A DNA stretch of 64,000 bases, taken from positions 954 to 64,953 of the forward strand of contig JAFUYI010000009.1 of assembly GCA_017470585.1 (NCBI GenBank), in the 5' to 3' direction. Source of the DNA: Alphaproteobacteria bacterium (GTDB taxonomy: Bacteria > Pseudomonadota > Alphaproteobacteria > RF32 > CAG-239). The translations under genes were made by a program, and so were the position numbers. The stretch's first letter is position 1; each line of letters starts with the position of its first letter. Positions 1-64,000 of the stretch are shown in pieces. The notes beneath the pieces are model-generated. The model saw nothing but the letters and a program-made list of their open reading frames with translations. It was not told the origin of the DNA and did not search any database.

Positions 1-1508
1 GACAGTCCGCCGCTTGCTTGAATACGAATAGCCTGCTCCTTGTTGGTCGCCTTATCTTTAGCCGAAACATTAACAATACCGTTGGCATCAATATCAAATG
101 TAACCTCAATTTGCGGCATACCGCGCGGTGCCGGCGGAATACCGACCAAATCAAATTGACCCAAAAGTTTGTTGTCGACCGCCATCTCGCGCTCGCCTTG
201 GAAAACGCGGATTGTAACTGCGGTTTGTCCGTCTTCGGCAGTTGAGAAAACTTGGCTCTTTCTTGTCGGGATTGTGGTGTTGCGGTCAATCAAACGTGTA
301 AATACACCGCCCAATGTTTCAATACCTAACGACAACGGGGTAACATCCAAAAGCAATACATCTTTGACATCGCCCATCAACACACCGCCCTGAATAGCGG
401 CACCGACGGCAACAACCTCATCAGGGTTAACGCCCTTATGCGGATCTTTGCCGAAAATTTCTTTAACTTTTTCTTGAACTTTGGGCATACGAGTCATACC
501 GCCTACCAAGATAACTTCTTTAATCTCTCCGGCATTAAGTCCGGCATCGGCCAAAGCTTTTTTACACGGTGCAACGGTGCGTTCAATCAAATCATCAACC
601 AAAGATTCAAGTTTTGCACGGGTTAATTTGATATTCAAATGTTTCGGTCCCGTAGCATCGGCGGTAATAAATGGCAGGTTGACATCGGTTTGAGTTGCCG
701 AGGAGAGTTCAATTTTAGCTTTTTCGGCAGCTTCTTTCAAGCGTTGCAAAGCCAAACGGTCGTTTTTCAAATCAATGCCGTTTTCTTTTTTGAACTCATC
801 GGCCAAATAATTTACAATGCGCTGGTCAAAATCTTCACCGCCCAAGAAAGTATCACCGTTGGTGGATTTAACCTCAAAAACGCCATCGCCGATTTCCAAA
901 ATTGAAATATCAAAAGTACCACCGCCCAAGTCATAAACGGCAATAGTTCCGCTGGTGTTTTTATCCAAACCGTAAGCTAAAGCCGCGGCAGTCGGCTCAT
1001 TGATAATACGCAAAACATCAAGTCCTGCAATTTTTCCGGCATCTTTTGTTGCCTGACGTTGGGAATCGTTAAAATACGCCGGAACGGTAATAACGGCTTT
1101 ATCAATCGTTTCTCCCAAATAAGCTTCGGCATACTCTTTGATTTTCTGCAATACAATCGCCGAAACCTGAGAAGGAGCATATTTCTGACCTTTGGCTTCA
1201 ACCCAAGCATCGCCGTTATCGCCGGCAATAATCTTAAACGGCACCAGTTTCTTATCTTTTTCAACTTCCGGTGAATCAAAACGACGACCGATTAAACGCT
1301 TAATGGCAAAAAGCGTATTTTCCGGATTGGTAACAGCTTGACGCTTTGCCGCGGCACCGACCAAACGTTCATTATCCGTAAAAGCGACAATGGACGGAGT
1401 GGTTCTTGCCCCCTCACTGTTTTCCAAAACTTTGGCATCTTTGCCTTCCATAACGGCAAAGCAAGAGTTGGTTGTACCCAAATCAATACCGATAACTTTA
1501 TTGCTCAT
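1..1508 (-). CDS. dnaK: Chaperone DnaK (Hsp70), N-terminal ~502 aa; C-terminus lies beyond the window start
   Basis: Minus-strand translation from ATG (revcomp of 1506-1508) reads [33 protein letters not shown]... The canonical Hsp70 nucleotide-binding and substrate-binding motifs continue to position 1 without a stop. SD-like gagg sits upstream. The gene is absent from the ORF track because it runs off the edge. Confidence 0.93.
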
Positions 1509-1613
1509 ATTTTTAATTCCTCTGTTATAAAAACTTTTCCTGATTGCTTATATAGGAAACAAAAAAAGCCGATGCAAGTGCAACGGCAATTTTTTTGCAT
1601 ATTTTCTTAAAAA

Positions 1614-3143
1614 TTATTCAATTTCAAATCCGGTTTTCCCGCTTTCAATAATGGAGGAAACAAAAGCAAAGTCGTTTTGATTGCAGGAATATATGCGATA
1701 CAGAATATCACCGGCAGTAACACTTTCGCCGCTTTTTCTGAAAATGTCAATACCCGCTCCGGCATATTGTCCGGCACCCGCTAAAATTGCTATCCGGTTA
1801 ATGAGTGCAGTATTGATTCTCACAATTGAACCGCTTTTATCGGCAACAATATCGCGGGTCAAATGTCCGAGCTGCGCCGGTTCTTTTTTCCCTTGTGTTT
1901 TAACAATCATCTGAAAACAATCAAAAGCTTTGCCGCTCTTTAATAACTCTTTGGCAACCAAATAGCCCTGCCCGCCGCGAAGTTTAGGATCAAATTCCAA
2001 AATACGCCCCGCCATAAACAGCGATTTTTCCCTTAAATCATCGGGAGCTTCTTCTTTATTCTTTAAGACATTCATCACATCTCTTGCTTCCAATGCCGCA
2101 CCGATTCCGGAGCCTATCGGTTCACTGCCGTCGGTAATTGCCACATCAACATTTAACCCCAGCATATCCCCGACATACTCTATCAACTTACGCAACCGCA
2201 TAGCTTCCTGCGAAGTTTTGATTTTGGAGCGAATCCCTACCGGTATATCAACCAACAGGTGGGTAATACCTGCGGCTAATTTATTGGCAAGCATTGAGGC
2301 AACCGCTCTTTCAAGAGTGGAAAGCCCGTTCTGCCGTTCAACCCCGCAGATGATTTTATCGGCCGCGCATATATCAATATTTTCAAGACTTGCCACTGCA
2401 CCGCGGCGTTCCAAAACCTGTTTTTTTAAAGATCTTGCATCAACCTCAACATTGGCCAAAACCTTCATGGCATCAAGCACACCGATTGTGGAATTAAGCG
2501 ACGGTAAGACAAGTTTAGGCATCGGCAGTCCGTAAGCACTGACTAAAGCCGTAATTATCAAATCGACCTTATTGGCGGGAATATCATCCATACAATGATA
2601 ATCGCAGACAATTTCTTCGCCTCCCCAATCAAGGTTTTTATCGCCGCGGAGAGCCTGTGTCAAATCTAAAACCTCAGAGGGAGTAACAAATGAACCCATT
2701 GCCACCAAAAACGAAGCAATATCCATATTGGAATAGCGATTGTTAGCAATATCATCCGCAATCAGGCAATAATCCTTTGAACTCAAAATATTGCCGGCAA
2801 TTTTGCGTTTTACTGCCTGCAAACTTTGTGCCGACGGGGTCAAAGTCAAAGTGATTTTTGATCCTTCCGAGAGTTCTATCTGCTCAAAAGCCTCGGAATT
2901 TAATCCTAATTCATCGGGGCGGATGATTTTAGAGTTTTCCACCACTTGCAGGAACGCAAACACCGGTTTTTTACCGCCGTGTATTTCAACTCGGGTCAAC
3001 GTTTTAATGTTATCAACCTTATAAATCGAACAATCTTTGTTGATATACGCTATGTTTTCGTTAAACGAGCGAATCGGAATGTGTTTTAATATCAGCATAT
3101 CCTGCTCCATGCATAAGTTTATGTTATAGGCGGCTTGCCCCAA
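1614..3143 (-). CDS. Thymidine phosphorylase / pyrimidine-nucleoside phosphorylase family protein (long ~500-aa form, glycosyl transferase family 3)
   Basis: 509-aa ORF. The central and C-terminal regions align by eye to E. coli DeoA (LAAGITHLLVDIPVGIRSK... SEPIGSGIGAALEARDVMNVL... with a PYNP_C-like C-terminus). The subfamily call is inference. Confidence 0.6.
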   Translation of the reverse strand: MGQAAYNINLCMEQDMLILKHIPIRSFNENIAYINKDCSIYKVDNIKTLTRVEIHGGKKPVFAFLQVVENSKIIRPDELGLNSEAFEQIELSEGSKITLTLTPSAQSLQAVKRKIAGNILSSKDYCLIADDIANNRYSNMDIASFLVAMGSFVTPSEVLDLTQALRGDKNLDWGGEEIVCDYHCMDDIPANKVDLIITALVSAYGLPMPKLVLPSLNSTIGVLDAMKVLANVEVDARSLKKQVLERRGAVASLENIDICAADKIICGVERQNGLSTLERAVASMLANKLAAGITHLLVDIPVGIRSKIKTSQEAMRLRKLIEYVGDMLGLNVDVAITDGSEPIGSGIGAALEARDVMNVLKNKEEAPDDLREKSLFMAGRILEFDPKLRGGQGYLVAKELLKSGKAFDCFQMIVKTQGKKEPAQLGHLTRDIVADKSGSIVRINTALINRIAILAGAGQYAGAGIDIFRKSGESVTAGDILYRIYSCNQNDFAFVSSIIESGKTGFEIE

Positions 3144-3146
3144 AGG

Positions 3147-4037
3147 CTATGCCGTTTTTTTGTTTTTCTCACCCTTGTTTTCTGCGAGTGTGGATTTTGA
3201 GGTTAAAATCTTTAATATCGTTGCCAAGGTATTTTTCATCTCCGAGCGATGAACCACTATATCAACCATACCGTGTTGCCGCAAATATTCGGCCTTTTGG
3301 AATCCTTCGGGCAATTTTTCGCGTATGGTCTGTTCAATAACCCGCGGACCGGCGAATCCTATCAAACACCCCTTTTCGGCAATATTGATGTCGCCGAGCA
3401 TGGCAAACGAGGCCGAAACCCCTCCGGTTGTCGGATCGGTCATAATCGAAATAAACGGCAGTCCGTTTTCTTTAACATAATTCACCGCCAAGGTCGTCCT
3501 TGCCATCTGCATCAAAGATAAAATCCCCTCTTGCATACGCGCACCGCCCGAGTTGGCAACGCTGATAAAGGGAAGTCTGTTTTTCACCGCGACTTCCGCC
3601 GCCTTAACAATCCCCTCGCCTACGGCCATTCCCATTGAACCGCCCATAAACGAGAAATCAAGCGCGGCAACCACGCATTTTATCCCGCCGATTAAGCCTT
3701 TGGCAACTTTGATAGCATCATCGTTATCGGTTGCCTTGCGATAGGCTTTGAGCCTGTCAACATAGCGTTTTGTGTCTTTGAATTTCAACGGGTCTTCTAC
3801 AACTTTCGGAAGAGAAACAAGTGTATAATTTCCGTTATCAAACAACAGCTTCAAACGTTTATCCAAATACAGCCGCAAATGATGATCACATTCGGGGCAG
3901 ACATACCACGTTTTTTTCAATTCCTTGGTAAAAAGCAGTTTTCCGCAGCCGGGGCATTTCAGCCACAAATCATCGGCAATCTCCTTCGGTGCGGTTTTTT
4001 GAATTTTGGGACGCACAAACTCGGATAACCAATTCAT
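3147..4037 (-). CDS. accD: Acetyl-CoA carboxylase carboxyltransferase subunit beta
   Basis: 296 aa with N-terminal Zn-ribbon CPGCGKLLF...CPECDHH followed by the carboxyltransferase domain (GGSMGMAVGE, GGARMQEG). Confidence 0.9.
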   Translation of the reverse strand: MNWLSEFVRPKIQKTAPKEIADDLWLKCPGCGKLLFTKELKKTWYVCPECDHHLRLYLDKRLKLLFDNGNYTLVSLPKVVEDPLKFKDTKRYVDRLKAYRKATDNDDAIKVAKGLIGGIKCVVAALDFSFMGGSMGMAVGEGIVKAAEVAVKNRLPFISVANSGGARMQEGILSLMQMARTTLAVNYVKENGLPFISIMTDPTTGGVSASFAMLGDINIAEKGCLIGFAGPRVIEQTIREKLPEGFQKAEYLRQHGMVDIVVHRSEMKNTLATILKILTSKSTLAENKGEKNKKTA

Positions 4038-4052
4038 TTTTATTCTCCGTAA

Positions 4053-4472
4053 TTACCAAAAATCATCCTGCTTGGGCTTATTTTTCTTGAAAACGCCAAG
4101 AATTTTTTGTTTAAGCGAATCCGGCTGCGGGGCTTTTTCGTAATTACTTTCGCCTGATTTAATATTTTCAAGGTTTTCTTTTAAGCCCTCAACCTTTTCC
4201 ACCAACTTTTGCTGTTCGGCGTTCAAACGTTTGTTCTGGCGGCGGGAACTGCTCAAAGCAAGCCGCATGGGAGCATAAGACATCCACGAATCAATTTTGC
4301 CGATTAAATAACCCATCACGCTCAAAACAACAATAATGACGCTCATACTTACCTGAACGCCTTTAACGTAGAAAGGCCAAAGATTGAGCGTAACCACATC
4401 ATTATTCATAAAAGCGGTAACCGCAATAATTACAATCAGCGGAATGCCGATAAGAAACTTGAGAAAACTCAT
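4053..4472 (-). CDS. LapA-like (DUF1049) inner-membrane protein
   Basis: 139 aa with two N-terminal TM helices followed by a coiled-coil and basic tail, the typical LapA/YciS architecture. Assignment is by architecture only. Confidence 0.45.
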   Translation of the reverse strand: MSFLKFLIGIPLIVIIAVTAFMNNDVVTLNLWPFYVKGVQVSMSVIIVVLSVMGYLIGKIDSWMSYAPMRLALSSSRRQNKRLNAEQQKLVEKVEGLKENLENIKSGESNYEKAPQPDSLKQKILGVFKKNKPKQDDFW

Positions 4473-4499
4473 ATTTTTTGCCTTTCATAAAAGTTGAAA

Positions 4500-4781
4500 C
4501 TATTTACCGTTGAGCATATCAAAGAGCTGCTTTCCGGTTTTAAAATGCGGAATGTTACGCGATGTTACTTCCACTTTTTCACCGGTACGGGGATTTTTGG
4601 CAACACGGGCAGCACGCGAATGAACGCTGAATGCTCCAAACCCGCGGAACTCGACACGATCGCCGTTAGCCAAAGATTTGGTAATACTATCCAAAATAAC
4701 CGTAACGATTCTGTCAATATCGCGCATGGTAAGATTAGGGTTTTTGGCTGCTATTTTCTCGATTAGTTCTGATTTAGTCAC
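4500..4781 (-). CDS. ihfB: Integration host factor subunit beta
   Basis: 93 aa; [11 protein letters not shown]...[33 protein letters not shown]...PHFKTGK matches the IHF-beta signature rather than HU. Confidence 0.85.
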
Positions 4782-4861
4782 TTTACTTTTCCTTATCTTT
4801 TATTGAATTTAATTGTAAGTTAGCGGTTTTTGTCTTAAAAATCAATACCTGTATTTAATTT

Positions 4862-5989
4862 TTAAGCAATTTTTGTTTCTTTTTTTTCTTCTATTGCCGC
4901 AGACAAGTCCTCCGCACCCATCTCTATTTCCTCTATGCGGTTGATTTTTCTTGCTATTTTATTGGAAGATATTTTTATTTCACCGATGTCGCGGGTTGAC
5001 TGTTCAAAATGCTTGGCGAGATTTTCCACTCTTTCATCAAGACGCGCCACATCTTCCAACAACAGCCCCAATTCTTTTTGAATAATACCCGCCTGTTCGC
5101 GCATTTTGGCATCTTTTAAGACGGCGCGCACGGTATTGAGTGTTGCCATCATTGTTGTCGGAGAAACAATCCACACTCTGTTGCGATAAGATGTTTCCAC
5201 CACGTCGGTAAAATTGGCATACAGCTCGGCATAAACGCTCTCGGCAGGCAGAAACATCAAAGCAGACTCAGCGGTTTCTCCGGGGATAATATATTTCTCG
5301 GCAATATCTTTAATATGCTTGGTAACGGATTGCCTGAAAAAACGCTCGGCCTCAAGCCTTTCACGATCCGTAGAAGCATTTTGCAAAGCTTGATAGCTCT
5401 CAAGCGGAAACTTGGAATCGATAACAATGACACCGGGCGGATTGGGGAGCTTCAACACACAGTCGGCGCGCTTTTGATTGGAAAGAACGCACTGAAACTC
5501 ATATGCCGAGGGCGGCAAAACCGAAACCACCAAATCATGCAGTTGCACTTCTCCGAACGCCCCTCTTGCCTGCTTATTTGATAAAATTTCTTTTAACGAT
5601 ACTACCTGTTCGGAAAGTGCGGATATTTTTTTCTGCGCCGCATCAATCATAATCAGCCGCTCCCGAAGAGCGGTCAGGCTCTCATCGGTTTTAGCACCGG
5701 ATTGCTTTAATCCCTCATTGACGTTTTGGGTAATTTTGAGCAATTTTTCATCAATCATATTAAGAAGCGAAACCCGTTGCTCCGCGATAGCCTGCGAGAG
5801 TTTTGACTGCTCCAGCGACGAATATTGCGACATCTGCGCCAATCGCCCGACAAGTTCGGATTGGCTCTGTGCAATGGAATTTTTGAAAGCAGAAGAACAA
5901 ATAAAAGCAACAATCACCGCACATACGATAAGTGCCAACGCAATCCCCGATGCCACCAACAGCCATTCGTTTAAGCTCAATTCCGGCAT
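4862..5989 (-). CDS. rmuC: DNA recombination protein RmuC
   Basis: 375 aa with N-terminal TM, a coiled-coil and the C-terminal RmuC domain (VSPTTMMATLNTVRAVLKDAKMREQA...). Confidence 0.75.
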   Translation of the reverse strand: MPELSLNEWLLVASGIALALIVCAVIVAFICSSAFKNSIAQSQSELVGRLAQMSQYSSLEQSKLSQAIAEQRVSLLNMIDEKLLKITQNVNEGLKQSGAKTDESLTALRERLIMIDAAQKKISALSEQVVSLKEILSNKQARGAFGEVQLHDLVVSVLPPSAYEFQCVLSNQKRADCVLKLPNPPGVIVIDSKFPLESYQALQNASTDRERLEAERFFRQSVTKHIKDIAEKYIIPGETAESALMFLPAESVYAELYANFTDVVETSYRNRVWIVSPTTMMATLNTVRAVLKDAKMREQAGIIQKELGLLLEDVARLDERVENLAKHFEQSTRDIGEIKISSNKIARKINRIEEIEMGAEDLSAAIEEKKETKIA

Positions 5990-5992
5990 TTT

Positions 5993-6982
5993 TTATCCCT
6001 TGGCGGTATCGGTTTTGATATGCCGCCCCATTTCATAAATTTTTTCAAAACGCTGTTTTTTCAGCTCTTCGCGGGACAATCCCGATAGCTCTTGAAGGTG
6101 GCGGAAAACAGCTTCATCGGTTTTTTCCATAACGGCGACACTGTCACGGTGCGCACCGCCGACAGGCTCACTGATAATCTCATCAATAACCCCGAAACCC
6201 ATCAAATCCTGTGCGGTTAATTTCAACGCCTCGGCAGCCTCTTTGGCTTTATCGGCGGAACGCCATAAAATTGATGCACACCCCTCGGGCGAAATAACCG
6301 AATAAATTGAGTTTTCAAGCATTAAAATCCGATTGGCGGCGGCAATGGCGATAGCTCCGCCGGAGCCGCCCATACCGATAACCACCGAAATCAACGGAAC
6401 GCTTATCTGCAAACACTTCTGAATCGAGGAGGCAATCGCTTCCGCCTGCCCTCTGGCCTCGGATTCAACCCCCGGATAAGCTCCGTCAGTATCAACAAAA
6501 CAAATCACCGGCATATTGAATTTATCGGCCATATTCATCAACCGTTGAGCCTTGCGGTATCCCTCGGGCTTGGCCATACCGAAGTTATATTTCACTCTGG
6601 TTTCGAGATCAAAACCTTTTTCCTGCCCGATAACAACCACGGCAATTCCGTGATAAAAGCCAATTCCCCCGATCATAGTCGGATCATCGGCAAACGCTCT
6701 GTCACCGGAGAGTTCCACAAAATCCTCTATCATATATTTGATATAGTCCAGACACTGCGGACGATTGGGATGGCGGGCAATCTGCACTTTCTGCCACGGC
6801 GTTAAATTGGCATAAGAAAGCTTTATCTGCTTTTCCAATTTTAACTGCAGACGGTTTAACTCCTTATCAATATTAACATCGCTGTCTTTAGCCAAGGCCG
6901 TAACCGTTTTGATACGGTCTTCAATTTCCATAATTTTCTTTTCAAAATCCAAGACTACCGGAGCATTGTTACTCATATCCAA
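5993..6982 (-). CDS. accA: Acetyl-CoA carboxylase carboxyltransferase subunit alpha
   Basis: 329 aa; N-terminus ...LDFEKKIMEIEDRI..., RHPNRPQ..., and carboxyltransferase core GMGGSGGAIAIAAANRILMLENSIYSVISPEGCASILW. Confidence 0.9.
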   Translation of the reverse strand: MDMSNNAPVVLDFEKKIMEIEDRIKTVTALAKDSDVNIDKELNRLQLKLEKQIKLSYANLTPWQKVQIARHPNRPQCLDYIKYMIEDFVELSGDRAFADDPTMIGGIGFYHGIAVVVIGQEKGFDLETRVKYNFGMAKPEGYRKAQRLMNMADKFNMPVICFVDTDGAYPGVESEARGQAEAIASSIQKCLQISVPLISVVIGMGGSGGAIAIAAANRILMLENSIYSVISPEGCASILWRSADKAKEAAEALKLTAQDLMGFGVIDEIISEPVGGAHRDSVAVMEKTDEAVFRHLQELSGLSREELKKQRFEKIYEMGRHIKTDTAKG

Positions 6983-7107
6983 ACTCTTTTGTTATTAAAG
7001 ACTCTTTTTTAATAACACCGTTTATCAAAAATTTCGACAACTATTTTTACCGTGTTGATATTTTATTTTTCAACTCTGTGAATAAATTATGTTGTTAAAG
7101 AAAAAAA

Positions 7108-7145
7108 AGAACCTCCGCAGACAAAAATCGGAGGAGGTTCAAAAA
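7108..7145 (-). terminator. Rho-independent terminator (gaacctcc...ggaggttc hairpin with a T-run on the minus strand)
   Basis: Inverted repeat gaacctccgcagacaaaaatcggaggaggttc flanked by an A-run/T-run; it lies downstream (minus sense) of the small ORF at 7152-7272. Confidence 0.55.
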
Positions 7146-7151
7146 ATTTTT

Positions 7152-7272
7152 ACGAGGGTTTGAGTTTTTCCTTGAAACAATCACATATTCCCTCAATTAA
7201 GATCAACAGCAGAGCCGTTACAGCTATAAACAGAATGGCTCCGTCAAAGGCGAAAGAAAGTAATTTTTTCAT
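7152..7272 (-). CDS. Possible 40-aa hydrophobic small protein (MKKLLSFAFDGAILFIAVTALLLILIEGICDCFKEKLKPS)
   Basis: ATG with a single predicted TM helix, immediately followed by a terminator hairpin. Below the ORF-track size cut-off. Read by eye only. Confidence 0.2.
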
Positions 7273-7412
7273 ACCATAATAATTTTATAACTGCCTACAT
7301 TATATACCTTTTCTTATTTTTGTCAATTTTTTTATTTTATAAAAAGCGGAATAAGACTTTTTATAAAAACTTTTCTTTTAAATCCATCGGCGCGTTTTTC
7401 TTTTTCCGCAAT

Positions 7413-7820
7413 TTATTCTGCAGGACTCAAAGCCTGTTCAATAGCTTTTGCTATAAAAGCCGACCGGTTACGGCAAACGGCATCAATTCTTGCAATCAGC
7501 CCTGAATTAAGCATAATTGTATATTTTTTGGGTTTGGCTTCCGGTATATAATACACATATCCGACTGTAAAAGTATAATTATCCTGCCACTCTTGCCAGT
7601 CTTCCCATTCTTTTTTAATTTGCTCTAATGTCCGAGGTTGCGGCACATCTTCGCCGTTTGCCTTTTTCTCTTCAATAATATCAGCCAATATTTCATGCGC
7701 ATTTTTTAACGCATCGTCATAATTTTTTCCGGCGGACACACATCCCGGAAAATCAGGAAACACCACTCCGACCCCATCGGCATACTCATCTGTTTCAAAT
7801 AAGGCAATATATTTTAACAT
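7413..7820 (-). CDS. hicB: Type II antitoxin HicB family
   Basis: 135 aa; UPF0150/HicB N-terminal fold (MLKYIALFETDEYADGVGVVFPDFPGCVSAGKNYDDALKNAHEILADIIEEKKANGEDVPQP) plus a C-terminal RHH-like tail. Located 10 nt downstream of a hicA remnant. Confidence 0.7.
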   Translation of the reverse strand: MLKYIALFETDEYADGVGVVFPDFPGCVSAGKNYDDALKNAHEILADIIEEKKANGEDVPQPRTLEQIKKEWEDWQEWQDNYTFTVGYVYYIPEAKPKKYTIMLNSGLIARIDAVCRNRSAFIAKAIEQALSPAE

Positions 7821-7830
7821 TTTAACCTCC

Positions 7831-8023
7831 TATTTAAGCCCCGCCTGTTTCAAAATACTTGCTGCCGTGCCAATTGGTATGACCTTATGCAAAGGAACGA
7901 CTACCGTGTTTTTCTTTTCATCGTGATAATACACATAATGACTTCCGGTAACTCTGACAAGATGCCAACCGCTTTTTTTCAAGCATTTTAATCAGTTCTT
8001 TTGCAGTATATCTTTTGGGCATT
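7831..8023 (-). pseudogene. hicA: hicA toxin gene disrupted by a frameshift in a homopolymer run
   Basis: From ATG (revcomp 8021-8023) MPKRYTAKELIKMLEKK is in frame. The conserved HicA remainder WHLVRVTGSHYVYYHDEKKNTVVVPLHKVIPIGTAASILKQAGLK* reads in another frame. The break is in a T7 run at 7973-7979 (A7 on the coding strand). Removing one A restores a full-length HicA. Confidence 0.65.
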
Positions 8024-8138
8024 TTGCTTCATTTCCTTTTTTGTAGTTTATACTCATCTATACCGAATTTTTTCGGTATTGTCAAGTTCTTTTTATAAAA
8101 ATAAGATTTTTACTTACCAAATTTTTTTATTTTTTTTC

Positions 8139-8389
8139 TTTACATTATTTATTTTTTATGCTAGGGTGGATTTGAAGTGAGCGAAAAGTCACTTTGAGGT
8201 GTGATAGCCTCTCTTATGGTGTCTAAACAAGACATAAAATTGCTTCTAACCGTACTATGGTTGGAAGGTAGGGGAATATAAAGAATACCTTACACTGTTC
8301 CATAAGACAGCTATCAACTTCCAACCACCTCGCGGGTTTTAATGCCCAAAAGGTGGTTTTTTATAACTTTAGTAAAGGAAGTTTTTGTG
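8139..8389 (+). promoter_or_regulatory. Promoter (-35 TTTACA, 17-bp spacer, -10 TAGGGT) plus ~215-nt structured 5' leader of paralog 1
   Basis: Same element as upstream of all nine paralogs: P1 hairpin AAGTGA/TCACTT, P2 GAGG/CCTC, long-range helix ggttggaag/cttccaacc enclosing P3a GTAGGG/CCTTAC, then terminator-like CCACCT...AGGTGG + U-run before RBS aaggaag. Confidence 0.6.
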
Positions 8390-8863
8390 ATGAAAAAATA
8401 TATTTTAATATTAGGCGTTGCCGGAGTTGCGCTTGGTTCATATTGCGCATACGCTGCCAACTCGGCAACAATGACCGTAACAGCAACAATCGCCCATGAA
8501 GTCAATATCCGTAATATCAGCAATATTGACATCGGCACCATCACTATTGACCCGAGTAAGAGTTCGGGAAGTGTAATAGAAGCTAATTGTGCGTGGGAGG
8601 GTATAGGAGAAGAAGGAAACGGTATAAAATCCATTTCCGGCAGTCCGTGCGGCTATTTCACTGCCGATTTTTCAGGTGGTTGTTCGTTTAATTTTTCGGT
8701 TACACCGGAGGAGGTGTATTGGAATAATATGCACTTCGACTTCGGAGTTGGTAATACCGACACCTCAGGCAGGTGCAGAGTGTGGACAGAATTGGGCTAC
8801 ATTGGCGGCCTTCCGGCGCAAGATACTTATAACGGTAGTCTTACCATAGAATATAATTTGTAA
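8390..8863 (+). CDS. Secreted beta-rich protein, paralog 1 of 9 (SCPU/Csu-pilin-like family; divergent member)
   Basis: 157 aa with signal peptide MKKYILILGVAGVALGSYCAYA and conserved NSATMTVTATIAHEV... The C-terminus GSLTIEYNL is a variant of the family motif. Confidence 0.75.
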   Translation: MKKYILILGVAGVALGSYCAYAANSATMTVTATIAHEVNIRNISNIDIGTITIDPSKSSGSVIEANCAWEGIGEEGNGIKSISGSPCGYFTADFSGGCSFNFSVTPEEVYWNNMHFDFGVGNTDTSGRCRVWTELGYIGGLPAQDTYNGSLTIEYNL

Positions 8864-8893
8864 TATGCAATAAACCGATTCTTTAAAAAAATT

Positions 8894-8927
8894 CCGGCGA
8901 CAGACTTATTTTGCCGCCGGATTTTTT
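8894..8927 (+). terminator. Rho-independent terminator after paralog 1
   Basis: ccggcgacagacttattttgccgccgg followed by attttttg. Confidence 0.6.
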
Positions 8928-9099
8928 GATTGTTTTGCCAAGTTTCAAATAACTATTTGATAATACACAATAAAAAAACTGTGTATTAGATACTTTTATT
9001 TGTTGTTTTTCTTATATAAACAGGATAAAAGCTTGATAAAAATCGGCATCCCCGACCGCATATAAAAAACAATTTCAGCTCAATATTGGGGGAGAAACG

Positions 9100-10830
9100 T
9101 TGGAAATATCGCAAGAAGATAACGATTTATCGGACGGCTCGGCAGAAATATTGAATTTATTAAACTCCGCCGAATTATCGGTAAAAACCAAAATAATGCT
9201 TTTAAATTCCCGACCGCTGTCTGACCAAGAACACGAAAAACGCTATAACCAAATCCAATTAAGCCGCGCCCGCCAGCTTTTGGATGAATATATTATCGGG
9301 CGCGATCTCAAGGATATTATCCAACGACACAAATGCCGCGGAAAAAAAGCTTCATCGGGAAACAATACCGGGCAAGATAAGATGACAACCGCCGAGGCTA
9401 TCAAACAACGGTATCCGCGGCTTGGCGGAAGGCAAATCCGCGATTTTAAAAATCTTGAATTGAAATACATTAAAGAGGCCATTCTTATTGCTCTTGAAAC
9501 CGGACGGGAATTGACCCGCTCTTTGGCTCTGTCCCGCAGTACCCGCAAACGTGCCGACAATGCCAAACAGACAATGCCCGTAAATATCCGGCAGTGGATG
9601 CCCAAAAAGGAAGATTTTGCCGAGGAATACCAAAAATTAAGATTAACGGAAAAAATGGGAGCAACCTCTTTATTTGCCAATATCGGTGTCGGAACCTGCC
9701 TTTTGGAAGCCAACACCCCGATCAGGGTTACGGTTGCCAATGAAAAAGAACCGCGCCGTGCCAAAGCACACAAACGGCTTTATCCCGATTGTGAGGTTAT
9801 TGAGGGAGATATTGCCGACAGCAAAGTTTTTGCCGAAGTAATCAAGGCCCATCGGGAAAAAGACAACAAAATAATGTATATATGCTGTCCCTGTCAGGAT
9901 GCCTCTTCCTTAAATTCCGCAGAAAGCAAAGGGAAAGGAGAGCGAGCGATATTGTTTAAATCGGCATTGGATGTGATTGAGGCGGTTTTGCCGATGTACA
10001 TAGTTTTTGAAAACGTTGCCCGCTGGCTGGAAGGCCGCCCCGAAAGAGCCTTGGACATTTTGGGCGATAAGACCATCGGGAATTACTTGGTTAAAAACCT
10101 TGAATGCTTGGGCTACAATGTAACGGTGGGGATTTTATCGGCGGCAGATTATGAAACTGCCGAAAACCGCGAACGCGCCATTATTTTAGCCTGCAAAAAA
10201 GAATTGGGCGTATGGAAATTTCCCAAAAAACACAAATTCCGCCCTACGGTTTTCGAGGCTATCGGCAATATGAAATCGCTGGAAGCGGGAGAAGTTGATC
10301 CGAATAATAAATGGCATTACGGTCTTCCGCTCGCAAAACACGAAATTGAATTTCTGGCACATACACCAACCGGATGCTCGGCTTGGAATAATGCCAAAAT
10401 CTATCAACCCCGCAACAAAGACGGCTCACCCTCGGGGGCGCAATTTGATGGTTCATATAAAAGAATAGACCCCATCAACCCTTGCAATGTGATTGAAAGC
10501 AGCAGCGGCAGTATCGGCGACATAAACTCCGTTCACTTCGGACGACCTTTGAGCGACGGCACTTATTCAGACAGCCGCGTACTTTCCATTGCCGAGATTC
10601 TGCGCCTTATCGGCACTCCCGATGATTTTTTGGAACCTTTGATATCTCCGCCAAAAGATGATAATGATTTTAACGGTTTAACTTGGAAAGAGGGGCGGCT
10701 GATCGGAGCTGATGAAAGTTTTATCCGCCTCGTTTTGGGGGAACACATGTGTCCGAAACTGTTGCTTAATTTAATGACGACCATGCCGGGAGCAGCAAAT
10801 GACAATGCTCCGCCGGATGATAAAAGTTAA
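9100..10830 (+). CDS. DNA (cytosine-5)-methyltransferase family protein with ~200-aa N-terminal extension; no cognate restriction enzyme nearby
   Basis: 576 aa. Motif I-like SLFANIGVGTCLLEA, motif IV CCPCQDAS (PCQ), motif VI FENV, motif VIII RERAIILA. No endonuclease gene adjacent. Confidence 0.7.
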   Translation: MEISQEDNDLSDGSAEILNLLNSAELSVKTKIMLLNSRPLSDQEHEKRYNQIQLSRARQLLDEYIIGRDLKDIIQRHKCRGKKASSGNNTGQDKMTTAEAIKQRYPRLGGRQIRDFKNLELKYIKEAILIALETGRELTRSLALSRSTRKRADNAKQTMPVNIRQWMPKKEDFAEEYQKLRLTEKMGATSLFANIGVGTCLLEANTPIRVTVANEKEPRRAKAHKRLYPDCEVIEGDIADSKVFAEVIKAHREKDNKIMYICCPCQDASSLNSAESKGKGERAILFKSALDVIEAVLPMYIVFENVARWLEGRPERALDILGDKTIGNYLVKNLECLGYNVTVGILSAADYETAENRERAIILACKKELGVWKFPKKHKFRPTVFEAIGNMKSLEAGEVDPNNKWHYGLPLAKHEIEFLAHTPTGCSAWNNAKIYQPRNKDGSPSGAQFDGSYKRIDPINPCNVIESSSGSIGDINSVHFGRPLSDGTYSDSRVLSIAEILRLIGTPDDFLEPLISPPKDDNDFNGLTWKEGRLIGADESFIRLVLGEHMCPKLLLNLMTTMPGAANDNAPPDDKS

Positions 10831-11447
10831 GCATTGCCATCGGCAAAGCTTAAACCGAATCTTTCAATAAAATGCCTGACAGTTGAGCGATGAACGCCCA
10901 ATATTCGGGCGATTTGCGATTTTGAAACACCGGCTTCCAATAAAATCTGCAAACGCTTGCTGTTTTTGGTGAGCTTGAGTTTTTTAGATTCCGATGCCAG
11001 CGGCCGCCCGAGTTTTTTACCGCGGGCTTTAAGGTTGGCAAGGCTTGATTTGGTGCGTTCGGAAATAAGTTGCCTTTCTATCTCCGCCGCCAACCCGAAA
11101 GCAAAAGCAAGAACTTTTGATTGTATATCATTGCCGAGCCGATAGTTTTCTTTTAAGCTCCAAACGCGGCAGTTTTTGTTAAGACAGATTTCCAAAATTT
11201 TCATAACTTCCAAAAGGGAACGCCCCAAACGTGATATTTCGCAGGTAATAAGCGTATCATTTTCTTGCAATTTGTTCAGAAGTTCACCCAATTTGCGCTT
11301 TTCCAAGGACTTGCGGGAAGATATTTTTTCCTCAATCCAAACATCAATTTTTATCCCCTCTCTGCGTGCAAAATTTTCTATTTCAAAACGCTGATGCTCA
11401 AGTGTTTGATGCGAAGAACTAACTCTAACGTAACCGATTGTAGTCAT
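10827..11447 (-). CDS. Small serine recombinase (resolvase/DNA-invertase family)
   Basis: 206 aa; N-terminal MTTIGYVRVSSSHQTLEHQ with catalytic Ser, resolvase catalytic domain and a C-terminal HTH (SKSQIARILGVHRSTVRHFI). Confidence 0.85.
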   Translation of the reverse strand: MTTIGYVRVSSSHQTLEHQRFEIENFARREGIKIDVWIEEKISSRKSLEKRKLGELLNKLQENDTLITCEISRLGRSLLEVMKILEICLNKNCRVWSLKENYRLGNDIQSKVLAFAFGLAAEIERQLISERTKSSLANLKARGKKLGRPLASESKKLKLTKNSKRLQILLEAGVSKSQIARILGVHRSTVRHFIERFGLSFADGNA

Positions 11448-11612
11448 AATAAAAAACCTCCCAAAATATTAAAAAAACTGATCAATTAAATAGAACGTTT
11501 AAATCAACCGCTTTTCATTAAATATGCACAAATTATCCACAGCCTCTGCCCCGCATGGCTTAAACCTGATTTGAGAATTTTATTTAACATTAAGATTTTT
11601 GCTATTTTCTTC

Positions 11613-11869
11613 TTTACATTGTCAATTTTTTATGATAGGGTGATTTTGAAGTGAATGAAAAGTCACTTTGAGGTGTGGAAACCTCTCATACGATGTCCGC
11701 ACAAGACATAAAACTGCTTCTGGTCGATTATGGCCGGAAGGTGTGGAAATAAGGCTTGCCAAATACCACGCACTGTTTCGTATGACAGTTTCCAACTTCC
11801 GACCACCTCGAGGGATTAGCACCCAACAGGTGGTTTTTTATAACTTTAATAAAAAAGGAAGTTTGAGAT
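11613..11869 (+). promoter_or_regulatory. Promoter (-35 TTTACA, 17 bp, -10 TAGGGT) plus structured leader of paralog 2
   Basis: P1 AAGTGA/TCACTT, P2 GAGG/CCTC, outer helix ggccggaag/cttccgacc, P3a GTGTGG/CCACGCAC, terminator CCACCT...AGGTGG + T6. Confidence 0.6.
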
Positions 11870-12358
11870 ATGAACAAATATATTTTAATGCTAGGCATTG
11901 CCGGTATCGCTCTCGGCAGTTATACTGCCTATGCTAATAATGAAGCCACAATGACCGTTACCGCAACGATTGCCCACGACGTGAGCTTAACCAAAGTTGA
12001 TGATATTCATTTTGATATGACGGTTAACCCTGCCGTGACATCGCTTGAAGATGGTAGATTGTTTCCCGGAGATCCTTATGCTCCTGAGAACAGCGGTGTA
12101 ACTGCATTCAGCGGAAATGTCGGTACTTTCCGAGGCAATATTCCCAATCCTGATGACGCTGTTGAAAACAGCAAATTCACTTTTTCTCCGGATACTTTGA
12201 CAAGCTCAACTTTGAGTGTTTCTTTTTGGGATGGATGTATAACATATAACAGCGGCACATCATTATTTGAGGTTAATCCTATGATTAGTTATCATAACGG
12301 CGCACCCGGCGCAGGTGATCATAATTTCGGAAGTGTGCTTATCACTTACCATCCGTAA
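11870..12358 (+). CDS. Secreted beta-rich protein, paralog 2 (divergent C-terminal half; single Cys)
   Basis: 162 aa; MNKYILMLGIAGIALGSYTAYANNEATMTVTATIAHDVSL..., C-terminus VLITYHP. Confidence 0.75.
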   Translation: MNKYILMLGIAGIALGSYTAYANNEATMTVTATIAHDVSLTKVDDIHFDMTVNPAVTSLEDGRLFPGDPYAPENSGVTAFSGNVGTFRGNIPNPDDAVENSKFTFSPDTLTSSTLSVSFWDGCITYNSGTSLFEVNPMISYHNGAPGAGDHNFGSVLITYHP

Positions 12359-12514
12359 TTAAAGCATAAAAAAACGAAGCGGGGGGATTTAAAAAAATCT
12401 CCCCGCAGTTATATCTGCCGTTCCTTTTAGCAAAAAATAGTCTGTTTTGTAAAGAAAAGTGTTGTTATTTATAAAATAACTGCTAAACTGCAGGCAAATA
12501 TTTTAAGGATAACC

Positions 12515-13288
12515 ATGAAAATTGATGATTCGGACATAGAGCTTTTAAGCAATGAAGAGCTGGCAATGCTTTTGGGAAACGACCCGAAAGAACACTCCGC
12601 ACCGCTTTCGCCGCAAGAAAGTGCTGCCGTAGATGCGCTCAAATATGCCCTGTTGGCAAGGTTTCTCATTGATTGTGATCTGTCTTCCCGCCGCGGCAGT
12701 TTTAGATCTTCGGGTTTAGAGTTTGTTCTGCTTGACGATAAGAAGCAAAACATCGGCGCAATCTTTTTTGATTACGTTTTTGCCGGCCGTATTCTCAATT
12801 TGGTTTTAGGCGGAAGTGCGGATGTGTATGAAAATATTATGCCTCTTACTAAAAACGCCAAAGAAATATTAAAAGAAGTGGCAAAAGAGATTATATCAGC
12901 TTTTGCCCCGCATATTATGCCTGATTTTCAAACGCTTGATGAAAACCCGCAAGAAACCTCCGTTAATTATCCGCAGGCTTTGATTACCGATATGTCAAAT
13001 ATCGGCAGTTTTGCGTTAATCAAAAAAGAGGACATTAAAACCTGCGCAGTACAAGACAAAACTCCGGATATGGTTTTAGATGTACCGCTTGAAATGACGG
13101 CGCAGATTGCCGCCAAAAACATAGCCTTCAGCGAGTTGCTTAATTGGCGGGAGGGATTTTTTTTCCCGTTAGGTATTGAAAAAAATCCGCAAATCTCTAT
13201 ACTATGCGGAGATTCCGTGATGTTGGAAGGAAAACTCGGACGTAAAAACCAAAATATTGCCGTTAAAATAACCAAAAAGGTGTCTTAA
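12515..13288 (+). CDS. Flagellar-motor-switch-like protein with SpoA (FliN/FliM C-terminal) domain
   Basis: 257 aa. N-terminal LSNEELAMLLG resembles the FliM/FliY CheY-binding peptide. The C-terminal DVPLEMTAQIAAKNIAFSELLNWREGFFFPLG...ILCGDSVMLEGKLGRKNQNIAVKITK aligns to the FliN SpoA domain. A T3SS SctQ-like role cannot be excluded. Confidence 0.5.
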   Translation: MKIDDSDIELLSNEELAMLLGNDPKEHSAPLSPQESAAVDALKYALLARFLIDCDLSSRRGSFRSSGLEFVLLDDKKQNIGAIFFDYVFAGRILNLVLGGSADVYENIMPLTKNAKEILKEVAKEIISAFAPHIMPDFQTLDENPQETSVNYPQALITDMSNIGSFALIKKEDIKTCAVQDKTPDMVLDVPLEMTAQIAAKNIAFSELLNWREGFFFPLGIEKNPQISILCGDSVMLEGKLGRKNQNIAVKITKKVS

Positions 13289-13740
13289 TGATTAGTTTTG
13301 AATTGTTTGTTGATATTGCCATTATCCTGCTGTTGATTTTAACCATAATTTTTATTTGGCGGTTAAATCGTAACTTATCAATTATCCGCGACAATCAGGA
13401 TAGTTTATTTAATTTGGCGCAAAACTTAAACGATGCGTCGGATAAAGCCGGAGGTGCGGTTGCAAGCCTTAAAAGCGCGGCTCTTGAAACCGCTTCAGGT
13501 CTGGAAAAAGCAATCCGCGCCTCTCAAACCTCAAAAGAAGAATTAACCTCGTTGATGAAAAATGCCGAATCGCTTGCCGCAAAATTGGAAACCACGCTTA
13601 TTGCCTCGCAGTCGGCGCAGAAACGTTTGGCGGCCGTTGCGGCGTTGACACGATCAATCCCCGAACCCAAAGTTCAAAAGCAAGAACAAAAATCCGAAGC
13701 GGAACTGGAATTGTTAAAAGCTCTGCGTTCAATCAGATAG
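13288..13740 (+). CDS. Hypothetical single-pass membrane coiled-coil protein (translationally coupled to upstream SpoA protein)
   Basis: 150 aa; N-terminal TM (FVDIAIILLLILTIIFIW) then a helical, Ala/Lys/Glu-rich region. Start overlaps the previous stop (ATGA). Confidence 0.4.
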   Translation: MISFELFVDIAIILLLILTIIFIWRLNRNLSIIRDNQDSLFNLAQNLNDASDKAGGAVASLKSAALETASGLEKAIRASQTSKEELTSLMKNAESLAAKLETTLIASQSAQKRLAAVAALTRSIPEPKVQKQEQKSEAELELLKALRSIR

Positions 13741-13749
13741 GAGAAGCCC

Positions 13750-14172
13750 TTGCCCTCAAGATCATCGCTCTTTTTTATGCTTTCGGTTGCGGCAATAATT
13801 TTGCTTATTGTCAAGCTTGAGCATATTTTTTACCCGCAAGCGGATATTGTTGAAATACCATTAAGCGAATCGGCAATAAATCCGCCCGCTTCGCCGCACC
13901 GTATCCGCTATAATGAGAGCCTTGCCGAAGAGAGGAGAAAGCTTGAATTAAAAGGTGCCGAATTACGAGCTTTAAGCAATGAAATTGATAACAAACTGGA
14001 AAATTTAAGAAAAACGGAAAATAATATCTTAAACCTTATCCGCCAAAACGAAGAATTAAATATTGAAGTCAACATCTCGGATTATGATACGGAGCTTGAG
14101 GACCTAAAAGAAGTCCCCGATATTATAAGCGATGAAAACAAACCTCTTATTATTGAGTATGACGGCGTTTAA
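13750..14172 (+). CDS. Hypothetical single-pass membrane coiled-coil protein
   Basis: 140 aa; N-terminal TM ([17 protein letters not shown]) and a coiled-coil; ends 1 nt before the uvrB start. Confidence 0.4.
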
Positions 14173-16181
14173 TGAGCGAAGATTTTAAAATAAACAGCCC
14201 GTTTGAGCCGGCAGGCGACCAACCGCAGGCAATAAAAGAGCTTTGCGAGGGCATAAAACAGGGATTGAGAAACCAAGTTTTATTAGGCGTTACCGGTTCG
14301 GGCAAAACCTTTACCATGGCAAAAGTCATTGAGCATTGCCGCCGTCCGGCATTGATTATGGCACCAAATAAAATCTTGGCGGCACAGCTTTACAGTGAGA
14401 TGAGAGAGTTTTTTCCTCACAATCATGTGGAATATTTTGTGTCTTATTACGATTATTACCAACCCGAAGCTTATGTTCCCAAAACCGATACATATATTGA
14501 AAAAGACTCTGCCATCAACGAACAAATTGACAGAATGCGCAACTCCGCCACCCGCAGTATTTTGGAAAACCGCGATGTAATTATTGTTGCCTCGGTTTCC
14601 TGCATTTACGGCTTGGGCGATGTTGCTTCTTATTCGGCAATGACCTGCGAATTAAAAGTCGGTGATTGTGTGGAACTCTCCGATGTTTGCCGAAGACTTG
14701 CCGAGCTGCAGTATGAGCGCAATCAGCAAAACTTTGTCCGCACATCTTTCCGCGTTCAGGGCGACACTTTAGACGTTTTTCCCGCCCACCTTGAAGATAG
14801 GGCTTGGCGGATTTCTTTTTTCGGTGATGAAATTGAAAGTATTTACGAGTTTGATTCCTTAACCGGCAAAAAAATTACCGCCCTTGAGCGTGTGGTTGTC
14901 TATCCCGCCAGTCACTATGTAACCCCTCGCCCGACACTTTCACAGGCGATTGTCAACATCAAAAAAGAACTTCAAGAACAGCTCGAAATTTATCGCCGCA
15001 ACAATCAGCTTTTGGAAGCGCAACGCTTGGAACAGCGCACGCGCTTTGATTTGGAAATGTTGGAAACAACCGGACATTGCAAAGGCATTGAAAACTATTC
15101 CCGTTATTTAACCGGAAGAACTGCCGGCTCTCCGCCGCCTACTTTATTTGAATATCTGCCCGAAGACGCGCTTTTGTTTATTGACGAGAGCCATATTTCC
15201 GTGCCGCAAATCGGCGGAATGTTCAGGGGCGACCGCAATCGCAAGGCAACCCTTGCGCAATATGGTTTCCGCTTGCCTTCGTGCTTGGATAACCGCCCGT
15301 TAAAGTTTGAAGAATGGGAAAAAATGCGCCCGCAAACCATCTTTGTTTCCGCCACTCCCGGCGATTGGGAATTAGGACAAAGTCAGGGGAGTTTTGCCGA
15401 ACAGGTCATCCGCCCGACGGGTCTGGTTGATCCGGTTTGCCTCATCCGTCCGGTTGAAAATCAAATTGACGATTTAATGGAAGAGTGCCGCCGAAATATA
15501 CTTAAAAAAGAGCGGGTTTTGGTTACAACCCTTACAAAAAAAATGGCGGAGGATTTAACTGAATACTTGAACGAAAACGGGATCAAAGTACGCTATATGC
15601 ACTCCGATATTGATACACTGGAGCGAATTGAGATTGTTAAAGATTTGCGCCTCGGGGTTTTTGATGTTTTGGTCGGCATTAACTTGCTTCGAGAGGGGCT
15701 GGATATTCCCGAATGCTCACTGGTGGCGATTTTGGATGCCGACAAAGAAGGCTTTTTGCGTTCTGCCCGTTCACTTATCCAAACCATCGGACGAGCCGCC
15801 CGAAATGCCCAAAGCCGCGTGATTTTATATGCCGACAAAATGACCGGTTCCATAAAAGAGGCCTTGGATGAAACCAACCGCCGCCGTGAAAAGCAGTTAA
15901 AATTCAACCTTGAACACGGCATAACTCCGAAAACGGTTAAAAAGAGTATCGCCGCAAGCTTGAGCGAAATGAGCGAAACCGACTTTAAAAAAGAGGAAAC
16001 TATCACTGCAGGCGATGCCAAAGATATTGAAAAGCAAATCAAAGACTATACCAAGCTTATGCGTGAGGCGGCGGCCAACCTTGAATTTGAACAGGCGGTT
16101 ATCTACCGCGATAAAATTAAAGCACTGGAATTGCTTGCTATGCGGGTTTATGACAACAGTATGTATATCAACGGCGATTAA
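14172..16181 (+). CDS. uvrB: Excinuclease ABC subunit B
   Basis: 669 aa; Walker [10 protein letters not shown], helicase motifs, and the C-terminal UvrB/UvrC interaction domain (...[14 protein letters not shown]). Confidence 0.95.
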
Positions 16182-16440
16182 CCCTTGTATGAACAGATTT
16201 TAAATATTTTTCAATTTACTATTGCCAATCGACTTTTAAGAGCTGATTACAAACACCCCTCCTGACAATCACAATACTCTTATTTTAGATTTTCCCGATT
16301 TTTCGGAATTTTCTAAAATGCGATGTTTATAATCCGCTTAAATCAACATTCACAAGCATTGGCTCATCCGGATTTTCGGACTTAAAAAACATAATCATAT
16401 ACCAATGTTCATACACGTTTTATAAGATATATTTAACATA

Positions 16441-16522
16441 AAAATACACATTTTTCAAGCTTTGATTTGACATTTTATACACATTTTTCTTAAAATAATT
16501 GTACTAAAAATACACATTTTTC
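16441..16522. repeat. Three direct repeats of aaaatacacatttttc with exact 33-nt spacing in the AT-rich uvrB/paralog-3 intergenic region
   Basis: Copies start at 16441, 16474 and 16507 (the middle copy has one variant base). Confidence 0.5.
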
Positions 16523-16618
16523 TGAAATATATCGTTTTTTATGGGATTTCTTGAGCAAAAACGACCATAAGTTGCAGTAATGAATTGATAAGGAAGAATA
16601 AAAAAACAAAAATTTTTC

Positions 16619-16873
16619 TTTACATTTAACAATTTCTTATTTATAGTAATCATTGAAGCAAGTGATGATTGCTTTGAGGTTTCACCACCTCTTTGTATTC
16701 GTTTGACCAAGTCGTTAATTGGTATTTTCTGGCTTTATGTAGCCGGAAGCCTGCGGAATATGCTATTCTTTTGAAATACGCAGGACTATTTAATGCAAAT
16801 AGTGGTGAACTTCCGGCTGCACCTTGCAGCTTGTATCGTGTATTAACATGATTTTGCAAAGGAAGTTTTTAAG
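16619..16873 (+). promoter_or_regulatory. Promoter (-35 TTTACA, 17 bp, -10 TATAGT) plus structured leader of paralog 3 (most divergent leader)
   Basis: P1 AAGCAA/TTGCTT, P2 GAGG/CCTC, outer helix gccggaag/cttccggc, P3a CCTGCG/CGCAGG, inner hairpin CTATTT/AAATAG. The terminal hairpin GCTGCA/TGCAGC has a poor U-run. Confidence 0.5.
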
Positions 16874-17389
16874 ATGAATAAATATATTTTAATGCTCGGC
16901 GTTGCAGGAGTTGTTCTTGGCTCCTATTGCGCCATGGCCTCCAACTCTGCCACAATGACCGTTACCGCAACGATTGCCCACGATGTCAGCCTCGGCGGTG
17001 TTACAGAATTAAACGTCGGCACCATAACCGTCAATCCGGCAAGTCACGGCAACTGCCATATAACTTATGATTCCAACGGAACGCTAATAGATGCATACAC
17101 TTGTTCAGCCACTAGTGCCACTCCGGGAACTTTTACCGCCAATATTGCCAACCCTGAAGGCTGCAACGGCACTTCTTATGCCTGTTCGGGGTTAAGAGTA
17201 ACAAACGAAATACTCAACCCTTTTGGCGGGGATAGCGGTGATGATTATTGTCATTTTTATATCACTTATGATTCCGGCAACCGATTTAAGGTCTTTCCTT
17301 ATAATTGCTATATTGAAGATATGTCACAAACAGAGTACGGATTGCATACGCATACCAACGCTTTGACTATATCTTATACGGCAAGCTGA
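16874..17389 (+). CDS. Secreted beta-rich protein, paralog 3 (Cys-rich)
   Basis: 171 aa; MNKYILMLGVAGVVLGSYCAMASNSATMTVTATIAHDVSL...FKVFPYNC...LTISYTAS. Confidence 0.75.
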   Translation: MNKYILMLGVAGVVLGSYCAMASNSATMTVTATIAHDVSLGGVTELNVGTITVNPASHGNCHITYDSNGTLIDAYTCSATSATPGTFTANIANPEGCNGTSYACSGLRVTNEILNPFGGDSGDDYCHFYITYDSGNRFKVFPYNCYIEDMSQTEYGLHTHTNALTISYTAS

Positions 17390-17406
17390 CGAGGTTTATT
17401 ACCAAA

Positions 17407-17444
17407 ATATGCCCCGCAGGCTGTTGTTTGCGGGGCATATTTTA
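17407..17444. terminator. Bidirectional terminator hairpin between paralog 3 and virB11
   Basis: atatgccccgcaggctgttgtttgcggggcatatttt. Confidence 0.6.
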
Positions 17445-17457
17445 TAAAAAACGTTTT

Positions 17458-18426
17458 TTAAGTTACCTCGGTTACGGCGCGCAAGTTGCCGTCACGGTTG
17501 ATTTGAACCACCCTTAATTTATGGTGCATCTCCTCAATTGTCTTGCGTCTGTCCAAAGTCGGATAGGAGTGCAAAATACGATCAACAAACGCCTCGTACG
17601 CCGCACTGGAACTTTCGGCGTGGATGGTTGCCAAGCAGTTATCGTGACCTGATCCCATCAGCTCCCATAAAGCTCCGGCGTTTCCGGTTGAAATCTCACC
17701 TCCGATAATCGCATCCGGAGTAAAACGAACCACCAAGTCAATAATTCCTTTATAATCGAACTGGTTGGTCTGTCCGGTACGCGACATTACGATATGAACA
17801 CGATTAGGGTGCGGAACCAAAAGTTCCCGCGCATCCTCAATCGTTATAACGCGTTTATGAATGTCCAAAATTTTCAACAAGTTGTTCAAAAAGGTGGTCT
17901 TACCGGTTGCAGTCGCACCGCTGACCAGAATATGATCACCCCTTTTAATACTCAACAGCAGCCGTTCATACGGATCATCGGGGTCTTTAATATTCTTCAA
18001 CGGGTTAATTTGGTGCAATTTTTCACCCTGTTTCAAACCGTAATCCCCCAAACCGAACGCCACATCATCGCTATGAACACGGATAGCTATAGCAACACCG
18101 CCGGTAATATCGCCTTCATCGTACATCACGTTTTTACCGCAGATTGCCGAAAAACGATGTTCCCCGGGAATAGTGGCATAAACCACCGGCGTTCCCGAAA
18201 CCGGATCAAACGGCAGTTCATAGGTATTGGCAACGATATAAAGTAAATCAGTCAAGTACTCCTTGCTTAATTTTTCATCTTTATACATCACCCACGGATA
18301 CGCCCTTTTGCCGCGCAGTCGGAGCCATACCTGCCCGGAGCGGTTAATGGCAACCTCTTCAATGCCTTCTTGGTTGTACCAGTATGCCAACGGGCGAAGA
18401 ACCGATTCCAATACTTCAAAACTCAT
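17458..18426 (-). CDS. virB11: T4SS ATPase VirB11/TrbB family
   Basis: 322 aa; Walker A SGATATGKTTFLN, Walker B/His box; T2SS-E/VirB11 family. Confidence 0.9.
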   Translation of the reverse strand: MSFEVLESVLRPLAYWYNQEGIEEVAINRSGQVWLRLRGKRAYPWVMYKDEKLSKEYLTDLLYIVANTYELPFDPVSGTPVVYATIPGEHRFSAICGKNVMYDEGDITGGVAIAIRVHSDDVAFGLGDYGLKQGEKLHQINPLKNIKDPDDPYERLLLSIKRGDHILVSGATATGKTTFLNNLLKILDIHKRVITIEDARELLVPHPNRVHIVMSRTGQTNQFDYKGIIDLVVRFTPDAIIGGEISTGNAGALWELMGSGHDNCLATIHAESSSAAYEAFVDRILHSYPTLDRRKTIEEMHHKLRVVQINRDGNLRAVTEVT

Positions 18427-18438
18427 ACTTTCTCACTC

Positions 18439-21400
18439 CTAGAACAGTTGCGGAACATCACTGCTGCCCGAAGACACACCGGACGAACGATTGGTTGTTA
18501 CGACGCCGGTACTCGGCGGAGGCGGAGGTGTTGCGCCGACGGCGGGTTTAGCTCCTCCCGAGGTCGCCGTATCATCTACCAAAGCCATTGCCGGCTGGGC
18601 ATCAGTTGAATCACCCTCATATACTACCGAAGATGAACCGCCGCCCTTGCCGAAGTTAGCCTTACGGTTAGCCTCATCGGCAGCACGCTGATTAGAGGTC
18701 TTTTTATCGTCAATCAAGACATCTTTATATTCTTCGTTGTCCGAACCGTCTGCGGCATTATCGGCTGTGCGCAGCCACAAATCAACTTTCGGGTAAACGA
18801 TAATGCGTGTCCCCGCCGGAATAAAGGTAATTGCACGGATATTTGAGCGGTCGGCCAAAATCTGGTTGAACATCGCTTTGGTATCATCCAAAAATCCTTC
18901 GCGGGCATCGTTCATTGCCTGTTGCTTTGAGGTTTCGTTTTCCGAATCCGAATTTTCATCAGTTGAGAACAAAATCGCCATACCGTTATTAGCCAAAGAA
19001 GTGGCAAACGGCATTGCATATTTTTTGACCAACTGGCGATCCAAATATCCCAGCACGCCGCCGCGTCCCTGTGCGTCGCCGGATTGCGCCGAACTGATGT
19101 CAAACATTACACCGTTGGGCATAATCAAACGATCCCATTGAATGGCAATACGCGCCGAGGCGGAAGCATCTTCGGCTCCAGAACCGCCGCCGCAGGAGCC
19201 TAGCAATCGGCTGCCCGCCGGAATAATTACGTTACGCCCGTCTTCGGCATAAACATTGCGCTCCACAAACGCCGTAACCGGAACTTCGTGTTCGGTGTCA
19301 ATCGAGCGGGCAATAACTGCCGGTATCGGCTTATCCGCCAAAATCATCATATCCATATCAACCGGCAGTGTGGAGATAACTTTTTTAACTCCCCAATCTT
19401 TCTGTTTGCCGTCAAAGGCTTCGCGGCTGTATGAAGTGCTGATCTTTCCGACTTCCATATTCTGCCGTCTTACACCTTGCGCAGCTGATAATGCTGCCGA
19501 ACGCTGCACATCATATCTTTCGCCGGGACCGAATCCGCCGCCGGGGCCTAAATTGCCGGGACCGTCTCCGGTGCCGTATGCACCGCCCTCACCGAATGTT
19601 CCGGCGGGAACGAAAATCTCTCCTTTGTCCGCTCCTTTTGCCGACTCCTCAATACCGATAAGAGAGCCTTGGTCATCAACCACCAAGCCGTCCGGCAACA
19701 ATTTTCCCAAAACTTTGCCCGACTTATTGATAACACTGCCGTCCTCCAAAATATCACCCAGATACTCGCCGTCCGGAGTAAGCGCAATATTTACCGAGCG
19801 TTTATAATCTTTTTCCTGAACTTTGATTGTTCCCACCTCGGGCAGCTTTTGTTCTACAACCGTGGGTTTTTCATACCAATCAAGTTTGGTATTGCCGATA
19901 ATCTGACCGTCATGGCTGACTGCCGAACCGTCCTGATTGAGCATACCGATAAAGTTGCCCTTGGCATCGACAATCTTGTTATCCGAACCGACATAACCTA
20001 TCACATTGCCTTCGGCATCATAAATAGGTCTTCTTTTTTCGGCTTCATAAAACTGCAAAGGCTTGGCGGTTGCAATAATCTGCCCGTCGGTTGCCTCAAT
20101 ATCGCCGGCAACCCCTAATGTACCTATTTGTTCGCCGCTTTTAGCAATTACCTTGCCGTCAAGGTTAAGCTCGCCTATTACCTCGTTTTGCTTGTTGCGG
20201 ATAAAGAAATCACGGTTGCCGCGGGCAAACATTTTAGAAGAATTATCAACGGCAAAGCCCTTTATCATTTTGCCGATACGCTGATTGGTAAATGAAATAA
20301 TACTGCCGTCTGAAGCAATGTAGCCAACCGCATTGTGTTCGTTGTTGTACATATACATATCATATAAGGCAAAGCCTATCGCATTACTGCCGGAGTTGAC
20401 ATTACCGTCAAAATCAACCGTTCCGAGCTTTTGACCGCGTCCGTCAATTACTTCACCTTGTTCATTGACAAGCCCCATGTACTTATTATTGTTATCAAAG
20501 GCATAACGATACTTAAACACCATTCCCGCCGCAGTTCCGGTTCTGGAATTAACCACATCATCAGGGGTGGCATAGCCGATATTCTGTCCGCTTTGGTTTA
20601 CCACACTGCCATCAATCAATGTACGTCCGATAATTTTGGAATCAAAATCAATAACCGGAAAAGTCTGCATCACAACTCCGATGAGTGCGCCTTGTTTATT
20701 GTGCAGACGGTTCTGCCAATCAACGCACCCTAAACTCTCTCCGGAATAATTTATCACTTTACCTTTGGAGCTGACCATACCGACAGTCTGCCCGCCGAAA
20801 TCCGTAACGGATCCCGGAACAATCGCAAAACCGACCACATTGCCGCCCTCGGAAATAACTTGCCGATTGGGTAAAACAATTCCCATGGACACTTCACGAT
20901 AATTTTTAACATCACCGCCGGGGGTTACGGTACCGATAAAATCACAGCGACCGTTAATAACAGGCATCAAACCCAGAACTTCTCCTATGCCTTCTCCGGC
21001 ATTATCCAAAACTATGCCTTGGGAATTTACCCTTCCGGCAACCGCTGCGCCCGCATCATAAATCAACCCTTGATTATCGGCATAGCCCAAGAGCATTCCG
21101 TCATAAGAAACCGCCGTTTTAGCTTGCAAAGCATATCCGATAACCGGCATATATGCACCTGCGGCAGTAGAAACCACACTGCCATCAGGCAAAATCTTGG
21201 CCAAGGGTTTTAAGTCTTGACTTAAAACCTGATTGCCATCGGCCAAAACGCCAAGACTGCCTCCGCGGAAATTAACCGCATACATCGGGTTCACACTGCC
21301 GCCGGAAAGTTTATTGTTCTTATCAATATCAAATCCGTATTGTGTCAATCGTCCGGATTGAACAGCACCGCGGTTGGTTATTTCCCCGTTGGGAGAAATT

Positions 21401-22755
21401 GCCCCGATAACCGTTCCGTTAAGAGAATAAATACCGCCAAGAGCAACCGTGTTACCGTCAATTCCTCCTTCGGGACTATAGACATATCCGAACGGAGAAA
21501 CAATCCTCTTTTCATCACTTTTACTCAAAACCGAGTTAATTCCCGTAACCCCCAACGGTTTGTTGTTGTCATCAACCACAACTTTGCTTTCCAAGGTGGC
21601 TCCGATTACCTTTCCGGAGCTGTTAAGGGCAAAATCTCCTCTCATAATTCCCAAAGGTGTGCCGTTGGGCAAAATCACCTGTCCGTTTTTAAGCGCGTGC
21701 GCCCGCAAAGCCCCCCGATAGTCAAAAATCGGACCGGAGGCAATAACTTTGCCTATTTGCTTGCCGTCGGCATCAAAAATCACATTCCACGGACCTATGC
21801 GCCCTACGATATTACGCCCGCGGGCAATTTTTCCCTCCGGCATAATGCGTCCCAAATATTTACCGGAAGAATCGGCGGCAGTAGCGGCAATATCTGCCAT
21901 AAATCCGATTGTATTGCCTCCGGTATCGGCAATACTGCCATCAATCTGCAAATACCCTATCAGTTTTTCGTTATTGATAACCTCGCCGTTATAAGTAACC
22001 AAACCGATATATTTTCCCGATATATCAAAAGCATAACCTGATTTAACTATACTTCCGATTACCTTATCGGCTTCATCATAAGCAAAACCGTTGGCCTTAA
22101 TGAAACCTATCTGTCTGCCTTCAAAATCGGTAACTTTTCCGCCCGGAGAAACACTGCCGATAAAACGCCCGACCGCATCAATAACCATTTTCGAGGAAAT
22201 TAACCGCCCCTCTAAAATAAAATCATTACCGGAACGTTTATAAGCATAGCCGTCCGGAGAAACAAAACCTATGGTCTGTCCTTGGAGGTTGGCATACATT
22301 CCATCTCCGGTCAAACGCCCTACTGTCTGCCCGTTATCGTCATAAATCAAGCCCGGAAACAAAACCGAACCCAAGATTTCAAATCTGTCATCAACCACCA
22401 AACCGTTAGGCAGAACTTTACCGATAATTTTTCCGGTTGAAAGGCGAACCGTACCGTCATTATTTACTTTACCCAACATACGGTTATCATTGCCAATGGC
22501 AATTCCCCGCGGAATAACACCGCCGATGAGACGACCATCAAAATCCACAATCAAGCTGTCGGCGGTGATATTGCCGATTAACTGATTTTCAAAGCTGACC
22601 ACTTTTCCGTCCGGAATAACCTTTCCGATTAAATCGCCGTTAAAGTCAATGGCCGTAATTTCCTGTGCCATTGCGACCGAAGAGTACAACATCAAAACCG
22701 CCGTTCCTAACAGGCGGGAAATTCTGCCGATTTTGACTTTTAACTTTCCCATCAA
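18439..22755 (-). CDS. virB10: VirB10/TrbI-domain T4SS core protein with ~1000-aa N-terminal tandem-repeat extension
   Basis: 1438 aa. N-terminal signal/TM (LLGTAVLMLYSSVAMA), then about 45 degenerate 20-22-aa repeats (DxxGxxIGxVxxxGxVxD). The C-terminal ~250 aa match the VirB10/TrbI beta-barrel domain (TLPVDMDMMILADKPIPAVIARSIDTEHEVPVTAFVERNVYAEDGRNVIIPAGSRLLGSCGG...IAIQWDRLIMPNGVMFDISS...AITFIPAGTRIIVYP). A Pro-rich C-terminal tail follows. Confidence 0.8.
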   Translation of the reverse strand: MMGKLKVKIGRISRLLGTAVLMLYSSVAMAQEITAIDFNGDLIGKVIPDGKVVSFENQLIGNITADSLIVDFDGRLIGGVIPRGIAIGNDNRMLGKVNNDGTVRLSTGKIIGKVLPNGLVVDDRFEILGSVLFPGLIYDDNGQTVGRLTGDGMYANLQGQTIGFVSPDGYAYKRSGNDFILEGRLISSKMVIDAVGRFIGSVSPGGKVTDFEGRQIGFIKANGFAYDEADKVIGSIVKSGYAFDISGKYIGLVTYNGEVINNEKLIGYLQIDGSIADTGGNTIGFMADIAATAADSSGKYLGRIMPEGKIARGRNIVGRIGPWNVIFDADGKQIGKVIASGPIFDYRGALRAHALKNGQVILPNGTPLGIMRGDFALNSSGKVIGATLESKVVVDDNNKPLGVTGINSVLSKSDEKRIVSPFGYVYSPEGGIDGNTVALGGIYSLNGTVIGAISPNGEITNRGAVQSGRLTQYGFDIDKNNKLSGGSVNPMYAVNFRGGSLGVLADGNQVLSQDLKPLAKILPDGSVVSTAAGAYMPVIGYALQAKTAVSYDGMLLGYADNQGLIYDAGAAVAGRVNSQGIVLDNAGEGIGEVLGLMPVINGRCDFIGTVTPGGDVKNYREVSMGIVLPNRQVISEGGNVVGFAIVPGSVTDFGGQTVGMVSSKGKVINYSGESLGCVDWQNRLHNKQGALIGVVMQTFPVIDFDSKIIGRTLIDGSVVNQSGQNIGYATPDDVVNSRTGTAAGMVFKYRYAFDNNNKYMGLVNEQGEVIDGRGQKLGTVDFDGNVNSGSNAIGFALYDMYMYNNEHNAVGYIASDGSIISFTNQRIGKMIKGFAVDNSSKMFARGNRDFFIRNKQNEVIGELNLDGKVIAKSGEQIGTLGVAGDIEATDGQIIATAKPLQFYEAEKRRPIYDAEGNVIGYVGSDNKIVDAKGNFIGMLNQDGSAVSHDGQIIGNTKLDWYEKPTVVEQKLPEVGTIKVQEKDYKRSVNIALTPDGEYLGDILEDGSVINKSGKVLGKLLPDGLVVDDQGSLIGIEESAKGADKGEIFVPAGTFGEGGAYGTGDGPGNLGPGGGFGPGERYDVQRSAALSAAQGVRRQNMEVGKISTSYSREAFDGKQKDWGVKKVISTLPVDMDMMILADKPIPAVIARSIDTEHEVPVTAFVERNVYAEDGRNVIIPAGSRLLGSCGGGSGAEDASASARIAIQWDRLIMPNGVMFDISSAQSGDAQGRGGVLGYLDRQLVKKYAMPFATSLANNGMAILFSTDENSDSENETSKQQAMNDAREGFLDDTKAMFNQILADRSNIRAITFIPAGTRIIVYPKVDLWLRTADNAADGSDNEEYKDVLIDDKKTSNQRAADEANRKANFGKGGGSSSVVYEGDSTDAQPAMALVDDTATSGGAKPAVGATPPPPPSTGVVTTNRSSGVSSGSSDVPQLF

Positions 22756-25700
22756 TTCCTCCGATTTTTAGCAACTTCCTGCAACGCATATCCGGCAACT
22801 CTCTTATCCAAATTGATAAACGAGCCGTTACTCTTCAGATAGCCGATGACTTTATTTTCGGTATCAATCACCATACCGTTGGCGTTTAATCTTCCGACAT
22901 AACGTCCGGTATTGCTCAATACCGTTGCACCGATTTTATAAATACGTCCCAAAATTCCCTCATTGGCATCAAGAGCCAAATCGGTTGAAAGACTGCGTCC
23001 GACAACCGCGCCGCCACTGTCAACAACCGAACCGTCGGCGGCAATATAGCCGACAACTTTATCTTCGCTGTTAATCACCAAGTCGCCGTCAACCACTTCG
23101 CCGATTAAACGTCCCGAACTGTTCAAAACATTGCCATCCGACAAAGCTCTGCCGATATTGATATTCAAAACATCCAAAACTTCGCCGTCGGGCATAACCG
23201 AACCGATAACTTTACCCGAAAAATCAATCACCGCGCCGCGTTTTAATAAACTCAAATTCTTATCGGTTGAACCGCCCGGAAGAATCGCAGTGATATTCTT
23301 GCCGTTCAAATCAATAACATCCCCCAATGAATTGATATGCCCTTTATAATTGCCCCAAACGTCAACCACGATTTCCTCGCCGATAACTTCGCCGACAATC
23401 GCTGATTTGTTATTCAAAGCCTTGCCGTCCGGAGTACTGCGTCCCACGGTTTTGCCGTCCAAATCAATGATTTTGCCGTCCGAGAGGCTGTAGCCCAAAA
23501 AAGAACCGTCATATCCTATTGCCGCACCGCGTTTAACCACGCCGCCTTTTACAACGCCCTGTTTGTCAAAATAATAACCTTTGGCATCTAAACGCCCCAG
23601 TTTCTCACCGAAACGATTGACAACCTCATTATTATATCCGACCATACCGATGACCTTGCCGGCAAAATCAATGACTTGACCTCGCAAAGCCGTAAATCCC
23701 GGCTTGCGGTTATAAAAGGCTGTTCCGTCCCCGTAAAACTTGCCGGCGGAAACTCCTTTGCCGTCATATACATTGCCGTCCGGGAACAAACGCCCGATAA
23801 CAGAACCTTTGTAATCAACTATTGTCGTCTTGGAAGGCATTGCCACACCGATAATTTTAGAGTTTTCATCAATTACGACATTATGAGCCAAAAGCCGTCC
23901 CGACGACTGCCCGCGGATAGGAACTCTGGCATTGGAATTAACCATATTCAGGAAGTTGCCTTCCAAATCATAAGCGTAAAGATTTTCCAAAACCCTGCCC
24001 AAATACGCGCCTTTTTTATCAAAAACATCTCCGTAAGTACCTACACATCCGACGGCTTGCCCCTGCGGTGATAAAACCAGACCGTTTTCCTCAACTTTGC
24101 CCAAGAAATTGCCGTCATAGGAAACCGCAATCCCCGAACGAGCCACACCGCCGATAATATCGCCTTTTTCATCCAAAACCGTACCATCAGGATTGACACA
24201 TCCGACATAGCTGCCGTTTTGGCGCACGATTCCGTCGGTTTCAACTTCACCGATTTTGGTACATGTATCATCAAAAACCGGTCCCAAAGTTACAACTTCG
24301 CCGATGTATTCTCCGGTATCGTCAATAATCACTCCGTCCGCATTGACTTTGTATTTCGTGGTGATATTTGCGGCCTTAATTGTGCCGTCTTTTTCAAGAT
24401 AGCCGATATTTTTGCATCCCTGTCCTACAACCAATCCTCCGCGGACAAGACGGGCGACAATCGTGGAACCGCTAGGGCTTTTAACCATACCGTTTGACTG
24501 TACGCGTCCGACAATCTGCTTGGCATCGTTTTCAACTGTTCCGTTATTGTTGACTTTACCCAAAACTTTACCCTGCGGAGTAATCGGAATCATCTGTTCT
24601 TGAATCAAACGTCCCAAAACATTCTGCGTATTATTGATAACTTGTCCGTTTTCATCAACATAGCCTATGACATTGCCTTCGGTATCAAAAACTTCTCCGT
24701 CCCGTCCGACATACCCCATAATCTTGCTGTTTTTATCCAGCAAAACATTGGCAAATCCGCCGACTTCGCCGATTTCATTGCCATCATTATCAACAATTTT
24801 TCCCGAGGGCATAAGCTTACCGATGGCATCGCCGTTGAAATTGACCACATTGCCGTTTTCATCGACATATCCCATAACGTTACCGTTTTTATCGTACGCC
24901 AACTGGCGCGACATTAACCCCGCTTGTCCGATAATTTGACCGTTTTCATCAACAATTGTACCGTCATCAAGCATTTTACCGATAATCTGACCGGAAAAAT
25001 CAACTACGTTACCATCTTCATCAACATAGCCGATAATATTGCCGTCCTTGTCATAGGCAAGACGTTTATTTGATCCGCCGTCGAGCTTACCGATAACATT
25101 TCCGAAAGCATCTATTATTGTGCCGTCATCTTTAAGCGAACCGATTTTCTTACCGTTATCACCGAAGACATTACCGTTTTCGTCAACATAGCCCATAACT
25201 TTGCCGTTCTTATCGTATGCCAAACGAAGATTATTGCCCTCGGTTGATTGTTTGGTTTTACCGATTACACGACCGTTTTTATCAACCACCGCTCCATCGG
25301 CACGGACTTTACCTATAACTTTGCCGTCATTGCCGATAACCTGACCGTCTTTGTCAACATAGCCGATAACTTTTCCGTTCTCATCGTATGCCAAGCGCGC
25401 AGCTTTGCTTTTGCCGGTCTTGCCGATTATTTTACCGTTTTCATCAATAATCTTACCATCAGCACGAACCCGTCCGATAATTTCACCATCGCTGCCTATG
25501 ACATTTCCGTTATCGTCAACATAGCCGATAACTTTCCCGTTTTCATCGTATGCCAAGCGAGCGGATTTAGAAGAAGCTTTCTTGGCTTTACCGATTATAT
25601 TTCCGTTTTCATCAATAACATTGCCGTTTTCATCTTTGCGCCCGATTACTTCGCCGTCAAAATTATAAACGTTGCCGTCTTCACCGACATAGCCTATAAT

Positions 25701-28250
25701 ATTGCCGTTTTCATCGTATGCAAGCTCATTTTTGCCCGATACACCGATAACATTACCGTTTTCATCGACAATCAAACCGTCCTCATTACGATGACCTATA
25801 ACTTCACCGTCAAAATTGCGGACATTACCGTTTTCATCAACATAGCCTATGACATTGCCGTTCTCATCGTATGCAAGCTCATTTTTGCCCGATACACCGA
25901 TAACATTACCGTTTTCATCAACAATCAAGCCGTCTTCATTGACACGACCGATTACCTCTCCGTCAAAATTATAAACATTGCCGTCCTCTCCGACGTATCC
26001 TATAACATTGCCGTTTTCATCATACACAAGTTCGTCACGAGAAGATGAGCCTATCACCTGTCCGTTTTCATCAACAATTGTACCGTCGGCATTAAGCTTG
26101 CCTATCTGCTTGCCGGTAAAATCATAAACATTGCCGTTTTCATCAATGTAACCGATAACATTGCCATCATTATCGTATGCCAAACGTTGCACCGGAGCCT
26201 TACCGATTATATTGCCGTCCTCATCTACGACATTTCCCTCATCATCAACACGGCCTATGATTTTGCCGTTAAAATCAACCACATTGCCGGCATCATCAAC
26301 ATAACCGATAATATTGCCATTATCATCGTATGCGACTTTTTGTTTTGAGGACATTCCTATAATATTGCCGTCATCATCAACAATTAACCCATCGGAACGC
26401 ATATGCCCGATTTTATTGCCGGCAAAATCATAAACATTGCCGTTTTCATCGATATAACCGATGACTCGACCATCTTTATCGTACGCCAAACGTTGCCCGG
26501 GAGCCATACCGATAACTTCACCGTTTTCATCTACAATCAAGCCTTCTTCATTTACCTGCCCGATGACATTGCCTTTCAAATCGTGCACTATGCCGTTGTC
26601 ATCAACATAACCGATAACGTGTCCGTCTTTATCGTAAGCCCAGCTTGATACTTTGGAATCAACATCACCCTCCGGTGCGGCACGTCCTATGATGTTGCCT
26701 TCTTCATCGATCAACATCCCGTTTTCAGCCATAATGCCGAGCTTTTTACCGCCCTCACCGATAACATTGCCGTTTTCATCAATGTAGCCGATAACGTGTC
26801 CGTCATTATCATAAGCCAATAACGCTCCCGAAGCCGTTAATTCGTTGCCGTCGTTATCAACGATTTTACCGTCGGGACGAGTGCGTCCGATAACATTGCC
26901 ATGAAAATCACGAACAGTTCCGTCATCATCAACATAGCCTACAACCTGTCCGTCCTTATTATAGACCATGCGCCGCGATATGCTCTTACTCGGAAGATTC
27001 TTATCAGCTATAACATTGCCGTCTTTATCAACACGTCCGACGACCTCACCGTTGGCATCGACCACCGTACCGTCAGGCATAACCACGCCGATAATGTTAC
27101 CGTCTTCATCAACCGCCACCCTTCCGGTTTTGGTAACATGACCGATAACCTGCCCGTTTTCATCTACGACTTCGCCTTTTTCATTGAGTCTGCCGATAAC
27201 TTGTCCGTTTTCATCAACCACTGTACCGTCCGGCATAACCCTGCCGATAATATTGCCGTCATCATCATAGACATATCCCATATCAACGGCATGACCGATG
27301 ATCGAACCGTTGGCATCAACCACCGTACCGTCAGGCATCATCTGTCCGATAACATTACCGTTTAAGTCAACGACACTGCCATCAGGATTGACATAACCTA
27401 TAACATTGCCGGAATCATCATAAACAAGCTTTCGGTTATTGGCAACACCGATAATGTTACCCTCACCGTCAACCACAAGACCGTTTTCGTTTACTCTTCC
27501 GATAACGTTACCGTTGGCATCATAGACATACCCTTCATCGTCGGCATAGCCGATAACCGAGCCGTCCGGCCCCACGATTGAACGTGAACGCGGCGATGCG
27601 CCTTTGGCGTTCTTTGATGCAACCGCCGCTCCGCCCAAATTGGTATCACAGAAATTGCAGTCCTCTTTGGTAACAGCATTGCCGTAAACGGGAACTTTCT
27701 CGGATTTGGCATTGGCTTGAGTTACGTTGCTCTCATGCCATGAAATGATAAAATTATTCTGCACATTGCCGGTTACAACCGGAACCCAGCTCATGGTAAC
27801 ATCACAGGTTTCCTTACCGCGCAGAACTTTACCGCTGCATTGATCATTGAATTTAAATCCGTCAAACGGTGTTTCCGCAAGCTGCACGGTCAAAATTGCC
27901 ACCGAGGCTTTACCGTTGGTGCCAATAGTTAAAACATTTTTAGCATCAGAACCGATAATCACCTGCCCCAAAGCGACAGGATTGGGAGTTGTGGTAATCG
28001 GCGGAACCCCCTCATCAACAGTACTGAACTCAATGCTTTCCTCTTGGGGAGCGGATTGAGTAACCACGTTTAGAGGATCGTCGTTGGAGGTAAACACCGG
28101 CTCGCTGTATTCGCTGATTTGATCATCACTTGAAAACAACAAATACAATCCGATGACAAAAATAACAAAAGAAGTTATACCAACCGCAAGAATTATGCGG
28201 TTGGTTTTTTTGATATAACTTTCAGAATGTGTTAAAACTTCTTTACTCAT
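22752..28250 (-). CDS. Giant membrane-anchored tandem-repeat protein (~1832 aa), same repeat type as the VirB10 N-terminus; translationally coupled between virB9 and virB10
   Basis: ORF 22752-28271. The likely start MSKEVL is at 28248-28250, forming an ATGA overlap with the virB9 stop. N-terminal TM helix (ILAVGITSFVIFVIGLYLLF), a ~190-aa non-repeat domain, then about 70 copies of DxxGNVIGYVDENGNVxDxxGxVIG-type repeats to the C-terminus. The stop overlaps the virB10 start (ATGA). Confidence 0.7.
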   Translation of the reverse strand: MSKEVLTHSESYIKKTNRIILAVGITSFVIFVIGLYLLFSSDDQISEYSEPVFTSNDDPLNVVTQSAPQEESIEFSTVDEGVPPITTTPNPVALGQVIIGSDAKNVLTIGTNGKASVAILTVQLAETPFDGFKFNDQCSGKVLRGKETCDVTMSWVPVVTGNVQNNFIISWHESNVTQANAKSEKVPVYGNAVTKEDCNFCDTNLGGAAVASKNAKGASPRSRSIVGPDGSVIGYADDEGYVYDANGNVIGRVNENGLVVDGEGNIIGVANNRKLVYDDSGNVIGYVNPDGSVVDLNGNVIGQMMPDGTVVDANGSIIGHAVDMGYVYDDDGNIIGRVMPDGTVVDENGQVIGRLNEKGEVVDENGQVIGHVTKTGRVAVDEDGNIIGVVMPDGTVVDANGEVVGRVDKDGNVIADKNLPSKSISRRMVYNKDGQVVGYVDDDGTVRDFHGNVIGRTRPDGKIVDNDGNELTASGALLAYDNDGHVIGYIDENGNVIGEGGKKLGIMAENGMLIDEEGNIIGRAAPEGDVDSKVSSWAYDKDGHVIGYVDDNGIVHDLKGNVIGQVNEEGLIVDENGEVIGMAPGQRLAYDKDGRVIGYIDENGNVYDFAGNKIGHMRSDGLIVDDDGNIIGMSSKQKVAYDDNGNIIGYVDDAGNVVDFNGKIIGRVDDEGNVVDEDGNIIGKAPVQRLAYDNDGNVIGYIDENGNVYDFTGKQIGKLNADGTIVDENGQVIGSSSRDELVYDENGNVIGYVGEDGNVYNFDGEVIGRVNEDGLIVDENGNVIGVSGKNELAYDENGNVIGYVDENGNVRNFDGEVIGHRNEDGLIVDENGNVIGVSGKNELAYDENGNIIGYVGEDGNVYNFDGEVIGRKDENGNVIDENGNIIGKAKKASSKSARLAYDENGKVIGYVDDNGNVIGSDGEIIGRVRADGKIIDENGKIIGKTGKSKAARLAYDENGKVIGYVDKDGQVIGNDGKVIGKVRADGAVVDKNGRVIGKTKQSTEGNNLRLAYDKNGKVMGYVDENGNVFGDNGKKIGSLKDDGTIIDAFGNVIGKLDGGSNKRLAYDKDGNIIGYVDEDGNVVDFSGQIIGKMLDDGTIVDENGQIIGQAGLMSRQLAYDKNGNVMGYVDENGNVVNFNGDAIGKLMPSGKIVDNDGNEIGEVGGFANVLLDKNSKIMGYVGRDGEVFDTEGNVIGYVDENGQVINNTQNVLGRLIQEQMIPITPQGKVLGKVNNNGTVENDAKQIVGRVQSNGMVKSPSGSTIVARLVRGGLVVGQGCKNIGYLEKDGTIKAANITTKYKVNADGVIIDDTGEYIGEVVTLGPVFDDTCTKIGEVETDGIVRQNGSYVGCVNPDGTVLDEKGDIIGGVARSGIAVSYDGNFLGKVEENGLVLSPQGQAVGCVGTYGDVFDKKGAYLGRVLENLYAYDLEGNFLNMVNSNARVPIRGQSSGRLLAHNVVIDENSKIIGVAMPSKTTIVDYKGSVIGRLFPDGNVYDGKGVSAGKFYGDGTAFYNRKPGFTALRGQVIDFAGKVIGMVGYNNEVVNRFGEKLGRLDAKGYYFDKQGVVKGGVVKRGAAIGYDGSFLGYSLSDGKIIDLDGKTVGRSTPDGKALNNKSAIVGEVIGEEIVVDVWGNYKGHINSLGDVIDLNGKNITAILPGGSTDKNLSLLKRGAVIDFSGKVIGSVMPDGEVLDVLNINIGRALSDGNVLNSSGRLIGEVVDGDLVINSEDKVVGYIAADGSVVDSGGAVVGRSLSTDLALDANEGILGRIYKIGATVLSNTGRYVGRLNANGMVIDTENKVIGYLKSNGSFINLDKRVAGYALQEVAKNRRN
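25000..26650. repeat. Near-identical intragenic tandem DNA repeats (~147-nt higher-order unit encoding ...VSGKNELAYDENGNVIGYVDENGNVRNFDGEVIG...)
   Basis: Protein residues ~560-900 of the giant ORF contain almost identical consecutive 47-49-aa blocks. The opposite strand yields long artefactual periodic ORFs (25248-26048, 26403-26648). Boundaries are approximate. Confidence 0.6.
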
Positions 28251-29875
28251 TGGGTTCTTACCACACTGCAAAATACACCGTTACGTCCCAATTTGCTGCA
28301 GACACCGTCGCCCTCATCAAGGGTCTTAACAGGTCCTATTCTCAAGTGGAACAGTTCTTTGCCCTGCCCGTCGGCCGGAGCATCTACCGAGAAGAACGGA
28401 TCATAGTTTTTCAAAATTTTTGAGTATTTATCGGACAAGCTGTCCCACAGATTCTCAAGGGTTTCCACATTAGCATCGGTGCCGAGTTCAATGGAGATAT
28501 TAGACCCTGCCCCATCGGCAAAACCGGAGCCGTATTTATAGCGATTTGAAAAATCACTGGCAGCAGGATCAAATTGCTGCGTATTCTGAATCCGGTGCAT
28601 CTTGGAGTAATCAAAATCACCGTTTGCTCCGTAACCGTTAGCATTTCCGGCTCCTCGTCCCGCCATAGAGTATTCGGGAACAATTACCTCACTGCCTCCG
28701 ATATTGATGTCAAACTGTCCGCTCGGGTAGTTTGCGGCATCCCCCATAACACCGGAATTAAAGTCAGGATATTCCGCCGAACCGGCTTTAATCTGCTTTC
28801 CGCCCGGTATTTTAGCACCGCGATCCCATTCTTTGGCTGTAATATCATCGGCATAGCTGACATCATCCAATCCGGCATCATCGGAACGGCGCAATTTCAG
28901 ACACACGATTCTTTTACCGTTGCGCAACACCATATCACCTATGGCTTCAACGATAATCAAACGGTTATTCGGACCTTTGGTGCGGAATCCGACCGGAACT
29001 TCCATTCTTTCCACAATCAGCGTTACAATCGGACGCTGTGTCATATTAAGCGATTTGGCTCCCAAATCAATATAAGTGAAAATATCATCCCGCCAAACAC
29101 GTTCCGGAGCAATTACAACGTCTTCCGGATGAGGAACATAAACCTCTATATCAAAACGAAATTTGGTCGGGTCAAGAGGAATATTCTCAACCCAACTGTT
29201 TTTTTGGTTACGTTTTGTAAAAGTGGAATCAACGGACTTTCCGGAATTACCGTAATATTTACTGGCATTAACGTGTGAGCCGCCGTTTCCCCCTATAGCT
29301 CCGGCTCCGCCCGATTCGGCTCCTATTACCTCAATATCCACAATCGCATTGGTAAGACGTTCGGTGTTAACCCCCTCACTTCTGGCATAGAACACATAAC
29401 GATTGCCGGAACGTCCGAATACGATAATATTGGTATCAACCCCGACATTTGCCCCTTTGCGCGGATATAAAAGCAATGTACTGGGACCTGAAATCTGTCC
29501 GTCAAAAGTGGAATTATCACCGATATAAATATCCTCAATCATCTCCCACTCGGGGAAGTTAATCATCGTAATCATACCTTCGCGCAGACGCAACGGCAAG
29601 ACCAAATCCGGCGACCAATAATATTTGGAATAAGCCGGCTTGCTCTGCCCTTCACCGAGATTCTGCAAAGGATCAAGCCATGCACTTTGCATCATCCCCA
29701 AGGAATTAAATCCGGCATAGCTCATATCCATAGGCTGGTATTGCCCTTGTGATTGATCCGCATTTTGGTCCATGCTGCTAATGGTTGCCTGTGCTTTAAC
29801 CTCTCCCGAAAACAATATCAGAAGCAGGCTTAACATACTTATTTTCATAGACTTTGATAGCATAGCTTTATCCAC
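28247..29875 (-). CDS. virB9: VirB9/TrbG-like T4SS outer-membrane core protein with C-terminal Gly-rich extension
   Basis: 542 aa; signal peptide (MKISMLSLLLILFSGEVKAQA). The central region aligns to the VirB9 C-terminal domain (VIAPERVWRDDIFTYIDLGAK...RPIVTLIVERMEVPVGFRTKGPNNRLIIVEAIGDMVLRNGKRIVCLK). An extra ~170-aa G/N-rich C-terminus ends in a SPOR-like ...FHLRIGPVKTLDEGDGVCSKL segment (weak). Confidence 0.7.
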   Translation of the reverse strand: MDKAMLSKSMKISMLSLLLILFSGEVKAQATISSMDQNADQSQGQYQPMDMSYAGFNSLGMMQSAWLDPLQNLGEGQSKPAYSKYYWSPDLVLPLRLREGMITMINFPEWEMIEDIYIGDNSTFDGQISGPSTLLLYPRKGANVGVDTNIIVFGRSGNRYVFYARSEGVNTERLTNAIVDIEVIGAESGGAGAIGGNGGSHVNASKYYGNSGKSVDSTFTKRNQKNSWVENIPLDPTKFRFDIEVYVPHPEDVVIAPERVWRDDIFTYIDLGAKSLNMTQRPIVTLIVERMEVPVGFRTKGPNNRLIIVEAIGDMVLRNGKRIVCLKLRRSDDAGLDDVSYADDITAKEWDRGAKIPGGKQIKAGSAEYPDFNSGVMGDAANYPSGQFDINIGGSEVIVPEYSMAGRGAGNANGYGANGDFDYSKMHRIQNTQQFDPAASDFSNRYKYGSGFADGAGSNISIELGTDANVETLENLWDSLSDKYSKILKNYDPFFSVDAPADGQGKELFHLRIGPVKTLDEGDGVCSKLGRNGVFCSVVRTQ

Positions 29876-29876
29876 C

Positions 29877-30605
29877 TTATTTTACTTTATTGTAACTCAA
29901 AGAATAATTCACAACCGTAAATCCGACCGGATTTTTAAGACGTTCTTTGAATTTTACGCTTTTATAACGATACATAACTTTTAGCGAGGCCGTCCAATAA
30001 TTTATCTCCGGAGTCTTGGAATCGGGATACATATCACGGGTTTCATACTCAACCTGCCATACTCCGTCGCTTAACTCGTTCACGGTCATAATCCGCACAT
30101 CGCGCATCATACGCCGCGTGCGGATAAGTTCCAAAGCCCTGCCGGCGGTGTTTTTTATAAAATCATCATACACTGCAGAGGAGGACATTTCCTGAATCGC
30201 TCCGCCCGCGCCCCATCTGGCCTCAACCTCGGGAATATCGCGGTTAAAAGAGCTGCGCATTAAAACATACTGCCGCACAAAAGCCTCGGTTATAGCTCTT
30301 TCTTCGGTTAAATTACGATTAACCGGCTGAATATTATAAACCTGCTCTTCCTTATTTTGGAACGTCATCAAAAACGGCTCGACACGATACAGCGGGATAA
30401 CCTGCAGAATCGCCAAGAGCAAAATCAGATTACAACAAAAACTAACGGCCGTAATAATAGCAAAAGCACGCGCAGTCCACAGATAGCGTTTTTCGGCAAC
30501 ATTGGCGACAAAAGCCTCATTTCCTGCCCCCGAATCGGGCTTAATGCTTTTTCCGGTCAACAGGCGTTGATTATTATTACGATTCGTCACAACGGGTGCG
30601 GGCAT
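29877..30605 (-). CDS. virB8: VirB8 family protein (paralog a)
   Basis: 242 aa; cytoplasmic N-terminus, one TM, periplasmic NTF2-like domain (...EAFVRQYVLMRSSF...WQVEYETRD...WTASLKVMYRY). Confidence 0.8.
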   Translation of the reverse strand: MPAPVVTNRNNNQRLLTGKSIKPDSGAGNEAFVANVAEKRYLWTARAFAIITAVSFCCNLILLLAILQVIPLYRVEPFLMTFQNKEEQVYNIQPVNRNLTEERAITEAFVRQYVLMRSSFNRDIPEVEARWGAGGAIQEMSSSAVYDDFIKNTAGRALELIRTRRMMRDVRIMTVNELSDGVWQVEYETRDMYPDSKTPEINYWTASLKVMYRYKSVKFKERLKNPVGFTVVNYSLSYNKVK

Positions 30606-30617
30606 AATTTCAATCCC

Positions 30618-30806
30618 TTAAATAGTTTCAACAAACCAATCCGGCAATGTTTGCGGCAATTCAAGTTGCATACAGGCGCAAGGAGAAAGCTTTAATTCAT
30701 CGGTTGCCTTACCGATTTCAACCGGCTCCGGCTCATAATAGGAACCGAAAATACCGCAACCGGCAAGCAAGGCAACAGCAAGCAACAATATTAACTTTTT
30801 GGTCAT
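30618..30806 (-). CDS. Small lipoprotein, VirB7-like
   Basis: 62 aa; signal with lipobox LLAGC, Cys-containing mature peptide. The position between two virB8 genes and upstream of virB9 is typical for VirB7. Confidence 0.5.
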   Translation of the reverse strand: MTKKLILLLAVALLAGCGIFGSYYEPEPVEIGKATDELKLSPCACMQLELPQTLPDWFVETI

Positions 30807-30903
30807 CAGAATATTCCTTTTAAAACTACAGCGATTCTATTTTAGACTCTTTTTTTATAAAAGTCTAACACTTTTCGCAATAAATTTGCAAATATTGCAA
30901 ATT

Positions 30904-31662
30904 TTATTGGAATTGTACTTCACTCTGATTATATCTTGTAACCGTAAAACCTAAAGGATTTATTAACCGACGACCGACAAAAAGACGTTCCGGGAAAAAA
31001 TATGAGGTAACGGATGCCGTCCAGTATTTAACGTTAAGAATAAGGGAGCCGGTCTCTCCGTTGCGGTTGCGCTGCGACACCTCATAAGTTTTAAAGTCAA
31101 CTTTCCACACCGGACTTTTTTTTCCGCCGACTTTGCCCACCGAAATAATTTCCACTTCTTGGCTTATTTGTTCATCAATATTGCGTTGCCAAACATTTTC
31201 CCGATATTTATTAAATTCCTCAAAAATAGGATCGCTTGATAAAAAATGAACGATTCCCCCCGGATACCAACGCGACATCATCTCCAACTGGTCGTTAATG
31301 ATGGTATTGCGGTATAAAACATATTGGCGGACAAATATCTCCATCAATTTTTCTTTTGAAGCCATATCATGAGCAATCGGTTCATAGCGAACCATATCAT
31401 CGGAATCCCTTTGATTGATAATCAAAAACGGCTCAACCGACACTCTCGGGGCAAGATTAAACAATGCCAGAGAGGCTGACAAGAATAAAGCCAAAGACAG
31501 CGTTGCCGTAAATAAGAACAATCTTGAAAGCCACATATAATAATACATCTTGGCACTGCGTTTTTCACGCTCATTCTGCCCGATAAAGCTGTATGTTTTG
31601 CCGCTTTTATCGGTTAAGACCTGAACTTTGGTTGTTTCAAGAATATTTCCTAAACTGCTCAT
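30904..31662 (-). CDS. virB8: VirB8 family protein (paralog b)
   Basis: 252 aa; TM (LFLFTATLSLALFLSASLALF) plus NTF2-like domain (...EIFVRQYVLYRNTI...WKVDFKTYE...WTASVTSYFFP). Confidence 0.75.
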   Translation of the reverse strand: MSSLGNILETTKVQVLTDKSGKTYSFIGQNEREKRSAKMYYYMWLSRLFLFTATLSLALFLSASLALFNLAPRVSVEPFLIINQRDSDDMVRYEPIAHDMASKEKLMEIFVRQYVLYRNTIINDQLEMMSRWYPGGIVHFLSSDPIFEEFNKYRENVWQRNIDEQISQEVEIISVGKVGGKKSPVWKVDFKTYEVSQRNRNGETGSLILNVKYWTASVTSYFFPERLFVGRRLINPLGFTVTRYNQSEVQFQ

Positions 31663-31677
31663 TTCCCTGTTATTCTC

Positions 31678-34600
31678 TTAATAAGGCATACAAACCGGCT
31701 GTTCGTATTCATCAATTTCTTTTCTTATTGAAGCATAGCCCTCATTTCTCGCTTTGGCAATCACTTTTTGATTAGCCTGTTCACTCCTTATCTTTTCGGT
31801 CAGCGGACTGCCGGATTTAGTATTGGCGGTTACACTCACCAAAGCTTGCGAATCCTGAATCATAGCCTTATAAGTATTATTGATTTTATCATAACGTTCT
31901 TTAACTGTTTCATCGTTGTAGTTCACGCGCGATAACTCACTTTGCACCTGTCCCATCATGGTATTCTTACGTTCCTGAAGTTTGCGTAAGACATAATTAT
32001 AATCATCATCACGGGAAAGATCCAGATTATCTTTAAGTGTAAAGCCCATCTTACCGAACGTTTCGCGCAAGCTCTCAACAAAATCATCTATACTGCCTTT
32101 TAACTCCGTTAAGTTCTTGTCAATCTGATTTTCTTTATCCACAAAGTGCAGGAAATCGCCTATCTGATTGGTTGTAAACATCGCACGCTGATAGGTGTTT
32201 TCCTCGGCAGATAATTCATATTTACCTGTTTTTTGCGCTTTTTCCTCTTTGGCAATAAGCTTTTCAAAACCCTCATGCGGACGGTCATTCAACAACAATC
32301 GCCCTTTTTTATAGCGCAGAAACATTCCCAACTCACTGCTCACCGGCTCGTTTATTTCTCCGGCGGCATTAGCTTTAACGCTGCCTTTAACATCTCTGTC
32401 ATAGATAATATATGTTTCCAAAATATTGCCTATTCCAACCGTATGTCCGGCAATGGTCAAATCTTTACAGGTCTGCAAGCTCTTGAGCTTCTGCAAGTTT
32501 TCGGCACTGAATTGCTTTTGTGTATTGACAATGGAATATTTACCTGAATTATCCATATCTATCATATAGCTGCCGACTTTACAGGGAAGTATAATTCCCC
32601 GCATATAGGCTTTAACTTCGCCGCCTTTTTCCAAGATTCGTCCCAAATCAGCTCCTCTTTCCACATAAGCTTTATCGGAAAGCAACAGCTGCCATACATA
32701 CGGCTGACTTACACCGTATTCAAGAAACGCTGTACTGGTGAGCTTACCGTCACTGCCTTTTTCCAAATTACGGTAATCGGTAGTATCAAAATGCACCATA
32801 TCACGGACAGTAGGATAGTGTGCCGTCAACGGAGCTTTGGGAGCGGTAAAGTCTCTGGCTTTGGCTGGAAGTCCTGCAAAATACTGTTCGTCAGCCGCAT
32901 CGCAGGTATATTCGGAACATACGGACTTATTCAAGGTCGTCTTGAAAGCAGTAGTCAGCATGGAAACGATACCGGACGAACCGACATTAAAGGTACCGAT
33001 GGCCACAGCAACATCGTGATTAAAGCAGGTTTTCGGTAAATCTTTGAGTTTGCCCACCAAATCGGTGTGCATTTTAACGATTTTGGGATTGTTATAAGTC
33101 ATATATAACTCATCGTTTTCACTCATCTTCATCACGTCTTCATAGTGATCGCTTATCAATCCCGCGGCACAACTTCTGGCTCTGTCTATCAAGCTGTCGG
33201 CTTTTTTTACCATATCAAGCACATCACCGTCATCAAGCTTTAGAGCCTTATATATGCCGGCAAGCTTCGGCGCGCTGTCTATAGCATCTTGCAGAGCCTG
33301 AAGTTTATCATTATATTCGGTTTCAATCGCCGTAATATCTTCTTGATATTTTTGATTGAGGGTATTGATTTTATCATTATTCGCCTCAATTTTGGCACGA
33401 ACCGAATCCCGGTTTTGTTCATACTGCTTTAATTTGGCACGCAACTGCCCCAACTCCGTTATTTTGGTCGCCTGCAGATTGCCGGCTTCCTCTAATGTAA
33501 GTTTTGCCATCGTATAAGTAGAAGAACTGGTATTTGTACCGCGTGCGTTTAAGGCCTCAATTTCCCGACGGGCATTTTCCACTTTACTCTCGTTTAATGC
33601 GCGTTCTCCATCGGCGGTATTTATTTTTTGGGTTACATCGCCTATCATCGCCGCCCACGCATCCAATTGTGTGTTAAGTGCAGTATTTGAGGTCTTATAA
33701 GGAAGTATTGCCGCAGCCTGTTTAGCCTTGATTGAAGCCAACGCCGAAGCTTTGGCGGCGAGCAAACCGGTCGACGAGGAAGATGAAGACGTATTCCCGC
33801 CCAACGCATCTTCAATCAACGCCAGACCGGCGTTAATTTTCTTTTTATCAACGGCTATCGGGTTGCCGCTATTAATCTTTTTGGCAATTTCCAAGGCCAG
33901 CAAATTAACTTCTATTCCGTCAATATAATTTTTCATATTATTGTATTTGTTTTCCAAATACTGGTCATAATATGCCCTTTGGTCATTCCATAAAGGATAC
34001 GGGTGAGCCGGTTTGCCGTATATCGGCTTTTGTGAATTTTGATCCTCAACCAAAATCTGCGCCGCTTTGCGACCTATCTGCCAATTCAGGAGTTCAACCT
34101 CACGCACCGAATCGGAAAAAGCCTGCGCCCGGCTGGGATTTGCCAAAACGTCATCATCCGAGCCGGAAGATGTGTCCACCGGATCATAATCCACCTCTGT
34201 GAGCCTGTCCGAATCCTTTGAAGTATCAATCTCAACCTCACCGAAAGCATCCAAATCAAACTCATTACCCACCGAAGCGTTAGCAACCTGATAGGCAGAA
34301 ATTGCCCAGCCCGAAAGACCCTTGCGGCTGTCATAATCACCGGGATCTTTCGGAGGAGTACTCTGTCCGAACCATACCATATTAGGTTCATCATAGCGAC
34401 GACCGATATACTGAATCACACATTGATCAGAGGTTTTAATCGCTTCAACCGCCTTGGCACGAAGCTCGGTATAAAGCCGATACTGCGTATAAACATCTTT
34501 ATAAGTGGGCATTCTCTGCAAGAGATTATGCGCTTCCATCGCCTCATTTACATATTTTTGCGTATCGGCAATAATTCCCAAAGCTTTAATCTGTGTTTCG

Positions 34601-35604
34601 CTACCACTGAGAAGAGAGGCCGCTTTCGGAGCTTTTGCATCAACAAACTCACTGCGGATATTGCTTGTCGGAATCACCGCCCGATGTGAAGAAATCGGAG
34701 CCGACGCATTTTTATCCTCAACACTTTCCGCTGCGGTTTTTGCCGCGGAGAACGCTGTATCTATTTTTAACTCTTTTTTCAATTCCTTGGCTGCTTGCGC
34801 CTTGGTTTTAACTTGCGAGGAAATTCCCTTAAACGCGGAATTTTGCATCATTTGGGCAAAGCCTAACCGTTGATGCGACATAATAAGAGAAGTTTTGCCC
34901 GAAGAAGAGCCTTTGGGTGCCGGAATAACCGTTCGCGGCTGACGTAATTGTCTGGCCGCCAAATATTGATTCTGCATTGCCACAAGCTGTTCGGTAATCT
35001 TTAAGATGTCATTGAACTTGCGATTTGCCATATAAGCATTATAAGCAACGGCGTTTTCATCTTCGGGATCGGCGGCATCGCCTCCGCCGGCGGTTGCCTC
35101 CTCACCGAATTTTTCAACATCTTTACGCAGATTTGAAAGTTGCGCCTCAAGCTCAATAATTGAGGTTTTCATCTCAACCAAAGTATCGTAATAAAACTGC
35201 AGAGCTTTCTGCTCATAGGCTTTATTGATACGTTCATCATCGGAGGGATATTGTAAAAATAATTCCCTAAAAGCCTCTTCAACCGCCTCGGCACTGTATA
35301 TGTCAACCGAGGAGCCTTCGTCAAAATCCTTACTGCCCGGGACTTTACTCATAACTTTGGTTAATTTTCCGGCATATTTATCTGCCATCGCTTTAACTTC
35401 AGTAACACCCTTTTTGACTTCCGCAACAACGCCTTCTTCAACGGCGGTAAGCTGTTTCTGTACGGTCTGAACGGCGGAATTGGCATCACCGGAAAAATCA
35501 AACGTTGTTCCCGCTACAAGCTGGGCTCTCGCTTGCGGTGCAACACTCAAAAGCATCACAACCGTTAAGCCTGCCAAATGATTTTTTAATTCGGATATTC
35601 TCAT
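31678..35604 (-). CDS. Large secreted coiled-coil protein (1308 aa), T4SS-operon-encoded; function unknown
   Basis: Signal peptide MRISELKNHLAGLTVVMLLSVAPQARA. No predicted TM helices; long helical and Ser/Ala-rich tracts; several Cys in the C-terminal third. No family recognised. Confidence 0.5.
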   Translation of the reverse strand: MRISELKNHLAGLTVVMLLSVAPQARAQLVAGTTFDFSGDANSAVQTVQKQLTAVEEGVVAEVKKGVTEVKAMADKYAGKLTKVMSKVPGSKDFDEGSSVDIYSAEAVEEAFRELFLQYPSDDERINKAYEQKALQFYYDTLVEMKTSIIELEAQLSNLRKDVEKFGEEATAGGGDAADPEDENAVAYNAYMANRKFNDILKITEQLVAMQNQYLAARQLRQPRTVIPAPKGSSSGKTSLIMSHQRLGFAQMMQNSAFKGISSQVKTKAQAAKELKKELKIDTAFSAAKTAAESVEDKNASAPISSHRAVIPTSNIRSEFVDAKAPKAASLLSGSETQIKALGIIADTQKYVNEAMEAHNLLQRMPTYKDVYTQYRLYTELRAKAVEAIKTSDQCVIQYIGRRYDEPNMVWFGQSTPPKDPGDYDSRKGLSGWAISAYQVANASVGNEFDLDAFGEVEIDTSKDSDRLTEVDYDPVDTSSGSDDDVLANPSRAQAFSDSVREVELLNWQIGRKAAQILVEDQNSQKPIYGKPAHPYPLWNDQRAYYDQYLENKYNNMKNYIDGIEVNLLALEIAKKINSGNPIAVDKKKINAGLALIEDALGGNTSSSSSSTGLLAAKASALASIKAKQAAAILPYKTSNTALNTQLDAWAAMIGDVTQKINTADGERALNESKVENARREIEALNARGTNTSSSTYTMAKLTLEEAGNLQATKITELGQLRAKLKQYEQNRDSVRAKIEANNDKINTLNQKYQEDITAIETEYNDKLQALQDAIDSAPKLAGIYKALKLDDGDVLDMVKKADSLIDRARSCAAGLISDHYEDVMKMSENDELYMTYNNPKIVKMHTDLVGKLKDLPKTCFNHDVAVAIGTFNVGSSGIVSMLTTAFKTTLNKSVCSEYTCDAADEQYFAGLPAKARDFTAPKAPLTAHYPTVRDMVHFDTTDYRNLEKGSDGKLTSTAFLEYGVSQPYVWQLLLSDKAYVERGADLGRILEKGGEVKAYMRGIILPCKVGSYMIDMDNSGKYSIVNTQKQFSAENLQKLKSLQTCKDLTIAGHTVGIGNILETYIIYDRDVKGSVKANAAGEINEPVSSELGMFLRYKKGRLLLNDRPHEGFEKLIAKEEKAQKTGKYELSAEENTYQRAMFTTNQIGDFLHFVDKENQIDKNLTELKGSIDDFVESLRETFGKMGFTLKDNLDLSRDDDYNYVLRKLQERKNTMMGQVQSELSRVNYNDETVKERYDKINNTYKAMIQDSQALVSVTANTKSGSPLTEKIRSEQANQKVIAKARNEGYASIRKEIDEYEQPVCMPY

Positions 35605-36875
35605 TTGTTATCTCCTCCTTCGGTTGCGCTTTGAGCTGTTGCATCCGTACCCGCGGCAGGAGCATTTTTGCGCTCTTGTTCGGCATAATCGGAAATGGAT
35701 TTAAGAGTTTTCTGCAAAGGATCTTTTGAAGCATCGAGCAAGCTCGGATCAAGCGGAGCTTCTTCCTTATATTCCGTTGCCGGCGTAGTTTCAACCTCGT
35801 ATTTATCTCGCGACGGATCAAACTTATAATTATCAAAATTAAAGTTTGAAATCGCCGTGTCGGCATTTATTTTATTAAATCCGCTGTTTGCCAAATCATG
35901 GCTGATGTCCAGTTTAAGCTGTTGCAAGACCAGCTCTGTGTAGTTAATCAATGCTAACATATTCATTTTTTTAAGCTCAATTGCGGCAGCGGTTTTGGCG
36001 GCACTCGAGCCTTCCAAATCCGATGATTTTTCTTCGGAATCCTTGGCTTTTTTATTATCGTTTTCAATATCCATACGAATTATGGCCGTGCGGTTTAAGA
36101 CCGTTGCCATATCTTCCCAGAAAAACGAATAATAAAGTTTACGATAATTCAAAACGACATTGGTTGTAACTTCGGTATCTTCGGAAGGTGAAATCATACT
36201 TACCGTTCCTTTAAGATCCTCGGTCGAGTCATAATTACCGGCAATAGAAGTGATTTTGGTCAATGTTCCTGCGGCACTTTCCAAAAGCTGATCTTTTGCA
36301 TCCTCCAAACTCTTCAGTGTTTTTTCGCTGTCTTCCTTGATTTTAGCCAATTTTTTGGCGCGATCTTCTTTCAGCTTTTCTTTTTTCTTCTGCAGTTTGG
36401 TAATTTTTTTCATATTCTTGGCGGCATGCTCGGGATGAGCAAGAGTATCCTGCTCCAGTTCTTGAATATTTCTGTCAATCTCGGCGATTTTTTTCTCGGA
36501 AGTCTTGGTTTCATTATCGGCATCCTGCGCCGCCTTATTTTGCGCATCGGTTTTCTTTTTATTGACTTTTTTGAGTTTTGAGGCAATACTTCCGACTTCT
36601 TTGAAATCCACATCCTTGTAACTGTCCAAAGTTTTGGAGTAATCATAGAACTCTTTGGCTCCCTTGCCGTATTGAATGGCGGTTTGAATAAAAGTGCTTT
36701 CCTCAATTTTGGCTTGAAGTTTGGCAACTTTGGTTTTAACCGTGGTGATTTTCTTTTGAATCCCCACGCTGATGTCTTTTTTAAACGGAGGCAAAAGGAA
36801 AGCTTGGCTTTCCGCACCGCATAAGCCTATCAAAAGAGTCGCCGCCATTGCTGTTAGTAGAGATTTTTTCATCAC
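35601..36875 (-). CDS. Secreted Lys/Glu-rich coiled-coil protein (424 aa), T4SS-operon-encoded
   Basis: Signal peptide MMKKSLLTAMAATLLIGLCGA; highly charged helical sequence; 4-nt overlap with the downstream gene. Confidence 0.5.
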   Translation of the reverse strand: MMKKSLLTAMAATLLIGLCGAESQAFLLPPFKKDISVGIQKKITTVKTKVAKLQAKIEESTFIQTAIQYGKGAKEFYDYSKTLDSYKDVDFKEVGSIASKLKKVNKKKTDAQNKAAQDADNETKTSEKKIAEIDRNIQELEQDTLAHPEHAAKNMKKITKLQKKKEKLKEDRAKKLAKIKEDSEKTLKSLEDAKDQLLESAAGTLTKITSIAGNYDSTEDLKGTVSMISPSEDTEVTTNVVLNYRKLYYSFFWEDMATVLNRTAIIRMDIENDNKKAKDSEEKSSDLEGSSAAKTAAAIELKKMNMLALINYTELVLQQLKLDISHDLANSGFNKINADTAISNFNFDNYKFDPSRDKYEVETTPATEYKEEAPLDPSLLDASKDPLQKTLKSISDYAEQERKNAPAAGTDATAQSATEGGDNK

Positions 36876-36884
36876 GCGCCTCCT

Positions 36885-37529
36885 TTATTCGTCTTCTTTC
36901 GGCGGCTGCATATTGCGAGCCATAAGCCGTAAAACAAATTCTTTTGCTGATGCCTGCATATCGTTAATACGATTCAGACGGCGTGATGCTTCCGTTGCTT
37001 CTTTAGTGGCTTTTTTTATCATTTCGCGACTGTCTTTGGCATCTCCCGTCGACTCTTCGGGTTTGGCATCTTTGTTTTCTTTTGCCATATTGGTACGCAA
37101 AGTAAATGCGTAGGCATACATACGAGTCAAATACCCTCGAAGCATTTCATCATTAAGGTCTTTATTAGCCTGCGCCGCCTCAATCTGATTGGTTTCCGCA
37201 TTCTGCGGCATGGTAGATTGCACAGCATCCGAAAGTTTTCGCTTGTCTCCCAATGCAGCAGCCAAAGACTTCGGCTCCGTAACCGAAACAGCATCAAAAT
37301 TCAAACCGCTGCTCTCGGCAACTCCGGTTAAAGCTCCGATATCGCCTTGACGTGCAGAATTATAAGTTGATTCAATGGTTTGCAATTTTTGCTCAATAGT
37401 TTGTTTTTTGGCTTGAACATCCTCCAGAAAAGTCAAGGATGTTTCGACAAACTCAAAGTCGGCTCGAGCTTGAGGAATACTGACTATTCCCCATCCGATT
37501 GCCAATATCCACAAAGCTTTCTTCATCAC
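36885..37529 (-). CDS. Secreted helical protein (214 aa), possible VirB5/TrbJ-like minor pilus component
   Basis: Signal peptide MMKKALWILAIGWGIVSIPQARA; size and all-helical character fit VirB5. This is a positional/compositional guess only. Confidence 0.35.
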   Translation of the reverse strand: MMKKALWILAIGWGIVSIPQARADFEFVETSLTFLEDVQAKKQTIEQKLQTIESTYNSARQGDIGALTGVAESSGLNFDAVSVTEPKSLAAALGDKRKLSDAVQSTMPQNAETNQIEAAQANKDLNDEMLRGYLTRMYAYAFTLRTNMAKENKDAKPEESTGDAKDSREMIKKATKEATEASRRLNRINDMQASAKEFVLRLMARNMQPPKEDE

Positions 37530-39223
37530 TTGCCTCCCGCAGTTTCATCCTTCGCACTTTCCAAAACATCGCTCGGAGCAGCACATATTTGCTGAACGCT
37601 GTCCCAGATAATCTGCGATGATATAAGAGTTGACATACGGTTCAAGAGAATCTGGGTTTGTTCATTGCTCATCGCTAAAACCGCAGTATCATCACGGGTA
37701 TCGGTGGAACCGGCACTTGATTCTTCCTGTTCATCCAAGGTTTCATCATAATTGGAAGCCTCGTGCTTACTCCCCGTTGCCTCGGTAAGAAGTGCCAGCA
37801 TGGTGGTATAAATCATTCTTTCGCACTCTTTGCGGCTGTTTAAAGCATCAAACTGATTTTTGGCATTGTTTTCAGCCACAATTTTGTTGATGCAGGCTTT
37901 AATTTTATCAATGTCTTTCAAATCGGCAACACTTATGCCGCAACGTTCCGGAAGCGGAGAAATAAAGGTTCCCTTGGAGTTGTAATTTACCCCTTTGGTA
38001 TCATCATCCGACTGGCTGGCAAATCCCAAATGTTTGGAAAAATAAACCGTATTGCTTGAAAGCCTGTCTTTGAGAACTTTAGCGGGAGAAACTCGAAATC
38101 CTTTTCCTTCAACCGCGGGAGCTAAAGCCCCATCTTCAAGAGATTTAACTTTATTTTGAAGTGCATTTGCTTTTAAATCACCGGCTTTTAAGGCACTTGC
38201 CTTATTAACCTGCTGCGGCTCGGCAGTCAAGCTTACAGCCGCGCCCGCCTTGTTATCAAGAGTTTTCAAGGCCTTATCATTAAAGGCTTTAGGAGCCGCG
38301 GCAACCTCGGCTTTAATATCTGCAGCAGGTGCAACACCGAAAGCTTTTCTCCCTGTGCTTTCTGCCGGAGAGAGAGCCTTACTGTCAACCACATCAAATT
38401 TCTTTAATGTTGTCTTATCGAGAGCTTTTAACATCTCCGGTTTGGCGGAAGCTGTACCAGCCGCGGCAACCGGCACGGCTCCGGCTTGGCTGACAAGTGC
38501 CGAGTTATTCACAGCCCTTCTTCCGTCAACGGCAACCGCTTTATCAAGAGATGAGGCATCAAAACGTGTTGCGGCAACACTCGGAGCGGGCATATTGGCA
38601 AAAGCCGCGACTTCCGTGTCAACTTCCGATTCATCATACATATATCCGGACGAATCGCCCATCTCGGCAATATCGTGCGGCAAAGCCTGTGCGGCTTGCG
38701 CGGCAGCGGCGGCATTCACGCTTCCGAGGGTGGAAACACTATGAGCATTATAATCGGAATCCGATTGTGCGGTATATTCTTCGCCGTAATCGCCTTCCTC
38801 ATAGTCACCGTCTTCATAGTCTTCTTCTTCGCCGCCGGAGGAGCCTTGGTATTTATCCATCAATTCCTGATATTTTGCTTGAGCTTCGGCTTTTTTAGCC
38901 TGCGCCTTATTATAAAGTTCGGTTCCCTCTGCCAAACGTTTTTTTCCGTCAGCAAGAGCTTTTTTAGCATCTTCAAGATTTTTGCCGTATTTCTTTTTAA
39001 ATTTAGCAAAAGTGCCTGCATGATCGCCGACAATCGCATTAAGATTAGTGCCGTTCGTAATGGTTTGTTTAGCCTGTTCAATCTCGGTTGCTCCGTCCGA
39101 AACAATGCTTACGGTGCCGGCAATATTTCCGGGATCCATTGTCACCAAAGCACTTGCCGGAGTAACAATCCCCAGCATAGCGGCGCAAGCCAAAACCATT
39201 TTTGCAAACCTGAAATTCATCAT
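37526..39223 (-). CDS. Secreted low-complexity acidic/Ala-rich protein (565 aa), T4SS-operon-encoded
   Basis: ORF 37526-39253. The likely start is MMNFRFAKMVLACAAMLGIVTPASA at 39223, which has RBS ggaggg. Contains a DYEDGDYEEGDYGEEY acidic repeat and A/V/K-rich tracts. Confidence 0.5.
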   Translation of the reverse strand: MMNFRFAKMVLACAAMLGIVTPASALVTMDPGNIAGTVSIVSDGATEIEQAKQTITNGTNLNAIVGDHAGTFAKFKKKYGKNLEDAKKALADGKKRLAEGTELYNKAQAKKAEAQAKYQELMDKYQGSSGGEEEDYEDGDYEEGDYGEEYTAQSDSDYNAHSVSTLGSVNAAAAAQAAQALPHDIAEMGDSSGYMYDESEVDTEVAAFANMPAPSVAATRFDASSLDKAVAVDGRRAVNNSALVSQAGAVPVAAAGTASAKPEMLKALDKTTLKKFDVVDSKALSPAESTGRKAFGVAPAADIKAEVAAAPKAFNDKALKTLDNKAGAAVSLTAEPQQVNKASALKAGDLKANALQNKVKSLEDGALAPAVEGKGFRVSPAKVLKDRLSSNTVYFSKHLGFASQSDDDTKGVNYNSKGTFISPLPERCGISVADLKDIDKIKACINKIVAENNAKNQFDALNSRKECERMIYTTMLALLTEATGSKHEASNYDETLDEQEESSAGSTDTRDDTAVLAMSNEQTQILLNRMSTLISSQIIWDSVQQICAAPSDVLESAKDETAGGK

Positions 39224-39302
39224 ACCACCCTCCGTTATGAGATTCGTCCTCATAAGCTATGATAACAGAAAAATTTTATTTTATAAACCAATTTTATGCA
39301 AA

Positions 39303-41735
39303 TCAGGCAAGATTTAAATATTTTGTAACAAAGTTTTCTTCACCATACTGCTTAATGAGGTCTTCAACCAATAAAACATTCTTACGGCTTGAGTTATAAA
39401 GCTTCAAATACGGTCCCAATCCGCCTAAATTTACATCCAAAATAACCGATTCGCCGGTTGCCGGACGGGAAAGCAGAATAGCGTACGGAAAATCACGATA
39501 CGATTTACCGAACACGAAGTCAATTTCACGCTGATTCAAGTTCCAGTTGGCATAATCTTCCGGTCTTGCTTGCGGGTTACGGAAGAAGATTACGGTTTGG
39601 CATTGACCGCGGATCACCTCTCCCACACCGAGCGAATCGATAATATTCGGTTGTTGGAAAGCACAAAGATATGCCTGTCTTTTTTTACGTCCTTCTTGTA
39701 AACCGATCATAAAGTAATCCCTGAACATCGGGTGTTTAAGCATCGGTGCGGTTTCATCAATCATAATCAAAGACGGCACACCGGTTTCTCCGGTTTCGGA
39801 TTGAATACGGTGCATAATATAGCTGATAACCGCCGGAGCCAAAGTATCATCTTCAAAAATATGCGTAAAGTCAAACGCCATAAACCGTTTGGTATGCAAA
39901 TCAAGGCTATCGCTGGCGGCGTTAAAAATTTTACCGTACTGATCGGGGTTAACCCAGCGATATAGCTCACGGCGCATATTTCCGGTCGGCGAGAAACAGC
40001 TCTTATAAAGGTTGGACATAACGCGTTCTTCAGGGCGCAGATAATCAAACGCCGTCGTAATAGCGCGGGCAATCTCACGTTCGGAAAGCGCATCATCAAC
40101 CATGGTGATTGATTTCATCCACCGCCGCAGGAAAGCCCTGTTATTCGGTGTCGGAGCGGCATCAAACGGATTTAAGGAAACATTTTTCTCATCACCGTCA
40201 AAACCGATATAGGCACCTCCGACTGCACGAGTAAAAATCTCCGCACCCAAGTGACGGTCAAAGAAAAACACTTTCAAATCTTTGTGGCGCATAGCCTGCC
40301 CTGCCAAGAATGTCAAAAGGGTTGTTTTACCTTGTCCGGTAGGTCCGATAATGCAACAGTGTGCAACGGCAGCATCTTCGGAGGAAACATGGAATTGGAA
40401 ACGATACCCCGAACCGGTGGTTGTGCGGAAAGTCGTAATCGCCCCCGGACCCCAGTCGCATTTATTAAAGCCTTCGGCGGGTTTATCAAACGACACTGCC
40501 GCCGTAACCACACGCGACAAATAGCGATAAGTCCGCGGATAGGTGTCGTATGTCGGAAATTGATTGAAAAACGTTGCTTGTGTAACCCATCCTTCTCTGA
40601 CCGGAGTTACACCGAAAAGGCGGCAAATTCTCTGCACTTCGCTTTCGGCAAATTCGATTTCCGCTTTGCTTTTACCTTTTAAGACCAACGAAAGAGAATA
40701 TTCGGTTAACGCCTGATAGTTGGCATCACTATCCTCAATTGAACTCATCGCATAATTATATTGATCAACAACTTCCTGCGAAAAGCTGGTCATACGCGCC
40801 ATGTTGCGCTGCTGAATTAAAAGCGCGCGCGCCGTGGGGCGGTATATCGGCTTAATATTGTGAAGCATTGTAAGTTCGCAATCAATTGCCAACAACGAAA
40901 CAATCATTGATTCGTCCATATAATCTCCGGGAGAACGAATCCCCATGGTTATGGCAAGAGTTTCCTCATCGCCGGAGAAAAATCTAATCATCCCGTTTTC
41001 ACCGGTAAAATGAATATGATCGGCAGTCAGCATCTCGTTTAATTGCGCCCCCTCGGCATGACCGACTTTAGGATCGGGGGTTGACACCGGCGAACAAATC
41101 CGGCTGAAAATATGAAACGGACTGTCAAGAGGTGAGCTGTCCTCACTTTCAAACATAGCACGCACACCGTATTCGCTTAAAGTAGCCAGCAATGTTTGCG
41201 AGGCGTAATTCAAATCTTTTAATGCCTCGGGACGATCGGGAACCGATATAATTATATAGTGCGAGTTACTGTAAACCCTATCAAGAGTTGACTGCCATGT
41301 ATAAGCAACTTTTTCCAAAATTTTATTATCGAAAGTATTTTCGATAACATCGGCAGGAATCCTCTCGCGCAAAGTTATTACCCGCGCCGTAACCTGCAAA
41401 TCGGACATACTGTCGAGCCAAGATTTCCTTGCCTCGGCCATGGAAACATTCTTTTCCTCCGTGGCAAACGCCAAGTCCAAACCCTCAACCTTAAAAACAC
41501 GAGCAAACGAACCGTTATAGCAACGGATGGTCATGCCGTCGGACATCAGTTTATTAAAAGGGAGAAAATCCGCAACTTTCGACTCGTTTGGCTGCGGCAA
41601 TATCGTTCGCCCGAGTTTGGTAATCCACAACCCGGCAAACGCCGCGGCAGAAATAAAACCCAACAATGTTACGATGACTTCTTTGCTGCTTAAACCCTGC
41701 ACAAAGATGTTAAAAAAATCAAAATCAGGGTGCAA
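39303..41735 (-). CDS. virB4: T4SS ATPase VirB4/TrbE/CagE family
   Basis: 810 aa; Walker A IIGPTGQGKTTLL, Walker B ...LIMIDE; N-terminal membrane-associated region. Confidence 0.9.
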   Translation of the reverse strand: MHPDFDFFNIFVQGLSSKEVIVTLLGFISAAAFAGLWITKLGRTILPQPNESKVADFLPFNKLMSDGMTIRCYNGSFARVFKVEGLDLAFATEEKNVSMAEARKSWLDSMSDLQVTARVITLRERIPADVIENTFDNKILEKVAYTWQSTLDRVYSNSHYIIISVPDRPEALKDLNYASQTLLATLSEYGVRAMFESEDSSPLDSPFHIFSRICSPVSTPDPKVGHAEGAQLNEMLTADHIHFTGENGMIRFFSGDEETLAITMGIRSPGDYMDESMIVSLLAIDCELTMLHNIKPIYRPTARALLIQQRNMARMTSFSQEVVDQYNYAMSSIEDSDANYQALTEYSLSLVLKGKSKAEIEFAESEVQRICRLFGVTPVREGWVTQATFFNQFPTYDTYPRTYRYLSRVVTAAVSFDKPAEGFNKCDWGPGAITTFRTTTGSGYRFQFHVSSEDAAVAHCCIIGPTGQGKTTLLTFLAGQAMRHKDLKVFFFDRHLGAEIFTRAVGGAYIGFDGDEKNVSLNPFDAAPTPNNRAFLRRWMKSITMVDDALSEREIARAITTAFDYLRPEERVMSNLYKSCFSPTGNMRRELYRWVNPDQYGKIFNAASDSLDLHTKRFMAFDFTHIFEDDTLAPAVISYIMHRIQSETGETGVPSLIMIDETAPMLKHPMFRDYFMIGLQEGRKKRQAYLCAFQQPNIIDSLGVGEVIRGQCQTVIFFRNPQARPEDYANWNLNQREIDFVFGKSYRDFPYAILLSRPATGESVILDVNLGGLGPYLKLYNSSRKNVLLVEDLIKQYGEENFVTKYLNLA

Positions 41736-42015
41736 ATTTATTCCCCTTTGTCTTATATAAGTTATTGGTTACCCGGTAGGTTTGTCCGAAAGCCTGAATC
41801 ATATTGGAGATATGCGGTTCTTTGGTACCCCATGCGATAATCACGCAGTGAACGAGAAGAATCGTCATAATAAAGATAAGCGGGTTAACATCAAAAGCAC
41901 CGATTGAGGTAAACATAACCGGAAATTGCATTCCCAAGTTAAGCAACACCGGCAGAAACGGTCCCCACAAAATCTTCGGTGGACTTGCCACTGCTTTTAA
42001 TATCGGTTCTCGCAT
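41725..42015 (-). CDS. virB3: VirB3/TrbD-like small membrane protein
   Basis: ORF 41725-42075. The probable start MREPILKAVASPPKILWGPFLPVLLNLG... is at 42015 with ggagg 5 nt upstream. Two hydrophobic segments; overlaps the virB4 start. Confidence 0.65.
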   Translation of the reverse strand: MREPILKAVASPPKILWGPFLPVLLNLGMQFPVMFTSIGAFDVNPLIFIMTILLVHCVIIAWGTKEPHISNMIQAFGQTYRVTNNLYKTKGNKFAP

Positions 42016-42102
42016 TATTCCTCCATAAAAATTGATTAACTCGATTTTACAATAAAACTTTTTTGATTGCAACAAAAAACCTCTAAAAAATTTATTTTTT
42101 TA

Positions 42103-42368
42103 TTGCCAAGCGAATATTTTTATGTTATTGCTTGTTTGAGGTGAATAATTTTACCTTGAGGTTTCACAGCCTCTTTATATCCGTCAAAGCCGAAACGTAA
42201 TCCGGCTGTTCTGACTTTTATGGTCGGAAGATTGCGAAATAAGGCTTGCCAAATACGCAATACTATTTGATATAAATAGCTGTGAACTTCCGACCACCTC
42301 TAGGAGAACATCTCCCAAAGGTGGTTTCTTTTATTAAAGTTATAAAGAAACTAAAAAAGGAAGTTTTT
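42103..42368 (+). promoter_or_regulatory. Putative promoter plus structured leader of paralog 4 (P1 degenerate)
   Basis: P2 GAGG/CCTC, outer helix ggtcggaag/cttccgacc, P3a ATTGCG/CGCAAT, inner hairpin CTATTT/AAATAG, terminator CCACCT...AGGTGG + tttcttttat, RBS aaggaag. Divergent to virB3. Confidence 0.5.
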
Positions 42369-42854
42369 ATGATGAAAAATTATATTTTAATGCTAGGTAT
42401 TGCCGCGGTGTCCATAGTTTCTTACTGTGCATACGCCAGCAATTCCGCCACAATGACCGTAACCGCAACAATAGCTCATGATGTGAGTTTAACAGTTACA
42501 CGTCAATATAAACTGGGGACAATTACGATTGATCCGAGTCAAACCAGCGGTTCAGGAATAACCACAGGCAACGATGTTAATGGCGGTATAATATCTGTCA
42601 GCGGATATGAAGTTGGTTTATTTACCGCCAATATTCCCAGCGAATATTCTGTTCCCGGACCAGAGCCCGAGGAGGTTTTAAGTATAAGTCCAAGCACCAT
42701 GACAATGGGCGGAATAACATTTAAAGATCCGTTTATTATGTGGTATTCAGGGACAACCTTTGCGGTCGGATATGATAGTATGTCATATACGGGACTTGTA
42801 CCGACTGCGGGAGATTATGAAGACAGCATTAGCATCTCCTATACCGCACCGTAG
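42369..42854 (+). CDS. Secreted beta-rich protein, paralog 4 (no Cys in mature part)
   Basis: 161 aa; MMKNYILMLGIAAVSIVSYCAYASNSATMTVTATIAHDVSL...GLFTANIP...SISISYTAP. Start is ATG at 42369 or 42372. Confidence 0.75.
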   Translation: MMKNYILMLGIAAVSIVSYCAYASNSATMTVTATIAHDVSLTVTRQYKLGTITIDPSQTSGSGITTGNDVNGGIISVSGYEVGLFTANIPSEYSVPGPEPEEVLSISPSTMTMGGITFKDPFIMWYSGTTFAVGYDSMSYTGLVPTAGDYEDSISISYTAP

Positions 42855-42860
42855 ATGTTA

Positions 42861-42890
42861 AAAAGGAGAGGAATTTTCCTCTCCTTTTTT
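42861..42890 (+). terminator. Rho-independent terminator after paralog 4
   Basis: aaaaaggagaggaattttcctctcctttttttt. Confidence 0.65.
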
Positions 42891-42947
42891 TAGATTTTTT
42901 TAACGCTCGATACAATTGCGGCGCGCAATGGAATAAAAAGGCATATT

Positions 42948-43361
42948 TTATTCTGCCTGATTATAGTCAAGCAACATTTCCGCCGCTTTGGATAAAAACG
43001 CCGAACGATTGTTGGTAACCTCATCAATTCGCGACATAAGGTCATCATTCATATAAACCGTATATTTGCTAGGCTTTCCGGTTGGAACATATGAAACAAA
43101 TGCAAAAGCGTATTCTTCGTCGTCCGTCCATTCATTCCAATCCTGCCATTCATCTTTTATTTGCCCGATATTGCGCGGTTTTGGCAAAGGTTTGCCTGCC
43201 CGCCTTATATCATCAAGACGAATATTTAATATCTCTATGGCCATTTTATATGCATGATCAATATTTTCGCCACTGGTATAGCAATCCGGAATATCCGGAA
43301 AAACAACACCGACGGAACTTTTTCCCTCTTTGGGTAAGATAAATAATGCCAAGTATTTCAT
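42948..43361 (-). CDS. hicB: Type II antitoxin HicB family (second copy)
   Basis: 137 aa; MKYLALFILPKEGKSSVGVVFPDIPDCYTSGENIDHAYKMAIEILN... Homologous to the 7413-7820 product, with the same WQDW...EW motif. Confidence 0.7.
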   Translation of the reverse strand: MKYLALFILPKEGKSSVGVVFPDIPDCYTSGENIDHAYKMAIEILNIRLDDIRRAGKPLPKPRNIGQIKDEWQDWNEWTDDEEYAFAFVSYVPTGKPSKYTVYMNDDLMSRIDEVTNNRSAFLSKAAEMLLDYNQAE

Positions 43362-43390
43362 CTCAATTTCCTTTCCTTTTGGGGTAAGGC

Positions 43391-43585
43391 TTATTTCAGC
43401 CCCGCCTTCTTCAAAATATTTGTTGCAACTTTGGGATGAACATCGCCCTTATGATACGGAACGGCAATTTTTCCTTCTTTTGTTTCGTGTTCAAATTGGT
43501 AATGACTCCCCTCTGTATTCACTACATACCAACCATCTTTTTTTAATATCTTCATCAGCTTTTCCGCTGTATATCTCACAGGCAT
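43391..43585 (-). CDS. hicA: Type II toxin HicA (intact second copy)
   Basis: Probable start MPVRYTAEKLMKILKKDGWYVVNTEGSHYQFEHETKEGKIAVPYHKGDVHPKVATNILKKAGLK (64 aa) inside the longer ORF 43391-43627. Confidence 0.75.
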   Translation of the reverse strand: MPVRYTAEKLMKILKKDGWYVVNTEGSHYQFEHETKEGKIAVPYHKGDVHPKVATNILKKAGLK

Positions 43586-43674
43586 TTTGCTTTCCCTTTT
43601 AATGCTTATGTTTGTTTTATACCGCAAATTTGCGGTATTGTCAAGTATTTTTATAAAGGCAAAATTTTTTTTGC

Positions 43675-43927
43675 TTTACATAAAAGATTTTTTGTGCTAG
43701 TTTAGACCTGAAGTGAATGAAAAGTCACTTTGAGGTCTGACAGCCTCTTTGATAGTGTCCGACAAGACAAAAAATTGCTTCTAACCATATTATGGGTTGG
43801 AAGGTGAAGGAATAAGGATTGCCAAATACTTCACACTGTTCTATCAAACAGTTGTCAGCTTCCAACCCCCTCGTTTGTTTGCCGAGGGGGTTTTTAGTGA
43901 TAATATATTAAAAAGGAAGTTTAGATA
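43675..43927 (+). promoter_or_regulatory. Promoter (-35 TTTACA, 17 bp, -10 TAGTTT) plus structured leader of paralog 5
   Basis: P1 AAGTGA/TCACTT, P2 GAGG/CCTC, outer helix gggttggaag/cttccaaccc, P3a GTGAAG/CTTCAC, inner hairpin CTGTTC.../...AACAG, clean terminator CCCCTCG/CGAGGGG + T5. Confidence 0.6.
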
Positions 43928-44461
43928 ATGAAAAATTATATTTTAATGCTCGGTGTAGCGGGATTAGCCTTTGGCTCCTATTGCGCATACGCCGACAATT
44001 CCGCCACAATGACCGTTACTGCGACTATCGCACATGATGTTAGCCTAAAGACTACCGGGGACATAAACCTCGGCACAATTACTGTTAATCCGGCTTATAC
44101 AGGATGGACAGATTGGCAATACAGCGATTCGGGAGTAGTCAGTTATATCAACAAAGGTGCGATTATTTCAGCTCCGGATATTACGGTAGGAACTTTTACT
44201 GCCAATATTTCCAACCCCGAAGCTTGCAGTACCGCAAACGATTATTGCGGAGGATTATATCTTGAATCGGATAACGGCGATGATTTTCTCAGTCTTTTTA
44301 CCGAAAGCGGGAGTGACAGTGCTTGCTTTTTTTATATAAAATACAGCGGTGACGGCAATAACTTTAAGGTTTATCCGCGAAATTGCACTATATATGACAT
44401 ATCAAAAGTCACTCCCGATAGACACACCGGTACATTGATAATCAATTATAATGCTTCATAA
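43928..44461 (+). CDS. Secreted beta-rich protein, paralog 5
   Basis: 177 aa; four conserved Cys (EACS...DYCGGL, SACFFYIKY, NCTIY); C-terminus GTLIINYNAS. Confidence 0.8.
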   Translation: MKNYILMLGVAGLAFGSYCAYADNSATMTVTATIAHDVSLKTTGDINLGTITVNPAYTGWTDWQYSDSGVVSYINKGAIISAPDITVGTFTANISNPEACSTANDYCGGLYLESDNGDDFLSLFTESGSDSACFFYIKYSGDGNNFKVYPRNCTIYDISKVTPDRHTGTLIINYNAS

Positions 44462-44467
44462 GATTAA

Positions 44468-44496
44468 AGGGCGGAGTTAACTCCGCCATTTATCTT

Positions 44497-44498
<2 letters not shown>
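44468..44498. terminator. Bidirectional terminator between paralog 5 and trxB
   Basis: gggcggagttaactccgcc + atttatctttt. Confidence 0.6.
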
Positions 44499-45450
<952 letters not shown>

Positions 45451-45483
45451 CTACACCGTTTCATTATAAAAAAATTCTGTCAC

Positions 45484-45508
45484 AAAACCCCCGTTTCCGG
45501 GGGTTTTT
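45484..45508. terminator. Terminator hairpin between rpsU and trxB
   Basis: aaaacccccgtttccgggggttttt. Confidence 0.6.
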
Positions 45509-45529
45509 CGTTTTACTTGCCGGAAGAGG

Positions 45530-45736
45530 CTAGAATCCTTCCGTATCAAGGCGTTTACGAAGCTGTTTACGCGATCTGCGGATAGCCTCTGCCTGACGGC
45601 GGGCTTTTTTCTCGCAATTTTTTTCGTGACAACGTCTTAATTTCATTTCGCGGAAAATACCTTCACGTTGCATTTTCTTCTTCAAAACTTTCAAAGACTG
45701 TCCCACGTCATTACCGATAACAGTAACTTGAACCAC
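45530..45736 (-). CDS. rpsU: 30S ribosomal protein S21 (alphaproteobacterial type)
   Basis: 68 aa; ...[44 protein letters not shown]... matches the alpha-type S21 consensus. Confidence 0.8.
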
Positions 45737-45905
45737 CTAAATCACCTCTTTTCAAACCTTAAAAATGTTAAACTTGGGTTTTTCATACCACATAAAAAAG
45801 CTATTGGCAAGAACTTTTTTAAACATCAGCAAAAAAATTATTTAACTTTCATTTTTTTATTCCCCAACCCATTTAGAGTATTGTGTTTTAAATTAAAATA
45901 ATGTA

Positions 45906-48410
45906 GTGTGGATGGAGATTTTGACTTTTGATATAAAAAGAAAGGCTTTTTTGATGTGTGATACAAATGCTCGCCGCAACGGCAAGACCTTTGAAGAGTG
46001 GCAAAAAGAATGGGCTTTGGAAGACCGATACAATTTCCGCACCATTGAGGAAAAATGGCAAAAAATTTGGGAAGATGAAAAAACTTATCATGTGGATATT
46101 GATAAAACAAAAGAAAAATTTTATGTGTTAGTGGAATTTCCCTACCCATCCGGCGCCGGACTTCATGTCGGACATCCGCGCTCTTATACCGCTCTGGATG
46201 TAGTGGCGCGCAAAAAGAGAATGCAGGGTTATAATGTCTTATATCCGATGGGCTTTGATGCCTTCGGACTGCCGGCGGAAAACTATGCGATTAAAACCGG
46301 TGTTCACCCTGCTATATCCACAAAGGCCAATATTGCCAATTTTACCAAACAGCTTAAATCTTTGGGTTTCAGTTTTGATTGGGACAGATGTGTAACCACC
46401 TGCGACCCCGAATATTATAAGTGGACACAGTGGATGTTCATTAAATTTTTTGAAAAAGGCTTGGCTTATAAAGACAAAATCGCCATTAACTGGTGTCCGA
46501 GCTGCAAAGTCGGTCTTGCCAACGAAGAAGTGGTGAACGGCTGTTGCGAACGTTGCGGCGCGCAGGTCATACGCAAAGACAAAGAGCAATGGATGATTGC
46601 CATCACCAAATATGCCGACAGGTTAATCAATGATTTGGGGGATTTGGATTTTATTGACAGAGTAAAATCCCAGCAGATTAATTGGATAGGCCGTTCCGAA
46701 GGAGCCGAGCTTGACTTTGATTTTGCCGAGGATAAATTAACGGTATTCACCACCCGCCCCGATACGGCTTTCGGTGTAACCTATATGGTATTGGCTCCTG
46801 AACATCCGTTTGTGGCTAAATATATGGAACGCTTTGAAAATCAAGATGAAATCAAAGCGTATGTGGAAGAAACGGCCAAAAAGTCGGAATTACAGCGCAG
46901 TATGAGCGAAGAAAAAACCGGCGTTGAGTTAAAAGGAATCAAAGCAAGAAATCCCTTTAACGGCAAGATGATTCCGGTGTTTATTTCCGATTATGTCTTA
47001 ACCGGATACGGCACCGGCGCAATTATGGCTGTTCCGGCTCACGATCAACGGGACTATGATTTTGCCAAAGTATTTAACCTGCCGATTATCCAAGTTTTGG
47101 AAGGCGGCGACATTTCCGAAAAGGCGTGGGAAGAAGACGGCGCACATATCAACTCACAGTTTTTGGACGGTATGAACAAAGAAGACGGCATGAAAGCAGC
47201 GATTGATTATGCACTTAAAAACGGCTTCGGACATCCGAAAATAAACTTCAAACTGCGTGATTGGGTATTCTCCCGCCAACGCTATTGGGGCGAGCCGATA
47301 CCGATGGTTTATTGCGAGCATTGCGGTTGGCAGCCGGTACCGGAGAACGAACTGCCGTTAACCCTGCCTGAAGTACCGGATTACCATCCCAACGATGAGG
47401 GCGAATCTCCGCTTTCAAAAGCAACTGACTGGTTAAACACGACCTGCCCGAAATGCGGCGGTCACGCCAGACGCGAAACCGATGTTATGCCGAACTGGGC
47501 GGGATCGTCGTGGTATTTTCTGCGTTATTGCGATCCGCATAACGATAAAGAATTTGCCTCAAAAGAAGCTCTCAACTATTGGATGAACGTTGATTGGTAC
47601 AACGGCGGTATGGAGCATACCACTTTGCACTTGTTATATTCCCGTTTTTGGCATAAGTTTTTGTATGACTGCGGATATGTACCGACTAAAGAACCCTACA
47701 ACAAACGCACTTCACACGGTATGATTCTGGCTTCAAACGGCGAGAAAATGTCAAAATCCCGCGGCAACGTGATAAATCCTGACGACATTGTCAACAATTA
47801 CGGCGCGGATACATTCCGTTTATACGAAATGTTTATCGGTCCGTTTGATCAGGTGGCAATGTGGTCGGAAGAAAGCTTAATGGGTGTTTACCGATTTGTC
47901 GGCAAGGTTTACTCTCTGTTCAAGAAAGTAGCAAACATCAAACCGAAAGAAGAGGATTTGCGCGCTATGCACAAGTGCATTTTGGAAGTTACCGAGCGAA
48001 TTGACAATATGAAATTCAATACTGCGGTTTCTTCACTAATGAGCTATGTAAACTATTTAACCGCCTTGGATAAAATCCCGCAGGAACTTTATGAAACACT
48101 GATGAAATTGATGTCCCCGTTTACTCCGCATATAGCAGAAGAAATGTGGGCAAGGATGAAAAAAGAAACTCTTGTGTTAAATGAGCCGTGGCCGCAAGGT
48201 GATGAAAAGTTGGCAGAGGATAACGTTGTTACCTTGGCAGTGCAGATTTGCGGCAAAATGCGCGGCACGATTGAAATGAAAAAGGATGCTCCGCAAGCCG
48301 AAGTAGAGCAAAAAGCTTTGTCTTTGGAAAATGTGGCGCGTCAATTAGAGGGGCGCGAAATCAAGAAAATAATTGTTGTACCGAATAGGATTGTGAACAT
48401 TGTTGCGTAA
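45906..48410 (+). CDS. leuS: Leucine--tRNA ligase
   Basis: HVGH (HIGH) motif, KMSKS, CP1 editing domain and Zn-binding Cys clusters. The true start may be the internal ATG at 45954 (MCDTN...). Confidence 0.93.
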   Translation: MWMEILTFDIKRKAFLMCDTNARRNGKTFEEWQKEWALEDRYNFRTIEEKWQKIWEDEKTYHVDIDKTKEKFYVLVEFPYPSGAGLHVGHPRSYTALDVVARKKRMQGYNVLYPMGFDAFGLPAENYAIKTGVHPAISTKANIANFTKQLKSLGFSFDWDRCVTTCDPEYYKWTQWMFIKFFEKGLAYKDKIAINWCPSCKVGLANEEVVNGCCERCGAQVIRKDKEQWMIAITKYADRLINDLGDLDFIDRVKSQQINWIGRSEGAELDFDFAEDKLTVFTTRPDTAFGVTYMVLAPEHPFVAKYMERFENQDEIKAYVEETAKKSELQRSMSEEKTGVELKGIKARNPFNGKMIPVFISDYVLTGYGTGAIMAVPAHDQRDYDFAKVFNLPIIQVLEGGDISEKAWEEDGAHINSQFLDGMNKEDGMKAAIDYALKNGFGHPKINFKLRDWVFSRQRYWGEPIPMVYCEHCGWQPVPENELPLTLPEVPDYHPNDEGESPLSKATDWLNTTCPKCGGHARRETDVMPNWAGSSWYFLRYCDPHNDKEFASKEALNYWMNVDWYNGGMEHTTLHLLYSRFWHKFLYDCGYVPTKEPYNKRTSHGMILASNGEKMSKSRGNVINPDDIVNNYGADTFRLYEMFIGPFDQVAMWSEESLMGVYRFVGKVYSLFKKVANIKPKEEDLRAMHKCILEVTERIDNMKFNTAVSSLMSYVNYLTALDKIPQELYETLMKLMSPFTPHIAEEMWARMKKETLVLNEPWPQGDEKLAEDNVVTLAVQICGKMRGTIEMKKDAPQAEVEQKALSLENVARQLEGREIKKIIVVPNRIVNIVA

Positions 48411-48951
48411 ATTATACATATTGCTGCCGGTGTTTCTACTTTGTGCCTGCGGATTTGAACCGCTTTACGTTGAGAAAAAGCACGATAACCCTTGGTATTT
48501 CAAAGGAGAGTTTGACACTTCCATAACTCAAGAAATGGCAAAAGTAAAAATTGAACCGATAAGAGATCGTTTCGGACAACTTTTGCGCAACAATCTCATT
48601 GATTTAATTTCCCCCAAGGGACAGCCTAAAAACCCGAAATATCGCTTATTCGTGAAATTAGACAGCAAAACCGAAACCAATCAGGCACTGCGTTCGGATA
48701 TTACGGCAACCCGCAAAATGGTAAAATACAAAGTATCTTATTATATGCTTGCCGATAACGAAAAAGTGCTTAACAGTGACAGTGTTTCCTATTCCAGCTA
48801 CGACATTTTAGCCAATCCTTACTCAACCACAATCGCCAAGAAAAAAGGCGATGAGGATGCTGCCAAAATTATTGCCAATGACATATCGCTGCGTTTGGGG
48901 GCATATTTTCACAGCATTGCGACGAATCGGGAAGAAATAAATGATTTTTAA
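48400..48951 (+). CDS. lptE: LPS-assembly lipoprotein LptE-like
   Basis: 183 aa lipoprotein (lipobox LLCAC) in the conserved leuS-lptE-holA position; overlaps the leuS stop. Confidence 0.55.
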   Translation: MLRKLYILLPVFLLCACGFEPLYVEKKHDNPWYFKGEFDTSITQEMAKVKIEPIRDRFGQLLRNNLIDLISPKGQPKNPKYRLFVKLDSKTETNQALRSDITATRKMVKYKVSYYMLADNEKVLNSDSVSYSSYDILANPYSTTIAKKKGDEDAAKIIANDISLRLGAYFHSIATNREEINDF

Positions 48952-49948
48952 ATCGGTGCAGATTGAAAATTATATCAAAAAACCGGATGATAAAATCAAG
49001 GCGTTTCTGGTATATGGCAGTAATGACGGTCTTATTACGGATACGGTCAAAAGAATTGCCCGCTCGGTCTGCCCTAACCTTGATGATGCTTTTCAAGTTT
49101 CAGAGTTATCGGGCGAAGACATAGCTGCCGATTTCGGAAAATTATACGGCGAGTTCAACGGGCAATCCTTGATGGGCGGGCGGCGTGTGATTATGGTAAG
49201 CGATGCCTCCAATCAGATGACTAAAGAGCTTCGCAAAATGCTTGATGAAACCCGCGCCGATAATCTGTTGATTTTATATGCCGATGATTTAAACAAAAAA
49301 TCTTCGCTGGTAAAATTGGCGGAAGAGGCTCCCGATATGGGGTGCATTGCCTGCTATGAGGACAAAAACGAAGATATTTACAATCGCTTAAAAACTTTAG
49401 ACTTAACATTTGAGCCGCAAGCAATAGAGCTTTTATGCGCAAGACTATCCGGCGACAGGATGATAAATTTAAGCGAGCTTGAAAAGCTCAAAACCTATAT
49501 GGGAGAAGCCAAAAACGTCACAAAAGAAATCGTTGCCAAGGTTATAAGCGATCAAGCCGATTGCAGTACCGATGATATTTGCTATGCCGTCATGGAAGGC
49601 AACCGCGCCAAAGCCGAGGTATTATATCAAAGATACATAACCGAGGGAAACGAGCCGGTTTTGATTATCCGCGCTTTAAGTTACCATGTGATGAAATTAT
49701 TAAACTGCCTTGCGGGAATTGAGGCGGGCGAAACTATGGATAAAGCCTTGAAAAGATTGTTGCCGCCGTTGATTTTTTACCGTGTCGAGCCGTTTAAGCA
49801 ACAACTGCGGATGTGGAACAGAGAAAAAATCCTACGCGTGTTGAGTTTATTGCATGATGCCGAAAAAGACTGCAAAACAACCAATATGCCGACAAAAGAA
49901 ATTGTTGATATGACATTGATGAAAATAGCCGGAGCGGCAAGGCGATAG
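48941..49948 (+). CDS. holA: DNA polymerase III subunit delta
   Basis: 335 aa; conserved position after leuS-lptE; N-terminal clamp-loader-like domain (...AFLVYGSNDGLITDTVKRI...). Family assignment is partly positional. Confidence 0.65.
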   Translation: MIFKSVQIENYIKKPDDKIKAFLVYGSNDGLITDTVKRIARSVCPNLDDAFQVSELSGEDIAADFGKLYGEFNGQSLMGGRRVIMVSDASNQMTKELRKMLDETRADNLLILYADDLNKKSSLVKLAEEAPDMGCIACYEDKNEDIYNRLKTLDLTFEPQAIELLCARLSGDRMINLSELEKLKTYMGEAKNVTKEIVAKVISDQADCSTDDICYAVMEGNRAKAEVLYQRYITEGNEPVLIIRALSYHVMKLLNCLAGIEAGETMDKALKRLLPPLIFYRVEPFKQQLRMWNREKILRVLSLLHDAEKDCKTTNMPTKEIVDMTLMKIAGAARR

Positions 49949-49952
49949 GCAA

Positions 49953-50654
49953 ATGTACAGCGAAAAATTCCAAAAATTTATTGAGATGTGGCAGAAAGAT
50001 TTTGCTTTTGAAAAAAGCTTGGATGAAAAAATCTGCCGCGATCGTGACGGCAATCCCATCCCTTGGTACACCTATCCGGCAATAGAATATTTGGCACAAT
50101 TTGATTACGCAGACAAAAAAGTTTTTGAGTTCGGGTGCGGATATTCCTCGGCATTTTGGGCGGAACGCGCTCAAAGAGTGGTCAGTATTGAAGATAAAAC
50201 CGAATGGTTAAAAAAATGGCAAAAAGAATTTAATTATCAAAATCTTGATATTCGTTTCCGCGACGAGGGCGAAGAATATGAAAACGCGATTTTTAGCGAT
50301 AATGATAAATATGATGTCATCATCGTTGACGGCAAAAGACGGGAACAATGCACCGCCGCGGCAGTAAAAGCCCTGAAAGACGGCGGGATGATAATTTTGG
50401 ATGACAGCGACCGTATAAATACCAGCCAAGAGTATAAGAAAGCGGTTTCAACATTAAAGCAAGCCGGACTTTTGCAAGTGGATTTCTACGGGTTTTGCCC
50501 GATGAATTGCTATACTAAAACCACTTCTTTATTTTTGAGCCGGAATTTTGATTTCAAATCAAAATATGAGGTTCAACCGATTAACGGCTGGGGCAATTTG
50601 TGGTCAATGCAGAGAAAGACACGCAAAGAGTTTTTTAAGAAACTGGAGGCTTAA
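49953..50654 (+). CDS. Putative class I SAM-dependent methyltransferase-like protein
   Basis: 233 aa; VFEFGCGYSSAFWA (motif I-like) and DVIIVDG (motif II-like acidic loop). Weak. Confidence 0.35.
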   Translation: MYSEKFQKFIEMWQKDFAFEKSLDEKICRDRDGNPIPWYTYPAIEYLAQFDYADKKVFEFGCGYSSAFWAERAQRVVSIEDKTEWLKKWQKEFNYQNLDIRFRDEGEEYENAIFSDNDKYDVIIVDGKRREQCTAAAVKALKDGGMIILDDSDRINTSQEYKKAVSTLKQAGLLQVDFYGFCPMNCYTKTTSLFLSRNFDFKSKYEVQPINGWGNLWSMQRKTRKEFFKKLEA

Positions 50655-50715
50655 ACTCTCCCCTCCGATAAGGTTAATCAAATATGAGATTTTTTAAGTT
50701 TCCTAAACTTTTTGC

Positions 50716-50992
50716 TTGATTTAGAATAAAACTTATGTTATAGTTTATACTGAAGTGAGTGAAAAACCGCTTTGAGGTCTGAAAACCTCGCAATTGACGT
50801 TTATAAAGAAAAACGTAAAAATTCTTCCTGCTATAATGGTCGGAAGGCAAAGAAATAAGAGATACCTCAAATACTTTGCACTGGTTCAATTGTCAGTTTT
50901 CAGCTTCCGACCACCTCGCGGGTTTGAATACCCAAAAGGTGGTTTTCTTTTAATGTTAACAAAAAAAGAAAATTATAAAGGAAGTAAGAAAG
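50716..50992 (+). promoter_or_regulatory. Promoter (-35 TTGATT, 17 bp, -10 TATAGT with upstream TG) plus structured leader of paralog 6
   Basis: P1 AAGTGA/CCGCTT (with U-G wobble), P2 GAGG/CCTC, outer helix ggtcggaag/cttccgacc, P3a GCAAAG/CTTTGC, inner hairpin CTGgttcaattgtCAG, terminator CCACCTcgcgggtttgaatacccaaaAGGTGG + ttttctttt (50911-50952). The last ~88 nt are identical to the paralog 7 leader. Confidence 0.6.
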
Positions 50993-51523
50993 ATGAAAAA
51001 TTATATTTTAATGCTCGGGGTTGCAGGAGTTGCGCTTGGCTCATATTGCGCCTGCGCGGGCAACTCGGCGACAATGACCGTTACCGCCACAATCGCGCAT
51101 GATGTGAGTTTGACCAAAACCGGTGATTTAGACCTTGGCACAATCACCATCAACCCAGCGTATGAGGAAAGCGATACATATTGGAGTTACGGCTATTCGG
51201 GGATAGTCAATTATGAAGGAGCAGTCATTTCTGCCTCCAATGCGACCCTCGGTACTTTTACCGCCAATATCTCCAATCCTTCCGCTTGCAGTAATGCATA
51301 TGAATCTTGCGGAGGTTTGATGGTTTCCGGAAATAACGGAGAGACTATTGACAACTTCTTTGGAGGGAGCGATAATAGCAATTATTGCCAATTTTTTATT
51401 AAGTACAGCGGAGCAGATAATAACTTTAAGGTGTTTCCTAATGAATGTGGTATATATGATGTTTCCAAAGTCACCACCGGCGAACACTCCGGCACTTTGA
51501 CTATATCTTATAATCCTGAATAA
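50993..51523 (+). CDS. Secreted beta-rich protein, paralog 6
   Basis: 176 aa; prototype of the family: signal peptide, NSATMTVTATIAHDVSLTKTGDLDLGTITINPA, GTFTANISNPSACSNAYESCGGL, NYCQFFIKYSG, NFKVFPNECGIYDVSKVTTGEHSGTLTISYNPE. Confidence 0.8.
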   Translation: MKNYILMLGVAGVALGSYCACAGNSATMTVTATIAHDVSLTKTGDLDLGTITINPAYEESDTYWSYGYSGIVNYEGAVISASNATLGTFTANISNPSACSNAYESCGGLMVSGNNGETIDNFFGGSDNSNYCQFFIKYSGADNNFKVFPNECGIYDVSKVTTGEHSGTLTISYNPE

Positions 51524-51540
51524 CAAATTAAAAACGAATC

Positions 51541-51580
51541 GGGCGGAGGGGAAATTTTGTTCTCCGCCCGAAGTTTATTT
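51541..51580 (+). terminator. Rho-independent terminator after paralog 6
   Basis: gggcggaggggaaattttgttctccgcccg + aagtttatttt. Confidence 0.6.
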
Positions 51581-51710
51581 TATTAAGCAAGAAAATTAAC
51601 CTTTTTACCGCCTAATTTTTCCCAAATATCGCCTCCGTAATTAAAAAAAATTTATGTAATTTTAATTTTTATTATGTTATAAAATAATTGTTTTGAAAAA
51701 AGGCTGATTT

Positions 51711-52823
51711 ATGGAAAAAGATCCCTTCAAAGAATATCTTCGCCAATCCGAACCCGGCAAGCGTGATAAGAGTTATGCTTGGAATACCGCTATCGGTTTG
51801 CAAGATGTTGATGGACTAAAGACTTCGGAATACTTAAAAGATACCGCAATCAAAAATATTGAAGGTGACATTACCATTGATGAAGCGCAAACACTGCTTA
51901 ACACCTATTATAAAGAAAACAATCAAAAAAACAAAAAAGACCGAACCGAAGAAGCCGATAAAGTTTCCCTCCGAATTGCAAAGATTTTATCGGAAAAGGC
52001 TTTCAGTTTTTCTGCAAATGAGTATATTTCCATTCATAAGAAACTGTTTGACGGTATCTATGATTATGCTGGCCGCTTTCGCGATTATAATATTACCAAA
52101 AAAGAATGGGTATTAGACGGAGATACCGTTATTTATGGAACAGCCACTGAATTAAAAGCTACATTGGACTACGATATTTCGCAGGAAAAGAAATTTAATT
52201 ATAAAGGTCTGTCCCCTCAAGAGATTATACATCATTTGGCTTTGTTTATTTCCGGATTGTGGCAAATTCATGCTTTTGGCGAAGGCAACACCAGAACAAC
52301 CGCAGTATTTTTTATCAAATACTTGCGAACTCTGGGTTTTGATGTCACAAATGATATTTTTGCTCATAATTCATGGTATTTCAGAAATGCGCTTGTTCGG
52401 GCAAATTATACCGATTTAACAAGAAATATTCATTCAACCACGGAATATTTAGAGTTGTTTTTAGAAAATCTGTTGTTGGGCAAGAATCACAAACTGCTTA
52501 ACCGAATGATGCATATAAGTCATATATTGGATAGAAAAGTAGATATTGAAGCTTCAAAAGTAGATATTCGGGCTTCAAAAGTAGATATTGAATATCTATG
52601 TCGCGAAAGATTACCGAACATCACAACCAAATCTATCCGGCATATTTTGAAGATTTATGAGACATGTAGTAACACCCGACATTTTGGTCGCAGTGAGATT
52701 ATTGAAATCACAAATCTCAAACCCGCTATGGCTTCAAGGCTACTCAAACTTCTTTTAGACAATGGAATCATTAGGCCTATACAGGGCAAAGGTAAAGGTA
52801 AATATATTTTTGCCATTGGATAA
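51711..52823 (+). CDS. Fic/DOC family protein with non-canonical active-site motif and C-terminal wHTH
   Basis: 370 aa; Fic motif region IHAFGEGNTRTTAVF (canonical HPFx[DE]GNGRxxR is degenerate here). A short tandem peptide repeat SKVDIEASKVDIRASKVDIE lies near the C-terminus. Confidence 0.65.
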   Translation: MEKDPFKEYLRQSEPGKRDKSYAWNTAIGLQDVDGLKTSEYLKDTAIKNIEGDITIDEAQTLLNTYYKENNQKNKKDRTEEADKVSLRIAKILSEKAFSFSANEYISIHKKLFDGIYDYAGRFRDYNITKKEWVLDGDTVIYGTATELKATLDYDISQEKKFNYKGLSPQEIIHHLALFISGLWQIHAFGEGNTRTTAVFFIKYLRTLGFDVTNDIFAHNSWYFRNALVRANYTDLTRNIHSTTEYLELFLENLLLGKNHKLLNRMMHISHILDRKVDIEASKVDIRASKVDIEYLCRERLPNITTKSIRHILKIYETCSNTRHFGRSEIIEITNLKPAMASRLLKLLLDNGIIRPIQGKGKGKYIFAIG

Positions 52824-52912
52824 TTTTCGCCATAAACAGACCATCAAAATTGCGGAATGATAACGAAAAAGAACAAAAAACTTAAATTTTTTTTGTAATA
52901 TAAACTTTTTGC

Positions 52913-53188
52913 TTGATTTCGAGTAAAATTTATGTTATAGCTTATACTGAAATGAATAAAAAGTCATTTTGGGGTGTAGGAACCTTTTGTAAAGCGTCAG
53001 CAAAGACGTAAAATTTGCTTTCAGCCGTTGCTATGGTTGGAAGGTGTGGAAATAAGGTTTAGCCGAATACCACGCACTGTACTTTACAACAGTTCCTAAC
53101 TTCCGACCACCTCGCGGGTTTGAATACCCAAAAGGTGGTTTTCTTTTAATGTTAACAAAAAAAGAAAATTATAAAGGAAGTAAAGAAT
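52913..53188 (+). promoter_or_regulatory. Promoter (-35 TTGATT, 17 bp, -10 TATAGC) plus structured leader of paralog 7
   Basis: P1 AAATGA/TCATTT (compensatory relative to AAGTGA/TCACTT), P2 GGGG/CCTT (wobbles), outer helix ggttggaag/cttccgacc, P3a GTGTGG/CCACGCAC, inner hairpin CTGTacttta...cAACAG, terminator CCACCT...AGGTGG + ttttctttt. Confidence 0.6.
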
Positions 53189-53734
53189 ATGAAAAAATAT
53201 ATTTTAATGCTCGGCGTTGCAGGGGTTGCACTTGGTTCTTATTGTGCAATGGCCTCCAATTCTGCCACAATGACCGTTACCGCAACAATAGCCCACGATG
53301 TGAGTTTGAGTGTTACTCAAGATATAGATATGGGAACAATCACTGTCAATCCGGCTGTAACAGATAATACGAAATGGTCTTATAACGAAACCGGTGAACT
53401 TTATAATACTGATGGTATAGGCATCATTTCCGCAGATAATGTTACAGCCGGCATTTTTAGTGCTAACATTGCTAATCCCTCTGCTTGCAATAAGGCATAT
53501 CGTGAATGCGGAGGATTGAGCGTTACCGGAAATACTGTATTCGAAGGCAGAACTTGGTCATCTATTAGTAATCTCTTTGGCGAAAACAATGATAACGGTT
53601 GCGATTTTTTTATTCAGTACAGCGGAACAGAAAACACTTTTAAGGTTTTCCCTTATTCTTGTGGAGCAACTATGTCCACCACTACCATCGGTTCGCATTC
53701 TGGAACTTTAACTATCAGCTACAATCCGGAATAA
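53189..53734 (+). CDS. Secreted beta-rich protein, paralog 7
   Basis: 181 aa; conserved termini and four Cys; variable centre. Confidence 0.8.
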   Translation: MKKYILMLGVAGVALGSYCAMASNSATMTVTATIAHDVSLSVTQDIDMGTITVNPAVTDNTKWSYNETGELYNTDGIGIISADNVTAGIFSANIANPSACNKAYRECGGLSVTGNTVFEGRTWSSISNLFGENNDNGCDFFIQYSGTENTFKVFPYSCGATMSTTTIGSHSGTLTISYNPE

Positions 53735-53754
53735 TAAAACCTCAAATACCTATA

Positions 53755-53789
53755 AAAAGCGTTTTCTTCTGTGGGGAAAACGCTTTTTT
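53755..53789 (+). terminator. Rho-independent terminator after paralog 7
   Basis: aaaagcgttttcttctgtggggaaaacgctttttt. Confidence 0.65.
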
Positions 53790-53838
53790 GGTTGCGGAGG
53801 AAAAAGATTTTTTTTATATTGTCGGCAGAGGATGAAAA

Positions 53839-55143
53839 ATGATTGAGAATATTCCGGAGTTCAGTGTTACGGAAATATCGGCCGCCATTAAAAAGACGGT
53901 TGAGACGATGTTTGCCAGAGTCCGCATTAAAGGCGAGATTTTCGGTTGCAAACGTGCCGACTCGGGGCATTATTATCTTGCCCTAAAAGATGAAAACGCG
54001 ATGATCTCCGCCGTTTGTTGGCGTGGTGTTGCCGCCAAATTCGGGGTTAAACCCGAAGATGGTTTAGAGGTAATCGCCACCGGCAAAATTACCACTTTTG
54101 CCGGCAAAAGTTCCTATCAGCTGGTGATTGAGGATATGGAAATTGCCGGCACCGGCGCGCTGTTAAAACTATTGGAAGAACGCAAATTGCGTTTTGCCAA
54201 TGAGGGATTATTTGATCCCTTGCATAAAAAGCCAATCCCCTATCTGCCCCGTGTCATCGGCGTTGTTACCAGTCCGACCGGAGCCGTCATCCGCGATATT
54301 ATCCATCGGGTAAGCGACAGATTTCCCTGTCGGATTATCGTTTGGCCTACCTTGGTGCAGGGTGACGGTGCCGCCGAGCAGATCGGAGAGGCCATAAAAG
54401 GCTTTAACAGCTTAAAAGAAAACTCTTCTATTCCCCGGCCTGATGTTTTGATTGTGGCACGAGGCGGAGGAAGTTTAGAGGATTTATGGTGTTTTAACGA
54501 GGAAGTTGTAGTCCGTGCCGTCTATGATTCAAAAATACCTATCATCTCGGCAGTCGGACATGAAACCGACACCATGCTTATAGACTACGCCGCCGATGTG
54601 AGAGCACCGACACCGACAGGAGCCGCCGAATTTGCCGTTCCCGTAAAATCGGAATTGCAAGCCAAGATGTTGCTTGCCTCTCCGCGGATGATAAACGCAG
54701 TTTTCCGCCTTTATAACGAAAACAAAAACGTTCTTGAGGGATTGGCGCGCGGTATTCCCGATTTGGAGCAGATTTTGGGCGATAATATCCAAAAATTCGA
54801 TCAGCAAACCGAACGTTTGGAGTTGGCTTTCAAAAATTATCTGACCTTAAAAAACAATGCGCTCGTTTTAAATGAAATTAAACCTTTTTATATTAAAAAC
54901 ACATTGGAACGTTTCTCGCAGGCTTTGGAGTCTTTGTCGGTTCGTTTGCAATCCGTATCCGTGGAAGCAGTATTAAAACGCGGTTTTGCATGGGTTAAAA
55001 ACCAACGCGGACAAACGATTTATAACACCATTGATGCGAAAAAAAGTTCTCTTTTGGCAATAACCTTTGCCGATGGCACAATTAAAACCAGACCGATGGG
55101 AAAAAAGGATGAATTACAAGGCGATTTGTTTGATTTGCTTTAA
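53839..55143 (+). CDS. xseA: Exodeoxyribonuclease VII large subunit
   Basis: 434 aa; N-terminal OB fold (...VRIKGEIFGCKRADSGHYYLALKDENAMISAVCWRG...), catalytic core and helical C-terminus. Confidence 0.9.
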   Translation: MIENIPEFSVTEISAAIKKTVETMFARVRIKGEIFGCKRADSGHYYLALKDENAMISAVCWRGVAAKFGVKPEDGLEVIATGKITTFAGKSSYQLVIEDMEIAGTGALLKLLEERKLRFANEGLFDPLHKKPIPYLPRVIGVVTSPTGAVIRDIIHRVSDRFPCRIIVWPTLVQGDGAAEQIGEAIKGFNSLKENSSIPRPDVLIVARGGGSLEDLWCFNEEVVVRAVYDSKIPIISAVGHETDTMLIDYAADVRAPTPTGAAEFAVPVKSELQAKMLLASPRMINAVFRLYNENKNVLEGLARGIPDLEQILGDNIQKFDQQTERLELAFKNYLTLKNNALVLNEIKPFYIKNTLERFSQALESLSVRLQSVSVEAVLKRGFAWVKNQRGQTIYNTIDAKKSSLLAITFADGTIKTRPMGKKDELQGDLFDLL

Positions 55144-55933
55144 TTTGGCGGTAATTTTTCCGGCATCGGCATTAGAAATTTGCGGCGATATAAAACAGGG
55201 CGAATTACTGGTTTTCAAAGATTTTGCGGACAGTGTCAGCGAATTACGGATTAACTCAAAAAAATACCCGATAACGCAAGACGGCTATGCAATTGCCGCT
55301 ATTTCCCGCGATGAAAAAAAATTGATTATTAAAACCGATGGCAACGCTTTCGAACGCACTTTGGAAGTTGCCCCCACCCGCTGGGATATACAGAAAATCA
55401 ACGGTGTAAATCCCGCCAAAGTAACCCCAGGCAAGGATTTTGCCGATGAGATTGCCCGCGAGCAGAAAGATGTCGCCAAGGCTCTTCAAACCATGCAAAG
55501 AGGTGATTATTGGCGGGAGGGTTTTATTGAACCTCTCAAAGGGCGTATCAGCGGCAATTTCGGCAATCAGCGTATTTTTAACGGTATCAAAAAAAATCCC
55601 CACAGCGGTACGGATATTGCCGCACCGGAGGCAAGCGAGGTTAAGGCTTCCTCTTCGGGAAAAGTCATTTTAAGCGGCAAGAATTATTTTTATACCGGCA
55701 ATATGGTTATCATTGACCACGGACAGGGGCTGCAAACAATTTACGCCCACTTGAAAGAAGCAAAAGTCAATGAGGGCGATGAGGTAAATAAAGGTGATGT
55801 TATCGGACTGGTGGGACATACCGGACGCGCTACGGGACCGCACCTGCATTGGGGTGCCTCACTGAATAATATCCGGTTTCGTCCGCACTCGCTTCTTGAT
55901 ATAAACAATAAAAATTGCAGGAAAATAAAATGA
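55109..55933 (+). CDS. M23 family metallopeptidase (LytM-like)
   Basis: Signal peptide MNYKAICLICFNLAVIFPASA (likely start inside ORF 55067-55933). M23 motifs HSGTDIAA...HTGRATGPHLHWG. Confidence 0.8.
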   Translation: MNYKAICLICFNLAVIFPASALEICGDIKQGELLVFKDFADSVSELRINSKKYPITQDGYAIAAISRDEKKLIIKTDGNAFERTLEVAPTRWDIQKINGVNPAKVTPGKDFADEIAREQKDVAKALQTMQRGDYWREGFIEPLKGRISGNFGNQRIFNGIKKNPHSGTDIAAPEASEVKASSSGKVILSGKNYFYTGNMVIIDHGQGLQTIYAHLKEAKVNEGDEVNKGDVIGLVGHTGRATGPHLHWGASLNNIRFRPHSLLDINNKNCRKIK

Positions 55934-56739
55934 GTTTGTTTCATATTGTAATTTTATCATTGGTTCAAGGTTTAACCGAATTTTTGCCGGTCAGTTCTTC
56001 CGGACACTTGATTTTGCTCTCCAAGTTGAGTTCTTTTCCCGATCAAGGCTTGGAAATGGATATTGCCGTTCATTTCGGCTCCGTTATCGCGGTAATGATT
56101 TATTTTGCCAAAGATATTTGGCGGATTATCAAGGATTTGTTTTCTTCCCGTTTTTTGCCCGATTTTCAAAAATACGGCAACCGTTTATTCTATCTGTTAC
56201 TTATAGGCTCCATACCCGCGGCAATATTCGGTCTTTGGCTTCAAGGTCAGGATATGACTGCTCTTCGTTCCTCTAAAATAATCGGCTGGAATATATTATT
56301 GTTCGGAATTTTGCTTTTTTTCGCCGACAAATACGGCAAAACAGAACGCAAAATTGAAGATATGGGGTATAAAGATGCACTTTTAATCGGTTTAGCGCAA
56401 TGCTTGTCGCTGATCCCCGGAACATCGCGTTCGGGCATTACCATTACAATGAGCCGAATTTTAAAAATCAAACGCCGCGCCGCCGCACAATTTTGTATGT
56501 TGCTGTCTATTCCCACAATTACCGGAGCGGCAATGCTTGTAGGATGGAAGTTATGGCAGGCGGGAACTTTGGATATTGATTTGATAACAAAGGGGGTAAG
56601 TTTTTCGTTTATTGCCTCGATGGCGGCAATCGGAATTATGATGGGATGGCTGAAAATCGGTACATTTATCCCGTTTGTTATTTACCGCATTGTCTTGGGA
56701 GTGGGACTTCTTCTTTACAGTTACGGAATCATCGGCTAA
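55915..56739 (+). CDS. uppP: Undecaprenyl-diphosphate phosphatase
   Basis: 274 aa; BacA/UppP motifs (LVQGLTEFLPVSSSGHL..., PGTSRSG). The start may be at MSLFH (55930). Confidence 0.9.
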   Translation: MQENKMSLFHIVILSLVQGLTEFLPVSSSGHLILLSKLSSFPDQGLEMDIAVHFGSVIAVMIYFAKDIWRIIKDLFSSRFLPDFQKYGNRLFYLLLIGSIPAAIFGLWLQGQDMTALRSSKIIGWNILLFGILLFFADKYGKTERKIEDMGYKDALLIGLAQCLSLIPGTSRSGITITMSRILKIKRRAAAQFCMLLSIPTITGAAMLVGWKLWQAGTLDIDLITKGVSFSFIASMAAIGIMMGWLKIGTFIPFVIYRIVLGVGLLLYSYGIIG

Positions 56740-57188
56740 TACGCCGGATAATCGGTAACAGCGTTATCCTGATTTATTTTTCCTATATAATCAAAATCCT
56801 TTTTCGGATATGATTGCAGATCATAAACCCGATCCCCGCTTTCATAGATTTTGTTTTGAATTTCGTTATTCATTTCCTGCGGGGGCATTTCGCTATCGGA
56901 AGGATTTTGCGGGGAAAACTGATTTATGGCTTGCGGAGATTTTCTTAAATTATTATGCGATGCCGGGACTGCCTCCGGAGGCGGCGTCTGATAATCAACA
57001 ACCGGATAGCCCAAAGGATTGGGGGCATTCAGGGGCTGTTCAATCATAAATTCTTTTTTTGCACCGCTTGGGGTATCGGCTATGCCCAAAACGGTTGTTT
57101 CATCTCCCGATCCTGCTTCGGTTTGCATTAAAACCTCGGCGTGAGCATTAAAAAACATCAAGCATACGATTATAACACAGCGCAGCAT
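56736..57188 (-). CDS. Hypothetical secreted Pro/Gln-rich protein
   Basis: Likely start MLRCVIIVCLMFFNAHAEV (ATG at 57186-57188, RBS aaaggagag) within ORF 56736-57371. No recognised domain. Confidence 0.4.
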   Translation of the reverse strand: MLRCVIIVCLMFFNAHAEVLMQTEAGSGDETTVLGIADTPSGAKKEFMIEQPLNAPNPLGYPVVDYQTPPPEAVPASHNNLRKSPQAINQFSPQNPSDSEMPPQEMNNEIQNKIYESGDRVYDLQSYPKKDFDYIGKINQDNAVTDYPAY

Positions 57189-57235
57189 TTTTTCTCTCCT
57201 TTTTGAAAGAGAATATATGTCGGCAAAATGATTTT

Positions 57236-58564
57236 TCAATATCCGTAATATTTTTGACGGCTGATGAAAAAATAAATACTTGTACTCAAAGCCAAAATCT
57301 CGGCAATAATAATCGCCGCCCATATACCGCCCACTCCGAAAAATGCCGGAATTACCATCACACAGATACATTCAAAAACCAAGGTTCGCAACACGGAAAT
57401 TACCGCCGAAACAATCCCGTTGTTTAAGGCCGTAAAAAATGAAGAAGCAAAAATTGAAAAACCCGCAAACAAAAACGATACGGCATAAATGCGAAATCCC
57501 TCAACGGTAAGTCTAAAAAGCTCATTATTGTTTTGAATAAAAAACGAGGTTAAAAAGGGCGCGAAAAATTCGGCAGATAAAGTCATCAAAATTGCAAAAC
57601 AAAAAATTATTTTCAAATTTTTAACAAAAAGACTGTGCAGTTCCGCATGATTTTTGGCTCCGAAATGAAAACTCGTAATCGGTGCGCTCCCGAAGGCATA
57701 ACCTAAAAAGAGGGCGGCAAAAACAAAGCTCAAATAAGTAATAATGCCGTATGCCGCTACGCCGTTTTCTCCCAAAAAAAGTAACATTTGATAATTATAA
57801 AGCGTGGTAACGACGGCCTGTGAAATAACCGTTACGAACTCGCTTAATCCGTTGGTGCAAATTTTTAAAAGTGAATGCCAATAAAGCGATGTCTTGCCCA
57901 ATCGCAAAGGACTCTTATTGTCAATGCAAAAATAAATCAACGGAATAAGTCCGCCGACCATAATTCCCGCGGAAGTCGCCAGAGCCGCCCCGATAAGCCC
58001 CATATTAAGTTTAACGATAAAAAGGGCGTCCAAAACAATATTGGTCATACCCGAAATAAAAGTAACCGCAAACCCTAATTTCGGTCTTTCCGCCGTAACC
58101 AGCAGGGATTGAAAAGTATATTGCAGCATAAAAAAAGGTATAGCGGGAATAATAATCCGCGAATATTTAAGAGCGGCCGCCAATAACTCCCCGTGTGCGC
58201 CGAATGCCTCCAAAATCGGCTTAATCAGCCAAATTCCGCCAATGGCAATAATAATCCCTAAAATTATTGCCGTATAAATAAGAAGCGAAAAAATCCTTAA
58301 CGCCTTAAACTTTCGCCCCTCGCCCAAAGTTTTGGCAATCAAGGCACTGCCGCCGGAACCGAACATAAAACCGATAGCTCCGAAAATCATAATAAACGGC
58401 CATACCAGATTTATGGCGGCAAACTGGGTAACATCGGTATAATTGGAGATGAACAACCCGTCAACAATGCTGTAAAACGATGTAAAAATCATCATACAGA
58501 TTGACGGAGCAGTAAAGCGCAAAAGCTTGGTGTATGTGAAATGATCCGAAAGCTGAATATTCAT
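57236..58564 (-). CDS. MATE family efflux transporter
   Basis: Twelve-TM MATE-like sequence from MNIQLSDHFTYTKLLRFTAPS.... ORF-track start 58864 is upstream; the ATG at 58562-58564 is the likely true start (~442 aa). Confidence 0.8.
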   Translation of the reverse strand: MNIQLSDHFTYTKLLRFTAPSICMMIFTSFYSIVDGLFISNYTDVTQFAAINLVWPFIMIFGAIGFMFGSGGSALIAKTLGEGRKFKALRIFSLLIYTAIILGIIIAIGGIWLIKPILEAFGAHGELLAAALKYSRIIIPAIPFFMLQYTFQSLLVTAERPKLGFAVTFISGMTNIVLDALFIVKLNMGLIGAALATSAGIMVGGLIPLIYFCIDNKSPLRLGKTSLYWHSLLKICTNGLSEFVTVISQAVVTTLYNYQMLLFLGENGVAAYGIITYLSFVFAALFLGYAFGSAPITSFHFGAKNHAELHSLFVKNLKIIFCFAILMTLSAEFFAPFLTSFFIQNNNELFRLTVEGFRIYAVSFLFAGFSIFASSFFTALNNGIVSAVISVLRTLVFECICVMVIPAFFGVGGIWAAIIIAEILALSTSIYFFISRQKYYGY

Positions 58565-58645
58565 AACAAAAACCTTGAAAAGGTTTATAATCATCGTTTT
58601 ATGACTTGTCAATACCCGTATTTTTGACAATTTAAAACTTTTTGC

Positions 58646-58910
58646 TTGATTTAGAATAAAAATTATGGTACAGTTTTTCTGAAACGGACGGAAAGCCGTT
58701 TTGAGGTCTGATAGCCTCGTAACAACCGTTTGTACCGAAGCGTAAATCGGTATATATCCGATCTTTATGGTTGGAAGGTGTGGAAATAAGGTTAGACCGA
58801 ATACCGCACACTGCTTGTTGTTAGTAGTTATCAGCTTCCAACCACCTCGCGGGCTAAAGCCCAACGGGTGGTTTTCTTTATAAATTTGATAAAAGAAGGA
58901 AGTTTGAATA
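58646..58910 (+). promoter_or_regulatory. Promoter (-35 TTGATT, 17 bp, -10 TACAGT) plus structured leader of paralog 8
   Basis: P1 AAACGG/CCGTTT (fully compensatory), P2 GAGG/CCTC, outer helix ggttggaag/cttccaacc, P3a GTGTG/CACAC, terminator CCACCTcgcgggctaaagcccaacgGGTGG + ttttcttt. Confidence 0.6.
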
Positions 58911-59449
58911 TGAAAAACTATATTTTAATGCTCGGCATTGCCGCGGTTGCTCTTGGCTCATATTGTGCCTATGCCGGAAATTCCGCCACGATGACTGTTA
59001 CTGCCACAATCGCCCATGATGTGAGTTTGACCAAAACCGGCGATTTAGACCTTGGCACAATCACCACCAACCCGGCGTATGATGGAGATGACACAGATTG
59101 GTCGTATGATTATACAGGAAACATTATTTATTATACACAAGGTGCTATTGTGTCAGCTCAAGATACTAGGGTTGGTATGTTTACCGCCAATATTGCAAAT
59201 CCCGCAGATTGTAATGGAATAGATATTCCTTGCGGAGGATTGAGCGTTACAGGAAATATTGGTTACTCCTCCATATATAATCTCTTTGGCGGAAATGATA
59301 ATAGTAATCACTGCGAATTTATCATTAAAGCCAGTGAGCCGGAATATAACTTTGCTGTATTTCCTTTTTCTTGCTCTATAAATGATGTATCAAAAGTCAC
59401 CACTGGCGAACACTCCGGCACTTTGACTATATCTTATAATCCTGAATAA
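58911..59449 (+). CDS. Secreted beta-rich protein, paralog 8
   Basis: 179 aa. The first ~52 aa and last ~20 aa (plus ~35 nt downstream) are near-identical to paralog 6; the centre is unrelated. Confidence 0.8.
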
Positions 59450-59604
59450 CAAATTAAAAACGAATCGGACGGAGAGGAAATTCTCACCTCTCCGCCAAAA
59501 TTTTAAAAATCACCGAATATTATGTGGGTTTTTACAATCTTGGGAACGATTATATATTTTTTTACCGTCTTTTATTTTTATTCAGCAAAGAATTTGCTGT
59601 CAAA

Positions 59605-59692
59605 TTTCCCAAAAATTTGGAAAAAACGCTTTATTTTTCCCAAAAATTTTGTTAGAATCATTTTATCATTAAAAAATTTCCCAAAAATTTGG
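59605..59692 (+). repeat. Three direct repeats of tttcccaaaaatttgg (imperfectly palindromic) ending at an SD (ggagg)
   Basis: Copies at 59605-59620, ~59634-59650 (one base differs) and 59677-59692; the last abuts ggaggtttt-ATG. Confidence 0.5.
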
Positions 59693-59699
59693 AGGTTTT

Positions 59700-59801
59700 A
59701 TGAATTTACCGGTTGAAGAAGTTTTCATTACAGACACATCAAAATCTTACCAATACCACATTTGGCAGAAGGAAGGAAAAATCAGATTAAAGTTACCATA
59801 A
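59700..59801 (+). CDS. Possible 33-aa small ORF (MNLPVEEVFITDTSKSYQYHIWQKEGKIRLKLP) with strong SD
   Basis: ATG 7 nt after GGAGG. Below the ORF-track cut-off. No homology inferable. Confidence 0.2.
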   Translation: MNLPVEEVFITDTSKSYQYHIWQKEGKIRLKLP

Positions 59802-59827
59802 GTTTTAGGTGTTTTGCAAAATTTTGC

Positions 59828-60092
59828 TTTACATAAAAGATTTTTTGTGCTAGTTTATGCTTGAAGTGAATGAAAAGTCACTTTGAGGTGTCGTAACCTC
59901 TCCCAAATTGTCCGACAAGACATAAAAATTGCTTCTAACCGTACTATGGTTGGAAGGTTGGGAAATATAAAGAATACCTGACACTGTTATTTGGGACAGT
60001 TACGAACTTCCAACCACCTCGCGGCTTTAAAGAGCCAAAAGGTGGTTTCTTTTATTAAAGTTATAAAAAAATTAAAAAAGGAAGTTTAGATT
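59828..60092 (+). promoter_or_regulatory. Promoter (-35 TTTACA, 17 bp, -10 TAGTTT) plus structured leader of paralog 9
   Basis: P1 AAGTGA/TCACTT, P2 GAGG/CCTC, outer helix ggttggaag/cttccaacc, inner hairpin CTGTtatttgggACAG, terminator CCACCT...AGGTGG + tttctttt. Confidence 0.6.
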
Positions 60093-60626
60093 ATGAAAAA
60101 TTATATTTTAATGCTCGGCATTGCCGGGGTTGCTCTTGGCAGTTATACTGCTTATGCTTCCAACTCGGCAACGATGAATGTAACCGCCACCATCGCCCAC
60201 GATGTGAGCTTAAACGTTACCGACGACATCGACTTTGGAACCATTACTATCAATCCGGCTGCTCTTCAGGAGGCGAACATACTAACAATTATGTACAATC
60301 ACAACGGAACGATCATGAGTAAAGACACCGGCATTATCAGTGCCACAATGGCCTCTCCGGGAGGATTTACCGCCAATATTCCCAATCCGTCCGCTTGCAG
60401 TGCGGCAAGTGATTCTTGCGGAGGATTAGACTTACCCAACACCAACTCAGGTGAACTTAAGTTCACAGGTGCCACATATTCTTATTGTCAAATGTATATT
60501 AAATATACAGGAAATGCGAATGAGTTTAAAATGGTTCCTGTCGAATTTGCTATTGTTTCCAAAGATATAAATCTCAATGGCGAATATTCAATGGAGGTAA
60601 CCATATCTTACACTCCGGAAAGCTGA
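60093..60626 (+). CDS. Secreted beta-rich protein, paralog 9
   Basis: 177 aa; MKNYILMLGIAGVALGSYTAYASNSATMNVTATIAHDVSL...PSACSAASDSCGGL...YCQMYIKY...VTISYTPES. Confidence 0.8.
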   Translation: MKNYILMLGIAGVALGSYTAYASNSATMNVTATIAHDVSLNVTDDIDFGTITINPAALQEANILTIMYNHNGTIMSKDTGIISATMASPGGFTANIPNPSACSAASDSCGGLDLPNTNSGELKFTGATYSYCQMYIKYTGNANEFKMVPVEFAIVSKDINLNGEYSMEVTISYTPES

Positions 60627-60662
60627 CATCCGAGGGGGATTGTTTTGCGATCCCCCCTGTTT
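60627..60662. terminator. Bidirectional terminator between paralog 9 and comEC
   Basis: gagggggattgttttgcgatcccccc hairpin. Confidence 0.55.
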
Positions 60663-62538
60663 ATCTTCCCTTATTCCACGGGCGGAAACCGATATAATCG
60701 CGGATGGTTTTAATATTATTGCCGTAAACGCTATAGCCGATTGCCTCTTCCCAATCTATGTCCGCAAGCTTTGGTCTTTCTAAAGATTTATCTTCCTTGC
60801 CGTTCTTGCAGACAAATTTTTGCCGCCAATTTTCTTTCATCCAGCGATTGCCGCCGGAGAGAGTTTGCAGGCATCCGTATTTATTTTTCAGGGCAATCGT
60901 ATTTCCTTTATCGCCTACCACCATATCGGGAACTTCAACCATAAACAAACTCAAAGCACTGCCCAAAATTAAAACCAGTCCCCAATATCTTATTTTGGAA
61001 TTGTTAAGACACAGCCACAGCAACCCGAAAGTAACGGCAATCATCGCTATAAGAGGAGGAGAATACACCTCAATCACGGATGAGGGGAGTCCCGCGACAT
61101 AAGAAGTTATTTCATTTAAGAATTTAATCCCCAGACCTGCAACTTTTAACGGCCACACATAAAAACCAAACGGCATACTCAAAAGGGTAATTAAAATTGC
61201 CGGCATAATCATAAAACCGATGAGAGGACCTGCCAAAAGATTGGTAAGCGAGGTATAAAGCGAAAAACGATTGAAATGGTAGATGGTAAAAGGAAGCGTT
61301 GCAAGGCTTGCCACCAAATCCGCAACTATGATGCCCAGCAAATAGGCAATCATCGTATTAAATGTGCGGCGTATAAATCCGGCTTCGGGATTAAAGATAA
61401 ATTGCTCTATTTTTCCGCCGCATTTTTCATAGAATGCCACCAAGGCAACCACAGCGGCAAAAGATAATTGAAAGCTGATATTGATAAGCATTTGCGGGGA
61501 AAAGATTAAAATTATCATTGCGGCAATCATAAGACTGCGCATTGATATAGCGTGTCTTTCAAGAATTACCGCCCACATCACGATAAAAGTCATAATATAG
61601 GCTCTTTGTGCCGGAACGGCAAAGCCCGAAATCATTAAATACAGCGTACTGACTATAATTCCCGCTACCGCCGCAGCTTTCTTGGAATTATACTTTAAGG
61701 ACAGGCACGGGAAAAACGCCATCAACAGCCGAATCAAAAAGAAAGTCAATCCCGCAATCATACTCATATGAAGACCGGATATAGACAGAAAATGTGATAA
61801 TCCGGCATCTTGATAGGAAGAAGTCTGTTCTCTTTTCATCAATTCGCGGTTACCGGTAATAATTGCTGTTGCGATGGCTGCTTCATCTTCGGGAAGAACT
61901 GCCGCTATTTTATTTTTGATATTTTCTCTTAAACCGTGAAGTTTTAGGATAAACGGGTTAATGCTTTTCTCACACTTAATCGGATAAATTTCGCTTAACA
62001 CATAGCCTTGAGCGTTAATACCTTCAAAAAACAATTTTCTGTCCGGTTGATAGCCGCCGACCATATCGGCCTTCATCGGCGGAGAGATTTCGGCAGTTAA
62101 TTCCACACACTCCCCTACTTTTAACTTTTGATTTTTGCGCATAACGGTTAAGCGATAACGACCTTTGAGAGAATCGCCGCTGAAATTTTTGATATTATCC
62201 AGCAATATCCTCTTTCTGGAATTGTAATTGGTATCAATATTTATGATTGTTCCCTGCAGATAAAATCTGCCGTTCAGAGCCTCGGGTAAATTTTTATCCA
62301 AATAGAGAGTTTTTAATTCAATATCGGCAAATCCCGCCAAAACAACACCGACGCAGGCGATAATTTTTAAGACTTGCGGATGGAATCTGGCAACAAACGC
62401 CGTTAGAAGCAATATTTCCATTAACGCCAAAGTAAGCCACTGCGAAGGCTCAAAGGGAAGACAAAAATATCCTCCTATACCGATGCCGAACAGAACCGGA
62501 AGCCATAAAATACCGTTATTGGTGTTATCGTTTGTCAA
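60661..62538 (-). CDS. comEC: ComEC/Rec2 family DNA internalization channel protein
   Basis: 625 aa polytopic membrane protein with competence-domain motif ...GLSHFLSISGLHMSMIAGL.... No C-terminal metallo-beta-lactamase domain. Confidence 0.75.
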   Translation of the reverse strand: MTNDNTNNGILWLPVLFGIGIGGYFCLPFEPSQWLTLALMEILLLTAFVARFHPQVLKIIACVGVVLAGFADIELKTLYLDKNLPEALNGRFYLQGTIINIDTNYNSRKRILLDNIKNFSGDSLKGRYRLTVMRKNQKLKVGECVELTAEISPPMKADMVGGYQPDRKLFFEGINAQGYVLSEIYPIKCEKSINPFILKLHGLRENIKNKIAAVLPEDEAAIATAIITGNRELMKREQTSSYQDAGLSHFLSISGLHMSMIAGLTFFLIRLLMAFFPCLSLKYNSKKAAAVAGIIVSTLYLMISGFAVPAQRAYIMTFIVMWAVILERHAISMRSLMIAAMIILIFSPQMLINISFQLSFAAVVALVAFYEKCGGKIEQFIFNPEAGFIRRTFNTMIAYLLGIIVADLVASLATLPFTIYHFNRFSLYTSLTNLLAGPLIGFMIMPAILITLLSMPFGFYVWPLKVAGLGIKFLNEITSYVAGLPSSVIEVYSPPLIAMIAVTFGLLWLCLNNSKIRYWGLVLILGSALSLFMVEVPDMVVGDKGNTIALKNKYGCLQTLSGGNRWMKENWRQKFVCKNGKEDKSLERPKLADIDWEEAIGYSVYGNNIKTIRDYIGFRPWNKGR

Positions 62539-62664
62539 TGTGGTTTTCCTTTGATTTCAGACAACACTATAAACTTTAAGGCGGAAATTCTCAAGATTTT
62601 AATTGAAATAAGCACACTTTCTTATTATATTGCCTTTATTATATTGCCCTTAAAGGAGAAAAAT

Positions 62665-63339
62665 ATGAAAGTTGCGGTTGTTTTATCGGGATGCGGACTG
62701 TTTGACGGCAGTGAAATCCACGAATCGGTTTTAACTTTGCTCAACCTTGACAAACAAGGCGTGCAATATCAATGCTTTGCCCCCAATATCGAGCAAGCAA
62801 GAGTAGTAAACCATTTTACACGCGAAGAGCAGGAAAACGAAGTGCGTAACGTTTTGGTTGAATCGGCAAGAATTGCCCGCGGCAATATCTATGATTTGCG
62901 TGATTTTAACGTGATAGATTTTGATGCTGTCATATTCCCCGGCGGAAGAGGAGCGGTTTCCAACCTCTGCGACTTCGGAGAGCACGGCGCAAGCTGTGAA
63001 ATACACCCCGAAATTGCCCGCGTGTTAGAGGACTGTTTTGAAAGCAGAATGCCTATCGGAGCAATTTGCATTGCACCGGCAATGATTGCCTGCGTTTTGG
63101 GACAATACGGCATAAAACTTACCATCGGCAACGATGAAAAGGTTGCCTCCGTATTGGAAAAAGCGGGGGCAAAACATCAGGTATGCACCGCCTTTGATGC
63201 CGTTGTTGATGAGAAAAACTTAATTGTTTCCACTCCGGCTTATATGCTTGCCCGATCCGTCAAAGAAGTGGATGCGGGAATTGCCCGGCTGGTTGAGGAA
63301 ATCATCCGCCTAAAACATAGTCTTGATGAGAATTTGTAA
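62665..63339 (+). CDS. elbB: Isoprenoid biosynthesis glyoxalase ElbB (DJ-1/PfpI superfamily)
   Basis: MKVAVVLSGCGLFDGSEIHESVLTLL...CFAPN...PGGRGA...CIAPAM...VSTPAYM aligns closely with E. coli ElbB. Start at ATG 62665 (RBS aaaggagaa) within ORF 62551-63339. Confidence 0.85.
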   Translation: MKVAVVLSGCGLFDGSEIHESVLTLLNLDKQGVQYQCFAPNIEQARVVNHFTREEQENEVRNVLVESARIARGNIYDLRDFNVIDFDAVIFPGGRGAVSNLCDFGEHGASCEIHPEIARVLEDCFESRMPIGAICIAPAMIACVLGQYGIKLTIGNDEKVASVLEKAGAKHQVCTAFDAVVDEKNLIVSTPAYMLARSVKEVDAGIARLVEEIIRLKHSLDENL

Positions 63340-64000
63340 CTTACGGAGCTTGCTGATTTCCGGCTTGGGTGAGATAATCTCCCAACCGCGTTTTTCCATA
63401 ATATCAAAATATTTTTTGTAAATATCCAAAATCAATCGCAACGGACGGGCGGTTTTCTTGTCTAAAAGGGATAAGACATCATAGGCTAAATGGTAGTTTT
63501 CGGCGGCAATGCCGGCTAAATTACGGCGGGCGATTGCCAAATTTTTATCCACCAACACCGTTTTGGGATCGGTGGAGGTAATCCCTGCTTCAAGTAACAG
63601 TTCCTGCGGCACATAAAGCCGATTATTGTTGGCATCTTCTTTAATGTTACGCAGAATATTGGTAATTTGCACTGCGGTTCCCATGGAATTGGAAAGATCA
63701 CCGATGATTTTTTCATCACTGCAGCCGAAAACCCGCAAAGAGAGGCTGCCTGTCATTCCGCCGACACCGCGGCAATATCCGGTCAGCTGTTTTAAGGTCG
63801 GAGCTTGCAGGGGGGTATTGACATTTTTGGAAATAATATCAAGCATATTGATAAATTCATCTTTAGGAAGCTTAAAACGCAGGCAATTTTTATAAATGCG
63901 TCTGCCGATCTCGGTTGCCGGAACTTTTTTATCAAAAATATTATCCAATTCCAAATGCCAGCCGTTGATAATTTCCTGTTTTTCCTTGTCATTTAAGGAA
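63310..64000 (-). CDS. Squalene/phytoene synthase family protein (HpnD/HpnC/CrtB-like), C-terminal part; continues beyond the window end
   Basis: ...YCRGVGGMTGSLSLRVFG...AVQITNILRNIKEDANNNRLYVPQELLLEAGI... matches the isoprenoid synthase C-terminal motifs. The reading frame stays open upstream to position 64000. Confidence 0.6.
   Translation of the reverse strand, partial: SLNDKEKQEIINGWHLELDNIFDKKVPATEIGRRIYKNCLRFKLPKDEFINMLDIISKNVNTPLQAPTLKQLTGYCRGVGGMTGSLSLRVFGCSDEKIIGDLSNSMGTAVQITNILRNIKEDANNNRLYVPQELLLEAGITSTDPKTVLVDKNLAIARRNLAGIAAENYHLAYDVLSLLDKKTARPLRLILDIYKKYFDIMEKRGWEIISPKPEISKLRKLQILIKTMF

Follow-up and report, generated by a model that had tools for sequence, protein, structure and literature searches.

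The block at 9100–11519 of the window (the whole 64-kb stretch of DNA analysed here) is probably a decayed fragment of a family of integrative elements that circulates in gut and rumen Alphaproteobacteria. It carries a solitary C5-cytosine methyltransferase (methylase), an intact DNA invertase of the Mpi family and a single crossover site for that enzyme, designated site A. Because one of the two sites of its switch has been lost, the recombinase is regarded as a relic and not as a controller of the surface-protein genes that surround it.

Locus organization

Features of the locus, by position in the window:

8090–8930 (+), paralog module 1: promoter, structured leader of ~200 nt, gene at 8390–8863, hairpin and T run
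8935–8964 (+), promoter-like site TTGCCA-18-GATAAT, from a consensus scan (10/12 matches)
9100–10830 (+), solitary C5-cytosine DNA methyltransferase, 576 aa (PF00145, TIGR00675, PADLOC MTase_II)
9100–9654 (+), family-specific N-terminal helical domain of the methylase (AlphaFold2 model)
9664–10632 (+), catalytic and target-recognition region of the methylase, aa 189–511 (motifs I, IV, VI and VIII)
10827–11447 (−), Mpi-family small serine recombinase (DNA invertase), 206 aa (PF00239, NF009949, phrog_125)
11480–11509 (−), site A, the recombinase-proximal crossover site (conserved motif, PWM scan)
11510–11578 (no strand), residue of the invertible segment; site B missing, DNA homology ending at 11515–11519
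11579–12406 (+), paralog module 2: promoter, leader, gene at 11870–12358, terminator at 12379–12406

The methylase and recombinase ORFs are convergent, with a 4-nt overlap of their stop codons, and lie between two paralog modules, an arrangement already described in an earlier note on this DNA. Module 1 ends in a T run after a GC-rich hairpin (~8891–8930), and the promoter-like site at 8935–8964, ~135 nt 5′ of the methylase start, is a candidate promoter for the methylase gene. Module 2 occupies the position where relatives have site B and the divergent gene controlled by the switch. No restriction-enzyme-like ORF is present between 8864 and 11870, in agreement with the earlier view that the methylase has no restriction partner at this locus, and the long inverted repeats that had been looked for in vain were again absent, as only chance-level pairs were detected both at 7–13 kb and across the whole window. 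The GC and GC3 values of the locus are host-like, and so give no compositional sign of recent acquisition. No orthologs of paralog 2 above 52% identity were found, and a metagenome scan with the FliN-like neighbour as query gave no match.

A solitary C5-cytosine methyltransferase

The methylase ORF has a TTG start codon and the ribosome-binding site GGGGGAG. Residues 189–511 match PF00145 (E 4.9e-28, 98.9 bits against a cut-off of 22), and the protein is also matched by TIGR00675 (68 bits) and PADLOC MTase_II (E 7e-56). The three motifs from which a C5-methyltransferase had first been recognized are all located in the 9100–10830 ORF: PCQ (motif IV, aa 264–266, nt 9889–9897), ENV (motif VI, aa 304–306, nt 10009–10017) and RERAIILA (motif VIII, aa 357–364, nt 10168–10191). 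Motif I reads LFANIGVG (aa 191–198). The AlphaFold2 model (mean pLDDT 84.8) has a fold like that of M.HaeIII, M.HhaI and DNMT1, and a Foldseek search with this model retrieved M.HaeIII and M.HhaI at E 1e-14 to 1e-15.

The long N-terminal extension reported previously is real (188 aa) and conserved in the family, yet the closest full-length homologs, which are 643–690 aa long and up to 65% identical, have one that is ~85–97 aa longer. Homology in tblastn begins at 9121, aligning to homolog residue 85–107 (85–97 in the closest homologs), and there is an in-frame stop at 9037, before the methylase ORF. Since homologs with a shorter N-terminus occur in other genomes, the short form may reflect tolerated variation and not damage to the gene. 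In the AlphaFold2 model, the domain consists of a long helical hairpin (aa 14–78) and then a helical bundle (aa 97–166); it has no match in Pfam or among PDB sequences, and was matched by only seven cluster representatives among 1.84 billion proteins. A phage origin was considered for the methylase and rejected, as IMG/VR and INPHARED gave only distant matches to the catalytic domain (22–35% identity).

The protein shares its motifs and fold with the solitary C5-methyltransferases of phages, ICEs and integrative elements (Dcm / M.HaeIII / M.HhaI class), and like them it lacks an adjacent cognate endonuclease and is borne on mobile elements in relatives. It differs from them in the helical N-terminal domain (~190–280 aa), which is restricted to its own small family, and in the conserved gene that in relatives always lies upstream.

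An invertase assigned to the Mpi family

Searches of Pfam, NCBIfam, PHROG and PDB agree in assigning the recombinase to the Mpi (master DNA invertase) family and not to the Tn3 resolvases. It matches PF00239 (E 1.7e-33) and phrog_125, DNA invertase (E 5e-47), and a C-terminal HTH is present (HTH_7/HTH_23). The best family is NF009949 (Mpi), matched over profile positions 3–196 of 203 with 270.3 bits, which is 1.7 bits under the curated cut-off of 272. NCBI gives the name Mpi family to homologs that share ~79% identity with the recombinase, and PGAP-annotated Mpi-family genes on plasmids are 46–57% identical to it. The nearest solved structure is Gin (E 2.8e-13), with Tn3 resolvase at E 4e-10. 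The ORF is intact, with the catalytic Ser10, the SRLGRS motif, the C-terminal HTH and all family-invariant residues kept, and its dN/dS against relatives is 0.04–0.09, values that do not isolate the terminal branch. Simple promoter scans did not identify a promoter belonging to the recombinase gene itself.

Site A without its partner

The flank at 11447–11632, pointed to earlier as a place to look for recombination sites, does contain one. Site A is a 30-bp imperfect dyad that reads GGTTGATTTAAACG TT CTATTTAATTGATC on the recombinase strand, with its centre ~47 nt before the ATG. It was the only full site detected by a PWM scan of the 64 kb, with half-site scores of 20.3 + 11.2 = 31.5 against shuffle maxima below 14. 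The site contains TTTAAACGTTCTA, and the relatives L071 and L072 contain TTTAAACGTACGTTTAAA. A lone strong half-site at 26267 (−) lies inside a T4SS-linked repeat protein and was judged to be a chance match. The Mpi consensus in the form ARACGTWCGT occurs 10 times in the window against 11.9 expected.

The search for a partner site covered these 64 kb of the genome. The motif upstream of the recombinase has no second copy in the window, a matrix for site B gave no match above background over the same sequence, and DNA homology to all relatives stops at 11515–11519. A gapped resemblance at 11557–11575 (CTCAAATCAGGTTTAAGCC on the recombinase strand) may, with low confidence, be a vestige of site B; it emerged from a comparison by eye with L064, and has no score in the gapless matrix.

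An invertible switch in related loci

The site A motif is found upstream of nearly all of the ~80 recombinase homologs. In about 80 loci of gut and rumen Alphaproteobacteria that are related to the one in the window, an invertible segment of 125–140 bp, bounded by sites A and B, precedes the recombinase gene. Site B (AYAAACCAACG) is present in 54 loci, and in relatives lies 171–232 nt before the ATG. Both orientations of the segment occur in nature. The flanks of L019 and L020 are identical (120/120 and 47/47 positions), and the 138-bp segment between them is identical at 135/138 positions solely as the reverse complement; the segments of L049 and L052 are likewise identical at 120/124 positions as the reverse complement. 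The flips break exactly at the centre of site A. The switch faces a divergent gene, which is often an autotransporter adhesin, with genes for a YadA-like adhesin, a GT2 glycosyltransferase and a lipoprotein also represented. Several MAGs have two to three copies of the recombinase gene, each with its own switch, and hybrid sites resembling attL/attR are seen in L054.

The arrangement of sequence motifs within the switch suggests a split-promoter logic. A putative −35 box (TTGAYT) lies in the distal half of site A. In the flipped state it would be separated by 16–18 nt from a TGn-extended −10 box that belongs to the fixed flank past site B, and the pairing of the two would assemble a promoter for the divergent gene. 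A strict TAnnnT −10 element at a spacer of 16–18 is present in 27/54 loci, against 7% expected.

These inversions also bear on whether the enzyme could be a resolvase of the Tn3 or plasmid type, with the upstream site serving as a res for the resolution of cointegrates or multimers of the element. Tn3 and gamma-delta resolvases have the same fold family, Tn3 resolvase is detectable as a relative, and the single site directly upstream of the gene resembles the res/tnpR arrangement; the element family also encodes replication-type proteins (PolA-primase, Rep-like). However, Mpi is the best family and Gin scores above Tn3, there is no adjacent transposase, and a 14+2+14 matrix scan, which in most loci found a single full site beside the recombinase gene, revealed no further full sites beside site A. 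The two sites of relatives are inverted, not direct, with natural flips between them. A resolvase is very improbable, and of the two classes to which the enzyme had been referred, invertase and resolvase, the former applies: the best family is Mpi, the nearest structure is Gin and the adjacent segment flips in relatives.

Integrative-element context

The methylase and recombinase of relatives form part of the backbone of integrative elements, together with a conserved gene that lies 5′ of the methylase gene, DUF3768 and a large serine recombinase. Many loci have the upstream gene, methylase, DUF3768, recombinase and large serine recombinase, and in L012 and L031 the methylase/recombinase pair is convergent as in the window, with the upstream gene in addition. 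The window retains only the methylase, recombinase and site A, and is without site B, the upstream gene and the remaining backbone; six other backbone/cargo proteins gave no match in the 64 kb (tblastn, E ≤ 0.1). The locus was classed as a fragment because the methylase and recombinase are the sole backbone genes present, and the suggestion made previously, that the pair is the remnant of a mobile element, is supported by the presence of both genes in the integrative elements of relatives and the absence here of the others.

The upstream gene (385–417 aa) is co-oriented with and adjoins the methylase gene in L012, L013, L014, L016, L031, L049 and L058, and is also 5′ of the methylase in L051 and L087. 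Such an association could mean that the methylase forms one half of a restriction-modification or other defence system in which the upstream gene provides the partner, and that the copy in the window was left behind post-segregationally once that toxic partner had been lost. The location of L013 and L014 in defence-like islands would be in keeping with this, but the upstream gene has no match in Pfam, PHROG or PADLOC and no nuclease motif was identified in it, and we consider a defence pair unlikely.

The neighbouring paralog family

The nine paralogs of the window all lie on the + strand and share one orientation, as was first observed in the earlier note, and the source MAG has roughly 100 copies of the family, so that the position of the recombinase next to one of them is unremarkable. 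The same note had raised inversion-based switching of this family, and the invertase could in principle phase-vary the neighbouring surface-protein genes by inverting promoters or genes: its relatives switch divergent surface genes, and paralog 2 is divergent from the recombinase, in the position of the controlled gene. Closer analysis disfavours this idea. All nine copies have the same fixed, conserved promoter and structured leader, the 64-kb window holds a single recombinase site with no sequence resembling site A or B near any paralog, and inverted repeats do not exceed chance matches. No paralog gene was found near the recombinase in any of 84 other distinct loci examined, and none of the five collinear assemblies retrieved for the same strain has a different arrangement. 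Control of the paralogs by this enzyme is, of all the explanations considered, the one to which we give least credence.

Comparison with known invertases

The Hin, Gin, Cin and Pin recombinases (Din family) are only distantly related in sequence to the recombinase described here, but their genes likewise adjoin one of two inverted crossover sites, and these are likewise imperfect dyads around a 2-bp centre. Hin and Gin sites are 12+2+12 bp in length, compared with 14+2+14 bp here, and the segment inverted by members of the Din family is 1–4 kb and gene-bearing, whereas that of the alphaproteobacterial relatives is ~130 bp and non-coding.

Mpi of Bacteroides fragilis (NF009949 / PRK13413) is, like the enzyme in the window, a small serine recombinase of ~200 aa with a C-terminal HTH. 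The inverted repeats reported for Mpi are ARACGTTCGTN and GTTCGTTTAA, and the site core found here, TTTAAACGTTC / AAACGTACGTTTAAA, agrees with them (PMC8375218). The relatives also flip short promoter-bearing segments before surface-structure genes, although the alphaproteobacterial switch appears to move the −35 box only and not a whole promoter. Two-site promoter inversion is seen in the relatives (L019/L020, L049/L052), while the switch in the window is incomplete, with site A alone. Mpi serves 13 distant regions, whereas the alphaproteobacterial genes each have a cis-linked switch of 125–140 bp directly upstream; two plasmid-borne genes of the Mpi family that were examined are without such a site upstream.

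The distant action of Mpi raises the possibility, less probable than decay of the locus but to be taken seriously, that the recombinase is still a working invertase and acts in trans, on complete A/B switches located in other parts of the genome, with the methylase as an active orphan. Its role would then resemble that of a master invertase, taken on once its own cis switch had been lost. This explanation overlaps with that of a decayed fragment, the sole difference being what the recombinase does today. It would be consistent with the intact ORF, the conservation of all invariant residues and the low dN/dS, with the MAGs that have two to three gene copies, each with its own switch, and with the action of B. 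fragilis Mpi on 13 distant sites (PMC4747536). The Mpi homologs examined in Parabacteroides and Desulforapulum are also without an adjacent site, as no site-A-like sequence occurs upstream of these genes. Against it, no other site lies within the 64 kb, the part of the genome scanned, and the dN/dS values are not specific to the terminal branch. The stricter proposal, that a recombinase without a cis switch of its own is intact and selected and works purely in trans on A/B switches elsewhere in what is a small genome, is a little more doubtful again. If true, trans action would be a snapshot of a local, Hin-like invertase becoming a global, Mpi-like master invertase. More remotely, the solitary site A could be a landing site for the insertion or excision of DNA mediated by the recombinase, as hinted by the hybrid sites of L054.

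Probable history of the locus

The favoured explanation is that of a decayed element fragment. In intact relatives the order is the 385–417-aa gene, methylase, convergent recombinase, site A, the 125–140-bp segment, site B and a divergent surface gene, and the invertase flips the segment between sites A and B. What is left in the window is ~2.4 kb comprising the methylase, the intact Mpi-family invertase and site A alone. Site B is gone, and module 2, which has a promoter and a leader of its own, stands in place of the divergent gene. Local inversion would then not be possible in the window, and the paralogs would be outside the control of this enzyme. The methylase, with its catalytic part intact, most probably continues to methylate a short motif throughout the genome, as would be expected of element-borne orphan methylases that serve to escape restriction.

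Both ORFs are intact and every invariant residue of the recombinase is kept, which runs counter to a reading of decay; the term relic therefore refers to the architecture of the locus and not necessarily to the proteins.

Biological significance

For the organism represented by the window, the methylase/recombinase relic does not account for the regulation of the huge paralog family. More broadly, uncultured gut and rumen Alphaproteobacteria have Mpi-family invertases with a compact, cis-linked switch, its sites A and B ~130 bp apart, placed before adhesin-type genes, and both orientations of this switch are visible across public MAGs. The comparison of sites A and B yields a split-promoter model that can be tested, and the A/B switch offers a simple signature by which phase-variable genes of these uncultured bacteria can be recognized in sequence data.

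The methylase and the recombinase

Two convergent genes lie between the paralog genes that start at 8390 and 11870, as the earlier note had described:

9100-10830, + strand, C5-cytosine methyltransferase (methylase), 576 aa, TTG start with GGGGGAG ahead of it
10827-11447, - strand, serine recombinase, 206 aa, PF00239 (E 1.7e-33) plus HTH

Their stop codons overlap by 4 nt. In a Pfam profile search PF00145 covered methylase residues 189-511 (E 4.9e-28), and the motifs LFANIGVG, PCQ (nt 9889-9897), ENV (nt 10009-10017) and RERAIILA (nt 10168-10191) are present. An AlphaFold2 model (53 homologs as input, pLDDT 84.8) matched the folds of M.HaeIII, M.HhaI and DNMT1, and has a long N-terminal helical hairpin (aa 14-78) followed by a helical bundle (aa 97-166) and the catalytic domain. 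The N-terminal domain found no Pfam or PDB sequence match and only seven matching cluster representatives among 1.84 billion proteins, and is, as far as sequence comparison goes, private to this methylase family. The closest homologs of the methylase, with 643-690 aa, reach no more than 65% identity. By tblastn, protein homology begins at 9121, a position that aligns with residue 85-97 in the nearest full-length homologs (in more distant ones as late as residue 107), and a longer ORF is impossible because of an in-frame stop at 9037. Variants with a shorter N-terminus occur in other genomes, so the loss of about 85 residues need not inactivate the enzyme. No restriction-like ORF accompanies the pair between the paralog modules, and the methylase does lack a restriction partner, as had been claimed.

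The top NCBIfam model for the recombinase was NF009949, 'master DNA invertase Mpi family' (270.3 bits against a cut-off of 272), with the runner-up at 42 bits. The best PHROG is 'DNA invertase', and among solved structures Gin came closest (E 2.8e-13), with Tn3 resolvase behind it. PGAP-annotated Mpi-family plasmid genes from several phyla share 46-57% identity with it, and the best of more than 7,900 homologs, about 80% identical, belong to uncultured gut and rumen Alphaproteobacteria. All invariant residues of the alphaproteobacterial clade are retained, and comparison with relatives gave dN/dS values of 0.04-0.09 at saturated dS. The enzyme is intact and might still act in trans on sites at other places in the genome. 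We class it with the Mpi-family invertases, and the invertase class proposed earlier is borne out by these matches and by the flipping of a segment in relatives.

An invertible switch in related loci

Nearly all of about 80 recombinase homologs are preceded by a 30-34-bp imperfect dyad (GGTTGATTTAAWCG TT CTATTAAATTGACC), the recombinase-proximal crossover site (site A), centred about 50 nt ahead of the ATG. A distal site (site B, AYAAACC AA CG...) was found at 54 loci, 171-232 nt ahead of the recombinase ATG. Both orientations of the segment between them exist among relatives. In two MAGs (L019 and L020) the flanks are identical (120/120 and 47/47), and the 138-bp segment matches at 135/138 positions as the reverse complement only; between L049 and L052 the segment matches at 120/124, again as the reverse complement. 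The flipped state occurs in about eight loci, including L010, L019, L022, L049, L079 and L082. In Bacteroides, Mpi-controlled promoters have been described with ARACGTTCGTN in B. fragilis, and with GTTCGTTTAA on both sides of 183-186-bp promoters in B. intestinalis (PMC8375218); these reported repeat cores match the site core found here. Two Mpi-family genes outside the clade, on Parabacteroides and Desulforapulum plasmids, have no such site upstream, and the cis-linked switch is therefore a trait of the alphaproteobacterial clade.

At almost every locus a divergent ORF begins 1-110 nt past site B. The products are varied and often surface proteins: autotransporters (L029, L036, L063), a YadA-like adhesin (L077), a GT2 glycosyltransferase (L026) or a lipoprotein (L012). 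Site A has a TTGAYT hexamer in its distal half. In the flipped configuration 16-18 nt separate this hexamer from a -10 element that belongs to the fixed flank immediately past site B. Of the 54 loci, 27 have a strict TAnnnT -10 (7% expected), and many of the others have cATAAT with TG ahead. From this spacing we infer a split promoter that would be complete in the flipped state only.

Several MAG contigs terminate within the switch or at its edge (L006, L007, L034, L047, L050, L057, L072 and L073), that of L034 having its first base right at the site A core. Such breaks fit mixed orientations in the sample; a multi-copy gene could also be their cause. Other arrangements were seen as well. In L054 (6829-7970) a 276-aa gene lies between two directly oriented hybrid sites that are separated by 1.1 kb. 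The first combines the distal half of site A with foreign sequence; the second, beside the recombinase, combines foreign sequence with the proximal half. This attL/attR-like signature suggests that the enzyme can also insert or excise DNA. In L075 (5709-8000) an inverted full site A is found 2.2 kb upstream of the recombinase gene. Compared with L077 and L078, the YadA-like adhesin gene in between is also inverted, as though a larger inversion had carried the gene with it. At L041 two directly oriented sites are separated by 173 nt.

The paralog family and its surroundings

The nine paralogs encode secreted proteins of about 160-180 aa that share the N-terminus MKNYILMLGVAG...SNSATMTVTATIAHDVSL and end, for example, in GTLTISYNPE:

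8390, 11870, 16874, 42372, 43928, 50993, 53189, 58910 and 60093, all + strand, paralog gene starts

The family has no Pfam match and only 198 matches among 5.8 billion proteins, about 100 of which bear the locus-tag prefix of this MAG (IJ689_), with IJ529_ or IJ677_ on others. It is a massive lineage-specific expansion in a genome whose gene number, judged by the highest locus tag, is roughly 1,600. With nine copies in 64 kb, paralogs on both sides of any insert are not very surprising.

The earlier note had raised inversion-based switching of this family, while remarking on the single orientation of the copies and the lack of long inverted repeats. Both remarks hold, a search having given no such repeats above chance; the switching itself finds no support at this locus. 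All nine genes have the same fixed promoter, none has a match to site A or B nearby, and the five retrieved assemblies of this strain (of seven contigs with the gene) are collinear with the window. By tblastn, no paralog lies close to the recombinase in the loci of relatives examined.

The conserved promoter and leader occupy about 230 nt upstream of the genes (e.g., 8165-8378, 11640-11850 and 50755-50965), and in every copy the leader, structured and about 200 nt long, closes with a terminator-like hairpin and T run. RNAalifold predicted 52 pairs in the leaders, 28 with compensatory changes. An Rfam search gave no family at gathering score; sRNA-Xcc1 (RF02221) matched three leaders weakly (34.1, 27.9 and 25.4 bits, where the gathering score is 53). 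The leader is possibly a new cis-regulatory RNA.

Other features of the window are:

7413-7982, - strand, HicA/HicB toxin-antitoxin pair (PF07927, PF15919), just upstream of paralog module 1
17458-41735, - strand, T4SS locus with VirB11-like ATPase, CagX/VirB9 and VirB4/CagE, a TrbI/VirB10 domain fused to beta-flower repeats (1438 aa) and a beta-flower/RHS-repeat protein (1839 aa)
51711-52823, + strand, Fic/DOC-family gene with a paralog module on either side

Cumulative GC skew has its minimum at about 45-46 kb, near leuS (45906), with the coding strand mostly - before it and mostly + after, and paralogs on the + strand on both sides; the minimum may mark a replication origin or terminus.

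A remnant of a mobile element

The closest methylase homologs reside in integrative elements. That of L012 carries genes for a large serine recombinase and an S24 repressor, then a 385-aa gene, the methylase and a convergent small recombinase, followed by the switch, the lipoprotein gene, DUF3768 and, as also found in the window, a Fic gene. L014 has a tyrosine integrase adjoining lptFG, a 408-aa gene and the methylase; L013 is located in a defence-like island. The recurrent order in GTDB loci is an upstream gene and methylase, DUF3768, the switch with its recombinase, and a large serine recombinase, and L031 has the same convergent pair as the window. The conserved gene upstream of the methylase has no Pfam, PHROG or PADLOC match. 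The recombinase and switch are also found alone amid housekeeping genes (L008, L009).

What the window keeps of this arrangement is limited at both ends:

11480-11509, site A, the sole full site in the 64-kb window by matrix scan
11515-11519, end of DNA homology with all relatives, shortly beyond site A
11579, start of the paralog-2 module

Site B was not detected in the window (best score 9, against 18-38 for the training set and at most 17.5 for shuffles); a gapped likeness to it at 11557-11575 may, with low confidence, be a vestige. A tblastn search of the 64 kb (E <= 0.1) gave no match to the upstream gene, DUF3768, the large serine recombinase, the S24 repressor or further L012 genes. From the missing parts and the retained pieces, the fragment corresponds to the central part of an L012/L031-type arrangement, without either end. 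Its GC and GC3 are host-like. A lone strong recombinase half-site (GGTTGATTTTAACG, 26267-26280, - strand), within the gene for the 1839-aa protein, is probably a chance match. In L004 and L005, independent assemblies of this strain, the break falls at the same point, window position 10689 (138 nt short of the methylase stop); the strain may vary here, or those samples may contain another copy of the block formed by the methylase end and the recombinase.

Of the two readings in the earlier note, the remnant mobile element is the one that stands, since relatives carry both genes in integrative elements whose other backbone genes have no match in the window. The locus is an ordinary mobile-element remnant, comprising a solitary C5-methyltransferase and an Mpi-family invertase orphaned of its switch.

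Follow-up and report, generated by a model that had tools for sequence, protein, structure and literature searches.

The question raised by this locus is what kind of machine is built by a VirB-like operon that carries giant repeat proteins and a run of secreted soluble proteins, and from which genes for a polytopic VirB6, a VirB2 pilin and a VirD4 coupling protein are missing. The operon occupies positions 17458-42015 of the window, the 64,000-nucleotide stretch of alphaproteobacterial DNA analysed here. The first-pass annotation had described it as an atypical VirB-like type IV secretion system (T4SS) operon, and this description was borne out, as all thirteen minus-strand ORFs were found and VirB families could be assigned by profile search. 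In minus-strand order, the features are:

41725-42015, minus strand: virB3 (96 aa; matches the annotated VirB3 of Microvirga pMVF16-3)
39303-41735, minus strand: virB4 ATPase (810 aa; CagE_TrbE_VirB, TIGR00929 and PDB TrwK matches)
37526-39220, minus strand: X1, Sec-exported (564 aa; signal peptide as sole hydrophobic feature)
36885-37529, minus strand: X2, Sec-exported (214 aa; signal peptide as sole hydrophobic feature)
35601-36875, minus strand: X3, Sec-exported, best VirB5 candidate by hhalign (424 aa)
31678-35604, minus strand: X4, Sec-exported, directly upstream of virB8b (1308 aa; conserved blocks)
30904-31662, minus strand: virB8b, divergent second VirB8 (252 aa; Pfam VirB8)
30618-30806, minus strand: VirB7-like lipoprotein (62 aa; LLAGC lipobox and SPCAC motif)
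29877-30605, minus strand: virB8a, orthologue of the single plasmid VirB8 (242 aa; Pfam VirB8)
28247-29875, minus strand: extended virB9 (538-542 aa; CagX, SPOR-like C-terminus)
22752-28250, minus strand: R1, N-terminal part of a giant VirB10 that is split in two (1832 aa)
25590-26515, minus strand: tandem 153-bp units inside R1, found by TRF
18439-22755, minus strand: virB10, C-terminal half (1438 aa; TrbI and Bflower_2)
17458-18426, minus strand: virB11 ATPase (322 aa; T2SSE, TIGR02788)

The genes are tightly packed, although the statement that most junctions overlap by 4 nt or are ATGA-coupled was exaggerated. ATGA-type 4-nt overlaps are found at only four of the twelve junctions; R1 is coupled in this way to both virB9 and virB10, and the stop of X1 and the start of X2 share 4 nt. 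One further overlap, between the virB3 stop and the virB4 start, measures 11 nt, five junctions have gaps of 1-15 nt and two have larger gaps of 49 and 97 nt. Since all VirB-family matches score far under the NCBIfam curated cut-offs, the VirB components of the operon are divergent. VirB4 (Pfam CagE_TrbE_VirB, 8e-12; TIGR00929, 2.6e-108; PDB TrwK, 5e-40) is 77-95% identical to its best 120 homologues, and VirB11 (T2SSE, 3e-19; TIGR02788, 3.8e-40) is 79-98% identical to the proteins of relatives. VirB3 has no Pfam match, but it is 69-74% identical to the protein encoded immediately before virB4 in relatives, and its match to the Microvirga VirB3 scores 8.5e-7. The VirB8 and VirB7 genes had both been thought to be duplicated, which holds for VirB8 and not for VirB7, of which a single gene is present. 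VirB8a (Pfam VirB8, 3e-25; PDB VirB8 structures, 6e-8; Microvirga VirB8, 9e-34) and VirB8b (Pfam VirB8, 9e-15), which is found in all related loci, are 29% identical to each other. The lipoprotein between them, which is conserved at 58-90% identity across 80 loci, finds matches in the lipoproteins that occupy the VirB7 slot on an Erythrobacter (6e-12) and a Microvirga plasmid (4e-8). VirB9 (CagX, 9e-12) contains a Gly-rich insertion and a C-terminal part that is also found in the Erythrobacter VirB9 (7e-4). Residues 463-540 match SPOR weakly (0.0016), and SPOR (PF05036) is precomputed for many VirB9 orthologues; this SPOR-like domain presumably binds peptidoglycan and might thereby anchor the machine to it.

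Our main new result is that R1 and virB10 together make up, judged from their sequences, one giant VirB10 that has been split in two, as related lineages encode one fused protein. R1 consists of a cytoplasmic tail, a transmembrane anchor (residues 22-49), an Ig-like domain and approximately 1600 aa of 17-residue beta-hairpin repeats, and it matches Bflower_2 (1.8e-144) as well as a choice-of-anchor-D/ASH-like domain. The period of 153 detected by TRF (65-79% matches) corresponds to a unit of 51 aa or three hairpins, residues 435-1178 comprise 14 units of 50-59 aa each, and the R1 protein of the window is the longest among 64 orthologues. The downstream protein starts with a signal peptide, which appears from its sequence features to be cleavable, and continues with approximately 1000 aa of R1-type repeats (Bflower_2, 2.7e-64) and a TrbI barrel domain (1e-33, residues 1138-1328). 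No transmembrane anchor was found in it by hydropathy, and its mature N-terminus, EITAIDF, is kept in 55 of the 64 orthologues. The repeats are common to both proteins (BLASTP 9e-81). In the related lineages, a single protein of 1930-2363 aa combines the R1 N-terminus, 17-residue beta-flower repeats and a C-terminal TrbI domain, and its gene is found in the order VirB8b, lipoprotein, VirB8a, VirB9, giant VirB10, VirB11. These unsplit proteins align with R1 from residue ~7 and with VirB10 through TrbI, and their residues 1-210 match the R1 N-terminus, which resembles the N-terminus of the short plasmid VirB10 weakly (31% probability, E 5e-4). Within the window's clade, every one of the 64 complete loci has the split. 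The 1832-aa repeat protein, which had been regarded as an extra component, is thus the inner-membrane-anchored half of VirB10. We propose that VirB10 acquired a very long array of 17-residue hairpins between its membrane-proximal Ig-like domain and the outer-membrane TrbI barrel and that it was then divided in the window's clade into two translationally coupled genes. The cytoplasmic tail, the anchor in the inner membrane and repeats would have stayed with R1, and the downstream gene would have gained a Sec signal peptide while keeping repeats and barrel. The connection between inner and outer membrane, which is covalent in the usual VirB10, would then be non-covalent and run through both repeat arrays.

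The slot between virB4 and virB8b, where VirB5 and VirB6 would be expected, is filled by four Sec-exported, non-membrane proteins. In agreement with the first-pass annotation, hydropathy gives N-terminal signal peptides for X1-X4 and nothing else; an apparent mutual similarity of the four was rejected as a signal-peptide artefact. The orthologues of X1-X4 have median identities of 28-35% (35% for both X1 and X2), compared with 92% for VirB4, 87% for VirB11 and 65% for VirB9. X1-X3 are fast-evolving, whereas X4 is kept across clades. The mature form of X1 carries LVTMDPGNIAGTV as its N-terminal motif; a middle part that is variable, acidic and of low complexity separates it from a conserved C-terminal domain with two Cys. 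X1 matches DUF4141 weakly (E 0.005), and a match to the slot-6 protein of the Erythrobacter plasmid (5.7e-4) lies in its N-terminal motif. No Pfam, PDB or PHROG match was obtained for X2. The C-terminal half of X3 aligns over 110 columns with a profile of three plasmid VirB5 sequences (hhalign 73%, E 3e-5), one of which is itself a Pfam T4SS/VirB5 match (6.8e-7), and X3 may therefore be called weakly VirB5-like. X4, for which there is no PDB match, was detected with conserved blocks in 76 of 80 loci, and its residues ~330-560 match the protein at the same position in a distant clade (hhalign 96%, E 2.6e-9). X1-X4 would, in our reading, serve the machine as components of a periplasmic stalk, of the pilus tip or of the surface.

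The closest relatives of this system are the minimised VirB/Trw (P-type, MPF-T) systems of MobA/MobL-VirD4 plasmids in Microvirga sp. VF16, Sphingosinicella sp. BN140058 and Erythrobacter aureus, whose VirB4 and VirB11 are 35-38% and 39-40% identical to those of the window, respectively. The plasmid gene order is MobA/MobL, VirB2-B5, soluble protein, VirB7-B11, VirD4. Both types have VirB3, VirB4, a VirB5-slot protein, a soluble slot-6 protein, VirB7 with the SPCAC motif, VirB8, VirB9 with a C-terminal extension, VirB10 and VirB11, and in both the usual slot is without a polytopic VirB6. The plasmid systems come with a relaxase and VirD4, have a single VirB8 and an adjacent VirB2, and their VirB10 of 530-590 aa is free of repeats. 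The system of the window, in contrast, is encoded in the chromosome with neither relaxase nor VirD4 in cis; it has two VirB8 proteins, a split VirB10 expanded by repeats and, in the slot, four secreted proteins where the plasmid systems have two. Hydropathy revealed no polytopic VirB6 among the operon proteins, no VirD4 or relaxase is encoded in the operon, and no VirB6, VirD4 or VirB2 was found in the readable contig sequence beyond the window on both sides. Likewise, no polytopic ORF is present in the VirB5/VirB6 slot across ~70 loci, and in one relative the genes called downstream of virB11 gave no Pfam match to VirD4 or VirB6. The absence of the three components from the operon had thus been correctly recognised; however, because the nearest plasmid systems also lack a polytopic VirB6, the absence of VirB6 is a property of the clade and not special to the locus. 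In relatives whose VirB4 is 80-88% identical, two or three TrbC/VirB2 genes immediately precede virB3, so that the loss of virB2 from this position is, on gene order, a local rearrangement. T4SS genes can be scattered within the family (locus L100 has no virB3/virB4 upstream, and L059 is broken upstream of VirB7), and therefore absence in cis does not mean absence from the genome: VirB6, VirD4 and, for this genome, VirB2 could be encoded elsewhere.

The window derives from the 'uncultured Azospirillum'/Candidatus Scatocola group of uncultured gut Alphaproteobacteria, and the system is present in at least 233 species-level genomes, as judged from a VirB9 relative confirmed in each by tblastn. 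All of the 80 retained loci derive from metagenome assemblies of gut or rumen origin that bear the label Azospirillum, Alphaproteobacteria or Ca. Scatocola. In ~70 of these the order is virB4, X1-X4, B8b, lipoprotein, B8a, B9, R1, B10, B11, with a single T4SS copy each, which fits vertical inheritance. In every locus examined, X1-X4 and R1 show synteny and translational coupling, and the order is kept in two more distant clades, which supports the earlier view that the extra ORFs are part of the T4SS. The operon is flanked by housekeeping genes (accA/accD, uvrB, trxB, leuS-lptE-holA); a resolvase and a DNA methylase lie at 9100-11447, 6-8 kb away, and comEC lies at 60661-62538. The earlier reading was partly supported as a whole; it had also tied the flanking pilin-like paralogs to the T4SS, for which no support was found. 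These paralogs are spread over the whole contig and missing from every related T4SS locus, and their predicted fold resembles chaperone-usher pilins and not T4SS pilins.

Taken together, we favour the view, which we consider reasonably probable, that this is an expanded T4SS of the VirB/Trw type (P-type), fixed in the chromosome and inherited vertically, which has been remodelled for a non-conjugative function. Its ancestor would have been the T4SS of alphaproteobacterial MobA/MobL-VirD4 conjugative plasmids, whose relaxase and coupling protein are no longer in cis, and VirB8 would have been duplicated on either side of the VirB7 lipoprotein. X1-X4 and the VirB2 pilins, adjacent in relatives and displaced here, would make up an organelle for contact or secretion that is directed at host or neighbouring cells, and not a conjugation apparatus. 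Alternatively, X1-X4 could be toxins or adhesins that cross the inner membrane through Sec, fold once they are in the periplasm and are then pushed across the outer membrane in a second, VirD4-independent step, as in the Ptl system of Bordetella pertussis. VirD4-less T4SSs with Sec-dependent substrates are an accepted class, and Ptl shares with our operon the lack of a coupling protein and the Sec-dependent secreted proteins in a VirB operon (PMC12857230). The signal peptides on all four proteins, the location of their genes within the operon, the lack of VirD4 in the operon, readable flanks and relatives' flanks, and the fast evolution of X1-X3, frequent in exposed or secreted proteins, agree with such an exporter. 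However, Ptl has VirB2, a polytopic VirB6 (PtlD) and VirB9 and VirB10 of normal size, and it exports a defined AB5 toxin whose genes lie upstream and not between virB4 and virB8. The fixed position of X4 next to virB8b across distant clades and the VirB5-like features of X3 fit a machine part better than cargo, the nearest plasmid systems also fill this slot with a soluble secreted protein although they have VirD4, and profile and structure-database searches detected no toxin or enzyme domain in X1-X4. We regard this alternative as unlikely.

Somewhat less likely still is a ComB-like system that takes up environmental DNA across the outer membrane and passes it to ComEC. The VirB10 barrel scores best against ComB10 (PDB, 1.5e-19; NCBIfam, 1.2e-32 versus 2e-26 for VirB10), the T4SS is chromosomal and conserved, VirD4 and a relaxase are missing in cis and comEC is present in the window. 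On the other hand, ComB systems have neither VirB11 nor VirB5 (PMC12857230), whereas VirB11 is present here and second only to VirB4 in conservation; VirB4 is nearest to TrwK and the VirB4 proteins of conjugative plasmids, and comEC is common in bacteria and unlinked to the operon. That the locus is an ordinary conjugative element, an ICE or integrated plasmid with relaxase, coupling protein and VirB6 just outside the window and with X1-X4 and R1 as unrelated passengers, is very improbable and already largely refuted, even though conjugative plasmids provide the nearest sequence relatives and resolvase and methylase genes are nearby. The readable rest of the contig contains no T4SS, relaxase or integrase genes, with none of virB6, virB2 and virD4 in the readable flanks, the neighbouring genes have housekeeping functions, the single copy and constant order recur in the ~70 loci compared, the supposed passengers are syntenic, and R1 is demonstrably half of VirB10.

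A remodelled, expanded T4SS also finds parallels among known systems. The Cag system of Helicobacter pylori is likewise of the expanded effector type, its VirB10 homologue CagY is several-fold enlarged by repeats N-terminal to TrbI and matches the VirB10 barrel domain of the window (1.6e-7 to 6.5e-6), and extra system-specific secreted proteins are encoded at both loci. The CagY repeats are Cys-rich and helical and part of one polypeptide, whereas 17-residue beta-flower hairpins distributed over two genes are found here, and no homologues of CagM, Cag3 or CagT were detected in the T4SS of the window. The resemblance to the rvh systems of Rickettsiales pointed out before is superficial and, in gene arrangement, confined to the order VirB8-VirB7-VirB8. 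Both are chromosomal, vertically inherited P-type systems with two divergent VirB8 proteins around VirB7, followed by VirB9, VirB10 and VirB11, and in both the genes can be scattered. However, in rvh systems VirB4 is followed by three to five VirB6 paralogues that are extended and polytopic, VirB4 and VirB9 are duplicated, VirB5 is missing and VirD4 comes after VirB11, whereas the window's T4SS has soluble secreted proteins instead of VirB6 and no adjacent VirD4. Because its closest sequence relatives have one VirB8, the VirB8 duplication is probably independent of that in rvh.

The repeats of R1 and VirB10 match beta-flower proteins (PF21784/PF21785) very strongly, including the [DNEQ]xxG motif at the hairpin tip. 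Their predicted structure consists of regular beta-hairpins (pLDDT 76, pTM 0.37), which, given this pTM, may close into flowers or form another assembly. The beta-flowers described so far are small single domains of ~100 aa (Durairaj et al., 2023, PMC10584680), whereas here ~2600 residues of such hairpins are found inside a T4SS scaffold protein.

The type IV secretion system (T4SS) operon contains 13 tightly packed ORFs in 24.6 kb, and its coordinates and content are, apart from minor corrections, as described in the first-pass annotation:

17458-42015, minus strand, T4SS operon with the gene order virB3, virB4, X1-X4 (coding for four Sec-exported proteins), virB8b, a VirB7-like lipoprotein gene, virB8a, virB9, R1 (coding for an 1832-aa repeat protein), virB10 and virB11

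The junctions between these genes had been described as mostly 4-nt or ATGA-type overlaps; this applies to four of the 12, whereas the other eight comprise one 11-nt overlap, five gaps of 1-15 nt and two larger gaps of 49 and 97 nt. Searches with VirB and Trb profiles recognised VirB4, two VirB8 proteins, VirB9, VirB10 and VirB11. The VirB4 ATPase matches Pfam (8e-12), TIGR00929 (2.6e-108, which is under the curated cut-off) and TrwK in the PDB (5e-40), VirB9 matches CagX (9e-12) and VirB11 matches TIGR02788 (3.8e-40). The two VirB8 copies (3e-25 and 9e-15) are 29% identical to each other, and the best VirB8 matches in the PDB are 4mei, 2cc3, 4kz1 and 4lso. The 1438-aa VirB10 protein contains a TrbI barrel at residues 1138-1328 (1e-33) and resembles ComB10 in the PDB (1.5e-19). 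The C-terminus of VirB9 is SPOR-like (Pfam SPOR, 0.0016 in the window protein), and the same domain is found precomputed in many orthologues. VirB3 has no match in Pfam; it is similar to the annotated VirB3 protein of a Microvirga plasmid (8.5e-7) and is encoded directly 5' of virB4 in relatives. A 62-aa ORF with an LLAGC lipobox is homologous to the VirB7-slot lipoprotein of related plasmids (6e-12). A duplication of both VirB8 and VirB7 had been noted before; VirB8 is indeed present twice, but the VirB7-like gene is single. As all NCBIfam matches fall far under their curated cut-offs, the T4SS is divergent. With VirB4, VirB3, VirB8, VirB11 and an outer-membrane core made of the VirB7 lipoprotein, VirB9 and the VirB10 TrbI barrel, the system is, as judged from its sequence, a member of the VirB/Trw-type (P-type, MPF-T) T4SS superfamily. 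Its core is that of a P-type T4SS with a split, repeat-expanded VirB10, a SPOR-like VirB9 C-terminus, a duplicated VirB8 and four Sec-exported accessory proteins.

The most distinctive property of this widespread and expanded T4SS, a system for which we found no description in the literature searched, is a beta-flower-repeat VirB10 that is naturally split into two genes. R1, counted from a conserved MSKEVL start, and VirB10 contain the same repeat over approximately 1000 residues (BLASTP, 9e-81), with a 17-residue unit and the approximate consensus xVxxDGxVvDxnGxvIG. The centre of R1 consists of 14 tandem units of 50-59 aa with three hairpins each, which at the DNA level form a 153-bp tandem repeat (window 25590-26515) with 65-79% matches between copies. 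Both proteins match the beta-flower family Bflower_2 in Pfam (1.8e-144 for R1 and 2.7e-64 for VirB10), a fold that AlphaFold models brought to light as late as 2023 and whose function is not established (PMC10584680). At its N-terminus, R1 possesses a highly conserved cytoplasmic tail, a TM helix (residues 22-49) and an Ig-like domain (choice-of-anchor-D/ASH-like). VirB10 has no membrane anchor; a typical, cleavable signal peptide (AMA-QEITAIDFNG) is predicted at its start, and 55 of 64 orthologues conserve the mature N-terminus.

The N-terminal, non-repeat part of R1 (residues 8-235) was used as the query of an exhaustive phmmer search against 1.84 billion representative proteins. Besides R1 orthologues, the hits include proteins 1930-2363 aa in length whose first ~210 residues match the query. 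In all three of these unsplit proteins that were scanned, beta-flower repeats are found all along the sequence, with a TrbI domain (3.5e-31 to 4.2e-35) at the C-terminus, and the fused VirB10 aligns with R1 from residue ~7 and with the window VirB10 through the TrbI domain. Two of the unsplit loci code for 4-6 signal-peptide proteins, VirB8b, the lipoprotein, VirB8a, VirB9, a giant VirB10 (2350 or 2152 aa) and VirB11, and the VirB9 protein of the unsplit locus L102 carries SPOR. These two loci come from lineages of 47% and 57% GC. Based on the unsplit giant VirB10 proteins and these alignments, R1 is the inner-membrane half of a once-single VirB10 that expanded and was then split, and not a separate extra component as which it had been listed at first. 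In the window's clade, the two halves are encoded by separate genes in 64 of 64 complete loci. Programmed frameshifting at the R1-virB10 junction seems unlikely, as across the loci the two genes overlap by 4 nt at one extreme and lie 72 nt apart at the other. The total repeat content increased from ~1600 to ~2600 residues after the split. R1 of the window is the longest of the 64 orthologues (1832 aa versus a median of ~1200 aa), suggesting that its repeats expanded recently in this species. The N-terminus of R1 is weakly similar to that of the plasmid VirB10 proteins (hhalign, 31% probability, E 5e-4, 135 columns); in the Microvirga and Erythrobacter proteins, a TM segment precedes an Ig-like region that shows a C...C pattern.

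The window lies on a metagenomic scaffold of 81.6 kb. Hundreds of VirB4 homologues exist, the best 120 of which are 77-95% identical; the few named ones among these 120 come from gut metagenome-assembled genomes labelled Alphaproteobacteria or Pseudomonadota. A VirB9-alignment scan with one genome per species found a relative in at least 233 genomes, and 80 loci from these genomes entered the locus comparison. All 80 are derived from human, ruminant, mouse or chicken gut assemblies, with labels such as 'uncultured Azospirillum sp.', 'Azospirillum sp. 51_20', 'Candidatus Scatocola faecigallinarum' and 'Alphaproteobacteria bacterium', which we take to correspond to GTDB order RF32, family CAG-239. 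The order virB4, X1-X4, virB8b, lipoprotein, virB8a, virB9, R1, virB10, virB11 is the same in approximately 70 loci, and the flanks are housekeeping genes (accA, accD, uvrB, trxB, leuS-lptE-holA, xseA, uppP and comEC). The median identity to the window proteins is 92% for VirB4, 87% for VirB11, 72% for the lipoprotein, 68% for VirB8a, 65% for VirB9 and 58% for VirB8b, and decreases to 54% for R1, 48% for VirB10, 28% for X4 and, where they can be detected at all, 32-35% for X1-X3. The distribution, the fixed gene order, the housekeeping flanks and these identities indicate vertical inheritance of a functional system whose components evolve at very unequal rates: purifying selection on the ATPases is strong, and the secreted components are fast-evolving.

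X1 (564 aa), X2 (214 aa), X3 (424 aa) and X4 (1308 aa) possess an N-terminal signal peptide only according to Kyte-Doolittle scans, and none of them has a significant match in Pfam, NCBIfam, PDB or PHROG. A mutual likeness of their N-termini was rejected as a signal-peptide artefact. The C-terminal half of X3 weakly resembles the plasmid VirB5 profile (73% probability, E 3e-5), and the N-terminus of X1 has a weak DUF4141 match (0.005), which is under the threshold. The mature N-terminus of X1 (DPGNIAGTV) has a counterpart at the start of the mature slot-6 protein of Erythrobacter (5.7e-4), and in a distant clade the gene directly 5' of virB8b encodes a protein that matches the central conserved region of X4 (96% probability, E 2.6e-9). 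The conserved position, the translational coupling and the homology across clades speak for at least X4 and X3 being machine components, and the fast evolution of X1-X3 suggests that these proteins are exposed at the surface.

In agreement with the first-pass annotation, VirB6, VirB2 and VirD4 are encoded neither in the operon nor in the window or the readable contig flanks, and no T4SS genes are found beyond the window, in ~4 kb of contig at one end and 6.6 kb at the other. The operon contains no ORF with multiple hydrophobic segments (Kyte-Doolittle) that could code for a polytopic VirB6, and the only polytopic proteins of the window are UppP, a MatE-family transporter and ComEC. A polytopic ORF between virB4 and virB8b is also absent from almost all of the ~70 related loci; isolated, threshold-level hydrophobic segments at this position in three loci are regarded as noise. 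No VirD4 is encoded downstream of virB11 in one relative, in which convergent genes of unknown function follow, none of them polytopic or with a Pfam match. The system is without a relaxase, T4CP, VirB1 or VirB6 in cis. As T4SS genes are scattered in some lineages of the family, the absence of VirB6, VirD4 and VirB2 refers to the locus in cis and not to the whole genome. In locus L100 (JGI 3300033463 contig, 47% GC), a block from the X proteins through virB11 is located between folD and rpsL-rpsG-fusA with no virB3 or virB4 upstream, and the RUG560 locus (L059) is broken upstream of the VirB7 lipoprotein.

For VirB2, tblastn with the proteins of relatives returned nothing in the 64-kb window, and none of the called genes of the readable flanks has a TrbC/VirB2 Pfam match. 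Relatives with 80-88% identical VirB4 proteins possess two TrbC/VirB2 genes directly 5' of virB3, and most of them encode a third VirB2-core protein with a Gly/Asn/Ser-rich C-terminal tail of 200-300 aa. In the related loci L084-L089, a type IVb pilus cluster (TcpQ, secretin, PilO, ATPase and bundlin/PilS-like pilins) adjoins the VirB2 genes ~0.1-10 kb upstream of virB3; in four of five relatives its orientation is divergent. Over most of the lineage, T4SS and type IVb pilus adjoin each other. In the window, a paralog gene, hicAB and trxB take the place of the VirB2 region:

42948-43585, minus strand, HicA/HicB pair beside the paralog gene, exactly where relatives hold virB2 and the type IVb pilus cluster

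This suggests that the HicA/HicB site is a rearrangement breakpoint.

The closest plasmid VirB4 proteins are 35-38% identical and are encoded on plasmids of Microvirga, Sphingosinicella and Erythrobacter (L096, L099 and L097); by order, the best plasmid relatives belong to the Hyphomicrobiales and Sphingomonadales. The plasmid gene order is MobA/MobL relaxase, VirB2, VirB3, VirB4, VirB5 (Pfam T4SS, 6.8e-7), a soluble protein of 420-450 aa, VirB7 lipoprotein, VirB8, VirB9, VirB10 (530-590 aa), VirB11 and VirD4. On the Microvirga and Erythrobacter plasmids, the VirB7 lipoprotein is annotated and MobA/MobL is followed by a DnaB-like helicase. According to hydropathy, the Erythrobacter plasmid has no polytopic VirB6 in the usual slot or within 20 kb on each side, and near this slot the Microvirga plasmid encodes only a 228-aa protein with 3-4 TM segments; the Sphingosinicella plasmid has the same annotated VirB6-less layout. 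This is notable, as VirB6 was said to be strongly conserved across all T4SSs in a recent review (PMC12857230). The apparently conjugative MobA/MobL-VirD4 plasmid loci may represent a VirB6-less T4SS clade. Neither a polytopic VirB6 nor a coupling protein is encoded with the window machine; its closest plasmid relatives are likewise without a polytopic VirB6 in the usual slot, whereas they have VirD4 after VirB11.

A resemblance to the rvh systems had been pointed out at first, and one part of it stands: as in rvh, two VirB8 genes flank VirB7 ahead of VirB9, VirB10 and VirB11. However, rvh possesses extended VirB6 paralogues after VirB4, where the window encodes four soluble signal-peptide proteins without TM segments. 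In rvh, VirD4 directly follows VirB11 and both VirB4 and VirB9 are duplicated, whereas in the window a convergent paralog gene and uvrB come after virB11, and no second virB4 or virB9 is present in the 64 kb. The system is therefore not rvh, and only the VirB8-VirB7-VirB8 order is common to both. The Cag system also has a giant VirB10 (CagY), in which repeats precede the TrbI barrel. The likeness is no more than an analogy: the window barrel matches CagY (1.6e-7), but the repeat type is unrelated, and no operon protein has a Pfam, NCBIfam or PDB match to the Cag-specific core subunits CagM, Cag3 and CagT.

We propose that R1 and VirB10 would re-create the span from the inner to the outer membrane non-covalently via their homologous repeat arrays, and that the repeats and the VirB9 SPOR-like domain may tie the machine to the peptidoglycan. 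The X proteins, together with VirB2 pilins, could form a stalk, pilus or tip, and the system would then act in contact with or secretion towards host or neighbouring cells, and not in conjugation. A Ptl-like two-step export with X1-X4 as cargo could account for the four Sec-signal proteins in the operon and for the missing VirD4 in cis; we rank it lower than a contact or secretion machine that includes the X proteins as parts. The same applies to a ComB-like role in DNA uptake: the ComB system is without VirB11, VirB5 and VirD4 (PMC12857230), whereas VirB11 is present and highly conserved in the window. That the whole family, including its plasmid relatives, dispenses with a polytopic VirB6 and combines a Sec-exported stalk (X1-X4 or their plasmid counterparts) with a non-covalent split-VirB10 beta-flower scaffold anchored to peptidoglycan through the repeats and the VirB9 SPOR domain is a far-reaching reading, which we consider rather improbable in its entirety.

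The architecture of T4SSs is mainly known from a few models, namely R388, pKM101, Cag and Dot/Icm. Here, VirB10 is enlarged four- to six-fold by the beta-flower hairpin, a repeat type without an assigned function, and the fold gains its first concrete cellular context from a T4SS VirB10. The split represents a natural domain dissection of the subunit thought to couple the inner-membrane ATPases to the outer-membrane pore. The system is found in hundreds of species of a small-genome, uncultured lineage of Alphaproteobacteria that is common in gut metagenomes from humans, ruminants, mice and chickens. Given this range, the conserved ATPases and the fast-evolving secreted components, it is a strong candidate for the principal organelle with which these bacteria interact with hosts or microbes.

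The secreted pilin-like paralogs had been proposed to be tied to the T4SS as appendage subunits or substrates. Nine copies lie in the window and the contig carries at least three others, among housekeeping genes over the whole 81.6 kb. As the paralogs are absent from every related T4SS locus, their linkage to the T4SS is not conserved, and this proposal is not supported. A structural model from the nine-sequence alignment (pLDDT 74) predicts a core folded as a beta-sandwich and an N-terminal segment that is disordered and nearly invariant. The paralogs look like donor-strand pilins and not like T4SS pilins; the window encodes neither an usher nor a chaperone. Further genes of the window are:

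7413-7820, minus strand, lone HicB-like antitoxin gene beside a paralog gene
9100-10830, plus strand, C5 cytosine DNA methylase gene (Pfam, 4.9e-28), located with the next gene between two paralog genes
10827-11447, minus strand, serine resolvase/invertase gene
12515-14172, plus strand, genes for a FliN-like switch protein (FliMN_C, 2.3e-13), a DUF6468 protein and a small coiled-coil protein, directly 5' of uvrB
51711-52823, plus strand, gene for a Fic-domain protein between two paralog genes

The genes at 12515-14172 are a small flagellar cluster, and the methylase and resolvase pair may have been left behind by a mobile element or may represent a phase-variation invertase.

Follow-up and report, generated by a model that had tools for sequence, protein, structure and literature searches.

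A 1832-aa repeat protein as the probable inner-membrane half of a giant VirB10 divided between two coupled genes in gut Alphaproteobacteria

The window analyzed here, a stretch of 64 kb, carries a conserved, chromosomal, rvh-like type IV secretion system (T4SS) of an uncultured but common lineage of gut Alphaproteobacteria (human and animal). Gene X lies on its minus strand at 22752..28250, with an ATG at 28250 and a stop codon at 22752..22754, and encodes 1832 aa. A sequence-only reading of the same DNA had placed an open reading frame of this length between virB9 and virB10, and the frame is real: upstream lies a virB9/CagX homologue (28247..29875, minus strand; Pfam CagX E 9.4e-12) and downstream a 1437-aa VirB10 partner (18439..22752, minus strand; Pfam TrbI E 1e-33, Bflower_2 E 2.7e-64). 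That reading also described ATGA coupling at both ends of X. In the window sequence the virB9 stop and the X start do overlap by 4 nt (ATGA); the other end has a different form, in that the X/virB10 junction (22750..22768, minus strand) reads AATTGATGG, with the X stop TGA and the virB10 ATG sharing one base (TGATG) and the GGAGG Shine-Dalgarno sequence for this junction embedded in the last codons of X. No VirD4, VirB2 or VirB5 was recognized in the 64-kb window, an Rfam search of the whole window and a PDB sequence search with X returned no match, and no terminator-like excess was seen inside the operon. Collapse of the repeats in assemblies had been raised as a risk, and X shows no sign of it: an identical 1832-aa protein is present on five metagenome contigs, and the three places shown are each from a different sample.

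X is built of four parts, namely an N-terminal part (aa 1-234), array A (aa 235-438), array B (aa 439-1161) and module C (aa 1162-1832). The N-terminal transmembrane helix and the non-repeat domain of ~190 aa that had been described before are both present. Sequence pattern and AF2 place a cytoplasmic tail (aa 1-17, LTHSExY[IV][KR]KTNR) and a transmembrane helix (aa 18-40) at 28131..28250 (minus strand), and AF2 models a helix at aa 9-40. All 71 X sequences (the window plus 70 orthologues) have an uncharged transmembrane stretch of 21-28 aa preceded by K/R and none has an AxA cleavage site; the residues of tail and helix show little or no variation in the X alignment. As judged from these patterns and the model, X appears to have the N-terminal cytoplasmic segment and single transmembrane anchor of a VirB10/TrbI protein. 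An ASH/PapD-like Ig beta-sandwich follows at aa 85-193 (27672..27998, minus strand), recognized through Pfam ASH, AF2 and Foldseek. The Pfam ASH (PF15780) match of X itself stays under the cutoff of 27 (18.7 bits, E 0.002), and that of its homologue P0125 passes it (27.0 bits vs 27). AF2 models the domain with a pLDDT of 84-89, and Foldseek matches it with a probability of 1.00 to the ASH domains of HYDIN, CEP192 and OCRL at TM-scores of up to 0.70, the HYDIN PapD-like structure 2e6j giving 0.70 with an rmsd of 3.5. A conserved CxxC at aa 198-201 comes after the Ig domain, and four Cys residues are conserved. Pfam finds no TrbI match in X, so that X by itself is no member of PF03743; the C-terminal TrbI domain of that family lies in the downstream gene.

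The rest of X is a succession of beta-hairpins, about 94 in total. The basic repeat is 17 aa long and forms one hairpin (44 of 75 motif spacings), with the pattern x-V-D-x-x-G-x-V-x-D-x-x-G-x-V-I-G, and three such units make one higher-order unit of 51 aa or 153 nt (TRF period 153). The ~21-aa unit and ~47-aa higher-order repeat given by the sequence-only reading were wrong, and the repeat consensus it quoted can be located at aa 786-836. X scores above the gathering threshold of both beta-flower families (PF21784, PF21785; clan CL0395), with 472.6 bits for Bflower_2 (E 1.9e-144, 19 stretches; cutoff 38) and 291 bits for Bflower (cutoff 25), and its repeats carry the semi-conserved [DNEQ]xxG motif at the hairpin tips. 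Array A (26937..27548, minus strand) comprises 12 conserved 17-aa hairpins and is nearly gap-free (0-8 gaps) and at the same position in an alignment of 70 orthologues, at 55-87% identity. Array B (24768..26936, minus strand), the variable expansion, holds ~14 units of 51 aa/153 nt. It is the block that had been flagged earlier at 25.0-26.7 kb; a repeat array does lie there, and the regular 51-aa array is slightly wider. The description of its blocks as almost identical in DNA was overstated, since 153-nt units compared in register share 59-78% of their letters, the best pair of 150-nt windows (25971..25822 vs 25818..25669) reaches 87% with every other pair at or below 77%, and the longest exact DNA repeat in X is 56 nt. 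Module C (22755..24767, minus strand) is 671 aa of degenerate hairpins ending in a conserved EVAKNRRN. Structure prediction of the repeats had been proposed as a check. AF2 models module C as all-beta with one C-terminal helix (pLDDT 83, pTM 0.76); in array B the pLDDT falls at each linker between units, about once per 50 aa, and the pTM is 0.26.

The VirB10 partner consists of a signal-peptide pattern (aa 1-29, AMA|QE), ~1000 aa of hairpin repeats (about 60 hairpins), a Gly-rich linker and a TrbI domain at about aa 1137-1327 (Pfam match at aa 1138-1328). The claim that X and the VirB10 N-terminus have a repeat type in common stands, Bflower_2 matching within the first 1000 aa of VirB10. BLASTP aligns X with the window VirB10 at 26% identity over 1043 columns (E 7e-81). 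Collinear paralogy of the two proteins could not be demonstrated by BLASTP, in which the similarity is repeat-level (24-27%) and found in many alternative registers. In 69 loci of the clade the VirB10 N-terminus has a K/R n-region and a 10-18-aa h-region followed by AxA|QEITAIDFNGD, a pattern suggesting that VirB10 of the window clade begins with a Sec-type signal peptide in place of a membrane anchor.

Orthologues of X occur in 211 species genomes. Among 80 species loci examined, the X frame is intact in 70, at a length of 1099-1636 aa; most of the other 10 run off or near a contig end, and three have a premature stop or N gap. The order virB9-X-virB10 and the tight X-virB10 junction are kept in all 70 complete orthologous loci (species-level genomes), which bears out the earlier assignment of X to the T4SS. 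The junction is readable as CGGAGGAAyTrA in 59 of the 70, with an ATG, TTG or GTG start within a few bases, and GGAGG is retained in all but about six. Module C is collinear and measures 670-673 aa in 69 of 70 orthologues (662 aa in one), at 44-84% identity. Across X, dN is 0.05-0.17 (0.11-0.17 in module C) vs saturated dS, indicating that all three conserved modules are under purifying selection. X is not a gene in decay, because its frame is intact, its dN is low, the length of module C is invariant, the junction and its Shine-Dalgarno sequence are conserved, and there is no terminator-like excess. The repeat copy number does vary, as had been proposed: array B ranges from 0 to 723 aa across 70 species, with the window copy the longest. 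Frequent slipped-strand variation finds no support: within-species stability was assessed in two related species, and of the complete copies recovered from independent metagenomes, 12 of 14 in one and 22 of 24 in the other agree in length. The metagenome scan returned no same-species copies of X (best ≤80% identity). Compensation in length between X and VirB10 was considered and set aside; the length of X and that of the VirB10 repeats are weakly and negatively correlated (Spearman -0.31, uncorrected for phylogeny).

Sister lineages have fused homologues. A profile of the X N module retrieved 16 cluster representatives in which local BLASTP recognizes an N module at residues 1-200 as well as a C-terminal TrbI domain. 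Whole-protein hmmsearch E values of the fused representatives run from 2.9e-179 to 1.7e-47, with the best stretch at residues 1-~300, and by BLASTP they share 24-31% of residues with the window proteins over the N module and 36-48% over TrbI. P0118 is an additional fused case, with TrbI found by Pfam and BLASTP and a weaker full-module BLASTP match (24%). In these lineages the fused protein is the product of a single gene (1500-2400 aa; 1498-2406 in exact terms) in the slot between virB9 and virB11, and runs from a short cytoplasmic tail with the X tail motif through the sole N-terminal transmembrane helix, an ASH-like Ig domain and ~1500 aa of 17-aa hairpin repeats to a TrbI/VirB10 domain. 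Two fused loci examined in context (L088 and L089) have one gene between CagX/VirB9 and VirB11, a slot that X and VirB10 occupy jointly in the window; upstream of it both have VirB8, a small ORF and VirB8, the same as in the window. By its N-module homology X belongs with these giant beta-flower-repeat VirB10 proteins, a clade defined here. In neighbor-joining trees of the TrbI domain the split forms make up one clade in 86 of 100 bootstraps, and in 94 of 100 this clade is nested among the fused forms, which suggests that the split happened once. The distance tree, with moderate support, and parsimony with canonical VirB10 favor fission rather than fusion as the direction. P0082 (878 aa) was considered as a second independent split and set aside: its N-terminus closely matches the fused P0138, it lies on a contig of 3.5x coverage, and it is probably a truncated fused gene.

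We consider it probable that X forms the N-terminal half, with the inner-membrane anchor, of a giant VirB10 whose coding sequence has been divided between two translationally coupled genes in the window's clade of gut Alphaproteobacteria. The reading rests on the fused homologues, which join the N module and repeats of X with TrbI in one chain in the same slot, and on the complementary topologies of the two proteins, X having a transmembrane anchor and tail and VirB10 a signal-peptide pattern. The ancestral-type protein survives in sister lineages as a single gene. Its coding sequence was cut inside the repeat region, X keeping the tail, transmembrane helix, Ig domain and ~94 hairpins and the downstream half keeping ~60 hairpins and TrbI and gaining a signal-peptide-like N-terminus. 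What the sequence-only reading overlooked is that X would be no extra accessory protein but the N-terminal half of VirB10 itself. Going by sequence patterns, X would be held in the membrane by a signal anchor, its N-terminus facing the cytoplasm and the bulk of the protein lying in the periplasm, and the VirB10 half would be exported by Sec and its signal peptide then cleaved. The two halves may rejoin non-covalently in the periplasm, probably through contact of the rigid, fixed-length module C of X with the strongly conserved first residues of mature VirB10 (QEITAIDFNGD...), which would restore the inner-to-outer-membrane bridge formed by one chain in canonical VirB10. The hairpin arrays could form a large periplasmic scaffold, in which the 51-aa array B would act as a spacer whose changes in length during evolution are tolerated; since its length varies from 0 to 723 aa, it is no precise ruler. 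A point counted against is the ~3000 residues of repeats per X-VirB10 pair, a very large periplasmic mass if the complex is 14-fold, the stoichiometry of canonical T4SS core complexes. A wider proposal, which we put forward tentatively and regard as rather doubtful, is that a covalent VirB10 link has become a separable non-covalent joint, with module C docking on the first mature VirB10 hairpins, possibly via the terminal EVAKNRRN helix, and that 17-aa beta-flower arrays serve in general as a periplasmic scaffold of elastic length, which T4ASS VirB10, T4BSS DotG and Tad CpaB acquired independently of one another.

Other explanations of X draw on some of the same observations. An independent, lineage-specific accessory subunit that has only its repeat type in common with VirB10 and does not take the place of the VirB10 anchor would fit the separate frames of X and virB10, which are fused in none of the 70 orthologous loci, and the merely repeat-level identity of the two proteins in many registers. 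It is an unlikely account, as fused proteins join the X-specific tail motif, transmembrane helix and ASH domain with TrbI at the same operon position, and the split-clade VirB10 seems to have lost the canonical transmembrane anchor. The length of X, its richness in repeats, the differences in length between species and local Foldseek matches to some surface proteins and to Rhs/YD repeat shells could also suggest a surface-exposed adhesin or extracellular fiber attached to the T4SS, as the sequence-only reading had entertained. We find this quite improbable. The N-terminus of X is a signal-anchor helix without a cleavage site, and Pfam finds no autotransporter, TPS, LPXTG or secretin-dependent module, so that X has neither the cleavable signal peptide nor the outer-membrane translocator or anchor of such proteins. 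The repeats are best taken as periplasmic because in the fused homologues they are flanked by the inner-membrane helix on one side and by the TrbI domain of the outer membrane on the other; DotG and CpaB, both periplasmic connectors, also carry repeats of the X type, and selection on X is strongly purifying, not diversifying. A role of X in the periplasm or cell envelope is most likely, probably as a scaffold and not an adhesin.

A secreted Rhs/YD-type toxin or T4SS substrate is brought to mind by the whole-protein Pfam RHS_repeat match (E 4.9e-37) and by the top Foldseek PDB matches, which are T6SS Rhs cores (E 1e-24). No individual RHS stretch is significant, though, and TM-scores to the Rhs cores of 0.07-0.09 with an rmsd of about 29 Å speak against a cocoon, the closed YD-repeat shell of these proteins. 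X is membrane-anchored and ends in the conserved EVAKNRRN with no toxin domain, and neither a cleaved C-terminal toxic fragment nor an immunity gene was seen for it, which makes a toxin very improbable. That the split is a pseudogenizing mutation or an assembly artefact is scarcely credible. Frameshifts or N gaps do break the gene in many short-read assemblies of relatives, but the same stop/start junction with its embedded Shine-Dalgarno sequence recurs in the 59 readable loci, the signal-peptide pattern is conserved in the downstream half, and the purifying selection, the recurrence of the identical protein on separate contigs and the absence of any fusion all count against it.

In canonical VirB10, a single chain of ~380-450 aa, the linker is rich in proline. 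With VirB10/TrbI proteins such as Agrobacterium VirB10 and pKM101 TraF, the pair shares the position between virB9 and virB11, the tail and transmembrane helix (in X), the TrbI domain (in the partner gene) and a presumed bridging role between the membranes; it differs in having an Ig-like domain and ~2600 aa of hairpin repeats in place of the linker, spread over two genes, and in a TrbI-bearing half that appears to open with a signal peptide. The fused giants (P0110, P0113, P0118, P0125 and others, all metagenomic) share the N module, repeat type, TrbI domain and operon slot; unlike the window proteins they are single polypeptides without an internal signal peptide, and they lack the terminal motifs EVAKNRRN and QEITAIDFNGD. 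CagY of the Helicobacter pylori Cag T4SS is likewise a VirB10 homologue of unusual size, and its extensive internal repeats undergo frequent in-frame recombination that tunes function. Its repeats are of another type and it is not split, and the X type is stable in length within the two related species. DotG/IcmE of the Dot/Icm type IVB system is a VirB10 homologue with an N-terminal transmembrane helix, long central repeats and a C-terminal VirB10 domain, and differs from X and VirB10 in being a single chain with no ASH domain. The 17/51-aa hairpin repeats of X recur in other VirB10s and in DotG of Ca. Rickettsiella (P0089) and a metagenomic relative (P0090), in contrast to the 10-aa pentapeptide-type repeats of Legionella DotG (PMC7511231). 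DotG repeats are assigned to the periplasmic stalk, where those of Legionella are thought to form a beta-helix (PMC7511231), and species differ in how many they have (42 vs about 90; PMC2824747), which gives length-variable repeats in VirB10 homologues a precedent. Many Tad-pilus CpaB/RcpC proteins (P0092-P0107) also have hairpin repeats of this kind inserted as an array in an inner-membrane-anchored periplasmic connector, within another trans-envelope machine and with SAF and RcpC as flanking domains. Beta-flowers as described are single small domains of ~96 aa with a [DNEQ]xxG motif and no assigned function (Durairaj et al. 2023, PMC10584680). X resembles them in its strong HMM matches, the motif at its tips, short antiparallel strands and loops of unequal length, and departs from them in the tandem arrangement of its hairpins inside a secretion-system subunit; the beta-flower assignment is by HMM.

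VirB10 is viewed as an energy sensor that bridges the T4SS from its ATPases at the inner membrane to its channel in the outer membrane, and to our knowledge it is a single chain in every well-studied system. A literature search found no report of a natural split VirB10 and nothing relevant on RF32 with T4SS or DUF3659. The split giant VirB10 is a variant of a known family, and the split form itself is new, going by the searchable literature. Annotators will call X "hypothetical", "DUF3659" or "YD repeat", and its membership in VirB10 will be missed. We know of the beta-flower fold only from AlphaFold predictions, and the repeats described here place it inside the periplasm-spanning parts of three kinds of envelope machine; if the general scaffold proposal is true, this would be the first cellular role for the fold. 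Together with the fused sister forms, a split VirB10 in more than 200 gut-bacterial species would offer a natural experiment on whether VirB10 needs covalent continuity and on which parts of its chain do what.

The repeat protein X (22752..28250, minus strand; ATG at 28250, 1832 aa) corresponds by homology to the N-terminal portion of a giant VirB10, and the membrane anchor has been kept by X and lost from the TrbI-bearing half encoded beside it. Pfam assigned both neighbors of the gene, CagX/VirB9 upstream (28247..29875, minus strand) and TrbI/VirB10 downstream (18439..22752, minus strand), which bears out the placement between virB9 and virB10 proposed in the sequence-only reading. A VirB11-type ATPase, also assigned by Pfam, lies downstream (17458..18426). 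Upstream of virB9, two VirB8 paralogues (29877..30605 and 30904..31662) sit on either side of a VirB7-like 62-aa ORF (30618..30806, minus strand) with a lipoprotein signal and an LLAGC lipobox, and VirB4 (39303..41735) is found farther upstream. The duplicated VirB8 is reminiscent of the Rickettsiales rvh arrangement (PMC2653234). Four minus-strand ORFs between VirB4 and VirB8 (31678..39253; 1308, 424, 214, and 575 aa) gave no match in a Pfam search, are syntenic in the loci of two relatives (L001 and L004), and are possible candidates for divergent VirB6-like or novel components of the T4SS. VirB9/CagX is long (542 aa) with Gly-rich inserts, and its C-terminus has a weak SPOR-like (peptidoglycan-binding) match that falls under the Pfam cutoff (E 0.0016).

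ATGA coupling had been claimed for both ends of X. It holds at the virB9 end, where the X start overlaps the virB9 stop, but not at the virB10 end, where the junction reads AATTGATGG, the TGA of X and the ATG of virB10 have one base in common, and GGAGG lies 5 nt upstream. A virB10 SD within the final codons of X, together with tight juxtaposition of the two genes, recurs in all but ~6 of the 59 species loci with a readable junction, and terminator-like sites inside the operon showed no excess. Near the X start codon, a perfect 10-bp inverted repeat with a 7-nt loop (28179..28205) falls in codons 16-24 (TNRIILAVG); it may be a coincidence or may influence translation.

A profile of the N module of X was searched against 1.84 billion representative proteins, and the matches were checked by local BLASTP. 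By this check, 16 proteins of 1498-2363 aa carry the N module at residues 1 to ~200 and a C-terminal TrbI domain; in a seventeenth fused protein (P0118, 2406 aa), TrbI was found by Pfam and BLASTP and the N module by a weaker BLASTP match (24 %). Pfam run on four fused proteins recovered TrbI in all four and ASH in one. For two of them, P0110 (2201 aa) and P0113 (2350 aa, with independent contigs from JGI and ENA), the genomic context is a single gene between CagX/VirB9 and VirB11, preceded by VirB8, a small ORF, and VirB8; this is the operon of the window with X and virB10 as one gene. The fused proteins contain the tail motif of X, and the TM helix of the N module is their sole one. Neither EVAKNRRN nor QEITAIDFNGD is present in them. 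NJ trees built from the TrbI domain, with DotG-like sequences as the root and 100 bootstraps, group the split forms in one clade (86/100) and nest them among fused forms (94/100), a topology that fits one fission of an ancestrally fused gene. In 69 loci of the clade to which the window belongs, the N-terminus of VirB10 has a K/R-rich n-region followed by a 10-18-aa hydrophobic core and AxA|QEITAIDFNGD, a Sec-type signal-peptide pattern unlike the canonical VirB10 anchor. In the VirB10 of the window, residues 1-29 are such a signal-peptide-like segment (AMA|QE) in place of a TM anchor, and its tail is Pro/Ser-rich and ends in ..VPQLF, as in the relatives P0085 and P0087.

When the N-terminal 234 aa of X were used as a profile against species-level genomes, relatives were found in 211, all uncultured gut or rumen Alphaproteobacteria (deposited names include 'Azospirillum sp. 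51_20', 'CAG:495', and 'Ca. Scatocola'). Of eighty loci fetched, 70 have both an X ORF of 1000 aa or more and a downstream TrbI domain; most of the other ten are close to a contig end or continue past it, and three (L009, L026, and L073) have a premature stop or an N gap. Orthologues in the 70 loci are 1099-1636 aa long, and virB10 is next in every case. Piecewise alignment divided X into four modules. Module N (aa 1-234) includes a cytoplasmic tail that hardly varies (LTHSExY[IV][KR]KTNR), then a TM helix, and a domain in which four Cys are conserved. Array A (aa 235-438) has twelve hairpins and aligns with 0-8 gaps at 55-87 % identity in all 70 orthologues. Array B (aa 439-1161; 24768..26936, minus strand) is built of 51-aa units and ranges from none in the shortest orthologues to 723 aa in the window, the longest of the set, in steps near 17 or 51 aa. 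The last module, C (aa 1162-1832), is collinear, ends in ..EVAKNRRN, and is 44-84 % identical; it measures 670-673 aa in all of the 70 species but one, where it has 662. Against the seven closest species, modules N, A, and C gave dN of 0.05-0.17 with dS saturated (>1.3).

Beyond the TM helix and a non-repeat region, X consists of repeats throughout, matching Bflower_2 (E 1.9e-144, 19 stretches), Bflower (E 8e-88), and DUF3659 (E 5.7e-71). The suggestion that X shares its repeat type with the VirB10 N-terminus was confirmed, as the same Pfam families cover the first ~1000 aa of VirB10 and this region aligns with X over 1043 columns at 26 % identity (E 7e-81). Other details required correction. 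Instead of units of ~21 and ~47 aa, X has a 17-aa unit (44 of 75 intervals when cut at the G-x-x-[IVLMF]-G motif) and a 51-aa period of three hairpins, found by Tandem Repeats Finder as 153 nt. The DNA copies described as near-identical are 59-78 % identical in register; the most similar 150-nt pair reaches 87 %, the runner-up 77 %, and exact repeats extend to 56 nt at most. The identical 1832-aa protein occurs on 5 contigs (3 places shown, each another sample). Proneness to assembly collapse does not apply to this window but is a valid caution for the family, because many fragmentary assemblies of relatives break within the gene through frameshifts and N gaps.

The predicted length variation was found between species, where array B varies greatly, but it was infrequent within the two species tested. 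In these two relatives, abundant in human-gut metagenomes, 12 of 14 complete copies (1355 aa) and 22 of 24 (1146 aa) agreed in length, shorter in-frame variants were rare, and there was no sign of CagY-like high-frequency switching. One short locus, L108 (OJOH01000746.1), matches locus L100 at 100 % identity but lacks, cleanly and in frame, 175 aa that cover the end of array B and the beginning of module C; this is either a real recombinational deletion or an assembly collapse, and none of the short variants can be distinguished from such a collapse. Across loci, longer X proteins tend weakly to go with shorter VirB10 repeat regions (Spearman -0.31, phylogeny ignored), and the two lengths add up to 2223-2963 aa, with the maximum in the window.

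AlphaFold2 was run on two segments. The model of aa 1-734, made with orthologue alignments, has a helix at 9-40, disorder at 46-80 and 202-221, a confident beta-sandwich at 85-193 (pLDDT 84-89), and regular hairpins beyond 221 with confidence dropping every ~50 aa at the unit linkers; its pTM of 0.26 fits modules on a flexible string but could equally reflect model uncertainty. Foldseek matched the sandwich to ASH/PapD-like structures (HYDIN 2e6j, TM 0.70, rmsd 3.5 A; CEP192; OCRL), in agreement with a weak Pfam ASH match. The model of aa 1055-1832 (pLDDT 83, pTM 0.76) is all-beta plus a single C-terminal helix, which predicts that module C forms a defined, rigid body. For the beta-flower fold itself, AlphaFold models are the only source, and no function has been assigned (PMC10584680).

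As a mechanism, X would be a signal-anchor protein whose body lies in the periplasm, and VirB10 would be exported by Sec and then cleaved. Non-covalent re-association of the halves could restore the inner-to-outer-membrane bridge, with module C and the highly conserved mature VirB10 N-terminus as a candidate interface and array B as a possible elastic spacer. A periplasmic scaffold role is supported by the occurrence of the same 17/51-aa beta-flower/DUF3659 hairpin arrays in other periplasm-crossing connectors, where they are present as insertions: other VirB10s, many Tad-pilus CpaB/RcpC proteins (P0092-P0107; one is fused to a secretin), DotG/IcmE of Ca. Rickettsiella (P0089), and a metagenomic DotG relative (P0090). 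It is also supported by DotG, whose repeats vary between species (42 vs ~90; PMC2824747) and are assigned to the periplasmic stalk (PMC7511231).

The adhesin-like extension or external fibre proposed in the sequence-only reading is disfavored, as the topology, the fused architecture of the homologues, and purifying selection all run against it. That X is an accessory protein independent of VirB10 is contradicted by the same fused homologues and by the lost VirB10 anchor. An Rhs-type toxin could be suspected from the top PDB matches of aa 1055-1832, which are Rhs cores (E 1e-24), but TM values of 0.07-0.09 and rmsd of ~29 A mean that the YD-like character of the hairpins is local and that the overall fold differs from an Rhs cocoon; the toxin reading fails both the fold test and a C-terminal-domain test. 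Conservation of the junction, the signal peptide, and the sequence excludes the split being an artefact or a pseudogene.

Housekeeping genes (UvrB, LeuRS, AccA/AccD, thioredoxin reductase, and flagellar FliN) flank the T4SS, which places it on the chromosome and makes a conjugative element unlikely. VirD4 coupling protein, relaxase, VirB2, and VirB5 were not recognized anywhere in the window. A C5 cytosine DNA methylase (9100..10830, plus strand) and an adjoining serine resolvase/invertase (10827..11447, minus strand) may form a small mobile or phase-variable module (9100..11447). The window also encodes a Fic/DOC-domain protein (51711..52823, plus strand) and a ComEC competence channel protein (60661..62538, minus strand).

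Oversized repeat-bearing VirB10 homologues such as CagY and DotG are already known, and Pfam has a curated family for the beta-flower repeat. What appears undescribed in the literature searched is a giant VirB10 clade of ASH domain and beta-flower hairpins, the conserved division of these proteins into one half with the anchor and one with the barrel, and the recurrence of the beta-flower repeat in the periplasmic connectors of three machine types.
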